Source of the DNA: Callorhinchus milii
Taxonomy: Eukaryota
Length of the DNA stretch: 64,000 nt
Direction of reading: 5' to 3'
NCBI RefSeq assembly: GCF_018977255.1
Contig: NW_024704754.1
Location: 18,600,001-18,664,000, forward strand
The notes under the pieces were generated by a model. The model did no database searches. It worked only from the letters and a program-made list of their open reading frames with translations, and was not told the DNA's origin. This document shows, piece after piece, positions 1 through 64,000 of the stretch. Positions within the stretch are counted from its first letter, which is position 1. Each line of letters starts with the position of its first letter. Both the position numbers and the translations under genes were made by a program.

Positions 1-641
1 ATCGCTGTCAGGGTTAGTTTAAATTCTGACTGCCGTTCGCGATCCAATGGTTTTTCCAATAATAACTCGCATATTATCTTACCATCACTTGTAACCTGTA
101 CGTTTAGATTAAAATATTCATTTGAACTGATTTGATACGTTCTGATTGCGTTTTTACCGACATCCGGGTCGTATGCGCTTGCGAGAAGGAAGCGAGCTCC
201 TGGTGCTATAAACTCAGCGATTTCCAAGAAAAAATCACTCTTCGGGAAACTAGGTGAATTATCATTAATGTCTAGTATCTCGACAGCCACACGGTGCACT
301 TCCAAAGGATTTTTGACTATTACCTCGAAAGAAAGAGAACAGGTGGAGCTCTGACAAAGCTGCTCCCTGTCAATTCTTTCATTGACAAAAACAATCCCAT
401 TCTCCGAATTTACCTCAAGGTATTGTGTTCTTTCTTCGGAGACCAGTCTGAATTTCCGAGCCGATAATTCTCGAAGGTTTAATCCCAAATCTTCGGCGAT
501 ATTCCCCACAAAGGCGCCGTGCTCCAGTTCCTCGGGGATTGTGTACCGAATCTCTCCACAAACCAAGTCCGGGGCATAAAGCAAGAAGATAAAATACGTT
601 GCCAAGCGGTTTAACATCCTTTTACTGCTTGGCTCTGCCAT
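1..641 (-). CDS. Clustered protocadherin V1, 5' part (signal peptide, EC1, most of EC2); runs off the window
   Basis: Manual translation from ATG at 641: MAEPSSKRMLNRLATYFIFLLYAPDLVCGEIRYTIPEELEHGAFVGNIAEDLGL...LEKPLDRERQSEFKLTLTA, still in the same frame at the window edge; own CSE promoter at 875-916. Confidence 0.93.
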   Translation of the reverse strand, partial: MAEPSSKRMLNRLATYFIFLLYAPDLVCGEIRYTIPEELEHGAFVGNIAEDLGLNLRELSARKFRLVSEERTQYLEVNSENGIVFVNERIDREQLCQSSTCSLSFEVIVKNPLEVHRVAVEILDINDNSPSFPKSDFFLEIAEFIAPGARFLLASAYDPDVGKNAIRTYQISSNEYFNLNVQVTSDGKIICELLLEKPLDRERQSEFKLTLTA

Positions 642-874
642 TCCATGCATTCCAGTTTAAAACGAATAGTCTGAAATATAACTTAGTCCGTTATATTACC
701 AAAATCCGACTCTTAAAGTGGAAATATTGAATGTAAATCCAGAAATACAAAGACTCGGCCTTTGTCTGTCCGATCAGAGTTCCAACGCGCAAATGCAGTC
801 TGTCTCTCTGAGTCTGTCCTGCGTTATGGCGATGGGGGAGGGCCGATGGATCTCCAAGAACGTTTCAGCTTCTT

Positions 875-916
875 ATTGGTAGACAGCGACACAAAGAGTC
901 ACATCCAATAACTGCA
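875..916 (-). promoter_or_regulatory. V1 promoter CSE (CGCT box, CTCF-type) flanked by inverted CCAAT boxes
   Basis: Plus strand ATTGG-tagacAGCGacacaaagagtcacat-CCAAT-aaCTGCA; repeated upstream of every unit. Confidence 0.85.
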
Positions 917-2166
917 TCAAGTGTTATTTAAAGCTGGCTTGGTTTTATTCGCATTCATATTCTGTTACAAACCAATATTCCATTGCGTAAAAATACAGCC
1001 TTTATACTGTTGCATTTTTCAAAAAAACAGCACTAACATTTTAAAGTGTAATTTTGTATTTTTTCTGCAAATAACATATTGCGAATCTTTCCCCCAAGCA
1101 GTCTTGAATCAAATCATCAATTCTTAGTCGATTAACATGACTTGCGTGTTCTGGTTCAGTTTAATTACAGCAATATTGGACTTTGAAGAGTGAAGATATT
1201 CGGCCCTATGCATTTTTTTAACTTAGCATAACACTTCTATAATAAACACGGTGAAAAATCAGACGAAACTCGCCGAACTGAACAGACACAAAAAGCTGAT
1301 CTGAACTCTTAAACTGCATTATTTTTCGTGATATTTTCTATAATGCTGCAATATTGATTTCTGTATCTAAATATTTACGGTTTTCTCGTGTTACCAATAT
1401 GTTTTATGATTGCAGATAGATACGTTTCAAAAGAAATGCGTTTTATTTCAGGCGTTTGGCGAACATTCTACGGAAAAATCAGTACAGGAGAGACAAAGAA
1501 GACTGTACAATAATCTCCACTGTGCTGTAGTTCTGGCTCAGTGTGGAGTAGGTACCCACACGAGATGGCACAATTCGCAAGAGAGAAGTTCGCAGGTTTA
1601 TCAGGAAAACCTAATCATCAAGATGTTCCACTCCAACAAACTATAATTAACGCTGTATAATAGTTTCAGTAAAAACGTGTTCTGCTTTGGAAAGGTTGTT
1701 TTATTCATTTATCTTCCTGCATCTATATGGCGTAAACTATCTGTTCATGTTTGTGCAACATGTGACCTGGTTAGAAATGATATTAACTATCCTACAATTA
1801 ACAGAAAAACAAGTAACTACTTTGTACCAGAACTGTATTCTAATTTATCCCCCACCACCCCGAATATAGAGGAATGATATGCTTTCTATGTTTTGTAATA
1901 CGAATATTTTGTATTCCCTAGTCGATGTGATTATCATAACTTGTTTAAGGTTGTCCATTGTACTAAAATAGCTTTTCTGAATATCACTTTATGATTGTAT
2001 ATTTACTACAGATTCACACACATATGGTGGGATGAAAATGTCTGCACATGCACACCTAAGTATCATATGTTTGCAGTCTGCGAAATAAACAGTCGTATAA
2101 ATACATTTATCTAAATTTGGAATTTGAATACCCTCTTGAGTGAATCAACGTCTATAATCGGCAGCA

Positions 2167-4592
2167 CTAGTTTTCTGGCATATTGCTTTGTCGACTTTGG
2201 TGGTCAGTGACCTCGATATTACTCTTGGGAAGGGTTGAATTGTAACTTCTTAAAAACAGAAAATCACTCTTCGCTGACTCTGGAGAGAGACACACCTGAT
2301 AATTATAAACTCCAGGATTATATCCAGTGTAATTCAGACATTCGTTTGGTGCGGATCCGTGATCAGAAACATTTCTCGAACTCCTGTATCCCCAGCAGCA
2401 TATTGCAGTATCGCAACCGTAGTTGGTTTTTCTGTCCTGATGACATTTGACAGCAACAAGGGCAACTATTGCCACTAAAAATATAAATGAAGTTGATGCT
2501 AAAGTGATGATCAAATACACATTTAGATCAGAGAAGTTATCTGGCTTTGTATACAAATCATTACGCCCAAGGTGATTTTCAGTAACATTCTCCACAATGG
2601 AAAAGGAAATGGTGACAGAGGCGGAGAGCATTGGTTGGCCATTGTCTTTTATCGTTATGATCAGACTTTGAGTCGTGAAGTCTTGGTATGAAAAGCTGCG
2701 AGTCGTTCTGATTTCCCCAGAGTAAAGCCCCACACTGAATAAACTGGGATCAGTAGCTTTGAGCAACTTGTAGGATAGCCTCGAATTTTGCCCAGAATCG
2801 GCATCAGCCGCGACTACCCTCGTGACCAAGTAACCCGTCGGCGCTGATCTGGGCACAGTTTCCACTGCGACCGATCCGTTCCGGGTTAAAGGCGAGATGA
2901 CCACCGGCACGTTATCGTTTTGATCCAAAATAATGACGTTGATTGTCGTGCTGCTGCTCAGTGGAGGGACTCCGGCATCGCGGGCTTGAACCTGGATGTG
3001 GAAGCTCTTCAGTGCTTCGTAATCAAAAGAGCGCAGCGCGTAAACGTCCCCATTGTTCGAGTTCACACTGATATAAGCAGATGTCGATTCGCCCTGAATA
3101 AAACTATCCAACAAAGTATATGTGACATAAGAATTCGCATCCAAATCGGGGTCGAGGGCGGTGAGTGAAAAAATAGAAGCGCCGGGAGTGATATTTTCTG
3201 TCAGGTAGACTGTGTATGAGGGCTGCTCAAACCGTGGCGCGTTATCATTGACGTCTGACAAGGACACGCAAATAGTTTTGTTTGCGTAAAGAGGCGGAGA
3301 CCCTGTGTCCCAGGCCAGGACTGTTACGTTATACGTAGGGGTGGACTCGCGATCCAAAGGCCCGTTAGTGACGAATTTATATTGGTTTTCCGAAGATGAT
3401 TGAAGTTTAAAAGGAACGGTGTTTGAGATCCGGCAATGCACCTGTCCGTTTTCTCCAGAGTCTCTATCCGAAACACTGATGAGCGTTATCACTGTCCCCG
3501 GGGCCACGTTCTCGGGCACAGTGCCGAAAGCTGATGTCAGTTTTATTTCAGGAGGATTATCATTCACGTCAATTATTTCCACCAAAACTTTGCAATGCCC
3601 CTTCATGGCGAGTTGACCATTATCTGTGGCTTGTATAGCGAGTTCATAAACCTTTGCCTCTTCAAAATCCAATCTTCCTTGTACTGTAATTTCTCCGTTT
3701 CTGAGTCCAAACTGAACAGTTCACGAACTCTTTGGGAAGCGTGATTACTGAAGGAATATGTCATCTCGGCGTTTGCACCTTCATCCAAATCATCAGCATT
3801 AACTGTGGCCACTGAGGTACCCGTTGGCGAGTTTTCTGACAATCTTGCTTTATACAGTTGTTGATCAAACGCAGGCGCGTTGTCATTTGCATCTAACACT
3901 GTGATAATAATGCGAGCGGTGCCTGATTTCTCGGGGAAACCTCCATCAATCGCTTTCAGTATTAACTGAAAGGTTGCCTCCGTTTCCCGGTCCAAAGATT
4001 TCTCCAACAATAACTCGGCAACTTTATTTCCATCACTCGTTGTCTGCATATTGAGGCCGAAGCACTCGTTTGAACTGATCTCGTAATTTTTAATAGTGTT
4101 GGTGCCCACATCAGGATCGTACGCGCTCTCCAGAGGGAAGCGAGCTCCCGGGGCGATGGACTCGCCGACCTCCAAGATAAAATCACGCTTTGGAAAACTG
4201 GGCGAATTGTCATTCACGTCCAATATCTCTACCTCCACCCGATATATTTCCAAAGGATTTTGGATGGTAACCTCAAAAGAAAGGGAGCAGGTGGGGCTCT
4301 GAGCACAAAGCTGCTCTCTGTCGATTCGCTCATTAACACATAAAATTCCAGTGTCCAAATTTACCTCGAAATGGCGTTTGTTGCCTTCAAAGACCAGCCG
4401 CAAGTCCCGAGCTGACATCGTCCGAGCATCCGTTCCTAAATACTCAGCGATATTCCCCACAAAGGCTCCGCGCTCCAGTTCCTCGGGAATCGAGTAGCGA
4501 ATCTGACCGTCAGCCACGTCCGAGAAACACAACAGGAAAATTAAATGAAACGCCCAGCGTTTAAATACCCTTCTGCTGTGTAGGTTCGCCAT
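2167..4592 (-). CDS. Clustered protocadherin V2 (6 EC, TM, tail); one 1-bp frameshift near 3695
   Basis: ORFs 3603..4637 and 2167..3672 join if one G is restored (ACG GGA GAA ATT = ETGEITVQGRLDFE). DRE, DxNDNxP and AxDxG cadherin motifs; EC1 Cys-X5-Cys. Confidence 0.85.
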
Positions 4593-4857
4593 CTTACTTA
4601 CTTTCTGAATCCGAGTTGAAAATAAATCAGAACGCAAATCTCTTGTGATTCGGCGATTTTGCTAACATTGCCAATATATATTTCTGATGAATATTGGTAT
4701 TTAGTCCACACAATGAGGAAAATGGAAGATCCCCGGAGCTCTGAGCATTGCAGCGAGATATAAAGAAAGGAACAACTGCGCTCTTCCCTGCGTTTTTTGT
4801 GCCGGATGATGGAGGAGGAGGGAAGGCGATGGATCTCTAGCGACGTTTCCCTTCTTG

Positions 4858-4899
4858 ATTGGTAGACAGCGACACAAGCAGCCTCACCCAATAATTACA
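4858..4899 (-). promoter_or_regulatory. V2 promoter CSE / double CCAAT
   Basis: ATTGG 4858, CCAAT 4888, cagcgacac between them. Confidence 0.85.
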
Positions 4900-4982
4900 A
4901 TCTGCGGTTCTTAAAGCAAGGCTGCATCTTCCCAAAATATGGATAATTACAACGAGCGTAACGATGAGCCCTCCACACCCAA

Positions 4983-5150
4983 AATAATAATACAAATCAT
5001 CATTACATTTGATACAGCGTCTTATCGCGTTGTTGAGACGTCTTAAAGCGCTTCTAAAAAAATACTACGAAGTAAATTGACTGCACCTTTTGTGGGCGAA
5101 AGACGGCAGCCAGTTGCGCACAGCAGTGTCCCAAAATAGTCGTTGAATAA
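4983..5150 (-). mobile_element. SINE 3' fragment (Deu core and tail)
   Basis: ggcagccagttgcgcacagcagtgtccca is the reverse complement of the core at ~27595-27625; aataataat tail. Confidence 0.8.
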
Positions 5151-5468
5151 GTGGCCATATTTTTTATGTGGGTGATAAGATAGTCAGTAACAGATCTAAC
5201 AGGGAGTTTAGGAGGAACTTCTAAATAGGCCCAGAACACCCACAAGTATTTCGAAGGATCTTGCTTCCCGTCTTTTATTTTTTTTAGAATATTTCTTATT
5301 ATTGACAATCGAAATATCACACTACAGCTAGTAAAAATGCAACCACGGACTATATGAAACTTCGCATTTATAGACAATGTTTCACCCTCACCATGCATAT
5401 GTCACTGTGTCAACACGTCAAATATACTGCTGTTACATGGATCCATCACAAAACTACATCAGTGCCCG

Positions 5469-7892
5469 TCATTGGTAGTTGCTGGTGTCACCAACATTGA
5501 CATCACCAAGAGGTAGAGTTGGATTACAGGCTTTCAGAAACAGGAATTCACTCTTAGATGACTCTGGAGATAAACAGACCCTAAAATTATACTTATCAGG
5601 AACCGGAAGCGTCTCCCCACCCCCAGTATAATTTAAATATTCTTTTGCCGTCGGTCTCCTGTAAACAGCACTGTCTGAACTCTGAGGTCTGAGACAGCAA
5701 CAAGCCGAGGTGTTGTAGTCTCGGATTATAGTGCTGTCTTGTTTGCATTTAATGGTCACCAGGCAAGTTATTATGACGAGAAATATCAAGGACGTCGTTC
5801 CCAAACCAATTATTAAATACAGATTTAAATGCGAAAAATATTCAACGGTTACCGGCTGTTCATTTCGTTCAAAGAATTGTTCAGTCACGTTGTCCAGAAT
5901 CTGAAAGAGTATTGTGAGTGTGGTGGACAGGCTGGGTTGTCCATTGTCCTTTACCAAGAGGACCACTCTTTGGAAAGCGACATCCACATCAAAAATACTT
6001 CGAGTTGTTGTGATTTCTCCTGTGAGAGGGTCCAATTTGAAGAGACTGGGGTCGGTGCAGTCCATTAACTTGTAGGAAAGCCGTGCGTTCTGACCTGAAT
6101 CTGCATCTGTAGTTATTACCTTTGTGACTGTGTAGCCCGGATAGGTTGACTGAGGCGCTATCTCCACGTTTGCTGAATTATTCCACGTTATAGGCGAAAC
6201 AACAACCGGCGCGTTATCATTTTGATCCAGAATGATAGCATTCAGGGTGGCAATGCTGTTCAGCGAGAGAACCCCACCATCCCGAGCTTGAATATGGATC
6301 TGAAAGTGTTTCAGTTTTTCGTAGTCAAAGGAACGCAGCGCGTAAAGGTTCCCACTTTTCGAGTTGATGCTAACGTAAGCAGACGTGTTGTGCCAATTGC
6401 TCTCTTGGACAAAATAGGAGACCTCGCCATTCTGGTTCAAATCACGATCAACAGCCTCCACCGTAAATATAGAAGCACCGGGAGAGTTGTTCTCTGTCAG
6501 GTACACGTTGTATGACGATTGAGTAAATTGTGGAGCGTTGTCGTTTACATCGGAAACCGTCACCGAAATAATTTTGGTTGTTGAAAGCGGGGGAGAGCCT
6601 TCGTCCCAGGCTAAGATGGACACGTTGTATAGAGCAACCGTTTCGCGATCCAATGTGTCACTGGTAACCAATTTATAACGGTATTTAGAAGATGTTAAAA
6701 GTTTGAATGGAACGTTCCTCGCCAACTGGCAGTCAATCTGTCCGTTTTTGCCGGAATCTCGATCGCTTACCGTGATCAGGGCAATTACAGTTCCTGGAAT
6801 AGCATCTTCTGCGACCATGCCAGACAACGATGTTAGTTTTACATCGGGAGCGTTATCATTGATATCAATTATTCCGACAAAAACTTTGGCATATCCTACC
6901 AGTGCCATAGCTTGCGGGGCATTGTCCACCGCTTGTACATCAAGTTCATACATATTTGATTCCTCGTAATCCAGTACGCCTTGAACTCTAACCTCTCCCG
7001 TTACCGGATCCACATTAAATAATTTGCGGACTTTCGCCGAGACGCGATCACTGAAAGAATATGTCACCTCACCGTTTTGCCTTTCATCTAAATCGTCAGC
7101 TTGTATTCTGATCACTAACGTATCCTTGGGTGTATTTTCGAGCAAGTTCGCCCTGTATATCTTTTCACTGAAAACGGGCGCGTTGTCGTTCGCATCCAGG
7201 ACAGTGATAAAAACCTGAGCTGTGCCAGATCTGTGCGGGATGCCGCCATCAATGGCCGTCAGCGCCAGCTGGAAGGTTGATTGCTGTTCGCGATCCAAGG
7301 TCTTCTGCAAGACTAACTCGGCGGTTTTAGCACCATCACTCCTCGTCTCGATTTTTAGGCCAAAATGCTCATTTGGGCTTATTTGGTAAGTGCTTATTGT
7401 GTTTATCCCCACGTCCGGATCGTGCGCGCTCTCAAGAGGGAAGGATGTTCCCGGTGCAACCAACTCAAATATTTGCAAGGTAAAGCGACCCTTAGGAAAA
7501 CTCGGTGAATTATCGTTTATGTCTAATATCTCCACTTCGACGCGGTACATTTCCAAAGGATTTTCGACCGACACGTCGAAGGAAATGAAGCAGGTAGAGC
7601 TCTGTCCACAAAGCTTTTCTCTGTCGATTCTCTCATTCACAAACAAAATCCCATTCGGCATATTTACCTCCAGATAGCGCTTCCGATCGTCGGATACCAT
7701 TCTGAGCTTGCGAGCTGACAACCGATGAACGTCCAGTCCCAAATCCTCAGCGATATTTCCAATAAAAGCATCCTGCTCCAATTCCTCGGGAATCGAGTAC
7801 CGAATTTGTCCGGAAACCAAGTCGGAGACCATGAGAGAATAAAGAGACCAGAAGAGAATGAAAGACGCCCTGTTGTTCAAAACACTCGCCAT
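5469..7892 (-). CDS. Clustered protocadherin V3, intact 807 aa
   Basis: Full ORF: signal peptide, QIRYSIPEE...FIGNIAEDLGL EC1, six cadherin repeats, TM (LNLYLIIGLG...), tail YNFRVCLSPESSKSEFLFLK. Confidence 0.96.
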   Translation of the reverse strand: MASVLNNRASFILFWSLYSLMVSDLVSGQIRYSIPEELEQDAFIGNIAEDLGLDVHRLSARKLRMVSDDRKRYLEVNMPNGILFVNERIDREKLCGQSSTCFISFDVSVENPLEMYRVEVEILDINDNSPSFPKGRFTLQIFELVAPGTSFPLESAHDPDVGINTISTYQISPNEHFGLKIETRSDGAKTAELVLQKTLDREQQSTFQLALTAIDGGIPHRSGTAQVFITVLDANDNAPVFSEKIYRANLLENTPKDTLVIRIQADDLDERQNGEVTYSFSDRVSAKVRKLFNVDPVTGEVRVQGVLDYEESNMYELDVQAVDNAPQAMALVGYAKVFVGIIDINDNAPDVKLTSLSGMVAEDAIPGTVIALITVSDRDSGKNGQIDCQLARNVPFKLLTSSKYRYKLVTSDTLDRETVALYNVSILAWDEGSPPLSTTKIISVTVSDVNDNAPQFTQSSYNVYLTENNSPGASIFTVEAVDRDLNQNGEVSYFVQESNWHNTSAYVSINSKSGNLYALRSFDYEKLKHFQIHIQARDGGVLSLNSIATLNAIILDQNDNAPVVVSPITWNNSANVEIAPQSTYPGYTVTKVITTDADSGQNARLSYKLMDCTDPSLFKLDPLTGEITTTRSIFDVDVAFQRVVLLVKDNGQPSLSTTLTILFQILDNVTEQFFERNEQPVTVEYFSHLNLYLIIGLGTTSLIFLVIITCLVTIKCKQDSTIIRDYNTSACCCLRPQSSDSAVYRRPTAKEYLNYTGGGETLPVPDKYNFRVCLSPESSKSEFLFLKACNPTLPLGDVNVGDTSNYQ

Positions 7893-8160
7893 TTTCGTCT
7901 CCGTTTAAATTTGGTTCAAGTACAGCTATGTTTCCTCGAATCTTTCAAATTCACTATATTTTCAAACCACACATTCTGTTATTTAATAAGTGGTGAAATC
8001 GATGTTAAACTGAACATTCCAAGGCTTCCAGCTCATTTTTTTCCCGAACATGGCTGCACAACGCAAACGCAGGCACCATTCGACTGTCTCTGTCACAGGA
8101 CTGTTCTGCGTTTTTGTAAAGGGGGTGTGGGGTAGATCTCTCGCAGCGTCTCAGCTTCTT

Positions 8161-8202
8161 ATTGGGAGACAGCGACACAAAGAGTCCCGACCAACAACTG
8201 CA
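8161..8202 (-). promoter_or_regulatory. V3 promoter CSE (distal box reads CCAAC)
   Basis: ATTGG 8161, CCAAC 8191, cagcgacac core, ctgca module. Confidence 0.85.
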
Positions 8203-9244
8203 CTGAGCATTTCTTAAAGCGAGAATACATGGAAGTGTAATGCCAACGAACTATTGTTAGCATTCTATGAACCAAATCTCATATGTGTCGTTATGATTTT
8301 TTTTAAGAAACACTGAATGTATCATAATGTGGCATAAGTTCAGCAATTCAAGTAATCAACTACTTTCACAGTTCGAGAATTTGTACTTAATGTAGAATGC
8401 ATCTATCCATACGAGGTCATGGGTCACGTTTTGTTCACTTAACAGTAGATAATGTAAACTTAACAAAGTAGTCTCCAAATATGAATGTTATAGACAATAC
8501 CCAACTTTAATCATAAAAGAAAATGTGAAGCCAACACCTGACCCGGTTGGGGAAAGAAGTTCAGCAAACCCTGGCTGATAGTTATAAAGGGATTAAGTTA
8601 GGAATCCAAATTTCTCCTTACATTTTATAAAGCATCTTTCTCAATTTGGGTGCAAGCGGGAAGCAAGTGAATAACCAAAATTCTTAAATTATTTGATCTA
8701 CTACAAAAGCAACACATGCATCTTTAAGCAGTTAAATATGTTCCTCATTTAATCATCATACCTGCTTCAATCCTACATGGGGTATGTATCAGCAATTAAA
8801 ACCTATGTGCTATTGGGTTAGGACATAAGCTTTTCAACTTGGGACCTAAATATCAATCCAATCTAAATGAAATAATTACCCTTTGTTTCTAACATGATAG
8901 AGTCTGAACTAGAATTTCGTAAAGACAATCCTTTATGTTTGATATCCATATGTCTCAAAACATTTCACAAAGTTTTTCCGTCATGAGAGAAAATGTGCCT
9001 CATGCTGAACCCCCATCACTAAAAGTGTCTTCCGCTGTTTTATTGCGCACGTGGAAATGGGACTAGAAAAGTTTACCCAATAGCATTTTTGTTACCATCC
9101 CAATCAGTAACCCGTTCAAACACAGAAATTCTGAAAAAAAATGCTCCTTCAGTTTTTATCTTAAAATAATTCTATATCCACCGTTCAAAGGTTGTTTCCG
9201 TAGGTTGACGCGTGGATGGAATTTAACATGTTAATCTAAGTGAA

Positions 9245-11683
9245 TCAATACCTATTTCCGGTGGTATGTATTTCCTGGCCGATTTCTTTTCCCATATTGG
9301 TATCAGACATTTTGAGGGTGCTATGGGGTAGGGTTGGAGCATATGTTTTTAGAAACAGAAAATCTGTTTTGGATGAATCTGGAGAAACACTGAATCTGTA
9401 ATTGTAAGACCCAGGGATGGGGACACTGTCTCTAACCCCGGTATAGTTCAGACAATCTTTAGGTGCAGATCTCCGCATAAAACCATTGCTTGAATCTCTC
9501 ATTGTGCAACAGCAGAAACTACAGTCGTCTCCGTTGTCACTATCTTGGTGGCATTTGATGGCAATAAGCACCATGATAGTCAAAAGAAATATAAAGGAAG
9601 TTGAGCCCAAAGTGATAATTAAATACAGATTCAGATCAGAAAAATTATTAGCGTTTTCCAGAACGTTACTACGTTCAAAGTATTTTTCTGTTACATTGGC
9701 CACTATTGAAAATGCGATAGTCACTGTGGCAGAGAGACTTGGCTGCCCGTTGTCATTTACCGAGATAAGGAGATCTTGGGTGGTGGCATCATGGCTCGAT
9801 ACACTGCGGATTAACTTGATTTCTCCAGTTTTGAGTCCCACGCTGATTAGACTGGGATCAGTGGCTTTACGCAGCTGATATGAAAGCCGTGCGTTCTGAC
9901 CAGAATCAGCATCAGTCGCCATTACTTTGGTCACCAAGTATCCCGCTGGTGCTGACTGGGGCACTGGACCCACGGTTGCTGATCCGTTCCGTGTTACAGG
10001 GGAAACCACCGCGGGAGCGTTGTCATTTTGATCCAAGATAATCACATTGACTGCGGCGCTGCTGCTCAGTGACGGGGATCCGGAATCCCGCGCCTGAACT
10101 TGGATCTGAAAGTGTTTTAGCCGCTCGTAGTCAAAAGAGCGCAGCGCGTAAATGTTCCCACTTTTCGAGTCAATACTGACGTAAGGAAAGGACGTCATTC
10201 CCTGTATGGGATTCTCCAGGATGGAATAGGACACGTGGGAATTCTGGTCTAAATCCGGATCCAAAGCTGTAACTGATAGAATGGAGTCACCGGGAGCGTT
10301 GTTCTCCATCACATATGCAGTGTATGAGGACTGGTCAAACCGGGGCGCGTTGTCATTGATATCCGACACAGTCACTAGGAGGGTTTTATTGGACGAAAGA
10401 GGGGGCGATCCCGAGTCCCAGGCTAAGATAGAGATGTTATAAACGTGGACCTTTTCACGATCCAACATTTGGCTCGTGACTAATTTGTAGTGGTTCGCTC
10501 GACCTTTCTGCAGCTTAAATGGAATATTCGCAGGAATCTGACAAACAACGTCACCGTTTTTACCCGAATCGCGGTCTGTCACACCGATCACAGCGATCAC
10601 AGTCCCGGGCGCAGCATTTTCGGGTACCTTACCGGACACTGAGGTGAGTTTTATCTCAGGACTGTTATCATTCACATCAATCAGCGTGACAACAACTTTG
10701 GAGTGTCCCGCCATTGCCGGAGCGCCGTTGTCTACAGCTTGCACAGTCAGTTCGTAAACCTTGGATTCTTCAAAATCCAGTGCCCTTTGAAGTCGGATCT
10801 CTCCAGTGTTTCCGTCAATAGCGAACAATTCTCGCTCTGTTTGTGAGACATAATTGCTGAAAGAATATCTTACCTCAGCATTTGCTCCTTCGTCCAAATC
10901 ACCAGCTTTAACTTTCGTCACTAAAGTACCCAATGGCGCATCTTCTACCAAGCTGACTTTGTATAACTCGCTATCAAATACGGGTGCGTTGTCATTTGCG
11001 TCCAGTACATTAATCGAGATCTGAACTGTGCCCAATCTCTGTGGTCGGCCACCGTCAAAGGCTGTCAACACCAGCTGAACGCTTGACTGTCTTTCGCGGT
11101 CTAAAGATTTCTCTAACAACAACTCGGGGACGTTTCTTCCATCGCCTCTTGTGTATAATTTCAGGCCGAAGTGCTCATTTGAGTTTATCTGGTAAGTGCT
11201 TACTGTGTTCGTCCCCACGTCGGGATCTTGCGCCATCTCCAGAGGAAAACGGGCGCCTGGTGCGACCGACTCCGCAATCTGTATGGAAAATGAGCTCTTC
11301 GGAAAGGACGGGGAATTGTCGTTTATGTCTAATATTTCGACTTCGAAATCATGCACTTGTAAAGGGTTTTCCATCATTACCTCAAAGGAAAGGAAACAGG
11401 TCGAGCTGGGTCCACAGAGCTGTTCTCTGTCGATTCTTTCGTTCACGAATAAAATCCCATCGTCCAGGTTCACCTCCAAATATCGCCTTTTATTGTCAGA
11501 GAGCAGACGGCATTTTCGAATGGCCAGTTCCCGGATCTTCAATCCCAAATCTTCAGCAATATTCCCTACAAAGGCGCCGAGTTTCAGTTCCTCGGGAATT
11601 GAGTACTGAACGTGTCCAGTCGTTAAATCTGAGACCATTATGAGGAGAGCGAAAGACGCCCAACGGCTGTGTACATTCGCCAT
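9245..11683 (-). CDS. Clustered protocadherin V4, intact 812 aa
   Basis: Full ORF with six cadherin repeats, TM and Cys-rich tail. Confidence 0.96.
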   Translation of the reverse strand: MANVHSRWASFALLIMVSDLTTGHVQYSIPEELKLGAFVGNIAEDLGLKIRELAIRKCRLLSDNKRRYLEVNLDDGILFVNERIDREQLCGPSSTCFLSFEVMMENPLQVHDFEVEILDINDNSPSFPKSSFSIQIAESVAPGARFPLEMAQDPDVGTNTVSTYQINSNEHFGLKLYTRGDGRNVPELLLEKSLDRERQSSVQLVLTAFDGGRPQRLGTVQISINVLDANDNAPVFDSELYKVSLVEDAPLGTLVTKVKAGDLDEGANAEVRYSFSNYVSQTERELFAIDGNTGEIRLQRALDFEESKVYELTVQAVDNGAPAMAGHSKVVVTLIDVNDNSPEIKLTSVSGKVPENAAPGTVIAVIGVTDRDSGKNGDVVCQIPANIPFKLQKGRANHYKLVTSQMLDREKVHVYNISILAWDSGSPPLSSNKTLLVTVSDINDNAPRFDQSSYTAYVMENNAPGDSILSVTALDPDLDQNSHVSYSILENPIQGMTSFPYVSIDSKSGNIYALRSFDYERLKHFQIQVQARDSGSPSLSSSAAVNVIILDQNDNAPAVVSPVTRNGSATVGPVPQSAPAGYLVTKVMATDADSGQNARLSYQLRKATDPSLISVGLKTGEIKLIRSVSSHDATTQDLLISVNDNGQPSLSATVTIAFSIVANVTEKYFERSNVLENANNFSDLNLYLIITLGSTSFIFLLTIMVLIAIKCHQDSDNGDDCSFCCCTMRDSSNGFMRRSAPKDCLNYTGVRDSVPIPGSYNYRFSVSPDSSKTDFLFLKTYAPTLPHSTLKMSDTNMGKEIGQEIHTTGNRY

Positions 11684-11930
11684 CTTTGGCGGAGTTCCGT
11701 AACACAGTTTCCACCAATGCTGTTTTCTTTTTCACTGCAAAACCGCTTTGTTGATGAATGCAAATGCCGTTGAACTTGGACACCAAAATCACTCGGCTTC
11801 AGTCATTCTGGGCATGGCTCCGTAATGCAAACGCAGGCACCGTTCGTCTCTCTCTCTCTCTCCCTCTCTGATTATGGTCTGTTCTTTGTGAAGGGAAGGG
11901 GGTAGATCTCTCGCAACGTTTCAGCTCCTT

Positions 11931-11972
11931 ATTGGCGCACAGCGACACGAAGAGCCCCGACCAATAACTGCA
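11931..11972 (-). promoter_or_regulatory. V4 promoter CSE / double CCAAT
   Basis: ATTGG 11931, CCAAT 11961; sense strand TGCAGTTATTGGTCGGGGCTCTTCGTGTCGCTGTGCGCCAAT. Confidence 0.85.
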
Positions 11973-12983
11973 CTAAGGTTTTCTTAAAGCTGGTTTGCAT
12001 GAAAATCCTACCCAGGGATATATTATATTATCGACCACGCTCAAAATTCTCAAGGTATAAGTAGAATTTAATCAAATTTACATTTAGTATTACTTTCTTA
12101 CTTTTAAACGTGGTGGTGGGGGTGGGGGGAGCAACTTGTTGCCATGTAAGGTACATCGATCCTGATGGTAAAATCCTGTGGTTTCCATAATTTTTCCCCA
12201 CTTCAACCAGTAGCATTTTCCTCTTCATATTCTAGTGCGACAAACAAACATTTTCCATTTCCTTTTAGGTCTTATTTAAAGGTATCTTCCTTATTCCCAA
12301 ATAAATAATAAGGTAATGGATCCAGGAATATGACGTCAAATAGTGCTATCATTTGAAGCACCAGACAACAAATGATTTTGTTCTTGCACTTTCTCAATGC
12401 GCCATTATTGAGCAATTGATACCATTCACGCTTTGGAGGAACGTTTTCTCCGGGATTGTAATTTTTTGTCAATTTGGGTCCAAAATACAGTCAATTTAAG
12501 GTAATAATTTAAGCCAACGGCACCATTTGCTATGGGAAATATGCAAAGATGGTGGCCTATTAGGAATCGTATTAGGAAATTAGGAATTGTCCTTCCCCAG
12601 ATCACTTATTTCTAACTGAATGCAATGTTTCCAAATTGGTGTGAGCAAAACGGCCATTAATCTTCCACCAAATGTATATACGCTTAGAAATTAAAGAAAA
12701 ACTCACATAGAAAGCCAAAAATCTTATACAGATTTAGAAGAAGGTGTTACTCCTGAAATACGCTGAAATAACCTTCTGGCAAGAAGAAAGATATAGTTTT
12801 ATTCTAGCTCTCCTGTTCCCTGACCTCAGCATACGCTTTGCAGTCTCTAGGCATCCAAAAGAAGAACATGCACTCAATTATCAACGCTACTAGCATTGAT
12901 AAATCAACATCTAATGTTTCTATCTGTTACTATATGAATAGAGTTTCATTTTTAAAACAAATACTTGAACCACTGCAAATGAA

Positions 12984-15409
12984 TCAATATCCATTGTCTT
13001 CCTGGCCACGTTCTTTTGCCATATTATTATCAGACATTTTGAGGGTGCTATGGGGTAGGGTCGGAGCATATGTTTTTAGAAACAGAAAATCTGTTTTGGA
13101 TGAATCTGGAGAAACACTGAATCTGTAATTGTAAGATCCGGGGATGGGGACACTGTCTCTAACCCCGGTATAGTTCAGACATTCTTTAGGTGCAGATCTC
13201 CGCATAAAGCTATTCCCTGAATCTCTCATTCTACAACAACAGAAACTACAGTCGTCTCCGTTGTCACTATCTTGGTGGCACTTGATGGCAATAAGCACCA
13301 TGATAGTCAAAAGAAATATAAAGGAAGTTGAGCCCAAGGTGATAATTAAATACAGATTTAAATCAGAAAAATTGTTAGCGTTTTCCAGAACGTTACTACG
13401 TTCAAAGTATTTTTCTGTTACATTGGCCACTATTGAAAATGCGATAGTCACTGTGGCAGAGAGAGTTGGCTGCCCGTTGTCATTTACCGAGATAAGGAGA
13501 TCTTGGGTGGTGGCATCATGGCTCGATACACTGCGGATTAACTTGATTTCTCCAGTTTTGAGTCCCACGCTGATTAGACTGGGATCAGTGGCTTTACGCA
13601 GCTGATATGAAAGCCGTGCGTTCTGACCAGAATCAGCATCAGTCGCCATTACTTTGGTCACCAAGTATCCCGCTGGTGCTGACTGGGGCACTGGACCCAC
13701 GGTTGCTGATCCGTTCCGTGTTACAGGGGAAACCACCGCGGGAGCGTTGTCATTTTGATCCAAGATAATCACATTGACTGCGGCGCTGCTGCTCAGTGAC
13801 GGGGATCCGGAATCCCGCGCCTGAACTTGGATCTGAAAGTGTTTTAGCCGCTCGTAGTCAAAAGAGCGCAGCGCGTAAATGTTCCCACTTTTCGAGTCGA
13901 CGCTGACGTAAGGAAAGGACGTCATTCCCTGTATGGGATTCTCCAGGATGGAATAGGACAAGTGGGAATTCTGGTCTAAATCAGGATCCAAAGCTGTCAC
14001 TGATAGAATGGAGTCACCGGGAGCGTTGTTCTCCATCACATATGCAGTGTATGAGGACTGGTCAAACCGGGGCTCGTTGTCATTGATATCAGAAACTGAC
14101 ACCAGAATTGTTTTATTTGTGGAGAGAGGGGGAGACCCCGAGTCCCAGGCTGTTATAGATACATTGTAGAATTCGACTTTTTCGCGGTCCAACATATTGT
14201 TCGTTACCAATTTATATTGGTTCGTTGGAGATTTCTGCAGTTTAATCGGTAGATGTTGAGGAATCTGACATTGAACCTCTCCATTTTTCCCCGAATCCCT
14301 GTCTGCTACGCTGATCGCAGCAATCACAGTCCCTGGCACCGCATCCTCCCGCACAGTGCTGGATACTGAGGTTAATCTGATCTCAGGAGCGTTATCGTTC
14401 ACATCAATTAGAGTGACAACAACTTTGGAGCGCCCTGTCATGGCGAATGCACCATTATCCACAGCTTGCACATCAAGTTCAAACACGTTTGATTTTTCAT
14501 AGTCCAATATGCCTTGAACCCTGATATCTCCAGTTTTCGGGTCCAACGTAAATAATTCTTGCTCTTCCTGTGCGGCGTGTTCACTGAACGAGTATCTTAT
14601 CTCAGCATTGGCCCCCTCGTCCAAATCTTAGCTTGAACTTTTGTCACAAACGTACCCCGGGGCGCGTTTTCTACCATACTGACTCTGTATTCCTCACGGT
14701 CAAATTTAGGTACGTTGTCATTTATGTCCAATACATTGATTACAATCTGAGCTGTGCCAGATAGTGCTGGGCTTCCGCCGTCAAAGGCCGTTAGCACAAG
14801 CTGAAAAACAGACCTTCTTTCGCGGTCCAATGGCTTCTCTAAGAACAACTCGGCCACTTTTTTCCCATCCCTCCTGGTCTGCATTTTCAGGCCGAAATTC
14901 TCGTTTGAACTGATCTGATAGGTACTGACTGTGTTAGTCCCCACATCGGGATCTTGCGCCCTCTCGAGAGGGAAGCGCGCTCCTGGTACAATGGACTCTG
15001 CGACTTGTATGGAGAAAGAGCTCTGCGGAAACCTGGGAGAATTGTCATTTAAATCTAAAACCTCCACTTCAAAACCAAACATTTCCAAAGGATATTCTAC
15101 CCTTACCTCGAAGGCAATTGAACACACGGAACTCTGCCCACAGAGCTGTTCTCTGTCTATTCTTTCGTTCACAAATAAAATCCCATTATCCAGATTCATG
15201 GCCAAATACTGTTTGTTGTTATCGGAGAGCAGCCGGCATTTGCGAGTCCTCAGTTTCTGTACCTTCAATCCCAAATCTTCTGCAATATTCCCCACGAAGG
15301 CGCCGTGTTTCAATTCTTCCACAATCGAATACCGAATTTGTGCGGAAAGCAAATCTGAGAATATTATCAGGAAAATGAAAGACGCCCAGCAGCCGAGTCC
15401 ATGCGCCAT
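12984..15409 (-). CDS. Clustered protocadherin V5; one 1-bp frameshift near 14628
   Basis: ORFs 14597..15478 and 12984..14624 join if one A is restored (GCT AAA GAT TTG GAC = AKDLDEGAN). Likely start MAHGLGCW at 15409. 3' half nearly identical to V4. Confidence 0.85.
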
Positions 15410-15649
15410 TTTGGCTGGATTTTTATACAAAAAAGATGCGTAAGCACCAAAACAATTTTGCTGATTTACAAAGCACATTTGTTAATGATTCAAAATACCC
15501 ACATGAGACCGCAGCACTTGGAAACAATCGAACTGAATCGTCCTGAACACTGCTCCACGGCGGAAACGTTTGTCTTCCCTCTGTGATTGTGGTCGGTCTT
15601 TTGTGAGGTTGGAAAAGGGGGTAGATCTCTTGCAGTCTCCAAGCTCCTT

Positions 15650-15691
15650 ATTGGCAGACAGCGACACGAACAGCCTTGACCAATAATTGCA
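15650..15691 (-). promoter_or_regulatory. V5 promoter CSE / double CCAAT
   Basis: ATTGG 15650, CCAAT 15680. Confidence 0.85.
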
Positions 15692-16059
15692 CTAAGCTTT
15701 TCTTAAAGCTGTACTGCGCCAACATCACATCAACAAACCATGATATTTTGGTACTGCCCAATTAAAGTATTGACAAGTACACTTAGACATTAATAAGCTT
15801 GATTCTTTAATATTGTTTTGACAATTGGTAGAACATATTGCATTCTAATGTACGTCACGCTGCTAATCTTCTCTGGTGTCCTGTTGGAAAGAAACTGGTG
15901 GCGTTATAATCCAGCGATTGGCCACTGAAACTCAACCATATTTCAGACAAAAAAACGCTTCTCTGTTCAATGTCGTTTTAAATTATGTTAAATAAAGAAA
16001 GTATGGAACCATATTAATAAGCCTATCATCAGTCTATTTGACCATGAATGATGCTTTAA

Positions 16060-16320
16060 ATGCGCAAAGATTCCACCCTCTTCCGACAAATAAGGCGACC
16101 ATCCAAATTCGGGGAATACGGTTGTAATATTCTCTTTCATCTAATAAAGGTTACAGACATGTCTTGGATCTGGTTATCCAAAACTGAAAAGGGCATTTCC
16201 CCATTCTTGTCCACATTAGGGTGCAAGGTGGTAATTGTACATAATGAGGCAATTGGAGTATTTGTTCTTTGTCACATGCGCTTTACACTGGATGAAGACT
16301 GGATGCATTCATGGACCTCA
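16060..16320 (-). pseudogene. Relic A: decayed protocadherin EC5 fragment
   Basis: Minus-strand translation of ~16150-16235 gives TTLHPNVDKNGEMPFSVLDNQIQDMSV, against ALDPDVDQNGEISYSVVENQIQDVSA in V8-V12. Orphan promoter ~200 bp upstream. Edges approximate. Confidence 0.75.
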
Positions 16321-16499
16321 AAGGACAACAGGTCTCAATTAATTCGGAATGCTCTGATGGTATTTAGTGGACGTTTGCAAACCGGAGCCTCGCTTCAAAA
16401 TAGGGTCAAGGTGCGTTGACGTTAAACATTTTTTTTAAAAAATTCGGTGTTGTCTGGAGTGGTAGGAATCTTGTTTGAGGAAAAACAATTGAAATTCGA

Positions 16500-16580
16500 G
16501 AGATCTCTGGCAGCGTTTCAGTAACTTATTGGCGACACAATGAGTCTCGCCCAATAACTGCATCGTTCGTTGCTTAAAGC
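16500..16580 (-). promoter_or_regulatory. Orphan Pcdh promoter with a 7-bp deletion in the CSE (belongs to relic A)
   Basis: agatctctggcagcgtttcag...ATTGG(16528)cgacacaatgagtctcgcCCAAT(16551)aactgca...ttaaagc; box spacing 18 nt instead of 25. Confidence 0.85.
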
Positions 16581-17851
16581 GACCACAGTGAGTCGCTCGA
16601 TTGTTATACTCTGGAGCCAAAAATACTAAGAGCCAATATGTAATAATTTACTTTCTTTATTAACTTTCTTTTGAAATGTTTATAAACGTTTTACCACCAC
16701 GCAAACGAATAACGCATAGCATTAGGAATGCAAAAAACAGTGAGCTACATTCATAAATATCTTTTTTTCAAACCAGAAGAAAAAACAACACCAGAAATAA
16801 ACTGTTCTGCACATTAGAAAGGTCGACATTGCCTAATATTTATCAACGGTAACATTAATTGTGCGTCAAATGATTTGAGAATATATTGCAAAGTTCCTCT
16901 AAGAACAGCTGTATTCTGTGAATAAAACATGCACTTGTATGATGGGGGCACTGGAATAACCATTTGACATCTGCTCAGAGCAGGAACAGACTGAAGAAAT
17001 AACTAAGAACAATATTACTAACATTTCTAACATATGAACATTAGGAGTTCTGCTTAAAACAAGGTGCTATGTCATTTATATCAAATATAAGCTTGGGCAA
17101 CAATGTAAATTGCTTCCATGTTTCCCAATAGAAAAACAAATTAGGCAATAACAAAGAGCAACGATCCTTCCCAGCATATAAATGCGCTCCTATATTATTT
17201 ACATAACTAAATTTCACGACAAAGAGTTTGTTGGTGAAGAATGATACTACCACTGAAACAAAAAATGTTCCAGTTGATGGTTCTGGATACGTATTGCGCT
17301 TGATTTTGTATGTTACTGTTGGTCTCAAGTATGAAGAAGGAGTCCCAAAGGCAATGACGTTTTTGACAAAAGTATCAGATTGCATTAAAGTTAAAAATTA
17401 GTCATTCGACAATCGTCATTAGGAAATCCAACACTCCAACTGCACCTCAATACTTCGATACGTTTACCCATATACAAGAGAACGTTGGATACATTTTACA
17501 GTTCCCAGAGATATTTCAACAGTATCACAAAGTCATTAACTGTAGATTTTTTTTCAAAACTCCCCCACTGCTACTTGGAATGCATACGATGGTTTACTTT
17601 TATATTGTCAGCATTGAATTTGGGCTTGATGGTCCTTCGGATGTCTGTTAGCCACTCACGGGTAGACAAAGTAATGTGGTATTGGTCAACAAGTCCAGAA
17701 CCAACTCTGTATTCGGAGAATATCAAAGCAAATCACATTGGCATTAAAGACAGGTTACACAAAAGTAGAGATGAATTCAAACAAATAAATCTTTCGCATA
17801 TTACGCAAAATGTGACAAAGCTTTCCAAAAATTATCGCCCACATTATGAAA

Positions 17852-20255
17852 CTACTGCTTAATTCGTGTCTGGCGGTTGTGTTGTTGACACTGACATCGC
17901 TGTAGGGCAAAGTGGCAGTGTAGGGCTTGAGGTACAGAAATTCGCTCTTGGATGACTCTGGAGATAGGCAAATGCGGTAATGGTAAGGTTCAGCTCCAAC
18001 TCCAGAATAATTTACAGATTGATGTGATGCAGGCTTTCGACTAAAGTTATCTTTAGAAATCTCCTGTCCCAAACAACAACAAACTGTGCATCTGTATCCT
18101 CCAGTAATATTTCTGTCTTGTTTACACTTGATGGCAACCAGTAGAATTATAGTGACAAGGAATATCAAGGACGTCGATCCTAAACCCACGATTGCATAAA
18201 GATTTAGATGCGAAAAACGGTCCCGAGTTTTGATTCGGTCACTTAGTTCAGCACAATATCAGTGACATTGGATAGGAGAGAGAAGAGGAGAGTGGCCGTG
18301 CTGGACAGGCTGGGCTGTCCATTGTCCTTCAACAAAATGACCAGACTCTGTGTGGTGGCGTCTTCCTCCAACAATCTTCGCAGTGTTCTGATCTCTCCAG
18401 TGAGCAGCCCCACACTGAACAGACTGGGATCAGTGGCGTCCATCAGCTGATAGGAAAGCCGTGCGTTCTGACCAGAATCTGCATCAGTGCCCAACACCTT
18501 AGTGACTAAATAACCTGGGTATGTTGACCGTAGTGGTATCTCCACTGCTGTGGAGTTGTTCCTTGTTACAGGTGAAACAATAAATGGCGCATTGTCATTT
18601 TGATCCAGGATTATAACATTCACGAATGCAACATTACTCAATGGGGGAAACCCACCATCCTGAGCTTGAACTTTGATCTGGAAATGCTTCAGTTGTTCAT
18701 AGTCAAAGGAGCGCAGTGCGTAAATGTTACCGCTCTTGGAGCTGACACTGATGTAAGCGGTGGCAGACACGTCTTGGATCTGACTCTCCACAACAGAATA
18801 GGAGATTTCCCCGTTCTGCTCCACATCCGGATCTAAAGCGGTCATTGCAAACATGGAGGCCCCGGGAGTGTTGTTCTCCATCAGGTAAACGTTATAGGAA
18901 GATTGCGTGAACTCTGGAGCGTTGTCATTCACATCAGAAACCGTCACCAATATTGTTCTGTTTGCTGAAAGCGGTGGGGTTCCTCCGTCCCAGGCGAGAA
19001 TGGAGATGTTATACGATGATTCTTTCTCTCGATCCAATGTCTCACCCACAACCAACTTGTACTGGTTGTTCGGAGACTTTTGAAGTCCAAATGGGATGTT
19101 CATAGGAACGGTGCAGTGAACTTCTCCGTTTTCTCCAGAATCTCGATCTGTTACACTGATCACAGCCACCACAGTCCCGAGTGTAACATCCTCTGGAACT
19201 ACACGAGATATCGAACGCAATTTTATCTCAGGAGCGTTATCATTCACGTCAATCAGTTTGACAACAACTTTGGCATGACCCGCCATGGGAGTCGTTCCCT
19301 TGTCTGTCGCTTGTACATAAAGCTCATATACATTCGCAACCTCAAAATTCAGAACACTTTGAACTTTTATCTCACCAGTTTCAGAATCCAACTGGAAAAG
19401 CTTTCGCCCTCTATCGGAAGAATGACTGGAAAAGCTATATTTTACCTCAGCATTTGCACCCGAGTCTAAATCGACAGCATTGATTTGTATCACTACGGTC
19501 CCCTTCGGTGTGTTTTCCTGAATGCTCGTTGTGTATGTTTCATGGTCGAAAACAGGTGCATTGTCATTCATGTCTACTACAGTAATACTAATCTCTGCTG
19601 TGCCAGACCGCTGGGGATTTCCACCATCAATGGCCGTCAGGACGAGCTGAAACGCTGATTCCCGTTCGCGATCCAATACCTTCTCCAGCAGCAACTCCAC
19701 AATTTTACTGCCATCATTTCTCGTTTGCACCTTCAAGCTGAAATGCTCATCGGAACTGATCCGGTAATTAATGATGGTGTTCACACCGACGTCAGAATCA
19801 TGCGCGCTCTCGAGAGAGAAGCTTCCGCCTGGCAAAATTGACTCAAACATGTGTAAGGAATATATAGCCCTTGGAAATCTGGGGGAATTGTCATTAATAT
19901 CCACGATCTCTACCTCAATAGGATGCACCTCTAAAGGATTGTCAACCGCTGCTTCAAAGGAAAGGGAACAGGTCGGGCTCTGTCCACACAGCTCTTCTCT
20001 GTCGATTCTTTCATTCACAAATAAAATCCCATTTTCAAAATTTACCTTCAGATACTGACGGCTGTCATCAGAGACCAGTCGGAACTTGCGGACCAGCAAT
20101 TTTTCAACGTTTAATCCTAAATCTCTCACGATATTCCCAACAAAGGCGCCTTGCTCCAGTTCCTCGGGAATCGAGTAGTGAATTTGCCCCGATACCAGGT
20201 CCGACACAAACAACAGCAAAATGAAAGCCGGCCCGCAGCTGAGCGCATTCGCCAT
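17852..20255 (-). CDS. Clustered protocadherin V6; 1-bp frameshifts near 18250 and 17860
   Basis: ORFs 18243..20255 and 17755..18189. Paralogs read gttcaggcac where V6 reads gttcagcac, and tttaaattcg where V6 reads cttaattcg. Restoring both bases gives the subfamily end ...RHEFKQ* at 17852. Confidence 0.85.
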
Positions 20256-20498
20256 TCTTCTGCGATGCGATTTTCTTTGTTCCCAACAGCGATGAGCTTC
20301 CTGTTACATTGCAAAATGTATGTTTTCACGCGTTTAAATACCGACATTAATGTGGAACCTTGAACTCCGCTAGATCTGCCTTTCTGAAGATGGCTCCGCG
20401 GCGCAAACGCAGGGACTGTTGTGGTGTTTCCGCTGCGATTCACTTCAGCCTTTTGTGGTGGGGGAGGGGGTAGATCGCCCCCAACGTCTCGGCTCCTC

Positions 20499-20540
20499 AT
20501 TGGTACACAGCGACACGAAGAGTCCCAACCAATAACTACA
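20499..20540 (-). promoter_or_regulatory. V6 promoter CSE / double CCAAT
   Basis: ATTGG 20499, CCAAT 20529; G-rich box at ~20455-20470. Confidence 0.85.
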
Positions 20541-21056
20541 TTACACTCTTCTTAAAGCTGAACTAAAATTTATTATATCATCGAAAATGTATTCTTCTCA
20601 CGTACTATCAAAATACATGTTGGGGTACACCTGGCTATAATTATTTTATAATTTGAGCTTAATTGTCATACAGTAAATATAACCAGAGAAGACATTTATG
20701 ACCATTGACACTGACATAGTATATGTGAATCTATCAATAGTTGTCATAACTTGTTGATATTCCTGAAACATACAGCTGTCAACTGCTAAATGCATTTTAT
20801 GCCAATGTCAGAATTTTAACATTGAAATAATGACATGCAAATAAACTGTTCCATTTACAATATTTCTGTAAGTCTCTCAAACATGAACAGAATCGACATA
20901 GTTGGAAAACATGAAAAGTGTGAAGCAATATCTGTTTAGGATGAAATTTACCGAAATGCAACTTCAAGGCGGTACAATGGGGATGTTACTGACACGCACA
21001 GGTATGAATAACAAGTTGTTTTTTACGCACCCCCAAATCTATACCAACTTACCATG

Positions 21057-21172
21057 AATAAGAATAACAATAAACCTTGCATTTGATATAGCGATTTTCA
21101 TGTCTTCTCGACGTCTCAAAGCTCTTCACAGAATAGACTGTAAAGTGAATTGACCATATATTTGTAGGCGAT
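21057..21172 (-). mobile_element. SINE 3' tail fragment
   Basis: ccttgcatttgatatagcgattttcatgtc...aaagctcttcacagaa...aagtgaattgac is the reverse complement of 27640-27720; accounts for the ~113 bp longer V6-V7 spacing. Confidence 0.8.
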
Positions 21173-21215
21173 TCTCGTTCAACAGGAGTAAATAAGCATC
21201 ACTCATTTTTACCAA

Positions 21216-23620
21216 CTATTGTTTAAATTCGTGTCTGACGGTTGTGTTGTTGACACTGACATCACTGTAGGGCAATGTGGCAGTGTAGGGTTTGAGGTAT
21301 AGAAATTCGCTCTTGGATGACTCTGGGGATAAGGAAATGCTATAATGGTAAGGTTCAGCTCCAACCCCAGAATAATTTACAGCTTGATGTGGTGCAGGCC
21401 TTCGATTAAAGTTATCATTAGAATATCCCTGAACCAAACAACAACAAACTGTGGAGCTGTAACCTTCTGTAATATTTCTGTCTTGCTTACACTTGATGGC
21501 AACCAGCAGAATTATAGTTACAAGAAATATAAGGGAAGTTGATCCTAAACCGACGACTGCATAAAGATTTAGTTTCGAAAAATATTCCAGATTGTTGGAT
21601 CGGTCACTTGGTTCAGGCACAATATCAGTGACATTGGATAGGAGAGAAAAAAGGAGAGTGGCCGTGCTGGACAGGCTGGGCTGCCCATTGTCCTTCACCA
21701 AAATGACCAGACTCTGTGTGGTGGCGTCTTCCTCCAACAATCTTCGCAGTGTTCTGATCTCTCCAGTGAGCAGCCCCACACTGAACAGACTGGGATCAGT
21801 GGCGTCCATCAGCTGATAGGAAAGACGTGCGTTCTGACCAGAATCTGCATCAGTGCCCAACACCTTAGTGACTAAATAACCTGGGTATGTTGACCGTAGT
21901 GGTATCTCCACTGCTGTGGAGTTGTTCCATGTTACAGGTGAAACAATAAATGGCGCATTGTCGTTTTGATCCAGGATTATAACATTCACGAGGCAACACT
22001 GCTCAATGGGGGAAACCCACCATCCTGAGCTTGAACTTTGATCTGGAAATGCTTCAGTTGTTCGTAGTCAAAGGAGCGCAGCGCGTAAATGTTTCCGCTC
22101 TTGGAGCTGACACTGATGTAAGCGGTGGCAGACACGTCTTGGATCTGGTTCTCCACAACAAAATAGGAGATGTCCCCGTTCTGCCCCACATCCGGATCTA
22201 AAGCGGTCACTGCAAATATGGAGGCCCCGGGAGTGTTGTTCTCCATCAGGTAAACGTTATAGGAAGATTGCGTGAACTCTGGAGCGTTGTCATTCACATC
22301 AGAAACCGACACCAACATAGTTCTGTTTGCTGAAAGCGGTGGCGTTCCTCCGTCCCAGGCGAGAATGGAGATGTTATACGTGGATTCTTTCTCTCGATCC
22401 AATGTCTCACCCACAAGCAACTTGTACTGGTTGTTGGGGGAATTCTGAAGTCTAAATGGGATGTTCATAGGAACCGTGCAGTGAACTTGCCCGTTTTCAT
22501 TAGAATCTCGATCCGATACACTTATCAATGCAACCACCGTACCTGGTGCAGCATTCTCTGGAACTACACGTGATATGGAACTCAGTTTTATCTCAGGAGT
22601 ATTGTCGTTCACATCAGTTACCTTGACAACAACTTTGGCATGTCCCACCATTGGAGGAGAACCGTTGTCTGTGGCTTGTACATAAAGATCATAAACGATT
22701 GATTCCTCATAGTCCAGGACTCCATAAACCTTTATCTTACCAGTTTCCGACTCCAACTTGAAAAGCTCGCGCCCCCTTTCGGAGGAATGCCTGGAAAAGC
22801 TATATTTTACCTCAGCGTTTGTACCTGCGTCTAAATCGACAGCGCTAATTTGTGTCACTGAGGTTCCCTTCAGCGTGTTTTCTGGAATGTTTATTCTGTA
22901 TATGTCATGATCAAAAACAGGTACGTTGTCATTTGTGTCAAGTACAGTAATACTAATCTCAGCTGTGCCAGATCTCTGAGGGTTGCCACCGTCAATGGCT
23001 GTCAGGGTGAGCTGAAACGCTGACTCCAGTTCGCGATCCAAAGCCTTCTCTAACAATAACTCCACAATTTTACTACCGTCGCTTCTCGTCTGCACATTGA
23101 GGCCGAAATAATCGTTAGAACTGATCTGGTAAGTGCTGATTGTGTTCACGCCGACATCAGAATCATGGGCACTCTCCAGAGGAAAGCTTCCTCCCAGCGC
23201 AATTGACTCGAAAATTTGCAAGGGAAATGTATCAGTCGGAAATCTGGGTGAATTATCATTGATATCTAAAACCTCCACTTCAATAGAATGCATTTCCAAA
23301 GGATTGTCGACCGCTGCTTCAAAGGAAAGGGAACAGCTCGGGCTCTGTCCACACAGCTCTTCTCTGTCGATTCTTTCATTCACAAATAAAATCCCATTTT
23401 CAAAATTTACCTTCAGATACTGACGGCTGTCATCAGAGACCAGTCGGAACTTGCGGACCAGCAATTTTTCAACGTTTAATCCTAAATCTCTCACGATATT
23501 CCCAACAAAGGCGCCTTGCTCCAGTTCCTCGGGAATCGAGTAGTGAATTTGCCCCGATACCAGGTCCGACACAAACAACAGCAAAATGAAAGCCGGCCCG
23601 CAGCTGAGCGCATTCGCCAT
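21216..23620 (-). CDS. Clustered protocadherin V7; one 1-bp frameshift near 21991
   Basis: ORFs 21986..23620 and 21216..21989; paralogs read cacgagggcaac where V7 reads cacgaggcaac. Confidence 0.85.
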
Positions 23621-23862
23621 TCTTCTGCCTTGCGATTTTCTTTGTTCCCAAAGCGTTCAGCTTCTTCCTCGATATGAAAATATATGTTTTCACGCATTAA
23701 AATACCGACAATAATGTGAAACCTTGAACTCCGCTAGATCTGCGTTTCTGAAGATGGCTCCGCGGCGCAAACGCAGGGACTGTTGTGGTGTTTCCGCTGA
23801 GAATCATTTCAGGCTTTTGTGGTGGGGGAGGGGGTAGATCGCCCCCAACGTCTCGGCTCCTC

Positions 23863-23904
23863 ATTGGTACACAGCGACACGAAGAGTCCCAACCAATAAC
23901 TACA
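23863..23904 (-). promoter_or_regulatory. V7 promoter CSE / double CCAAT
   Basis: ATTGG 23863, CCAAT 23893; same core as V6. Confidence 0.85.
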
Positions 23905-24466
23905 TTACACTTTTCTTAAAGCTAGACGGAAATTCATTCTATCCTAGAAACGTAATTTTTTTCTCATGTACTATCAAACGTTATGGTGTAGGACACGTGG
24001 CCATAGTTATTTTACAATGGGATCATTATTTCAATCACATAAATGCAACCATAGAAGTCACCTATGAGCATTGACACTGCTACAGTTTTTGTGAACTTAT
24101 CGAGCGTTACTATTCCCGGTCGATATTCCTGAAACAAACGGCTGTCCATTGCTTATTACATTTTATCTTCTGTCAAATATTCAATTTGGAAATAATGGCA
24201 AGCAAATTAATTGTTCCTTTCACAACATCTCTCGGATATTAATAGAGCCCACACAGAATGGAAATCATTGAAAATGTCAGGCAACATTTGTTTAAAATCA
24301 TACTTACTTCACTGATGCGGAGAGTAGACATAATAGGGAGTTTGCTACCACAAAAACAGTTATGATTATCAGGCTGCTCTTTACGCACGCCCAAAACTTA
24401 TACCAAGTTACCATGAATCTGATTTTTGTTCAATACATGTAAATAGCCGTCACTTCCACGACGCAG

Positions 24467-26872
24467 TTATTGTTTAAATTCGTGCCTGGCAGTTGTATTA
24501 TTAACACTGACTTCACTGTATGGCAACGTGGCAGTGTAGGGTTTGAGGTATAGAAATTCGCTCTTGGATGACTCTGGAGATAAGCAAATGCTGTAATGGT
24601 AAGGTCCAGCTCCAACCCCAGAATAATTTACAGCTTGACGTGATGCAGCCCTTCGATTAATGTTATCCTCAGAAATTCCCTGACCCAAACAACAACCAAC
24701 TGTGGAGCTGTATCCTTCTGTAAAACTTCTATCTTGTTTACACTTGATGGCGACCAGCAGAATTATAGTGACAAGAAATATAAGGGAAGTTGATCCTAAA
24801 CCGACGATAGCATAAAGATTTAGATTCGATAAATATTCCCGATTGTTGGATCGGTCACTTGGTTCAGGCAAAATATCAGTGACATTGGATAGCAGTGAGA
24901 AGAGGAGAGTGGCCGTGCTGGACAGGCTGGGCTGCCCATTGTCCTTCAACAAAATGACCAGACTCTGTGTGGTGGCGTCTTCCTCCAACAATCTTCGCAG
25001 TGTTCTGATCTCTCCAGTGAGCAGCCCCACACTGAACAGACTTGGATCAGTGGCGTCCATCAGCTGATAGGAAAGCCGTGCGTTCTGACCAGAATCTGCA
25101 TCAGTACCCAACACCTTAGTGACTAAATAACCTGGGTATGTTGACCGTAGTGGTATCTCCACTGCTGTGGAGTTGTTCCATGTTACAGGTGAAACAATGA
25201 ATGGCGCATTGTCATTTTGATCCAGGATTATAACATTCACGAGGGCAACACTGGTCAATGGGGGAAACCCACCATCCTGAGCTTGAACTTTGATCTGGAA
25301 ATGCTTCAGTTGTTCATAGTCAAAGGAGCGCAGTGCGTAAATATTTCCGCTCTTGGAGCTGATACTGATGTAAGCGGTGGCAGACACGTCTTGGATCTGG
25401 TTCTCCACAACTGAATAGGAGATTTCCCCGTTCTGGTCCACATCCGGATCTAAAGCGGTCACTGCAAATATGGAGGCCCCGGGAGTGTTGTTCTCCATCA
25501 GGTAAACGTTATAGGAAGATTGCGTGAACTCTGGAGCGTTGTCATTCACATCAGAAAGTGACACTAATATAGTTCTGTTGGCAGACAGCGGTGGCGTTCC
25601 TCCGTCCCAGGCGAGAATGGAGATGTTATACGATGATTCTTTCTCTCGATCCAGTGCCTCACGCACAACCAACTTGTATTGGTTGTTGGGAGACTTTTCA
25701 AGTCGAAATGGGATATTCATAGGAACCTTGCAGTGAACTTGTCCGTTTTGAACAGAATCTCGATCCGATACACTTATTAAAGCCACCACAGTTCCAGGTA
25801 CAGAATTTTCTGGGACTACACGTGATATAGAACTCAGTTTTATCTCAGGAGCGTTATCATTCATGTCAATTAGTTTGACTACAACTTTGGCATGGCCCAT
25901 CATTGGTAATGCACCATTGTCTGTCGCTTGTACATAGAGTTCAAAAACAGTTGATTCCTCAAAATCGAGAACTCCTTGAACTTTTATCTCACCATTTTCC
26001 GAATCCAACACGAAAATCTCGCGCCCCCTTTCGGAAGAATGACTGGAAAAGCTATATTTTATCTCAGCATTTGTGCCGGTGTCCAAATCAGCAGCGTTTA
26101 TTTTTGTCACTGAGGTCCCCTTCGGTGCATTTTCTGATACACTTGCCCTGTATATGTCATGGTCGAAGATAGGTGCATTATCATTGGCATCCAGCACAGT
26201 GACACTGATCTCAGCTGTGCCAGACCTGTGCGGGTTGCCACCATCAATGGCCGTCAGGACAAGCTGAAACATTGACTCCTTTTCCCGATCCAAAGCTTTT
26301 TCTAACAATAACTCCACAATTTTACCACCATCGCTTCTCGTCTGCACATTCAGGCCGAAATAATCGTTAGAACTGATCTGGTAAGTGCTGATTGTATTCA
26401 CGCCCACGTCAGAATCATGCGCGCTCTCGAGAGGGAAGCTCGCTCCTGGTGCAATCGATTCACCAATCTGTAAGTAAAATTCTTTTTTTGGAAATTTGGG
26501 GGAATTGTCATTAATATCCACAATCTCTACTTCAATTCGATGCATTTCCAACGGATTATCAACCGCTGCTTCAAAGGAAAGGGAACAGGTCGGGCTCTGT
26601 CCACACAGCTCTTCTCTGTCGATTCTTTCATTCACAAATAAAATCCCATTTTCAAAATTTACCTTCAGATACTGACCGCTGTCATCAGAGACCAGTCGGA
26701 ATTTGCGAGCCGATAATTTCTCAACGTTTAGTCCTAAATCTCTCACGATATTCCCAACAAAGGCGCCTTGCTCCAGTTCCTCGGGAATCGAGTAGTGAAT
26801 TTGCCCCGATACCAGGTCCGACACAAACAACAGCAAAATGAAAGCCGGCCCGCAGCTGAGCGCATTCGCCAT
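24467..26872 (-). CDS. Clustered protocadherin V8, intact (801 aa from MANALSCG)
   Basis: Full ORF; ATG 26872 has good Kozak context and precedes the signal peptide; the ORF extends 26 codons upstream to 26950. Confidence 0.96.
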   Translation of the reverse strand: MANALSCGPAFILLLFVSDLVSGQIHYSIPEELEQGAFVGNIVRDLGLNVEKLSARKFRLVSDDSGQYLKVNFENGILFVNERIDREELCGQSPTCSLSFEAAVDNPLEMHRIEVEIVDINDNSPKFPKKEFYLQIGESIAPGASFPLESAHDSDVGVNTISTYQISSNDYFGLNVQTRSDGGKIVELLLEKALDREKESMFQLVLTAIDGGNPHRSGTAEISVTVLDANDNAPIFDHDIYRASVSENAPKGTSVTKINAADLDTGTNAEIKYSFSSHSSERGREIFVLDSENGEIKVQGVLDFEESTVFELYVQATDNGALPMMGHAKVVVKLIDMNDNAPEIKLSSISRVVPENSVPGTVVALISVSDRDSVQNGQVHCKVPMNIPFRLEKSPNNQYKLVVREALDREKESSYNISILAWDGGTPPLSANRTILVSLSDVNDNAPEFTQSSYNVYLMENNTPGASIFAVTALDPDVDQNGEISYSVVENQIQDVSATAYISISSKSGNIYALRSFDYEQLKHFQIKVQAQDGGFPPLTSVALVNVIILDQNDNAPFIVSPVTWNNSTAVEIPLRSTYPGYLVTKVLGTDADSGQNARLSYQLMDATDPSLFSVGLLTGEIRTLRRLLEEDATTQSLVILLKDNGQPSLSSTATLLFSLLSNVTDILPEPSDRSNNREYLSNLNLYAIVGLGSTSLIFLVTIILLVAIKCKQDRSFTEGYSSTVGCCLGQGISEDNINRRAASRQAVNYSGVGAGPYHYSICLSPESSKSEFLYLKPYTATLPYSEVSVNNTTARHEFKQ

Positions 26873-27115
26873 TCTTCTGCGATGCGATTTTCTTTGTTCC
26901 CAACAGCGTTCGGCTTCTTCCTCAACTAGAAAATGAATGCTTTTACGCATTAAAATACAGACGTTAACGTGAAACCTTGAACTCCGCTAGATCTGCGTTT
27001 CTGAAGATGGCTCCGCGGCGCAAACGCAGGGACTGTTGTGGTGTTTCCGCTGCGATTCACTTCAGCCTTTTGTGGTGGGGGAGGGGGTAGATCGCCGCCA
27101 ACGTCTCGGTTCCTC

Positions 27116-27157
27116 ATTGGTACACAGCGACACGAAGAGTCCCAACCAATAACTACA
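27116..27157 (-). promoter_or_regulatory. V8 promoter CSE / double CCAAT
   Basis: ATTGG 27116, CCAAT 27146. Confidence 0.85.
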
Positions 27158-27366
27158 TTACACTCTTCTTAAAGCGAGACGTTAATTTATTATATCATAC
27201 AAACCTTTGTTTCTCTCATATACTATCAACATGTATGTTGTGGTTCACATTGCCATAATTACGTTGCAATGTAAGTATAAATTTAGCAACATAAGTTTAA
27301 CCAAAAAAGAAATTTCTCAGCATGGACATTAACACAATAGGTTAAGTTATCAACAGTTACTTGTAG

Positions 27367-27812
27367 TCATAGAATCGTAGAAATATACAGCACAGAAGGA
27401 GGTCATTCGACCCATCGTGGAGTCCTGTAGCTCAGTGGTTGAGCACTCGCTTTGCAAGTGAGAGACCTGAGTTCAATTCCAGGCAGAGGGCCAAACCTTG
27501 GGCAAGTTTCCTTACTCCACACAGAGCCTAATAATAATCCCTCCAAAACCCAAAACAATAATAAATTGGTCATTTTCAACCCACGACTGTTTGTGGGACA
27601 TTGCTGTGCGCAATTGGCTGCCGCGTTCTCCCACAAATATACTGTCAATTCACTTGTGTTCTGTGAAGCGCTTTGGGAAGTCCTCCTGACGTGAAAAGCG
27701 CTATATCAAATGCAAGGATTATTATTATTATTATTATCGTGTCTGTGCCGGCTCTTTTAAAGAGCTGTCTAAACCAATCGCACTTCCCCATAGCGCTGCG
27801 AACTTGTCCTCC
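27367..27812 (-). mobile_element. CR1-like LINE 3'-end fragment, split by the SINE
   Basis: tcatagaatcgtagaa...cagcacagaaggaggtcattcgacccatcgtg | tctgtgccggctctt...; matches the reverse complement of a CR1 3' UTR/(ATTCTATG) tail as I recall it; absent from paralogous spacers. Confidence 0.65.
27419..27735 (+). mobile_element. Full-length tRNA-derived SINE (Deu-like core, LINE2-like tail)
   Basis: tRNA(Ala)-like head with A box TAGCTCAGTGG and B box GAGTTCAATTCC; core tgtgggacattgctgtgcgcaattggctgccgcgtt; tail aagcgctttggga...aagcgctatatcaaatgcaagg(att)n; target-site duplication ATCGT(G) at 27414 and 27736. Confidence 0.9.
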
Positions 27813-28185
27813 CGTAAACAAGAGTCATTCATAGTCTTTAAAAAAAACTGCTGTGCACAGCTTTGTACATTTTCTGCCATGTCAGATATTCAACCGCGAA
27901 ATTACTGCATGCGAGCAAACTGATGCGTGTAAAATATTTCCCGACATCTCTCTTACAAAATAACATAATCGATATAGAATGGAAAACATTGAAAATCTCA
28001 AGCAATATCAGCTTACAATAAAAATGTATCGTACTCCTACGCACACTACGAATAATAGATTTTACCAGAACAAAAACAGGTATGAATATAGGCTGCTCTT
28101 TACGCATCCCCAAAACTTCTACGAAGATAACATGAATATGATTTTTGTTCAACACGAGTAAATAAGCGTCACTTCCGTAACACAA

Positions 28186-30591
28186 TTATTGTTTAAATTC
28201 GTGTCTGGCGGTTGTGTTTTTAACACTGACATCACTGTAGGGCAATGTGGCACTGTAGGGCTTCAGGTACAGAAATTCGCTCTTGGATGATTCTGGAGAC
28301 AAGCAAATGCTGTAATTGTAAGGTTGAGCTCCAACCCCAGAATAATTGACAGCTTGATGTGGCCCATACCCTCGATTAAACGTATCATCAGAAACGCCCT
28401 GACCCAAACAACAACAAACTGTGGAGATGTATCCTTCAGTGATATTTCTGCCTTGTTTGCACCTGATGCCAAGCAGCAGAATTATAGTGACAAGAAATAT
28501 GAAGGAAGTTGATCCTAAACCGACAATTAAATAAAGATTTAGATCCGAAAAATAAAAGCGATTTTTGGATCGTTCACTTGGTTCAGGCACAATATCAGTG
28601 ACATTGGATAGGAGAGAGAAGAGGAGAGTGGCCGTGCTGGACAGGCTGGGCTGCCCATTGTCCTTCACCAAAATGACCAGACTCTGTGTGGTGGCGTCTT
28701 CCTCCAACAATCTTCGCAGTGTTCTGATCTCTCCAGTGAGCAGCCCCACACTGAACAGACTGGGATCAGTGGCGTCCATCAGCTGATAGGAAAGCCGTGC
28801 GTTCTGACCAGAATCTGCATCAGTGCCCAACACCTTAGTGACTAAATAACCTGGGTATGTTGACCGTAGTGGTATCTCCACTGCTGTGGAGTTATTCCAT
28901 GTTATAGGTGAAACAATAAATGGCGCATTGTCATTTTGATCCAGGATTATAACATTCACGAGGGCAACACTGCTCAATGGGGGAAACCCACCATCCTGAG
29001 CTTGAACTTTGATCTGGAAATGCTTCAGTTGTTCATAGTCAAAGGAGCGCAGCGCGTAAATATTTCCGCTCTTAGAGCTGACACTGATGTAAGCGGTGGC
29101 AGACACGTCTTGGATCTGGTTCTCCACAACAGAATAGGAGATTTCCCCGTTCTGGTCCACATCCGGATCTAAAGCGGTCACTGCAAATATGGAGGCCCCA
29201 GGAGTGTTGTTCTCCATCAGGTAAACGTTATAGGAAGATTGCGTGAACTCTGGAGCGTTGTCATTTACATCAGAAACCGACACCAACATCGTTCTGTTTG
29301 CAGAAAGCGGTGGCGTTCCTCCGTCCCAGGCGAGAATGGAGATGTTGAACGATGATTGTTTCTCTCGATCCAATGCCTCACCTACAACCAACTTGTACTG
29401 TTTTTTTGGAGATTGTTGAAGTCTAAATGGGATGTTCACGGGGACTGTGCAGTGAACTTGTCCGTTTTTTCCAGAATCTCGATCTATTACGCTGATAACA
29501 GCCACCACAGTCCCGAGTTTAACATCCTCTGAAACTACACGTGACATTGAACGCAATTTTATCTCAGGAGCGTTATCATTTACATCAATTAGTTTCACAA
29601 TAACTTTAGCATGGCCCGCCATGGGAGTGGCTCCCTTGTCTGTAGCTTGTACATACAGTTCATAAATATTTGCCTCCTCAAAATCGAGAACACCTCGAAC
29701 TTTTATTTCACCGGTTTTCGAATCCAACTGGAAAAGCTCGCGCCCCCTATCGGAAGAATGGCTGGAAAAGCTATATTGTAATTCAGCGTTTGGACCTGCG
29801 TCCAAATCAGTAGCTTTGACTTGTGCCACTGAGGTGTCATCTGGTGTGTTTTCTGGAATACTACTTCTGTATACTTCATGCTGAAAGATAGGTGCATTAT
29901 CATTGTTGTCCAGTACAGTGATACTAATATCAGTTGTGCCAGATCGGTGGGGTTTTCCGCCATCGAGAGCCGTCAGGACCAGCTGAAGCGCTGACTGCTG
30001 TTCGCGATCCAAAGCTTTCTCTAACAGTAACTCCACAATTTTGCTACCATCGCTTCTCGTCTGCATCTTCAGGCCGAAATAATCATTAGAACTGATCTGA
30101 TAGGTACTGATTGTGTTCGCGCCCACGTCAGAATCATGCGCGCTCTCGAGAGGGAAGCTCGCTCCTGGTGTAATCCATTCACCAATCTGCAAAGCAAATT
30201 TGTCTTTCGGAAAATTCGGGGAATTATCATTAATATCCACGATTTCTACCTCAATAGGATGCACCTCCAAAGGATTGACAACCGCAGCTTCAAAGGAAAG
30301 GGAACAGGTCGGGCTCTGTCCACACAGCTCTTCTCTGTCGATTCTTTCATTCACAAATAAAATCCCATTCTCAAAATTTACCTTCAGATACTGACGGCTG
30401 TCATCAGAGACCAGTCGGAACTTGCGAGCCGATAATTTCTCAACGTTTAGTCCTAAATCTCTCACGATATTCCCAACAAAGGCGCCTTGCTCCAGTTCCT
30501 CGGGAATCGAGTAGTGAATTTGCCCCGATACCAGGTCCGACACAAACAACAGCAAAATGAAAGCCGGCCCGCAGCTGAGCGCATTCGCCAT
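28186..30591 (-). CDS. Clustered protocadherin V9, intact (801 aa from MANALSCG)
   Basis: Full ORF 28186..30669; paralog of V6-V12. Confidence 0.96.
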   Translation of the reverse strand: MANALSCGPAFILLLFVSDLVSGQIHYSIPEELEQGAFVGNIVRDLGLNVEKLSARKFRLVSDDSRQYLKVNFENGILFVNERIDREELCGQSPTCSLSFEAAVVNPLEVHPIEVEIVDINDNSPNFPKDKFALQIGEWITPGASFPLESAHDSDVGANTISTYQISSNDYFGLKMQTRSDGSKIVELLLEKALDREQQSALQLVLTALDGGKPHRSGTTDISITVLDNNDNAPIFQHEVYRSSIPENTPDDTSVAQVKATDLDAGPNAELQYSFSSHSSDRGRELFQLDSKTGEIKVRGVLDFEEANIYELYVQATDKGATPMAGHAKVIVKLIDVNDNAPEIKLRSMSRVVSEDVKLGTVVAVISVIDRDSGKNGQVHCTVPVNIPFRLQQSPKKQYKLVVGEALDREKQSSFNISILAWDGGTPPLSANRTMLVSVSDVNDNAPEFTQSSYNVYLMENNTPGASIFAVTALDPDVDQNGEISYSVVENQIQDVSATAYISVSSKSGNIYALRSFDYEQLKHFQIKVQAQDGGFPPLSSVALVNVIILDQNDNAPFIVSPITWNNSTAVEIPLRSTYPGYLVTKVLGTDADSGQNARLSYQLMDATDPSLFSVGLLTGEIRTLRRLLEEDATTQSLVILVKDNGQPSLSSTATLLFSLLSNVTDIVPEPSERSKNRFYFSDLNLYLIVGLGSTSFIFLVTIILLLGIRCKQGRNITEGYISTVCCCLGQGVSDDTFNRGYGPHQAVNYSGVGAQPYNYSICLSPESSKSEFLYLKPYSATLPYSDVSVKNTTARHEFKQ

Positions 30592-30834
30592 TCTTCTGCC
30601 TTGCGATTTTCTTTGTTCCCAACAGCGTTCGGCTTCTTCCTCAACTAGAAAATGAATGCTTTTACGCATTAAAATAAAGACGCTAACGTGAAACCCTCAG
30701 CTCCCCTAGATCTGCCTCCCTGAAGATGGCTCCGCGGCGCAAACGCAGGGACTGTTGTGGTGTTTCCGCTGCGATTCACTTCAGCCTTTTGTGGTGGGGG
30801 AGGGGGTAGATCGCCGCCAACGTCTCGGCTCCTC

Positions 30835-30876
30835 ATTGGTACACAGCGACACGAAGAGTCCCAACCAATAACTACA
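30835..30876 (-). promoter_or_regulatory. V9 promoter CSE / double CCAAT
   Basis: ATTGG 30835, CCAAT 30865. Confidence 0.85.
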
Positions 30877-31436
30877 TTACACTTTTCTTAAAGGCAGACT
30901 GAAATTTATTCTATCATCGAAACGTTATTTTTCTCATGTACTGTCGAAATTTGTGGTGTAACACAGATGACCCCAATTAGTTAACAATGTAAACCTCACT
31001 TAATAACATACACTTAGCCAAAGAAGACATTTATGAGCATTGACATTGACAAAGCATATGTGAAGTTATCAATTATTTGTCACTATTAGTCGTTGATATT
31101 CCTGAAATAATCTGCTGTCGACTACTTAATGTGTTCTATCCCATGTCAGATATTCAACTTGGAAATAATAGCATGCAAGTAAACTGCTGCTTTCACAGTA
31201 TTTCCGAACATCTCTCAGATATTAACACAGTCCACACAGAACAGAAACATTGAAAATGTCAAGTAAAATATGTTTAGAGCGATATTTGCCGCAGTCGTAC
31301 GTTCAGTAGGTACAACGGAGATTTCACTACCACAAAAACAGGTATGAGTATCAAATTGGTCTATACGCACGCCCAAAACTTATACCAAGGTACCATGAAT
31401 AAGTTTTTTGTTTAACAGGAATAATTACGCGCCACT

Positions 31437-33842
31437 TCAATGTTTAAATTCGTGTCTGGCGGTTGTGTTGTTAACACTGACTTCACTATAGGGCAAAGTG
31501 GCAGTGTAGGGCTTGAGGTACAGGAATTCGCTCTTGGATGATTCTGGAGATAAGCAAATGCTGTAATGATAGGGATCGGCTCCAACTCCAGAATAAGTTA
31601 CAGCTTGATGTGGTGCAGGTCTTCGATTAAAATTATCCTCTGAAATCCCCTGATCCAGACAACAACAACGTGCGGAGCTGTATCCATCAGTGATATTTCT
31701 ATCTTGTTTACACTTGATGGCAACCAGCAGAATTATAGTGACAAGAAATATAAAGGAAGTTGATCCTAAACCGACAATTAAATAAAGATTTAGATCCGAA
31801 AAATATTCCAGATTGTTGAATCGCTCATTTGGTTCAGGAGCAATATCAGTGACATTGGATAGGAGAGAGAAGAGGAGAGTGGCCGTGCTGGACAGGCTGG
31901 GCTGTCCATTGTCCTTCACCAAAATGACCAGACTCTGTGTGGTGGCGTCTTCCTCCAACAATCTTCGCAGTGTTCTGATCTCTCCAGTGAGCAGCCCCAC
32001 ACTGAACAGATTGGGATCAGTGGCGTCCATCAGCTGATAGGAAAGCCGTGCGTTCTGACCAGAATCTGCATCAGTGCCCAACACCTTAGTGACTAAATAA
32101 CCTGGGTATGTTGACCGCAGTGGTATCTCCACTGCTGTGGAGTTTTTCCTAGTTACAGGTGAAACAATAAATGGCGCATTGTCGTTTTGATCCAGGATTA
32201 TAACATTCACGAGGGCAACACTGCTGAATGGGGGAAACCCACCATCCTGAGCTTGAACTTTGATCTGGAAATGCTTTAGTTGTTCATAGTCAAAGGAGCG
32301 CAGCGCGTAAATATTTCCGCTCTTGGAGCTGACACTGATGTAAGCGGTGGCAGACACGTCTTGGATCTGGTTCTCCACAACAGAATAGGAGATTTCCCCG
32401 TTCTGGTCCACATCCGGATCTAAAGCGGTCACTGCAAATATGGAGGCCCCGGGAGTGTTGTTCTCCATCAGGTAAACGTTATAGGAAGATTGCGTGAACT
32501 CTGGAGCGTTGTCATTCACATCAGAAACCGACAGCGACATAGTTCTGTTTGCAGAAAGCGGTGGCGTTCCTCCGTCCCAGGCGAGAATGGAGATGTTATA
32601 CGAGGATTCTTTCTCTCGATCCAATACTTCACGCGCAATCAACTTGTACTGGTTGTTGGGAGACTTTTGAAGACTAAACGGGATGTTCATAGGAACCGTG
32701 CAGTGAACTTCTCCGTTTACTCCAGAATCTCGATCAGTTATACTAATGACAGCCACCACAGTCCCAGGTGTAACATCCTCTGGGACGACACGTGATATCG
32801 AACGCAATTTTATCTCAGGAGCGTTATCATTCACATCAATTATTTTGACAATAACTTTAGCATGGCCCGCCATGGGAATGGTTCCCTTGTCTGTAGCTTG
32901 TACGTAAAGCTCATAAACATTCGCCTCCTCAAAATCGAGAAGTCCATCAACCTTTATCTCACCACTTTTAGAATCCATCTTGAAAATCTCGCGCCCCCTT
33001 TCCGAAGAATAACTGGAAAAGGTATATTTTACCTCAGCATTTATACCTGCGTCTAAATCGACAGCGTTGATTTTTGTCACTAATCTCCCCTTCGATGCAT
33101 TTTCTGGTACACTTGCCCTGTATATATCGTGATCGAAAACAGGGGCGTTGTCATTAATGTCTGCAACAGTGATACTTATCTCGGCTGTGCCAGATCGGTG
33201 GGGATATCCCCCGTCAATAGCCGTCAGGACAAGCTTAAACTCTGATTCATCTTCGCGATCCAAAACCTTCTCCAACAACAACTCGGCATGTTTACTTCCA
33301 TCGCTTCTCGTCTGAACACTCAGCCCGAAATAATCGTTAGAACTGATCTCGTAAGTGTTGATTGCGTTCACGCCCACGTCCAAATCATGCGCGCTCTCGA
33401 GAGGGAAGCTCGCCCCTGGTGTAATCCATTCACCAATCTGCAAGGCAATTCTTTCTTTCGGAAAATTCGGGGAATTATCATTAATATCCACGATCTCTAC
33501 CTCAATAGGATGCACCTCTAAAGGATTGTCAACCGCTGCTTCAAAGGAAAGGGAACAGGTCGGGCTCTGTCCACACAGCTCTTCTCTGTCGATTCTTTCA
33601 TTCACAAATAAAATCCCATTTTCAACATTTACCTTCAGATACTGACGGCTGTCATCAGAGACCAGCCGGAACTTGCGAGCCGATAATTTCTCAACGTTTA
33701 ATCCTAAATCTCTCACGATATTCCCAACAAAGGCGCCTTGCTCCAGTTCCTCGGGAATCGAGTAGTGAATTTGCCCCGATACCAGGTCCGACACAAACAA
33801 CAGCAAAATGAAAGCCGGCCCGCAGCTGAGCGCATTCGCCAT
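31437..33842 (-). CDS. Clustered protocadherin V10, intact (801 aa from MANALSCG)
   Basis: Full ORF 31437..33920; paralog of V6-V12. Confidence 0.96.
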   Translation of the reverse strand: MANALSCGPAFILLLFVSDLVSGQIHYSIPEELEQGAFVGNIVRDLGLNVEKLSARKFRLVSDDSRQYLKVNVENGILFVNERIDREELCGQSPTCSLSFEAAVDNPLEVHPIEVEIVDINDNSPNFPKERIALQIGEWITPGASFPLESAHDLDVGVNAINTYEISSNDYFGLSVQTRSDGSKHAELLLEKVLDREDESEFKLVLTAIDGGYPHRSGTAEISITVADINDNAPVFDHDIYRASVPENASKGRLVTKINAVDLDAGINAEVKYTFSSYSSERGREIFKMDSKSGEIKVDGLLDFEEANVYELYVQATDKGTIPMAGHAKVIVKIIDVNDNAPEIKLRSISRVVPEDVTPGTVVAVISITDRDSGVNGEVHCTVPMNIPFSLQKSPNNQYKLIAREVLDREKESSYNISILAWDGGTPPLSANRTMSLSVSDVNDNAPEFTQSSYNVYLMENNTPGASIFAVTALDPDVDQNGEISYSVVENQIQDVSATAYISVSSKSGNIYALRSFDYEQLKHFQIKVQAQDGGFPPFSSVALVNVIILDQNDNAPFIVSPVTRKNSTAVEIPLRSTYPGYLVTKVLGTDADSGQNARLSYQLMDATDPNLFSVGLLTGEIRTLRRLLEEDATTQSLVILVKDNGQPSLSSTATLLFSLLSNVTDIAPEPNERFNNLEYFSDLNLYLIVGLGSTSFIFLVTIILLVAIKCKQDRNITDGYSSARCCCLDQGISEDNFNRRPAPHQAVTYSGVGADPYHYSICLSPESSKSEFLYLKPYTATLPYSEVSVNNTTARHEFKH

Positions 33843-34086
33843 TCCTCTGCGTTGCGATTTTCTTTGTTTCCAACAGCGTTCGGCTTCTTCCTCTACTAGA
33901 AAATGTATGTTTTTACGCACTAAATTACAGACGTTAACGTGAAACCTTGAACTCCGCTAAGATCCGCTTTTCTGAAGATGGCTCCGCGGCGCAAACGCAG
34001 GGACTGTTGTGGTGTTTCCGCTGCGATTCACTTCAGCCTTTTGTGGTGGGGGAGGGGGTAGATCGCCGCCAACGTCTCGGGTCCTC

Positions 34087-34128
34087 ATTGGTACACAGCG
34101 ACACGAAGAGTCCCAACCAATAACTACA
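34087..34128 (-). promoter_or_regulatory. V10 promoter CSE / double CCAAT
   Basis: ATTGG 34087, CCAAT 34117. Confidence 0.85.
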
Positions 34129-34688
34129 TTACACTTTTCTTAAAGGCAGACGGAAATTTATTCTATCATCGAAACGTTGTTTTTCTCATGTACTGTCGAA
34201 ATTTATGGTGTAACACAGATGACCCCAATTAGTTAACAATGTAAACCTCACTTAATAACAAACATTTAGCCAAATGAGACATTTATGAGTATTGACACTG
34301 ACACAGCATATGTGAAGTTATCAACTATTTGTCACTATTAATCATTGATATTGCTGGAAAATCTGCTGTCGACTACTTAATGTGTTTTATCCCATGTCAG
34401 ATATTCAACTTTGAAATAATGGCATCCAAGTAAACTGTTGCTTTCACAATATTTCCACACATCACTCAGATATCAATGCGGCCCACATAGAAGAGGAAAG
34501 ATTGAAAATGTCAAGTAATATATGTTTAGAATCATATTTACCGCTGTCGTACATAGAGTAGGCACAACAGAGATTCAACTACTACAAAAACAGGTATGAT
34601 TATCAAGTTGGTCTATACGCACGCCCAAATTGCATACCAACTTACCATGAATATGTTTTTTGTTTAACAGGAATAAATACGCGCCCCT

Positions 34689-37094
34689 TCAATGTTTAAA
34701 TTCGTGTCTGGCGGTTGTGTTGTTAACACTGACTTCACTGTAGGGCAAAGTGGCAGTGTAGGGCTTGAGGTACAGGAATTCGCTCTTGGATGATTCTGGA
34801 GATAAGCAAATGCTGTAATGGTAAGGTTCAGCTCCAACCCCAGAATAATTTACAGCTTGATGTGGTGCAGGTCTTCGATTAAAATTATCCTCTGAAATCC
34901 CCTGACCCAGACAACAACAAAGTGCGGAGCTGTATCCTTCGGTGATATTTCTATCTTGTTTACACTTGATGGCAACCAGCAGAATTATCGTGACAAGAAA
35001 TATAAAGGAAGTTGAACCTAAACCGGCAATTAAATAAATATTTAGATCCGAAAAATATTCCAGATTGTTTAATCGATCATTTGGTTCAGGAGCAATATCA
35101 GTGACATTGGATAGGAGAGAGAAGAGGAGAGTGGCCGTGCTGGACAGGCTGGGCTGTCCATTGTCCTTCACCAAAATGACCAGACTCTGTGTGGTGGCGT
35201 CTTCCTCCAACAATCTTCGCAGTGTTCTGATCTCTCCAGTGAGCAGCCCCACACTGAACAGACTGGGATCAGTGGCGTCCATCAGCTGATAGGAAAGCCG
35301 TGCGTTCTGACCAGAATCTGCATCAGTGCCCAACACCTTAGTGACTGAATAACCTGGGTATGTTGCCCGTAGTGGTATCCCCACTGCTGTGGAGTTGTTC
35401 CATGTTACAGGTGAAACAATAAATGGCGCATTGTCGTTTTGATCCAGGATTATAACATTCACGAGGGCAACACTGCTCAATGGGGGAAACCCACCATCCT
35501 GAGCTTGAACTTTGATCTGGAAATGCTTCAGTTGTTCGTAGTCAAAGGAGCGCAGTGCGTAAATGTTACCGCTCTTGGAGCTGATACTGATGTAAGCGGT
35601 GGCAGACACGTCTTGGATCTGGTTCTCCACAACAGAATAGGAGATCTCCCCATTCTGCTCCGAATCCGGGTCTAAAGCTGCCACCGCAAATATGGAGGCA
35701 CCGGGAGTGTTATTCTCCATCAGGTAAACGTTATAGGAAGATTGCGTGAACTCTGGAGCGTTGTCATTCACATCAGAAACCGAAACCAACATAGTTCTGT
35801 TTGCTGAAAGCGGTGGGGTTCCTCCGTCCCAGGCGAGAATGGAGATGTTATACGAGGATTCTTTCTCTCGATCCATTGCCTCACCCACAACCATCTTGTA
35901 CTGGTTGTTGGTAGACTTTTGAAGTCTGAATGGGATGTTCATAGGAACGGTGCAGTGAACATGACCGTTTTCTCCAGAATCTCGATCTGTTACACTGATC
36001 ACAGCCACCACAGTCCCGGGTTTAACAACCTCTGGAACCACACGTAATATCGAACGTAATTTTATCTCTGGAGCGTTGTCATTCACATCAATTAATTTGA
36101 CAATAACTTTGGCATGCCCCGCCAAAGGAGGTGTTCCCTTGTCTGTCGATTGCACATAAAGTTCATAAACATTTGCCTCCTCAAAATCGAGATCCCCTTG
36201 AACTTTTATCTCACCAGTCTCCGAATCTAACTGGAAAAGCTCGCGCCCCCTTTCGGAAGAATGACTCGAAAAGCTATATTTTACTTCAGCATTTATACCT
36301 TCATCCAAATCGATAGCGTTGATTTGTGTTACTGAGGTCCATTTCTGTGCATTTTCTGGTATACTTATTCTGTATATTTCATGATCAAATGTAGGCGTAT
36401 TATCATTCGCATCCAGCACAGTGATAGTAATCACAGCTGTACCAGATCTCTGTGGAATTCCATCATCAATGGCTGTCAGGACCAGCTGGACCTCTGGCTC
36501 CTGTTCGCGATCCAAAACCGTCTCTAACAATAGCTCCACAATTTTACTACCATCGCTTCTCGTCTGCACCTTCAAGTCGAAATGCCCGTTTGAACTGATC
36601 TGATAGGTACTGATTGTGTTCGCGCCCACGTCAGAATCATGCGCGCTCTCGAGAGGGAAGCTCGCTCCTGGCGCAGTTAATTCACCAATGTGCAAAGCAA
36701 ATTTGTCTTTCGGAAAATTCGGGGAATTATCATTAATATCCACGATTTCTACCTCAATAGGATGCACCTCCAAAGGATTGACAACCGCAGCTTCAAAGGA
36801 AAGGGAACAGGTCGGGCTCTGTCCACACAGCTCTTCTCTGTCGATTCTTTCATTCACAAATAAAATCCCATTTTCAAAATTTACCTTCAGATACTGACGG
36901 CTGTCATCAGAGACCAGTCGGAATTTGCGAGTCGATAATTTCTCAACGTTTAATCCTAAATCTCTCACGATATTCCCAACAAAGGCGCCTTGCTCCAGTT
37001 CCTCGGGAATCGAGTAGTGAATTTGCCCCGATACCAGGTCCGACACAAACAACAGCAAAATGAAAGCCGGCCCGCAGCTGAGCGCATTCGCCAT
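34689..37094 (-). CDS. Clustered protocadherin V11, intact (801 aa from MANALSCG)
   Basis: Full ORF 34689..37172; paralog of V6-V12. Confidence 0.96.
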   Translation of the reverse strand: MANALSCGPAFILLLFVSDLVSGQIHYSIPEELEQGAFVGNIVRDLGLNVEKLSTRKFRLVSDDSRQYLKVNFENGILFVNERIDREELCGQSPTCSLSFEAAVVNPLEVHPIEVEIVDINDNSPNFPKDKFALHIGELTAPGASFPLESAHDSDVGANTISTYQISSNGHFDLKVQTRSDGSKIVELLLETVLDREQEPEVQLVLTAIDDGIPQRSGTAVITITVLDANDNTPTFDHEIYRISIPENAQKWTSVTQINAIDLDEGINAEVKYSFSSHSSERGRELFQLDSETGEIKVQGDLDFEEANVYELYVQSTDKGTPPLAGHAKVIVKLIDVNDNAPEIKLRSILRVVPEVVKPGTVVAVISVTDRDSGENGHVHCTVPMNIPFRLQKSTNNQYKMVVGEAMDREKESSYNISILAWDGGTPPLSANRTMLVSVSDVNDNAPEFTQSSYNVYLMENNTPGASIFAVAALDPDSEQNGEISYSVVENQIQDVSATAYISISSKSGNIYALRSFDYEQLKHFQIKVQAQDGGFPPLSSVALVNVIILDQNDNAPFIVSPVTWNNSTAVGIPLRATYPGYSVTKVLGTDADSGQNARLSYQLMDATDPSLFSVGLLTGEIRTLRRLLEEDATTQSLVILVKDNGQPSLSSTATLLFSLLSNVTDIAPEPNDRLNNLEYFSDLNIYLIAGLGSTSFIFLVTIILLVAIKCKQDRNITEGYSSALCCCLGQGISEDNFNRRPAPHQAVNYSGVGAEPYHYSICLSPESSKSEFLYLKPYTATLPYSEVSVNNTTARHEFKH

Positions 37095-37337
37095 TCTTCT
37101 GCCTTGCGATTTTCTTTGTTCCCAACAGCGTTCAGCTTCTTCCTCAACTAGAAAATGTATGTTTTCACGCATTAAAACACCGACATTAATGTGAAACCCT
37201 CAGCTCCCCTAGATCTGGCTCCCTGAAGATGGCTCCGCGGCGCAAACGCAGGGACTGTTGTGGTGTTTCCGCTGTGATTCACTTCAGCCTTTTGTGGTGG
37301 GGGAGGGGGTAGATCGCCGCCAACGTCTCGGCTCCTC

Positions 37338-37379
37338 ATTGGTACACAGCGACACGAAGAGTCCCAACCAATAACTACA
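37338..37379 (-). promoter_or_regulatory. V11 promoter CSE / double CCAAT
   Basis: ATTGG 37338, CCAAT 37368. Confidence 0.85.
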
Positions 37380-37947
37380 TTACACTTTTCTTAAAGCCAG
37401 ACGGAAATTTATTATATTTTGCAAGCATTATTTTTTCTCATGTTCTATCAAAATATATGCTGCGGTACACATGGACGTAATTATTTTACAATGTGAATCA
37501 TGATTCGAATGACATCAATTTAACGATAGAAGACATTGATGAGCATTGTAATGGACAGAGTATGTCAATTTCTCACCAGTTACATATATTCACTGATATT
37601 CCTGAAACACACTGCTGTCCACTGCTTGGTACATTTTATCCCATGCCAGCAATTCAACTTGGAAATAATGGCATGCGAGTAAATTGTTGCCTTCACAATA
37701 TTCCCCAACATCTCTCAGACATTAATAGAGTCTACACCAAATTGAAAACACTTAGAATATCAAGCAATATATGTTAAGAATGATATTTGTCGCAGATGTA
37801 TGAACATAGGAACAATAGAGATTTTACTACCATAAAAGCAGGTATGAGTATCAACTTGGTCATTACGCACGCCTAAAATTTATATCCAGTTACCATGGAT
37901 ATGTTTTTGTTTCACAGCAATAAATAGCTATCACTTGAATTACCCAA

Positions 37948-40353
37948 TTACTGTTTAAATTCGTGTCTGGCGATTGTATGGTTAACACTGACATCACTGT
38001 AGGGCAATGTGGCAGTGTAGGGCTTGAGGTACAGAAATTCGCTCTTGGAAGATTCTGGAGATAAGCAAATGCTATAATGATAAGGTTCAGCTCCAACTCC
38101 AGTATAACTTACACCTTGATGCGGTGCAGCCCTTGGATTAAAACTATCCTCAGAAACGCTCGGACCCAAACAACAACAAACTCTGGAGTTGTATCCTTTA
38201 GTGATATTTCTGTCTTGTTTGCACTTGATGGCAACCAGTAGAATTATAGTGACAAGAAATATAAAGGAAGTTGATCCTAAACCCACGATTGCATAAAGAT
38301 TTAGATGCGAAAAAATCCCCCGAGGGCTGATTCGGTCACTTGGTTCAGGCACAATATCAGTGACATTGGATAGCAGTGAGAAGAGGAGAGTGGCCGTGCT
38401 GGACAGGCTGGGCTGTCCATTGTCCTTCACCAAAATGACCAGACTCTGTGTGGTGGCGTCTTCCTCCAACAATCTTCGCAGTGTTCTGATCTCTCCAGTG
38501 AGCAGCCCCACACTGAACAGACTGGGATCAGTGGCGTCCATCAGCTGATAGGAAAGCCGTGCGTTCTGACCAGAATCTGCATCAGTGCCCAACACCTTAG
38601 TGACTAAATAACCTGGGTATGTTGACCGTAGTGGTATCTCCACTGCTGTGGAGTTTTTCCTTGTTACAGGTGAAAAAATGAATGGCGCATTGTCATTTTG
38701 ATCCAGGATTATAACATTCACGAAGGCAACACTGCTCAATGGGGGAAACCCACCATCCTGAGCTTGAACTTTGATCTGGAAATGCTTCAGTTGTTCGTAG
38801 TCAAAGGAGCGCAGCGCGTAAATGTTACCGCTCTTAGAGCTGACACTGATGTAAGCGGTGGCAGACACGTCTTGGATCTGGTTCTCCACAACAGAATAGG
38901 AGATTTCCCCATTCTGGTCCACATCCGGATCTAAAGCGGTCACTGCAAATATGGAGGCCCCGGGAGTGTTGTTCTCCATCAGGTAAACGTTATAGGAAGA
39001 TTGCGTGAACTCTGGAGTGTTGTCATTCACATCAGAAACCGTCACCAATATAGTTCTGTTTGCAAAAAGCGGCGGAGTTCCTCCGTCCCAGGCGAGAATG
39101 GAGATGTTATACGAAGATTGCTTCTCTCGATCCAATGTCTCACCCACAACCAATTTGTACTGGTTGTTGGCAGACGTTTGAAGTCCAAATGGGATGTTCA
39201 TGGGAACCTTGCAGTGAACTTGTCCGTTTTCAACAGAATCTCGATCCGATACACTTATCACAGTCACCACAGTCCCGGTTGCAGCATCTTCTGGAACCAC
39301 ACGTGATATCGAGCTCAGTTTTATCTCAGGAGCGTTATCATTCACGTCGGTTATTTTGACAATAACTCTCGCATGCCCCACCATTGGAGGCGTTCCCTTG
39401 TCTGTCGCTTGTACATAAAGTTCATAAACATTGGTCTCCTCAAAATCGAGAACACCTTGAAGCTTTATCTCACCACTTTCGGAATCTAATTTGAAAATCT
39501 CGCGCCCCCTTATGGAAGAATAACTGGAAAAGGTGTAGTTTAAATCAGCATTTATACCTGCGTCCAAATCGACAGCGTTGATTTGTATCACTGAGGTTCC
39601 CTTTGATGCATTTTCTGGAATGTTTGCTCTGTATATCTCACGATCAAAAACAGGAGAATTGTCATTAGTGTCTTGAACATTGATAATAATCTCAGCTGTG
39701 CCAGACCTGTGCGGATTTCCGCCATCAATGGCCGTCAGGACAAGCTGAAACGCTGACTCCTGTTCACGATCCAAAGCCTTCTTCAGCAATAACTGGACAA
39801 TTTTACCGCCATCGCTTCTCGTTTGCACTTTTAGGCCGAAATAATCGTTCGAACTGATTTGGTAAATGTTGATTGTATTCACGCCCACGTCAGAATCATA
39901 GGCGCTCTCGAGAGGAAAGCTCGCTCCCGGCACATTTGATTCATATATTTGTAAGGAAAATGCATCTCTTGGAAATCTTGGTGAATTATCATTAATATCC
40001 ACAATCTCTACTTCAATAGGATGCACTTCTAAAGGATTGTCGACCGCTGCTTCAAAGGAAAGGGAACAGGTCGGGTTCTGTCCACACAGCTCTTCTCTGT
40101 CGATTCTTTCATTCACAAATAAAATCCCGTTTTCAAAATTTACCTTCAGATACTGACGGCTGTCATCAGAGACGAGCTGGAACTTGCGAGCCGGCAATCT
40201 CTCAACGTTTAATCCTAAATCTCTAACGATATTCCCAACAAAGGCGCCTTGCTCCAGTTCCTCGGGAATCGAGTAGTGAATTAGCCCCGATACCAGGTCC
40301 GACACAAACAACAGCAAAATGAAAGCCGGCCCGCAGCTGAGCGCATTCGCCAT
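37948..40353 (-). CDS. Clustered protocadherin V12, intact 801 aa
   Basis: Full ORF; paralog of V6-V11. Confidence 0.96.
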   Translation of the reverse strand: MANALSCGPAFILLLFVSDLVSGLIHYSIPEELEQGAFVGNIVRDLGLNVERLPARKFQLVSDDSRQYLKVNFENGILFVNERIDREELCGQNPTCSLSFEAAVDNPLEVHPIEVEIVDINDNSPRFPRDAFSLQIYESNVPGASFPLESAYDSDVGVNTINIYQISSNDYFGLKVQTRSDGGKIVQLLLKKALDREQESAFQLVLTAIDGGNPHRSGTAEIIINVQDTNDNSPVFDREIYRANIPENASKGTSVIQINAVDLDAGINADLNYTFSSYSSIRGREIFKLDSESGEIKLQGVLDFEETNVYELYVQATDKGTPPMVGHARVIVKITDVNDNAPEIKLSSISRVVPEDAATGTVVTVISVSDRDSVENGQVHCKVPMNIPFGLQTSANNQYKLVVGETLDREKQSSYNISILAWDGGTPPLFANRTILVTVSDVNDNTPEFTQSSYNVYLMENNTPGASIFAVTALDPDVDQNGEISYSVVENQIQDVSATAYISVSSKSGNIYALRSFDYEQLKHFQIKVQAQDGGFPPLSSVAFVNVIILDQNDNAPFIFSPVTRKNSTAVEIPLRSTYPGYLVTKVLGTDADSGQNARLSYQLMDATDPSLFSVGLLTGEIRTLRRLLEEDATTQSLVILVKDNGQPSLSSTATLLFSLLSNVTDIVPEPSDRISPRGIFSHLNLYAIVGLGSTSFIFLVTIILLVAIKCKQDRNITKGYNSRVCCCLGPSVSEDSFNPRAAPHQGVSYTGVGAEPYHYSICLSPESSKSEFLYLKPYTATLPYSDVSVNHTIARHEFKQ

Positions 40354-40595
40354 TCTTCTGCGATGCGATTTTCTTTGTTCCCAACAGCGATGAGCTTCTT
40401 CCTCAACTCGAAATTTATATTTCCACCCATCAAAAGTACCGACATTAATGTGAAACCTTGAACTCCGCTAGATCTGGCTCCCTGAAGATGGCTCCGCGGC
40501 GCAAACGCAGGGACTGTTGTGTTGTTCCTCTGTTATTCGCTTTAGCCTTTTGTGGTGGGGGAGGGGGTAGATCGCCGCCAACGTCTCGGCTCCTC

Positions 40596-40637
40596 ATTGG
40601 TACACAGCGACACGAAGAGTCCCAACCAATAACTACA
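40596..40637 (-). promoter_or_regulatory. V12 promoter CSE / double CCAAT
   Basis: ATTGG 40596, CCAAT 40626. Confidence 0.85.
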
Positions 40638-41151
40638 TTACACTTTTCTTAAAGCCAGACGGAAATTTATAATATCATCAAAACGTTATTTTTCTCACAT
40701 ATTATCCAAATTCAGTCAGTGGTACACATTACCATAATTATTTTACAATTTGAACATGAATTTAGTAACATAAATTTGGCCATCAAATAAATTTCTCAGC
40801 AACGACAGTGACACATTATGTCAAGTTACTATGAGTCATTGCTACTCCTCCTGCGCTCACTGCTTAGTACATCTTATCCCATCTTAGATATTCAACCTCG
40901 AAATAATGGCATGTTTAAATAATAAAACTGTTGCTTTTCCAATATTAACATCTCTCAGACGCTACAACATGATCGACAAAGAATGGAAAACATTGAAATG
41001 CTAAGCAATAACTGCTTCGAATCATATTTACCGAACTCGTACTATCATAAAAAGCAAGTTGCTTTTTACGCACCTCCAAAACATATGCAAAGCCACCATG
41101 AACACGATCTTTGCTTAACGGGAGTAAATAAACGTCACTTCCATGACACAA

Positions 41152-43542
41152 TTACTGTTTAAATTCGTGTCTGGCAGTTGTGTTGTTGACACTGACATCA
41201 CTGTAGGGCAATGTGGCAGTGTAGGGCTTCAGGTATAGAAATTCGCTCTTGGATGACTCTGGGGATAAGCAAATGCTATAATGGTAAGGTTCAGCTCCAA
41301 CTCCAGTATAATTTACAGCTTGGTGTGGTGCGGACCTTCGACTAAAATTATCTTCAGAAATTGTCTGGCCCAAACAGCAACAAACTGTGGAGATATTTCG
41401 GTCTTGTTTGCATTTGATGGCGACCAGCAGAATTATAGTGACAAGAAATATAAAGGAAGTTGATCCTAAACCCACGATTGCATAAAGATTTAGATTCGAA
41501 AAATAATGCCGTTTGTTGGATAGGTCACTTGGTTCAGGCAAAATATCAGTGACATTGGATAGGAGAGAGAAGAGGAGAGTGGCCGTGCTGGACAGGCTGG
41601 GCTGCCCATTGTCCTTCACCAAAATGACCAGACTCTGTGTGGTGGCGTCTTCCTCCAACAATCTTCGCAGTGTTCTGATCTCTCCAGTGAGCAGCCCCAC
41701 ACTGAACAGACTGGGATCAGTGGCATCCATCAGCTGATAGGAAAGCCGTGCGTTCTGACCAGAATCTGCATCAGTGCCCAACACCTTAGTGACTGAATAA
41801 CCTGGGTATGTTGACCGTAGTGGTATCTCCACTGCTGTGGAGTTATTCCATGTTATAGCTGAAACAATAAATGGCGCATTGTCGTTTTGATCCAGGATTA
41901 TAACATTCACGAGGGCAACACTGGTCAATGGGGGAAACCCACCATCCTGAGCTTGAACTTTGATCTGGAAATGCTTCAGTTGTTCATAGTCAAAGGAGCG
42001 CAGTGCGTAAATGTTACCACTCTTAGAGCTGATACTGATGTAAGCGGTGGCAGACACGTCTTGGATCTGGTTCTCCACAACAGAATAGGAGATTTCCCCA
42101 TTCTGGTCCCCATCCGGATCTAAAGCGGTCACTGCAAATATGGAGGCCCCGGGAGTGTTGTTCTCCATCAGGTAAACGTTATAGGAAGATTGCGTGAACT
42201 CTGGAGCGTTGTCATTCACATCAGAAACCGTCACCACGATGGTTTGGTTTGTTGAAAGAGGAGGAGTCCCACCGTCCCAGGCTGAAATGGACACGTTGTA
42301 CGAAGATTGCTTTTCACGATCCAGTATGTCACCCACCATCAACGTATATTGATTGTTTGGAGACGTTTGAAGTTTAAATGGAATGGAAGTAGGGATCTGG
42401 CATCGGACCTGTCCGTTTTCACCGGAATCTACATCAGTAACAGTTATACCAGCCACTATAGTACCAGGTGTGGCGTCTTCAGTGATCACGTTGGTGACTG
42501 AAGTTAATTTTATCTCAGGAGCATTATCATTCAAATCGATTAGGTTGACAACAACTTTGGCATGACCCGCCATCGGAGGTGCGCCGTTGTCTGTCGCTTG
42601 TACATAAAGTTCATAAATATTTGCCTCTTCAAAATCGAGACCTGCTTGAACTTTTATCTCACCAGTTTCCGAATCCAACTGGAAAAGCTCGCGCCCCCTT
42701 TCGGCTGAATGTTTGGAGAATGTATATTTTATCTCAGCGTTTGTACCCTGGTCTAAATCGGCAGCGTTGATTTGTGTCACTAATGTCCCCTTTGGTGCGT
42801 TTTCTGGTACACTTGCCCTATATATTTCATGGTTGAATAAAGGTGCATTATCATTGGCATCTAATACAGCAATACTAATCTCCGTTGTGCCAGATCTGTG
42901 CGGGACTCCACCGTCAATGGCCGTCAGGACGAGCAGTAGAAATGGCTGTTGCTCGCGATCCAAAGCCTTTTCCAACAATAGCTCGACAATTTTACTGCCA
43001 TCGTTTCTCGCCTGGATGTTCAACCCGAAGTGATCGTTTGAAGTGATTTGGTAAGAGCTGACAGTGTTGACGCCGATGTCGGGATCGTGCGCGCTCTCGA
43101 GAGGGAAGCGCGCTCCTGGAGCGATCGATTCACCGATTTGCAGATAAGAATCGCTTTTCGGAAAACTGGGGGAATTATCGTTAATGTCCGCTATCTCCAC
43201 TTCGACGCGATGTATTTCCATGGGATTCTCAACCGCGACTTCAAAAGGTAGCGAGCAGGTGGAGCTCTGTCCACACAGCTGTTCTCTATCGATTCTCTCA
43301 TTCACAAACAGAACCCCGTTGTCAAAATTTACCTTCAGATACTGCTTTCTGTCCCCGGAGACCAGGCGGAATTTGCGAGCCGCCAACATCCGCACGTTTA
43401 GCCCTAAATCTTCCACAAGGTTCCCAACAAAGGCGCCGTGCTCCATCTCCTCGGGAATAGAGTAGCGTATTTGGCCGAGTGCAAGGTCCCAGAGCAGGAG
43501 CTGGAGAAAGAACGACTGACTGCAGCCGAGCGCGCTCGCCAT
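41152..43542 (-). CDS. Clustered protocadherin V13, intact 796 aa (mosaic)
   Basis: Full ORF; distinct N-terminus and promoter, but EC5 to tail match V6-V12; 5-aa in-frame deletion in the tail. Confidence 0.96.
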   Translation of the reverse strand: MASALGCSQSFFLQLLLWDLALGQIRYSIPEEMEHGAFVGNLVEDLGLNVRMLAARKFRLVSGDRKQYLKVNFDNGVLFVNERIDREQLCGQSSTCSLPFEVAVENPMEIHRVEVEIADINDNSPSFPKSDSYLQIGESIAPGARFPLESAHDPDIGVNTVSSYQITSNDHFGLNIQARNDGSKIVELLLEKALDREQQPFLLLVLTAIDGGVPHRSGTTEISIAVLDANDNAPLFNHEIYRASVPENAPKGTLVTQINAADLDQGTNAEIKYTFSKHSAERGRELFQLDSETGEIKVQAGLDFEEANIYELYVQATDNGAPPMAGHAKVVVNLIDLNDNAPEIKLTSVTNVITEDATPGTIVAGITVTDVDSGENGQVRCQIPTSIPFKLQTSPNNQYTLMVGDILDREKQSSYNVSISAWDGGTPPLSTNQTIVVTVSDVNDNAPEFTQSSYNVYLMENNTPGASIFAVTALDPDGDQNGEISYSVVENQIQDVSATAYISISSKSGNIYALRSFDYEQLKHFQIKVQAQDGGFPPLTSVALVNVIILDQNDNAPFIVSAITWNNSTAVEIPLRSTYPGYSVTKVLGTDADSGQNARLSYQLMDATDPSLFSVGLLTGEIRTLRRLLEEDATTQSLVILVKDNGQPSLSSTATLLFSLLSNVTDILPEPSDLSNKRHYFSNLNLYAIVGLGSTSFIFLVTIILLVAIKCKQDRNISTVCCCLGQTISEDNFSRRSAPHQAVNYTGVGAEPYHYSICLSPESSKSEFLYLKPYTATLPYSDVSVNNTTARHEFKQ

Positions 43543-43819
43543 TGTTGTGGTTTTAAATTTCCTGGTGCTCCGTTATATTAAACAAAATCTTCTGTGTTAC
43601 TTACGTCCAGTTCTTTGTCAGACAAGTACACGGGTAAGCATAATGTGTGGATGTATCGATATTAAAACCTGGCATTGAAATAATCGAGTTCTGCCTCTCT
43701 GAACATGGCTACGCTTCCCAAACGCAGGCACGCACTCTGTGTCTTTCTCTGCGCGTCTGATCTGCTTTTTGTGATGGGGGTGGGGGAAAGGGTAGATCTC
43801 TTAAACGTAGGAGCTCCTT

Positions 43820-43861
43820 ATTGGCAGACAGCGACACGAAGAGCCTCAACCAATAACTGCA
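43820..43861 (-). promoter_or_regulatory. V13 promoter CSE / double CCAAT
   Basis: ATTGG 43820, CCAAT 43850, ctgca module. Confidence 0.85.
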
Positions 43862-45004
43862 TTCAGCTTTATTTAAAGCTGAACTGCAGGAAAGTCCTAA
43901 TACCTACCAATGAAGCAATACATATTCTTGGTTTGTGGCTCCAATGAAAGTATCTCCAACAAGGTGCTTGCTCTGTGTGAGGAAAGCAGAAACTGCACGC
44001 TTATGTTAATAGTGGGCTTATTCTTTATTAACTTCTGTTGGAATCTATCTAACTGGTTCTTAATATTCGAATTAAGTTGATATCTTATGATTTGGATGAC
44101 TTTATTGTCCACCGTAGTAAGTGGGAGCGCAAAAGTATCTAAATTTGGCGATCATGATGCTTCTCACTCGACTCTTGTTAACCTTGCAAAGCTAAAGGCC
44201 TAATGGGTAGGATGGTCTTATCTGGAAGAACAGAAACAAACTGACTAGACAGTATTCCCAATGGCAGGCTACTTTTTTTTTAACTGGTTAAACTCCAGAC
44301 GTACGTCCAACGCACACTCTGGTGTCTCCAAATTACGCCTAATACTTCTTAAGACAGTTAGAGACAACAATACGGCGAATATGAACAGAAAATGGATTTA
44401 TCAAAATGGCATTATTTGGTAAATATTTAATTGGAAATATTGATATTCCCTTGTGTATATCATAGAAAGTTCAGGACATCAATAAACAATCCACTTCATG
44501 CTATAAGAAATCAGAAAACGTTTTGTAAAGATATTAAGTTAAATCCTAGTGAAGTTATGCGAGGGTTGAGAAAACATTTAAAGACACATAAAGTCCACAT
44601 AATTCCTCTGAAATAGATAAGAGAAGATTTTCTTGATCAAGATGGTTTATTTTCCTGCAATAAAGGGAAATAAAGTAATTAGTAAAATGTTGGGAAAGAG
44701 GAGAACAAATGTTTAGTGGAAATTAACAAATTGTCTATTGCAAAACTGCTGTGATATTCACCAACCAACAAGGCACGTCTTTGGTGGCAGAAATCTCTCT
44801 ACAAATGTGACTAAATAAAATCTGAGATACAATTACTCAATGTTAGATTTACAATTCTTAATAAATAGTATCAGATTGCGGATATGAACCGATGACTTGA
44901 TGACCAGCCAATTGAGAGTGACCACAAGCTGGCAGGAACATACCAAATATGGAGGAAAACAAAACTCAGTGTTATTCCTTAATGCGTTAGAGTGTATTGT
45001 CCAG

Positions 45005-45067
45005 CACCCTGGAGCGTCTTTCCGACGTAAAGAGCGCCATACAAGTGTAATTTGCTGTTGTTGTTGT
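45005..45067 (+). mobile_element. Old LINE2/SINE-type 3' tail remnant
   Basis: gcaccctggagcgtctttccgacgtaaagagcgccatacaagtgtaatt followed by (gtt)n. Confidence 0.4.
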
Positions 45068-45475
45068 AATCTTCAATCTGCTAAAATGCTGTGATGAAAG
45101 CTAGCACAAAATCTGTTACATGGGCAGTTCTACCGATGAATATTACACAATATTATTCTCTAACGTTTCACAAGTTAAAAGTTACTTAAAATCCATCCAC
45201 CTCGTTCATTTAAATCATTTAAACTGGAGTGCAACTAATTGGTCTTTAGACCTGACCTTGGAGTGTTTGTCGATTGTGTTGCCAGCTTAAAATAGAAACG
45301 TCATTGCTGCATGATATTCACATTATTAAGTATAAAATTCACTTTAGAATAATAGTTGTGTATGTATTTACACGTCTATCTGATCTGCTCCACGACTCTA
45401 TCTGTGTCTGTCACATTAGCTCTGTGCTTCTCAGCACCAATGGACAAATTAAGTGCATCACCTTCTCAAAGGAAA

Positions 45476-47935
45476 TTATTGACCTTTCATCGCCGAATTG
45501 AATTGCTGGTCAAATTCCTTCACCACGTTGGTGTCAGTGATCTTGAGGGTGCTCTGGGGTAAGGTGGAATTGTAGCTTTTGAGAAAAAGAAAATCGCTTT
45601 TAGCTGATTCCGGGGAGAGACAAAATCTGTAATTGTACGCGTCAGGAATGGCGCCACTTTCTCTCATTCCAGGGTAATGCATGGATTCTCTTGCAGTTGA
45701 CCTCCGAGCAAACCCTTCCCTTGACTCCTTCCTGCTATAACAGCAAATTCCTGAATCATACCCACGACCAATGCTTCTATCTTGATGGCATTTTAGGGCA
45801 ACAAGCATCATGATAATCAGCAGAAACAGAAACGAAGTGGTGCCAAAAATAATGATCAAATACAGATTCAGGTCAGAGAAACGTTCAGAGTTTTTTAGGA
45901 AGTTGCTGTGTTTAAAATCGTTTCCGGTCACATTAGCCACGATTGAGAAACCGATAGTCACTGTAGCAGAGAATCGAGGCTGTCCATTGTCTTTAATCAG
46001 GATTACTAAACTTTCCTTGGGGGCGTCAGTGTCAAGTATATTTCGGACAACCGAATTTCTCCGGACTGCAGTCCCACAGTGAACAAACTGGGATCAGTGG
46101 CTTTACGCAGCTGATATGAAAGCCGTGCGTTCTGACCAGAATCAGCATCAGTCGCCATTACTTTGGTCACCAAGTATCCCGCTGGTGCTGACTGGGGCAC
46201 TGGACCCACGGTTGCTGATCCGTTCCGTGTTACAGGGGAAACCACCGCGGGAGCGTTGTCATTTTGATCCAAGATAATCACATTGACTGCGGCGCTGCTG
46301 CTCAGTGACGGGGATCCGGAATCCCGCGCCTGAACTTGGATCTGAAAGTGTTTTAGCCGCTCGTAGTCAAAAGAGCGCAGCGCGTAAATGTTCCCACTTT
46401 TCGAGTCGACGCTGACGTAAGGAAAAGACGTCATATCCTGTATGGGATTCTCCAGGATGGAATAGGACACGTGGGAATTCTGGTCTAAATCAGGATCCAA
46501 AGCTGTCACTGATAGAATGGAGTCACCGGGAGCGTTGTTCTCCATCACATATGCAGTGTATGAGGACTGGTCAAACCGGGGCGCGTTGTCATTGATATCC
46601 GACACTGACACTTCGATTGTTTTATTGGTAGAAAGAGGGGGAGACCCGGAGTCCCAGGCTAGTATGTTCACGTTGTATCTGTCAACTTTCTCACGATCCA
46701 GTCTATCGCTTGTGACTAACTTGTAGTTGTTCTCTGGGGATTTTTGGAGCTGGAAAGGAACATTTCTGGGAATCTGACAATGAACCTCCCCGTTTTTGCC
46801 AGAATCGAGATCCGTCACACTGATCACAGCGATCACAGTCCCCGGGGCTGCCTCCTCACCCACCGTGCTGGAGACTGACGTTAGTTGTATGTCGGGGCTG
46901 TTATCATTCACATCAGTGAGTCTGACGAGAACACTGGAATGTCCCGCCATCGTGGGTGCGCCGTGATCCACCGCTTGTACATCAAGTTCGTAAATGTTTG
47001 ACTTTTCAAAATCCAGCGGTCCTTGGACTCTTATCTCCCCGGTCTCTGGGTCCAAACTGAACAACTCTCGCACTTGTCGTGAGGCGTGTTTACTGAAAGA
47101 ATATGTCAGGTCGGCATTTGTGCCTTGGTCTGAATCATCCGCATTGACTTTGATCACCAAGGTACCCTTGGGTGCGTTTTCCGATAAATCGGTTCTGTAC
47201 ACCTCACGGTCAAACACAGGCGCATTATCATTTGGTCCCCTACACTGATGATGATCTCAACTGTGCCCGATCTCTTTGGGCTTCCGCCATCAAAGGCAGT
47301 TAACATAAGATGAAAGGTTGACTGCTGTTCCCGGTCCAATGGCTTCTCTAAGAGCAACTCGACAATTTTATTGCCACTGCTTCTAGTCTGTACTTTCAGC
47401 GAGAAGTGTTCATTTGAACTGAGCTGATAATTATTGACCGTATTCATACCCACGTCCGGATCGTGCGCGCTCTCGAGAGGGAAGCGCGTTCCAGGTGCCG
47501 TTACTCGGCGATTTCCAAGGCTAACTCGCTCTTTGGGAAACCGGGTGGATTATCATTGATGTCTGAAATCTCTATTTCAACACGATGCGTCTCCGAAGGA
47601 TTTTCGATTCTTACCTCAAAAGAAAGGGAACAAGTGGAGCTCTCGCCACATAGCTGTTCTCTGTCGACTCTTTCATTCACAAATAAAATCCCATTCTCCA
47701 TGTTTATCCCGAAGTATTGCTTCCCGTCTTGAGAGACGAGACGACATTTCCGAGCAGACAATTTCGGGCTGTTCAATCCCAAATCCTCGGCGATATTCCC
47801 AACAAAGGCGCCGCGCTCCTGTTCCTCGGGAATGGAGTAGCGAATCTGTGCAGAAGTCAGGTCCGAGACACAAAGCAGGACAATAAAACGCACGACCTTG
47901 CATGTTGATGTCCGGCCGCTCCGTGAATTCGCCAT
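45476..47935 (-). CDS. Clustered protocadherin V14; three 1-bp frameshifts (~47501, ~47232, ~46050); true pseudogene or sequencing errors
   Basis: Four consecutive ORF pieces (47501..47935, 47154..47453, 46006..47217, 45476..45961) rebuild a full 6-EC/TM/tail protein when one base is added at each break; I saw no in-frame nonsense codons. Confidence 0.75.
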
Positions 47936-48193
47936 CGTTGATTGTTTTATTTAACACCGTACACAGAATGTGTTATCCCAGTGATTGTCCCGGGAGCAAA
48001 TTGCCTTTAGAAATGCGCCTTATCTCGATTTTAAACCGAATAATTCAAATATACGCCCTCAGAGCTGTTTCCTGATCAGGGCCCCACACTCACTGCTAAC
48101 GGAGGCACTGCGCAGCTTTCTTCTTCGATTCTGTTCTGCGTCTGGTGAAGTGGGAGGCGTGGATAGATCTCTCTCAGAACATTTCTACCCCTT

Positions 48194-48235
48194 ATTGGTG
48201 GACAGCGACACAACGAGTCCCGGCCAATAACTGCA
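48194..48235 (-). promoter_or_regulatory. V14 promoter CSE / double CCAAT
   Basis: ATTGG 48194, CCAAT 48224; intact despite the frameshifted CDS. Confidence 0.85.
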
Positions 48236-48457
48236 CTGTGCTTTTCTTAAAGCGAGGCTGCTTCCAAAGTGATGGACCACAACAACCACAACAACCACTG
48301 TTGTGAAACCCTAACGCCCTTGGATAGAAATAATGGTTCAGTTCACCTTTATTGGATCTTTATTTTGTCTTAATTGTTTACAAATATTTACGGTTGTTAG
48401 TCGATTGGCGAATCGCTTTCCAGGGGTAATAATCCATAAAATAATTAGTTACTCTAT

Positions 48458-48624
48458 CCACGACTGTTTTGGGGGAATACTGCTGTGCGCAATTGGCTGC
48501 CACGTTTGCCCACTAAATAAACAGTCAATCCACTTTACAATATACTAAGTGAAGCACTATGAGACGTCTTAACTTGCAAAAAGGAAGACGCTATGTCAAC
48601 TGTAAGGATTATTATTATATTATT
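48458..48624 (+). mobile_element. SINE 3' fragment (Deu core and tail)
   Basis: ccacgactgttt...tgctgtgcgcaattggctgccacgtttgccca...aaggattattatt. Confidence 0.8.
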
Positions 48625-48639
48625 ACAGATTTTTACAAT

Positions 48640-48930
48640 TTGTTGCAACCGGTGGAATGGCTTTCCGGATTGATCAATTTGCTCAAAGGTATTTTCAGTA
48701 GCAGGAAATAAAGTATTATGGCAGTGGTGGAGAGGATGGGTTTTTGAATGTCCTTCACCAAGATGACCAGGCCTTGTGTCTTGGCATCTTTGTTCCACAA
48801 AACTTCCCACTGTTCTGATTTCTCCAGTGACACCCTCACCGAAAGGGGTTGGGGTGAGGGGGGAGCTAGTATATGGTATCCATCAGCTTCTAGGAACGAC
48901 GTGCGTTCTGGCCAGAATCTGCATCAGGAG
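48640..48930 (-). pseudogene. Relic B: isolated decayed EC6 fragment
   Basis: Minus strand reads DADSGQNARRS*KLMD ... GEIRTV / ...DAKTQGLVILVKDIQKPILSTTAIILY, with a stop, a frameshift and a G-rich insert; no promoter seen. Confidence 0.8.
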
Positions 48931-49909
48931 CGATTATTTTGGTGTCCGCACAGCCTGGAATATGTTGTACTTCCCCCCGATAAACCTACGCAGATCTACA
49001 AGAGTTCTTGTCGTCCCTTCTACTTTTTATTCATACTTTACAGGCATATAAATCAGCAGCAAAAGTATAACTACAGCTAATTGCTACGAAACTTCACTTT
49101 TAAAAAAAACATGCAATGCCAAACTGTCTCTTTAGATGAGATTTGCATTTTGTATTTATTGACGTTAAATCATTCATGCGATTTAACAATCAAAATTTTT
49201 GCCCCTCACTTCTCATCATGGTTTACTATCAAACCCATCAGACCAAAATAGTGACTTGTTCTTGCCACATGGCTGTAGTCCAATTCTATGTGTGCAGGCA
49301 GGTGTGTCTTGTGTTGGAAAGTCGAGTACCTCGTTGTCCTTTGAACAAGAATAAAGATATAAGTTGCAATACACAAAAACAAAACAAATGGAGCGTTAAT
49401 ACCAATGCTACTGATATGGAATTCATGCTGATTCCATTCATTTATATTGCTGAACTAAGCACACCAAACTCTCGGTGACGCAGTGGGTTAGTGGAGTTTC
49501 CTTTCATTCAGACGTTTTAGTTCTGATCCAAGGAAATATCTCAATCAGGCACCACAATAGAATGCAGATATCTCGCAAATATGACCTTGCTAAGAGTGCT
49601 AGGATAGTCAACGAACGTGTTGAGGTGCAGCCACAGCTATAATTCTCACATATGTCTGATGTAAGAAGCCTGACAAACGGAGAAACCTATTAAAATCTAA
49701 AAATGTTTCGGAATGGATCGAGGACACCAAACACTGATGCTATCCATTTATTTATTTGTAAGAAATTAGAACAGACCAGCATTTAAGACACAACGTAATA
49801 ATAAGAGACACGATGAGAGGAAGATATTATGATAATGATTAAGTCATATGTTAGAGAGAAAGATATGTACTAACTCACGTTATGAATGAAATTCATTGCC
49901 TATACCAGG

Positions 49910-52343
49910 TTACTGTGAATTCCTGGCCACATTCTTTGCCCCGTGGGTGTCAGTCATTCTGAGTGTACTCGGTTGTAAAGTCGAATTGTAGGTTTTCAAG
50001 AACAGGAAGTCGCTTTTAGATGCCTCCGGAGAAAGGCAAAATCTGTAATTGTAGCTTCCGGGAATGGGGGCACCTTCCATAACTCCATCGTAATTCAGGG
50101 ATTCTCTTGGTGCGGATCTCCGAGTGAAAGATTCCCTTGAATTTCTCCATCTGCAACAGCAGAATTCGGACTTGTATCCATCAGTAAAGTTGTGATCTTG
50201 GCGGCATTTGATAGCAATTAGGACTATAATGGTCAAAAGAAATACGAATGAAGTCGTGGCAAAAGTGATGATTAAATACAGATTGAGATGAGAGAAACCC
50301 TCAGAGGTTTGGAGAAGGTTGCTATGTTCAAACTCGGGTCCGGTGAGGTTGGCCATGATGGGAACAATGACAGTCACTGTGGCGGAAAGGCTGGGCTGTC
50401 CGTTGTCCCTTATCAAGACGAGCAGACTTTGTTTGGTGCCATCTTTGTCCAATAAAGTTCTGCTTACTCTGATTTCTCCAGAATTGCGTCCCAGGCTGAA
50501 CAAATTGGGGTCAGTAGCTTTAAGCAGCTGATATGAAAGCCGTGCGTTCTGACCAGAATCAGCATCAGTCGCCATTACTTTGGTCACCAAGTATCCCGCT
50601 GGTGCTGACTGGGGCACTGGACCCACGGTTGCTGATCCGTTCCGTGTTACAGGGGAAACCACCGCGGGAGCGTTGTCATTTTGATCCAAGATAATCACAT
50701 TGACTGCGGCGCTGCTGCTCAGTGACGGGGATCCGGAATCCCGCGCCTGAACTTGGATCTGAAAGTGTTTTAGCCGCTCGTAGTCAAAAGAGCGCAGCGC
50801 GTAAATGTTCCCACTTTTCGAGTCAATACTGACGTAAGGAAATGACGACATATAATTCTCCAGGATGGAATAGACACGTAGGAATTCTGGTCTAAATCAG
50901 GATCCAAAGCTGTAATTGATAGAATGGAATCACCGGGAGCGTTGTTTTCCATCACATATGCATTGTATGAGGACTGGTCAAACCGGGGCGCGTTGTCATT
51001 GATATCAGAAACTGACACCAGAATTGTTTTATTAGTTGAAAGAGGTGGGGAGCCTGAATCCCAGGCCGATATACAAATATCGTAGACAGGAACCTTCTCA
51101 CGATCTAGTACACCACTCGTAACTAATTTGTATTGGTTTTCGGAAGATTTTTGGAGTTTAAATGGTATATTCTTGGGAATCTGACAATTAACCTGTCCGT
51201 TTTTTGCAGAATCTTCGTCGTTACACTGATCACAGCTATCACAGTCCCGGGTACAATGTCTTCACGGACGGTGCTGGACACAGAGGTCAGTTGTATCTTG
51301 GGCACATTATCGTTTACATCAGTTAGGGCTACCAGAACACTTGAATGTCCTGCCATTGCAGGTGCGCCATTGTCCATAGCTTGTATATCAAGTTCATAAA
51401 GGTTTGTTTCTTCAAAATCCAGATCTCCTTGAACTCGAATCTCTCCAGTGTTCACATCCAAACTGAACAATTCTCGCACATGTTGCGAGGCCCGTTTGCT
51501 GAAAGAATATTTCACTTCACCATTTGCACCTTCGTCCAAATCAGCGGCGTTTACCTTTATTACCAATGTTCCAACGGGCGAGTTTTCTAATAAATTGGCT
51601 CTGTACGATTCGCGATCAAAGACAGGCGCGTTGTCATTATTGTCCAATACAGAGATAGTGATTTCAGCGTTGCCCGATCTTTGTGGATTGCCGCCGTCAA
51701 AGGCTGTCAGCACCAACTCAAAGACTGACTGCTGTTCGCGGTCCAATTGTTTATCCAACACTAACACGGGAACTTTAGTACCTCCGCTCCTTGTCTGCAC
51801 TTTCAGACTGAAATGGTTGTTTGCACTGATCTGGTAAGTGCTGACTGCGTTTGTGCCCGTGTCCGGGTCTTGCGCGCTCTCAAGAGGGAAGCGAGCTCCC
51901 GGCGCCATTGACTCCGCTATTTGCAAGGGAAAAACGCTACTGGGGAAGCTGGGGGAATTATCATTTATATCTAGTATCTCCACGTCAACACGAAACATTT
52001 CCAAAGGGTTTTCAACAATTACCTCAAAGGAGAGAGAACAGGCAGAGCCCTGCCCACAGAGCTGCTCTCTGTCGATCCTTTCATTCACAAACAAAATCCC
52101 ATTCTCCATCTTCACCTCCAAATACTGCTTTCTTTTGTCAGAGACCAGACGGCATTTCCGCCGAGACAGCTCCTGAATCTTCAACCCCAAATCTTCAGCC
52201 ACATTCCCAACAAAAGCGCCCAGTTCCAATTCTTCAGGAATAGAGTAGCGAATCTGCCCAGATGTTAGGTCGGTCACACAAAGCAACATAACGAAACGCG
52301 CGACCTTCCACGTTAACAACCCGCCGCTCCGTGGATTCGCCAT
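49910..52343 (-). CDS. Clustered protocadherin V15; 1-bp frameshifts near 51218 and 50872
   Basis: ORFs 51123..52355, 50770..51018 and 49910..50851 rebuild a full protein (TDEDSAKNGQ; SYVSYSILEN). Likely start MANPRSGG at 52343; also a 9-nt in-frame deletion in EC5. Confidence 0.8.
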
Positions 52344-52578
52344 TACTGATTCCACTCACAGAAAACGCCACCACTTCTTCAGTTAATTGGTTTGATCAAC
52401 AAGAAATTGTGGCTGTAAACGCAAGATTTTTACCTAAAAATGTAAATATGCCACCCGGATCTTTGTGAACATGGCCCCGTCCAGCACACACAGGCACTGC
52501 GCAGCTTTCTCTTTTATTCTGCGCTTTGCCTGGTAAAGAGGGAGGAGTGAGAGATCGCTTGCAGTGTTTTCGCTCCTT

Positions 52579-52620
52579 ATTGGTAGACAGCGACACAACG
52601 AGTCTCGTCCAATAACTGCA
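52579..52620 (-). promoter_or_regulatory. V15 promoter CSE / double CCAAT
   Basis: ATTGG 52579, CCAAT 52609. Confidence 0.85.
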
Positions 52621-52956
52621 CTGAGCTTTACTTAAAGCGAAGCCGCTTCAAATGTGTTGATCTCCGACAGGAGCTATGCTATTTATTGCTGTGCAACCAA
52701 AATATCCCAAGGCACTAACAAAATCTGGTTGACTGTATCATGTTTGTTTCATTATTGCAAGCGCGTAAATATATAATACAAATGACAAATATAGTATCGG
52801 TCCTCCTACCGAATTAGTTTCAGAACTCCCTGCTTCAGTGCCATTATGCTCAGTTTACAGTTCTTATCTGTTTTGGGGTATTGTTCCTTGACCTTCTCGA
52901 TATGTAAAGCTGTACGATTTTTTTCGTTACTGCCAACAAAAAAACTACATAGTTAT

Positions 52957-53044
52957 TTCCACTTTATAGTACGTCATATGAAGCGTTTTGGGTTGTCCTC
53001 CTGACGTAGAAGGAGCTGTACCAAATGTAAGGATTATTATTATT
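52957..53044 (+). mobile_element. SINE/LINE2 3' tail fragment
   Basis: tgaagcgttttgggttgtcctcctgacgtagaaggagctgtaccaaatgtaaggattattattatt matches 27664-27735. Confidence 0.75.
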
Positions 53045-53269
53045 ACTTTAACTTGCAGGAAAATGAATGGATTCAATGTTGTATTATATTACTAACAGTG
53101 CTCTCATTCCATTATATTGAAGCAAAAAGCAACAGCTTTGTTTAACTTATAATCACCTGCTTTCAAACGCATCTGTATAATTCTCCAAATTTGGAAACTA
53201 AGCGGTTGATTCCCGTGCGTAATTCTGTTTCTAGCATTGCTTATGGCATGTTTTGCAACTAAATACTAT

Positions 53270-53430
53270 CGAATTTGATAACACAAAGGGGAGCCATTTC
53301 ACCCATCGTGTCGGTACAGGTTCTTGAATAAAGATAAGAAATACGTGTAGGGGCGCTCTCCTGCTCAGTCCCTATACACTTACATATCTTTCTTTTTCAA
53401 CAATTTATCGAATTATCTTGAAAAACTGTT
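53270..53430 (-). mobile_element. Decayed CR1-like 3'-end fragment
   Basis: acacaaaggggagccatttcacccatcgtgtcggtacaggttctt resembles the uninterrupted form of the 27367-27812 element. Confidence 0.5.
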
Positions 53431-54337
53431 ATAGTCATCAGAGTTCTGCCACCCACCCCACTAAATTTGTCATTGCGAATGTTTTTAATATTCGACCACT
53501 ATAATTGAGGTGGAACAAGACGTAAAGTTTACGCAAAATCAGACATTCATTTTGTTACATTCCAATTTATTCAAAAAGCTAAGAAATTTACATGCAAAAT
53601 TACGGTTACAAGACATATGAAATCATTTGACACTAAGGTAATAAACCGGAAAAAAAATCCGAATATGTTCAATAATTAGCTAGGACTGAAAAGCATATTT
53701 TGGCGTTAATTTGGGGAATATTTTGTGTAAAACACTGAAAACCAAAAGGGCATTTTGGTGCAACGTACCTACTCCCACAAACAATTATAAAAGCAACCAC
53801 CTACATTTTTTATTTGTCAGATAATTTATCTCAAAGAAGTCAGACTGAACAATGCCATGCAGGTCATGACCTCAAATGAACCGTGGACGGATGGCTCACA
53901 CCAAAATACATGCCGAGTGAATAAGCACAACGGGATTCAGGCCTGGACTCTGACGTTAGTCTAAGAATATGGTGGGAAGATGAAAATATTAAACGTGTGA
54001 AATGTTGAAGTGCTGATACAAACTTCAGGTCCAATTTTTGAAGTGGAATCCAATAAAATGAGGTGCGTGACGGATGTGCTTTTCTTAGCCTTGATGTTGA
54101 CATTCAATGCCCAAACTGGACACGTATCAACTTCTCCGCATTAGCAATGCCAACCTCATGAGCACTGAATTCGCCACAAAATAATCTTGTCTTAATTTTA
54201 ACCTCAGGGAGTGAGATTCCACCCTTACTGAATATGCCTGTGCACCTGACTATGATTTTTTTTCATTTAAGTGAAACGTCTCACCTTCTGTGAGTGAAAT
54301 ATCGCCCGCTATTCACTGCATTGACTGCATGAACATT

Positions 54338-56759
54338 TTATTTATTCGTTTTATGGTCAGTTATCCTGAGAGTACTCTGGGGCAAAGATGAATTGTAGGC
54401 TTTTAGAAACAGGAAGTCGCTTTTGGCTGATTCGGGCGATAAACAATATCTGTAACTGTAACTTCCTGGGATCGGGGCACCGTCCATAACTCCATCGTAA
54501 TTCAGGGATTCTCTTGGTGCGGATCTCCGAGTGAAAGATTCCCTTGAATTTCTCCATCTGCAACAGCAGAATTCGGACTTGTATCCATCAGTAAAGTTGT
54601 GATCTTGGCGGCATTTGATAGCAATTAGGACTATAATGGTCAAAAGAAATACGAATGAAGTCGTGGCAAAAGTGATGATTAAATACAGATTTAGATGAGA
54701 GAAACCCTCAGAGGTTTGGAGAAGGTTGCTATGTTCAAACTCGGGTCCGGTGAGGTTGGCCATGATGGGAACAATGACAGTCACTGTGGCGGAAAGGCTG
54801 GGCTGTCCGTTGTCCCTTATCAAGACGAGCAGACTTTGTTTGGTGCCATCTTTGTCCAATAAACTTCTACTTACTCTGATCTCTCCAGAATTGCGTCCCA
54901 GGCTGAACAAACTGGGGTCAGTAGCTTTAAGCATCTGGTAGGAAAGCCGTGCGTTCTGACCAGAATCAGCATCAGTCGCCATTACTTTGGTCACCAAGTA
55001 TCCCGCTGGTGCTGACTGGGGCACTGGACCCACGGTTGCTGATCCGTTCCGTGTTACAGGGGAAACCACCGCGGGAGCGTTGTCATTTTGATCCAAGATA
55101 ATCACATTGACTGCGGCGCTGCTGCTCAGTGACGGGGATCCGGAATCCCGCGCCTGAACTTGGATCTGAAAGTGTTTTAGCCGCTCGTAGTCAAAAGAGC
55201 GCAGCGCGTAAATGTTCCCACTTTTCGAGTCGACACTGATGTAAGGAAAGGACGTCATTCCTGTATGGGATTCTCCAGGATGGAATAGGACACGTGGGAA
55301 TTCTGGTCTAAATCAGGATCCAAAACTGTAACTGATAGAATGGAATCACCGGGAGCGTTGTTCTCCATCACATATGCAGTGTATGACGACTGGTCAAACC
55401 TGGGTGCGTTATCATTGATATCAGACACAGTCACTAGGAGGGTTTTATTGGACGAAAGAGGGGGGGATCCCGAATCCCAGGCTAATATGGGTATATTGTA
55501 TACATGAAACTTTTCACGATCCAGTCTGCCGGTTGTAACTAATTTAAACTGGTTCTCTGACATCTTTTGCAATTTAAACGGGATATTCGTGGGAACTTGA
55601 CAATTAACCTGTGCGTTTTTTCCAGAATCCGCGTCTGTTACACTGATTACAGCTATATCGTGCCTGGCGCAGCATCTTCCTGCACGCTGCTGGACACTGA
55701 GGTGAGCTGTATCTTCGGAGGGTTATCATTGACATCAATCAATCGGATGTGAATGCTGGAATGTCCTGCCATTGGCGGGGTGCCCTTATCCACAGCTTGT
55801 ACATCAAGTTCATACACGGGTGATCTTTCAAAATCCAACACGCCTTCAACTCTCATCTCTCCCGTTTTGGGATCCAAGCTGTACAATTCCCGGACGTGTT
55901 GTGAGGCACGGTTGCTGAAAGAATATGTTACCTCGGCGTTTGTTCCTTCGTCTGAATCTACAGCGTTGACTTTTATGACAAAGGTGCCAGCTGGCGCGTT
56001 TTCTGTCAAACTCACTTTGTAAACCTCGCGGTCAAAGATTGGCACATTGTCATTGATATCCAATACCGATATAGTGATCGTGGCTTTGCCAGTTCTTTGA
56101 GGGTTCCCATTGTCAACAGCCGTCAGCACCAGCTGAATTGTTGACTGCTCTTCCCGGTCTAAGGGCTTCTCCAGTAATAACTCAATAACCTTCATACCGC
56201 TGCTTCTCGTTTGCACTTTTAGGCCAAAGAAATCGTTCGCGCTTATCTGATAAGTGCTGACTGTGTTGGAGCCTACGTCTGGGTCGTGCGCGCTCTCGAG
56301 AGGGAAGCGCGCTCCCGGCGCAATGGACTCGGCGACGCGCAAGGCAAACCCACCTTCTGGAAAACTAGGAGAATTGTCATTGATGTCTAAGATCTCCACC
56401 TCAACGCGATACATTTCCAAAGGGTTTTCCATCATGACCTCAAAGGAGATGAAACAGGTCGAGCTCTCGCCACAAAGCCGATCCCTGTCCATTCTTTCAT
56501 TCACAAATAAAATTCCGTTCTCGAGATTCACCTCAAAGTACTGTTTTCCGTTATCGGAGACGAGGCGGCATTTCCGAGCAGACAGTTTCCCTATCTCAAA
56601 TCCCAAATCCTCAGCGATGTTTCCGACAAAGGCGCCGGTCTTCATTTCCTCTGGGATAGAGTAGCGGATTTGTCCAGAAACCAGGTGCGAGACACAGAGC
56701 AGAACAATAAAATGCTCGATCCTGTAGGGCAATGTCCTGCCTCTCCCTGGAGTCGCCAT
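54338..56759 (-). CDS. Clustered protocadherin V16; 1-bp frameshifts near 55655 and 55260
   Basis: ORFs 55653..56780, 55255..55572 and 54338..55258; V4 reads cattccctgt where V16 reads cattcctgt. Likely start MATPGRGR at 56759. Confidence 0.8.
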
Positions 56760-57024
56760 TAATACTGGATTCGACCTCAATGCAAATACACGGGCGTTTT
56801 TTTTCTCTGTCTCACGTCAGTGCTTTTGCCCAGCAACAAATTCTGTCTAAAATATATCAATTTCTGAATTTAAACTGAATATTGGAATTATACGACCGTG
56901 ATCCCCCCCCTGAACAGGACAACTAACTGCAAACGCAGTTACTGCTCAGCTTCTCCTTTGATTCTGTCCTGCGTCTGGTGAAGAGGGAGGGCTGATAGAT
57001 CTCCAGGGCGCGTTTCAGCTCTTT

Positions 57025-57066
57025 ATTGGTGGACAGCGACACAAGGAGTGTCCGCCAATAACTGCA
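57025..57066 (-). promoter_or_regulatory. V16 promoter CSE / double CCAAT
   Basis: ATTGG 57025, CCAAT 57055. Confidence 0.85.
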
Positions 57067-57974
57067 TTGAGTTTTCTTAAAGCGAGGCTGTTTACCAAAA
57101 GTCATGGTTTCCCATGTAACCCACGCCACGTATTGCTGTGCAACCCAAACTACCCTCATGCTTTAAAATATCGTTTCCTTTCATAATTATCCATTTGAAT
57201 TATAGGAAAACATCTTGACAAATAATCATTGTGCGTAAAATATCTTCAGGGATCATTTTCGTCTCGCTGCCATTATAATCGTGGATAAGGAATCATGGAA
57301 GGGTTTTAATGAAGGTCAATATATAAAAAATGGAATGGGCATGCCTATTACGCATGAATTTTGTTTCCCTAAGTTAGGATATCTGTTGTATAACACATCT
57401 TATTCACTGAAAGCTTATTACAACTAACAGTAAAATGATTTCCCTATTTCCGCGCTCGATCCAGCAGACAATTACATGCCAGTTTTACGTTTGCTCGTGC
57501 ATTTAAGGTCCAGAGCAAAGGTATAACATTTAAATGGGATTCAAAATGTTTTGCACATGCACAGTTTTCTTCAACAATTATATTGCAAATAATTGCAATG
57601 TGACAAATCCACGTGGAACACATTGTCAGAGAAAATTAATGAAAAAAGCAAGATTCTCCACCACCAAATGAGGAACTAAATGCAGAGTTTCTTCTTCCAA
57701 GGACTTCTTGCTTCGAATTTTGCAGGCGAACTTAAAATCATTGGTAAAAGCATCCGTTTTGGACAAGCGTGGAATACAGTGAAATATCTAGTAAATATAC
57801 TGAAAACATTGATGCTGATGTTAATGGATTTTTTGCACCAAAATATGCCATTTAAAGATGCGGTATTCAACTTTTCGAAATGCCTTAAATATTTAGAAAT
57901 TTCCACATGAATTGTTCACTTCACATGGCCTCCACATTAGAAATAGGGTTCAGGTAACTCCACACGTAGATTAA

Positions 57975-60413
57975 TTAATACCCACCACTTGTACGGATTG
58001 AGTCTGTGAAGGATTTTGACAATTTGCTGTCATTAACACGGATATCATTGAAGGGCAGGGTCGGATTACATGGCTGCAGAAAGAGAAATTCCGTAGTTGA
58101 TGCTTCTGGAGATAAAGAAACCCTGAAATTATAAGCTTCGCGTTGGGAGGTTGCCTGACTCACTCCAGGTAAGTGTGGAGGTCCTTTTGGTGTAGGTCTG
58201 CGATTCACAACATCCCTGGCAAATCGACGCCCGAAGCACCAAGTCATGTAGCTCTGGCTTTGCAAGATACCTCTGTCCTGGTGACACTTCACTGCAACCA
58301 GAAAAATAATAGCTATGAGAAATATCAAGGACGTGGAAGCTAGCGTAATGATTAAATAAAAATTTAGCTCTGAGAAATGCTGAGGCTTTCCGGGCCGGCC
58401 ACTGCGTTCAGATAGCGTTTCAGTCACATTGGGCAGGATTGAAAACAGTACAGTGGCGGTGCTGGACAGCCTGGGTTGCCCATTGTCCATCACCATGATG
58501 ATCAGATGTTGTGTGGGGTCATCCTGTTCCGTGATCTTTCGCAGTGTCCTGATTTCTCCAGTGAGGCGTTCCAGGCTGAACAAACTGCGATCGGTGGCGT
58601 CAATGAGTTGGTAGGAGAGACGTGCGTTCTGACCGGAATCTGCGTCTGCGGCCATCACCCTGGCGATCAAGTCACCCGGGTAAGTTGACTGAGGTGCAAT
58701 TTTCACGGCAGCTGAGGCGTTCCATGTTACCGATGAGACAACAAGCGGCGCATTATCATTCTGATCCAGGATAATAACATTCACGATAGCGCTGCTGCTC
58801 ATTGGCGGAAATCCTCCATCCTTGGCATGAACGTTGATCCGGAAACGTTTTAGTTGCTCGTAGTCAAAGGAGCGCAGTGCGTAAATAGTCCCACTTTGGG
58901 AGTTGATAGTAACGTAAGGAGATTCACTTTGTATCCGGTTGTCTTCCAGAACCGAATATGAGACTTCGCCATTCTGATCCAGATCAGGGTCTACAGCTGT
59001 AACCGCCGATATAGAGGCTCCGGGAGCATTGTTCTCCATCACATACACATTGTAGGAGGACTGCGTGAAGAGAGGAGCATTGTCATTCATATCGGAAACT
59101 GACACCGAGATTGTCTTATTTGTTGAGAGAGGGGGAGTCCCCGAATCCCAAGCTGAAATTGAGATGTTGAACGAGGGACTTGTTTCACGATCCAGTGCAT
59201 CACTAGTAACCAATTTATATTGGTTCTTGGAATATGTTTGGATTTTAAATGGGATGTTCATAGGGACTTGGCAATAAACGTGTCCATCTTCTCCAGAATC
59301 TCGATCCTCTATACTAATCACAGCCACCACAGTCCCCAGCGCAGCGTCTTCGGGGATCATGCGAGACACTGAGGTCAATTTAATCTCGGGGAAATTGTCA
59401 TTCACGTCAGTTATACCGACCAAAACCTTGGCATGACCTACCAAGGAATGTTGGCCATTATCCACAGCTTGTATATCGAGCTCATAAATATCGGATTCCT
59501 CAAAATCCAGCAGACCTTTAACTGTAATCTCTCCGGTTTCTGGGTCCAATTTGAACAACTCGCTGACTCTTTGGGAAGCATGATTACTGAAAGAATATCT
59601 TACCTCCGCATTCTGCCCTTCGTCCGAATCAACGGCGTGAATTTGCATCACCAGGGTATCTTCCGGTGCGTTTTCTACCACGTTAGTTCTGTATATATCC
59701 TGACCAAATACAGGCGCATTGTCATTCGCGTCAAGTACAGTGATTATAGTCTGAGCTGTGCCAGATCTATGTGGTATTCCACCATCAATGGCTGTTAGCA
59801 CCAGCTGAAATGTTGACTCTTTTTCGCGGTCTAAAGGTTTCTCCAACAGTAACTCGGCAATTTTTACGCCGTCGCTTCTGCTCTGCATTTTTAAACCAAA
59901 GTAATCGTTTGAACTGATTTGATAAGTGTTGACTGCGTTGGTTCCTATATCCGGATCGTGTGCGCTCTTGAGGGGAAACCGCGCCCCTGGCGCTGTTAAT
60001 TCAAAGACTTGCAGGAAAAATACACTCTTCGGAAAACTGGGAGAATTATCGTTTATGTCTCTGATCTCCACTTCAATGCGATACATTCCCAAAGGATTTT
60101 CGACCGCTGCTTCCAAAGAAATGAAACAGGTCGGGCTCTGTCCACAGAGCTGTTCCCGGTCGATTCTTTCATTGACAAATAAAATCCCATTTTCCAAATT
60201 TACCTCCAAGTATCGCTTCTCGTGTTCAGAGCCCAGGCGGAACCTGCGAGCGAACAATTGCCGAACGTTTAATCCCAAATCTTCAGCGATGTTCCCAACA
60301 AAGGCTCCCCGCTCCTGTTCCTCGGGAATCGAGTAGCGAATTTGTCCGATTACCAGCTCCGGGAGTAGAAACAGGAGCGTGAAAACAGCTCCTCTATTTA
60401 GCGCAATCTCCAT
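57975..60413 (-). CDS. Clustered protocadherin V17, intact (812 aa from MEIALNRG), divergent singleton
   Basis: Full ORF 57975..60458, first ATG at 60413; six EC, TM, tail YNFRVSLSPEASTTEFLFLQPC. Confidence 0.96.
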   Translation of the reverse strand: MEIALNRGAVFTLLFLLPELVIGQIRYSIPEEQERGAFVGNIAEDLGLNVRQLFARRFRLGSEHEKRYLEVNLENGILFVNERIDREQLCGQSPTCFISLEAAVENPLGMYRIEVEIRDINDNSPSFPKSVFFLQVFELTAPGARFPLKSAHDPDIGTNAVNTYQISSNDYFGLKMQSRSDGVKIAELLLEKPLDREKESTFQLVLTAIDGGIPHRSGTAQTIITVLDANDNAPVFGQDIYRTNVVENAPEDTLVMQIHAVDSDEGQNAEVRYSFSNHASQRVSELFKLDPETGEITVKGLLDFEESDIYELDIQAVDNGQHSLVGHAKVLVGITDVNDNFPEIKLTSVSRMIPEDAALGTVVAVISIEDRDSGEDGHVYCQVPMNIPFKIQTYSKNQYKLVTSDALDRETSPSFNISISAWDSGTPPLSTNKTISVSVSDMNDNAPLFTQSSYNVYVMENNAPGASISAVTAVDPDLDQNGEVSYSVLEDNRIQSESPYVTINSQSGTIYALRSFDYEQLKRFRINVHAKDGGFPPMSSSAIVNVIILDQNDNAPLVVSSVTWNASAAVKIAPQSTYPGDLIARVMAADADSGQNARLSYQLIDATDRSLFSLERLTGEIRTLRKITEQDDPTQHLIIMVMDNGQPRLSSTATVLFSILPNVTETLSERSGRPGKPQHFSELNFYLIITLASTSLIFLIAIIFLVAVKCHQDRGILQSQSYMTWCFGRRFARDVVNRRPTPKGPPHLPGVSQATSQREAYNFRVSLSPEASTTEFLFLQPCNPTLPFNDIRVNDSKLSKSFTDSIRTSGGY

Positions 60414-60690
60414 GTTCTGGGTTCGAATATGAGGCAAGTGCACCAAGATTAACCTCAATCCTTAAATGCTGAATTTAGTATCTTATTGAATATTTTATCT
60501 AAATGTATTCAGGTAGCCAAATGCGCGTCTTAATCCGAGACATGAAAGGTCTCACCTTAAGTACTCTGTCTAAAAATGGCTCCACAACCAAAGCCAGAGA
60601 GACAAACACTGCTCGCCTTTCTCTGTGGTTCTGCTCTGCCCTTTGTGAAGGGGGAGGAAGGGTAGATTTCTGGCAGCGTTTTCCCTCCTT

Positions 60691-60732
60691 ATTGGCCGAG
60701 AGAGATACAAAGAGCTCTGACCAATAAATACC
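60691..60732 (-). promoter_or_regulatory. V17 promoter: both CCAAT boxes kept, CGCT and TGCAG modules lost
   Basis: ATTGG(60691)ccgagagagatacaaagagctctgaCCAAT(60721)aaatacc. Confidence 0.85.
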
Positions 60733-60882
60733 CAGAGCTTCTCTTAAAGCTGGACTGTTCGGAATTTCTTTTTATATCCCAGCAAACCTTATATTTTATA
60801 TTTATGCAGTATATTTTAGTAGCGCAATATATAATTTTAACAATATATAATGCTTGTATAGTAACTTGTTACCATCCGATGT

Positions 60883-61015
60883 GAATGGCAAAGTCTCATA
60901 TTCGGTTCTGGAAGACAACCGGATACAAAGTGAATCTCGTTACGTTACTATCAACTCCCAAAGTGGGACTATTTATGCACTGCGCTCCTTTGACTACGAG
61001 CAACTAAGACGTTTC
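60883..61015 (+). repeat. 133-bp inverted duplication of V17 EC5 coding sequence (source 58842-58974)
   Basis: Plus strand gaatggcaaagtctcatattcggttctggaagacaaccgg...caactaagacgtttc is the reverse complement of 58842-58974, with 4 mismatches counted by eye. Confidence 0.95.
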
Positions 61016-61379
61016 ATTTAGATTTACTTTCACTCGATTGGTGGTTGCATTTTGATCGCCTCTCAATTCAGGATATCAATTCAGTCCTTACATAGTAAAT
61101 AGCCAGATATTAACGTCAACAACAGTGACAATCAAAAACAAACCTAACATTAAATCTACACAGAATTTATAGACCAATTGCATTATTGGATAATGGCTAC
61201 CTACATCTGTGTGTGCAAAGAACAGAGGGAGAATGTATAAATATTTACACAATCAATATAGGGTCAAAATTTCGTTCTTTGATTGAAATCACCTCTTGCC
61301 CCCTTCAAGTATATCAATATAAATTATCAGCAAAGCTAATTTTCGCAACTAACTGCTTCTCAAATCCATGTTTGTAACA

Positions 61380-62800
61380 TTGGCATTACACTTAAGGTAA
61401 AGTAGCAAGTCGGAAAAATGTGATTGACGTTGACCCTAAAGTGATGGTCAAATAAAGGTTTAGCTCTGAGAAATGTTGGGGATGTTTAGCTAAGTTACTG
61501 CTTTCAGAGGATGCTTCAGTGATATTTGCCAAATTGAAAAGAATATAGCGGCAGTGCTGGAAACCCTGGGTTGTCTATTGTCCTTCACCATGATGACCAG
61601 ATTGTTTGTTGTGAGATCCTGGTCTATAATGCCTCAGATGGTTTTGATTTCTCATGTCAACGTTTCGACGAAGAACAGACTGGGTCAGTGGCGTCAATGA
61701 ACTGGTAGGAAAGACATGCATTCTGACCAGAATCAGCATCTGACACTAATACCATGGCGATCAGGTCACCTGGGCTGATTGACTGGGACACGTTGGTGAT
61801 CCTTTCCTTGGCAATGGCGAATTAATCATAGGACGGTTGTCATTCTGTTCTAGAATTATCACTTTCACTCTGCTGCTGCTGGTCAGTGGAGAAGGAAATC
61901 CAGGATCTTGGGCTCCCACCTTGATCTGGAAGTAATTCAGGTGCTCATAGTCAAAGGAATTCAGCGGTAAACATTCCCACTTTTGGAGTTAATGGTAACA
62001 TAAGCGGACGCAGACATGCCCAACATTTGGTCCTCAAGAACAGAAAAGGAGATTTCGCCATTCTTGTGCAAATCAGGATCCAAAGCAGACACAGAAGATA
62101 TATAAGCACAGCGAGTGTTATTCTCCATTAGATACACATCATAGAAGGATTGTGAAAACCGTGGAACATTATTTTTTGCATCCAATACCATCCCCAAGAT
62201 TATTTTATTCATAGAGAGACGGGGAGTCCCCGAGTTCCAGGCCATAATAGACACATTGTACATAGAGGTACTTTCACGATCCAGTCTATCGCTAGCCATC
62301 AACTTGTAGTGGTTTCTGGAAGAGCTTTGAATTCTAAATTGCATGGTCCCCGGAACCTGACAGTGAACCTGTACATTTTGCCCAGAACCTCGATCGGTTA
62401 CAAAGATCACAACCACCACAGTCCCGGGAGCGGTGTCTTCAGAGATCCTACTGGTCACTCGGGTCTGTTTTCCCTCGGGATTGTTGTCATTCACATCCAT
62501 TAATTGGACAAAACTTTGGCACATTCACAGACCCTTTAATGATATGATTCTGCAATGGAAGTTATCTGATCAACACCAGGGTATTGCAATGGTTCCCTTA
62601 TTCTGGATCTACAATTAAAATTATCCTCCGAATTCACTGTTGCGCAACAGCAGACTGCGTTTAATAACTGTTTGCCTCTTCATAATCTAGATCCCCTTGA
62701 TCTCAAATCTCTCCAGTTTCCGGGTGCAACTGGACAGTTTGCGCACCCTTTGGGAAGCCAGGTTACAGAAGGAACATGTTAGCTCAGCTTTTGAACCCTG
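61380..62800 (-). pseudogene. Relic C: 5'-truncated, decayed protocadherin (part of EC3 to TM)
   Basis: ORF 61961..62524 is a degenerate EC4-EC5 ending in a stop (GNVYR*). Flanks give GSKAELTCSFCNLASQRVRKL (EC3) and HFSELNLYLTITLGSTS (TM start), with stops, frameshifts and lost Ca-binding motifs. No EC1-2 or promoter seen. Confidence 0.88.
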
Positions 62801-63460
62801 GAGGCAATAGCAATAGAATACATGCTTCTCAATGTCCCTTTCGAAAGTAGTGTCCCATATTACGCACAGAACACAGGGATATAATAAAGTGAAGCAGATC
62901 AGAACTAATAAGAAACACGATGAAAGTGACTTTAAGTCTGAGAATACAGACCATTGTATCAGATCGGTATCTCAATAGCTATCCCTTTTTGCAAAGTAAG
63001 TATTTTAACATTTAGCATCTTTGCGATTCTTTGAAATGCTACCTTGGATTTTCGTCCATAACACCGACAGTTATATTGTACCATCTAGTTTGTTTTAGAA
63101 AACAGAAGAGAGCAATGAAGAGGCCAATCATTACAGAGTGTTCAGAAATCTCTTCCGATTCACGCCCCGGGAGAAATTTATACTTAATCGGTTACTCCCT
63201 TTATTAACAGAATTCTAGTGACCGCTGGATGGCATTGACCATATATATATATGGAATTCGCAGAACAGCGAGAGAAGATTGTGGTCCATATCACTGATTC
63301 CAAAAGCTTGGGTGAGGGCTTTGCAGTTGAATTAGACAATGAACCCTCAAACTAATGAAATTGTCATTTTAACGGTTGCTTAAAATAGTAGCATTTACTG
63401 ACACAGCCTGTCGCCAACTCTTCCAAATCACTGCTACCATTTTCCTCACTGCACTGTATG

Positions 63461-63557
63461 ACAACAATAATCCTTGCACCTTATTACGTAGTTGAGACGC
63501 CTCAAAGCCCTTCACAGAATATACTGCAAAGTGGATTGACTGTATGTTCTGTGGGCC
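63461..63557 (-). mobile_element. SINE 3' tail fragment
   Basis: aataatccttgca...gagacgcctcaaagcccttcacagaatatactgcaaagtggattgactgt. Confidence 0.7.
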
Positions 63558-64000
63558 AGTGTGGTTTTTCAAAGAGATAAATAAATGCAGTGGTTTAGGA
63601 AAAGTTGTATGTTGCCTTTTGTCTGTAACTGTTTCAGGATAATTTGTTTTTTTGGTCTGATCAAGGCCGGAAACTATTTTTAACAAGGTGTGCAGCTCAG
63701 CCAGACCATTCTTGACCTTTTGGTGCCTAACAATCGCCATTGAAATATATTTGCAGCAGTGTAGAACATTGTCATCTGTTGAGGCATCTAATGCGTAATT
63801 TAAAACATTCTCTTGTTTGTTGTAGATGGGACCAGACGAGTGCCTCTCCGAATATGACGCTATTCTCTGATTAATGTACAATTCTCATATTGATTCTGAC
63901 AGAAGAAAATCATTTAGAAGGGTCGGGAACTGAGTTTCACATCATACGGGTTGCATAAACTGCTGTGTAAAAACACGGTGCTTTGTTTAGCTCTTTATTG

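What the first reader, a model, noticed from the sequence alone, without database searches (positions are those of the whole stretch)
875..60732. Invariant composite promoter: two inverted CCAAT boxes exactly 25 nt apart bracketing the CTCF-type CSE
Seen: all 17 gene promoters have ATTGG-N25-CCAAT (CCAAC in V3) even where the surrounding DNA has diverged, plus a GATC/G-rich box on the gene side and TTAAAG on the far side. On the sense strand the element reads TGCAGTTAT-N5-(degenerate core)-GTGTCGCTG. Known: clustered Pcdh promoters carry a CGCT-box CSE bound by CTCF, TGCAG is the upstream module read by zinc fingers 9-11, and CCAAT is the NF-Y site. Inference: the distal CCAAT box overlaps the CTCF upstream module/spacer, so NF-Y and CTCF could compete or cooperate as a built-in promoter-choice switch. 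I do not know of this fixed double-CCAAT geometry being described for Pcdh promoters.
Basis: partly seen in the sequence, partly recalled or inferred. Interest (0 to 1): 0.7.

Follow-up and report, generated by a model that had tools for sequence, protein, structure and literature searches.

The report
Twin-CCAAT chimaera protocadherin promoter module
All 17 elephant-shark neuron-identity (protocadherin) genes here start from the same rigid promoter block, two back-to-back CCAAT boxes 25 bases apart around the known CGCT element (16 of 17), and sister genes that lack the CGCT element keep the boxes, so the block is likely an NF-Y-driven promoter with a weak CTCF site laid over it (binding untested).

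Summary
Confirmed: 17 of 17 promoters carry ATTGG-N25-CCAA(T/C); about 0.1 expected by chance. The genes are elephant-shark protocadherin epsilon2-18. The CGCT element in this cluster is already published.

Between groups the boxes are 95-96% identical, the spacer 42%, the flanks 25-27%. The distal box follows the CTCF motif in epsilon and the NF-Y optimum in nu. Two teleost gammaC-like genes carry the module with 20-21-nt spacers, so 25 is not universal; other inverted NF-Y pairs in this genome favour 28-32.

Best reading (0.6): an old NF-Y promoter scaffold with a weak embedded CTCF site. The proposed promoter-choice switch is geometrically possible but untested. Ten paper searches found no description; the key 2008 elephant-shark paper was unreadable. 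This scan noted the same cassette earlier in shark, skate and ray DNA.

The parts
849..933 (-). epsilon18 promoter module (worked example). In sense order: TTTAAR 933-928; CTCF-type upstream motif TGCAG 916-912; distal box ATTGG 909-905; weak CTCF-type core and CGCTG 899-884; proximal CCAAT 879-875; GATC 852-849, then a C-rich run
   Evidence: name by counting from genes matched to epsilon2, 8, 9, 14, 17
4832..4916 (-). epsilon17 module; boxes 4858-4862 and 4888-4892; upstream motif TGTAA
11905..11989 (-). epsilon15 module; boxes 11931-11935 and 11961-11965
15624..15708 (-). epsilon14 module; boxes 15650-15654 and 15680-15684
20473..20557 (-). epsilon13 module (recent-duplicate group epsilon7-13)
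23837..23921 (-). epsilon12 module (duplicate group)
27090..27174 (-). epsilon11 module (duplicate group)
30809..30893 (-). epsilon10 module (duplicate group)
34061..34145 (-). epsilon9 module (duplicate group)
37312..37396 (-). epsilon8 module (duplicate group)
40570..40654 (-). epsilon7 module (duplicate group)
43795..43878 (-). epsilon6 module; an RNA contig ends at 43751, 69 nt downstream of the proximal box
48166..48252 (-). epsilon5 module; an RNA contig ends at 48134, 60 nt downstream of the proximal box
52553..52637 (-). epsilon4 module; boxes 52579-52583 and 52609-52613
56998..57082 (-). epsilon3 module; an RNA contig ends at 56953, 72 nt downstream of the proximal box
60665..60749 (-). 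epsilon2 module; both boxes intact at 25 nt, but upstream motif (GGTAT) and CGCT box (GTATCTCTC) absent, and GATC replaced by AATC

Best explanation
The 85-base block is likely the shared core promoter of these protocadherin genes, predicted to be driven by NF-Y on two divergent CCAAT boxes, with a weak CTCF-type site (the known CSE) lying between the boxes in the epsilon genes. Shown by sequence: the rigid block TTTAAR-N17-ATTGG-N25-CCAAT-N22-GATC-C-rich; its retention in promoters without the CSE; the CTCF-like register of upstream motif and core. Inferred: NF-Y on the proximal box, about 65-87 nt before the RNA 5' ends, would open and activate each promoter. With NF-Y contacts from -7 to +17, two outward-facing trimers would leave the middle 11 bases (most of the core and its CpG) free. 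The distal trimer would cover the TGCAG module read by CTCF fingers 9-11. CTCF would therefore likely coexist with the proximal trimer and displace or weaken the distal one, while supplying the forward-oriented loop anchor known from mammals. In the nu-type promoters the CTCF site has decayed and the distal box has moved to the NF-Y optimum.
For: Box-specific conservation between the two large groups: boxes 95-96%, TTTAAR 71%, spacer N25 42%, flanks 25-27% (19 epsilon and 8 nu representatives). Nu group: distal box intact 17 of 17, upstream motif 0 of 17, GTCGCT core 0 of 17. Epsilon group: upstream motif 24 of 28, distal box intact 23 of 28, proximal 27 of 28. The base next to the distal box is NF-Y-optimal (C/G) in 15 of 17 nu versus 1 of 28 epsilon; on collapsed representatives 8 of 9 versus 0 of 21, Fisher p 1.5e-6, paralogs not independent. 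TGCAG-N12-canonical core: 12 sites versus 0 control in this genome. Mouse cPcdh promoter sites are weak cores, and those that lose binding in a finger-11 mutant are enriched for the upstream motif (PMC11217373 passages). A one-mismatch CTCF core lies in reverse orientation about 11 kb 3' of the last constant exon, as with mammalian enhancers (PMC7811963 section 10). Teleost gammaC-like genes L052 and L070 match the proximal-box-plus-GATC profile above all 60 shuffles (26 bits versus a maximum of -1). NF-YA is encoded in this genome. RNA contig ends lie 60, 69, 72 (epsilon) and 83 nt (nu) downstream of the proximal box, within the -60/-100 NF-Y range; this is one study and only a weak hint.
Against: No binding or reporter data. 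The epsilon core has 4-7 mismatches to the 14-base CTCF consensus (recalled motif) and lacks its central AG. Epsilon distal boxes are only moderate NF-Y matches (mean 2.6 mismatches to a recalled decamer). CCAATAA also resembles posterior-Hox/Cdx sites (recalled). The 25-nt gap is rare among this genome's other strong inverted pairs: 1 of 35 at 25, 17 of 35 at 28-32, so simultaneous binding of both trimers is not shown to be favoured. In run X6 a contig runs across a nu module (L041 7533-8913), against one sharp start there. In human cell lines CTCF and NF-Y peaks overlap less than expected. One epsilon promoter (C13:18593103) has both boxes degenerate.
Confidence: 0.6

Rival explanations
1. 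Built-in switch: CTCF and NF-Y compete for the epsilon element, and the winner decides whether that promoter is chosen in a given neuron.
For: The distal NF-Y footprint (-7..+17) covers the upstream motif. The shared bases follow one code in epsilon and the other in nu. In two epsilon promoters with an apparent 26-nt gap the motif-to-core distance stays 12 while the distal box decays. Mutually exclusive binding was suggested for CTCF/cohesin peaks with CCAAT boxes (PMC4889920 passage).
Against: No data on choice or single-cell expression. The distal box is lost in 5 of 28 epsilon promoters while the upstream motif and core persist. Teleost CSE promoters lack a distal box in that register (none of the CSE-type promoters among the 17 examined). 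NF-Y reads the minor groove and leaves major grooves open, so overlap need not exclude.
Confidence: 0.2
2. The epsilon interior is no longer a CTCF site in this lineage. Another zinc-finger protein reads it, or it is a conserved remnant, and the whole cluster is NF-Y-driven.
For: 4-7 mismatches to the CTCF consensus. Epsilon2 and the nu group do without it. The two nu-group genes nearest epsilon carry a decayed GTGTCACT.
Against: The core is 90-97% conserved among 21 epsilon representatives. It lies in register with teleost CSEs. It keeps the genome's own upstream-motif register. Weak cores are normal at mouse Pcdh promoters.
Confidence: 0.12
3. The pentamers are read by a factor other than NF-Y (CUX1/CDP, NFI, a homeodomain protein), or the block persists by shared ancestry or gene conversion without being selected as two boxes.
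For: Seven promoters are recent duplicates. Non-box positions inside the block are also above background (41-63%). Epsilon boxes read CCAATAA.
Against: Identity is patterned (boxes 95-96%, spacers 41-47% between groups), not uniform. Positions -1, +2 and +3 of the proximal box and +1 of the nu distal box follow NF-Y preferences. The module recurs in teleosts.
Confidence: 0.08

Closest known systems
Conserved sequence element (CSE, CGCT box, forward CTCF site) of mammalian clustered-protocadherin promoters; CGCT element also reported for elephant shark (Yu 2008, as cited in PMC2926608)
   Same: One element per variable exon, about 220-280 nt upstream of the likely ATG, with a CGCT box, weak core plus upstream motif, forward orientation, and a reverse core 3' of the cluster.
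   Different: Bracketed by two CCAAT boxes and fixed TTTAAR and GATC/C-rich blocks that outlast the CSE in the nu group. No CCAAT mention in the Pcdh papers searched for the word.
Double-CCAAT NF-Y promoters (direct repeats at 31 bp, c-Fos class; inverted pair of TOP2B at 32) (PMC4982600, PMC4889920)
   Same: Two boxes about three turns apart, a GC/C-rich element nearby, a box about 60-100 nt before the start, and room for another factor between the trimers.
   Different: Divergent orientation, which is the rarer class; a gap off this genome's favoured 28-32 nt; a CTCF-type site as the intervening element; repetition over 45 paralogous promoters.
CSE-less C-type protocadherin promoters (mouse gammaC4/C5; Xenopus pcdh-gamma2 15-36 with an unnamed 13-bp motif, PMC4978886 section 18)
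   Same: No CGCT box. The two teleost genes with the twin-box module are gammaC5-like (L052 groups with a Seriola gammaC5-like protein, support 1.0).
   Different: The Xenopus motif's letters are only in a figure, so identity with the GATC/C-rich block is untested. Orthology of nu to gammaC is not resolved (support 0.43).

Membership tests
Clustered-Pcdh CSE (CTCF site) | One element about 200-300 nt upstream of each variable exon's ATG | tested here: met
   17 of 17 in the window; distances 224-277 nt for the likely ATGs
Clustered-Pcdh CSE (CTCF site) | CGCT box | tested here: met
   GTGTCGCTG in 16 of 17 window promoters; absent as GTCGCT from 17 of 17 nu-group promoters
Clustered-Pcdh CSE (CTCF site) | Upstream motif in CTCF register (fingers 9-11) | tested here: met
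   TG[CT]A[GA] 12 nt before the core in 24 of 28 epsilon; the same register before canonical cores, 12 vs 0 control
Clustered-Pcdh CSE (CTCF site) | Core matching the CTCF consensus | tested here: inconclusive
   4-7 mismatches to a recalled 14-base consensus, central AG absent; weak cores are reported for mouse Pcdh promoters; no matrix was available
Clustered-Pcdh CSE (CTCF site) | CTCF/cohesin binding, methylation-sensitive, looping to reverse enhancer sites | not testable with these tools
   Only a candidate reverse core at C13:18405278
NF-Y CCAAT box | Intact CCAAT pentamer with NF-Y-type flanks | tested here: met
   Proximal box intact in 27 of 28 epsilon and 13 of 17 nu; distal in 23 of 28 and 17 of 17. 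Mean mismatches to a recalled decamer 1.0-1.6, except epsilon distal at 2.6
NF-Y CCAAT box | Position -60 to -100 from the transcription start | tested here: inconclusive
   RNA contig ends 60-83 nt downstream at 4 promoters, one study, contigs only; one contig of another run crosses a module
NF-Y CCAAT box | NF-Y binding and activation | not testable with these tools
   NF-YA gene present; no binding data
Favoured double-CCAAT geometry | Spacing at the preferred helical phase | tested here: not met
   Among 35 other inverted strong pairs in this genome, 17 have 28-32 nt gaps, 8 have 18-22, and 1 has 25

The most novel reading that the evidence does not exclude
The ancestral jawed-vertebrate protocadherin promoter was a composite in which a CTCF site is nested inside an NF-Y pair set half a turn off the usual phase, so that CTCF fingers 9-11 and the distal NF-Y exclude each other and act as a two-state choice switch. 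Later lineages split it: stochastic genes kept the CTCF part, and C-type/nu genes kept the NF-Y pair and became CTCF-independent. The unnamed Xenopus 13-bp motif would be part of this module.
Probability: 0.2. Interest if true: 0.75.

Novelty: new variant of a known kind. Interest (0 to 1): 0.45.

Why it matters
Promoter choice in clustered protocadherins is explained almost entirely by CTCF loops and methylation, and the activator that fires the chosen promoter, or the CSE-less C-type promoters, is poorly defined in the papers read here. This locus names a candidate (NF-Y). It also offers a natural experiment: 28 promoters with both codes, 17 with the CCAAT pair only, and teleost genes with one or the other. 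The overlap can be tested directly with short probes and reporters.

Tried and rejected
Literature: ten full-text searches. The four aimed at CCAAT with protocadherin promoters gave 0, 0, 12 listings unrelated by title and abstract start, and 0 papers; one search gave 5 such listings. Not held: Yu 2008 PNAS, Wu 2001 (22), Noonan 2004 (23), Guo 2012 (52), Yin 2017 (56). A prior description of the boxes in those papers or their figures cannot be excluded.

Supplements: searches gave no usable mammalian or frog CSE sequences (one file each in 47 and 48 was not searchable; only the first hits were seen in 51 and 54). No mammalian promoter was examined.

Gene names: the exact look-up for four 3'-group genes and the 5'-most gene failed (5 of 5). 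The labels delta, mu and nu rest on gene order, constant-exon positions and published subcluster order.

Sequencing runs: no RNA holder listed on record, and all listed runs carry one species label, so no second chimaera was laid and no orthologous footprinting was done.

Motifs: a search for the GATC/C-rich motif gave 72 genome hits versus 29 control and identified no factor. TTTAAR as a TATA box for upstream antisense RNA got no support: the one upstream contig starts inside the module (L041 4819-5235). A shared exonic CTCF site (eCBS) across all epsilon genes was rejected: a 2-4 mismatch site occurs only in epsilon6-13.

Tree: the EC1-EC3 tree did not resolve epsilon, nu and gammaC (2 frameshifted genes and 1 protein left out; L070 and L071 not included). 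No order of events was tested.
Full report
OBSERVATION. The window holds 17 protocadherin variable exons on the minus strand. Each has ATTGG-N25-CCAAT upstream (16 exact, one CCAAC), with no other spacing from 20 to 30 in that orientation; about 0.1 is expected at one spacing. TTAAAG is present in 17 of 17, GATC in 16 of 17 and GTGTCGCTG in 16 of 17. The upstream pentamer is TGCAG in 7 of 17 and TG[CT]A[GA] in 16 of 17. Seven promoters are recent duplicates. The proteins are Callorhinchus milii protocadherin epsilon; matches to named epsilon2, 8, 9, 14 and 17 make the window epsilon2-18.

WHOLE CLUSTER. I read 564 kb around the window and found 48 EC1 starts: two solitary 5' genes, 28 epsilon-group genes, one solitary gene and 17 genes of the 3' group. 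Last constant exons lie at C13:18720536 and 18416235. I call the groups delta, epsilon, mu and nu from the published order; only epsilon is confirmed by name.

ONE MODULE, TWO VERSIONS. Both large groups share TTTAAR-N17-ATTGG-N25-CCAAT-N22-GATC-C-rich. The gap of 17 holds in 21 of 28 epsilon and 11 of 17 nu promoters, the gap of 25 in 25 of 28 and 11 of 17, and the gap of 22 in 18 of 28 and 13 of 17 (the GATC test also accepted GGTC and GATT). Between groups the boxes are 95-96% identical, TTTAAR 71%, the spacers 41-47% and the flanks 25-27% (19 and 8 representatives with a 25-nt gap). The nu group has neither the upstream motif (0 of 17) nor the GTCGCT core; its two genes nearest epsilon show a decayed GTGTCACT. 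The pair is therefore more widely kept than the CSE it brackets. The two solitary 5' genes keep the proximal half only (GCTGTCCT-CCAAT). The mu gene shows none of it.

TRADE-OFF AT THE DISTAL BOX. In epsilon the seven bases before the distal box read TGCAGTT-like (24 of 28), the box is degenerate in 5 of 28, and the proximal box is intact in 27 of 28. In nu the distal box is intact in 17 of 17 with an NF-Y-optimal neighbour base in 15 of 17 (epsilon 1 of 28), and the proximal box is degenerate in 4 of 17. The NF-Y decamer and CTCF consensus used for scoring are recalled motifs, not matrices from a call. The pattern fits two codes on the same bases; it does not show that the proteins compete.

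IS THE INTERIOR A CTCF SITE? For: the 12-nt register of TGCAG before the core occurs at 12 canonical cores in this genome versus 0 controls. Mouse cPcdh promoter sites are weak cores and many depend on the upstream motif (PMC11217373, passages). Teleost CSE-like elements lie in the same register. A one-mismatch core faces backwards about 11 kb beyond the last constant exon. Against: the epsilon core has 4-7 mismatches and lacks the central AG. The same scan found five other one-mismatch cores in 564 kb, in both orientations, so the reverse site is a candidate only.

OTHER VERTEBRATES. A scan of metagenome contigs returned 20 loci encoding bony-fish-like clustered protocadherins; 17 had enough upstream DNA, and 3 were left out for having 245 nt or less. 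Two gammaC5-like genes carry the module. L052 has ATTGG-N21-CCAAT-N22-GATC plus the C-rich run. L070 has TTTAAA, an imperfect ACTGG-N20-CCAAT-N22-GATC, and the same 47 nt from TTTAAA to the proximal box as the chimaera (counted on the printed sequence). Both score 26 bits on the chimaera profile against a maximum of -1 in 60 shuffles; neither has CGCT between the boxes. Most of the others carry a CSE-like element without a distal box in register. One (L058) has CGCTG-N4-CCAAT as in the chimaera, one (L066) has CCAGT there, and L057 has an inverted pair with a 10-nt gap upstream of its CSE. No mammalian promoter could be obtained.

WHY 25? Inverted pairs of strong NF-Y sites are enriched in this genome (24 vs 3 and 22 vs 2 controls). 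I dropped 5 near-identical copies, 5 sites found twice and the one Pcdh site, leaving 35. Of these, 17 have gaps of 28-32, 8 have 18-22, and 1 has 25 (p 0.001 for the peak and 0.02 for a 23-27 trough, with windows chosen after seeing the data; some sites are probably paralogous or hairpins). So 25 lies about half a turn off the local favourite, the teleost 20-21 lies in the second cluster, and two nu promoters have 15. The CSE footprint may have fixed the gap in epsilon, but nu mostly keeps it without a CSE, which remains unexplained.

GEOMETRY AND START SITES. NF-Y contacts run from -7 to +17 of the first C, with an 80-degree kink (PMC4982600 section 14). It reads the minor groove and leaves major grooves open (PMC4889920, passages). 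Two outward-facing trimers would leave spacer positions 8-18 free; the distal one would cover TGCAG and the proximal one the last three bases of CGCTG. In RNA run X5 (a spliced contig shows RNA), contigs end 60, 69 and 72 nt downstream of three epsilon proximal boxes and 83 nt downstream of a nu box. That fits NF-Y's -60/-100 position, but it is one study and contigs only, the piece tables were cut, and a contig of run X6 crosses that nu module.

KNOWN AND NEW. The CGCT element of this cluster is published (PMC2926608, passage citing Yu 2008). Double-CCAAT promoters are a known class (PMC4982600, passages and section 14). CSE-less C-type promoters are known (PMC7811963 passages and section 10; PMC4978886 passages and section 18, supplements searched). 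Also searched by term only: PMC3333863, PMC2764143 and PMC1852091 (passages), PMC11667065 and PMC7087399 (supplement hits). Ten searches (listed under Tried and rejected) found no account of CCAAT pairs at Pcdh promoters, but five key papers were not held. Earlier unreviewed notes of this scan report the same cassette and the CGCT-less last subcluster in sharks, skates and a ray. I saw them after reaching that reading; they are leads, not evidence.

VERDICT. The feature is real and a new variant of a known promoter element. It is most likely an NF-Y scaffold with an embedded weak CTCF site (0.6); a choice switch remains possible (0.2). Interest 0.45.

Noticed in passing
window 44653-45461: An RNA contig (X5) splices the end of the epsilon5 variable exon to a short downstream exon at 44445-44653 (GT..AG on the minus strand, 807-nt intron); a private 3' exon for an epsilon gene.
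   Followed up: no
window 46048, 47234, 55655, 56859, 56902: Single-base insertions seen in both an RNA and a DNA run fall in or just before broken epsilon reading frames, so several apparent frameshifts are likely assembly errors.
   Followed up: partly
exons of epsilon6-13, about 772-778 nt after the EC1 start (e.g. window about 39515, 29753): A forward CTCF-like core (2-4 mismatches) in this clade only, reminiscent of the mammalian exonic CBS.
   Followed up: partly
G000:C13:18405278: Reverse-oriented one-mismatch CTCF core about 11 kb 3' of the last constant exon; candidate enhancer anchor.
   Followed up: partly
G000:C13:18493442 (L010): A nu-group promoter with the gap cut to 11 nt has a forward two-mismatch CTCF-like core with CGCT overlapping its degenerate proximal box.
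   Followed up: no
window 60842-62676: Fragments of a decayed protocadherin exon lie upstream of epsilon2, one piece inverted.
   Followed up: no
G000:C30:307172, 351760, 1411417, 1514480; C904:1309: Five near-identical inverted CCAAT pairs with a 21-nt gap, suggesting a repeated gene family with divergent promoters.
   Followed up: no
window about 48390-48630 and 53015-53050: High-copy repeat fragments between genes, with very high depth in all four runs.
   Followed up: no
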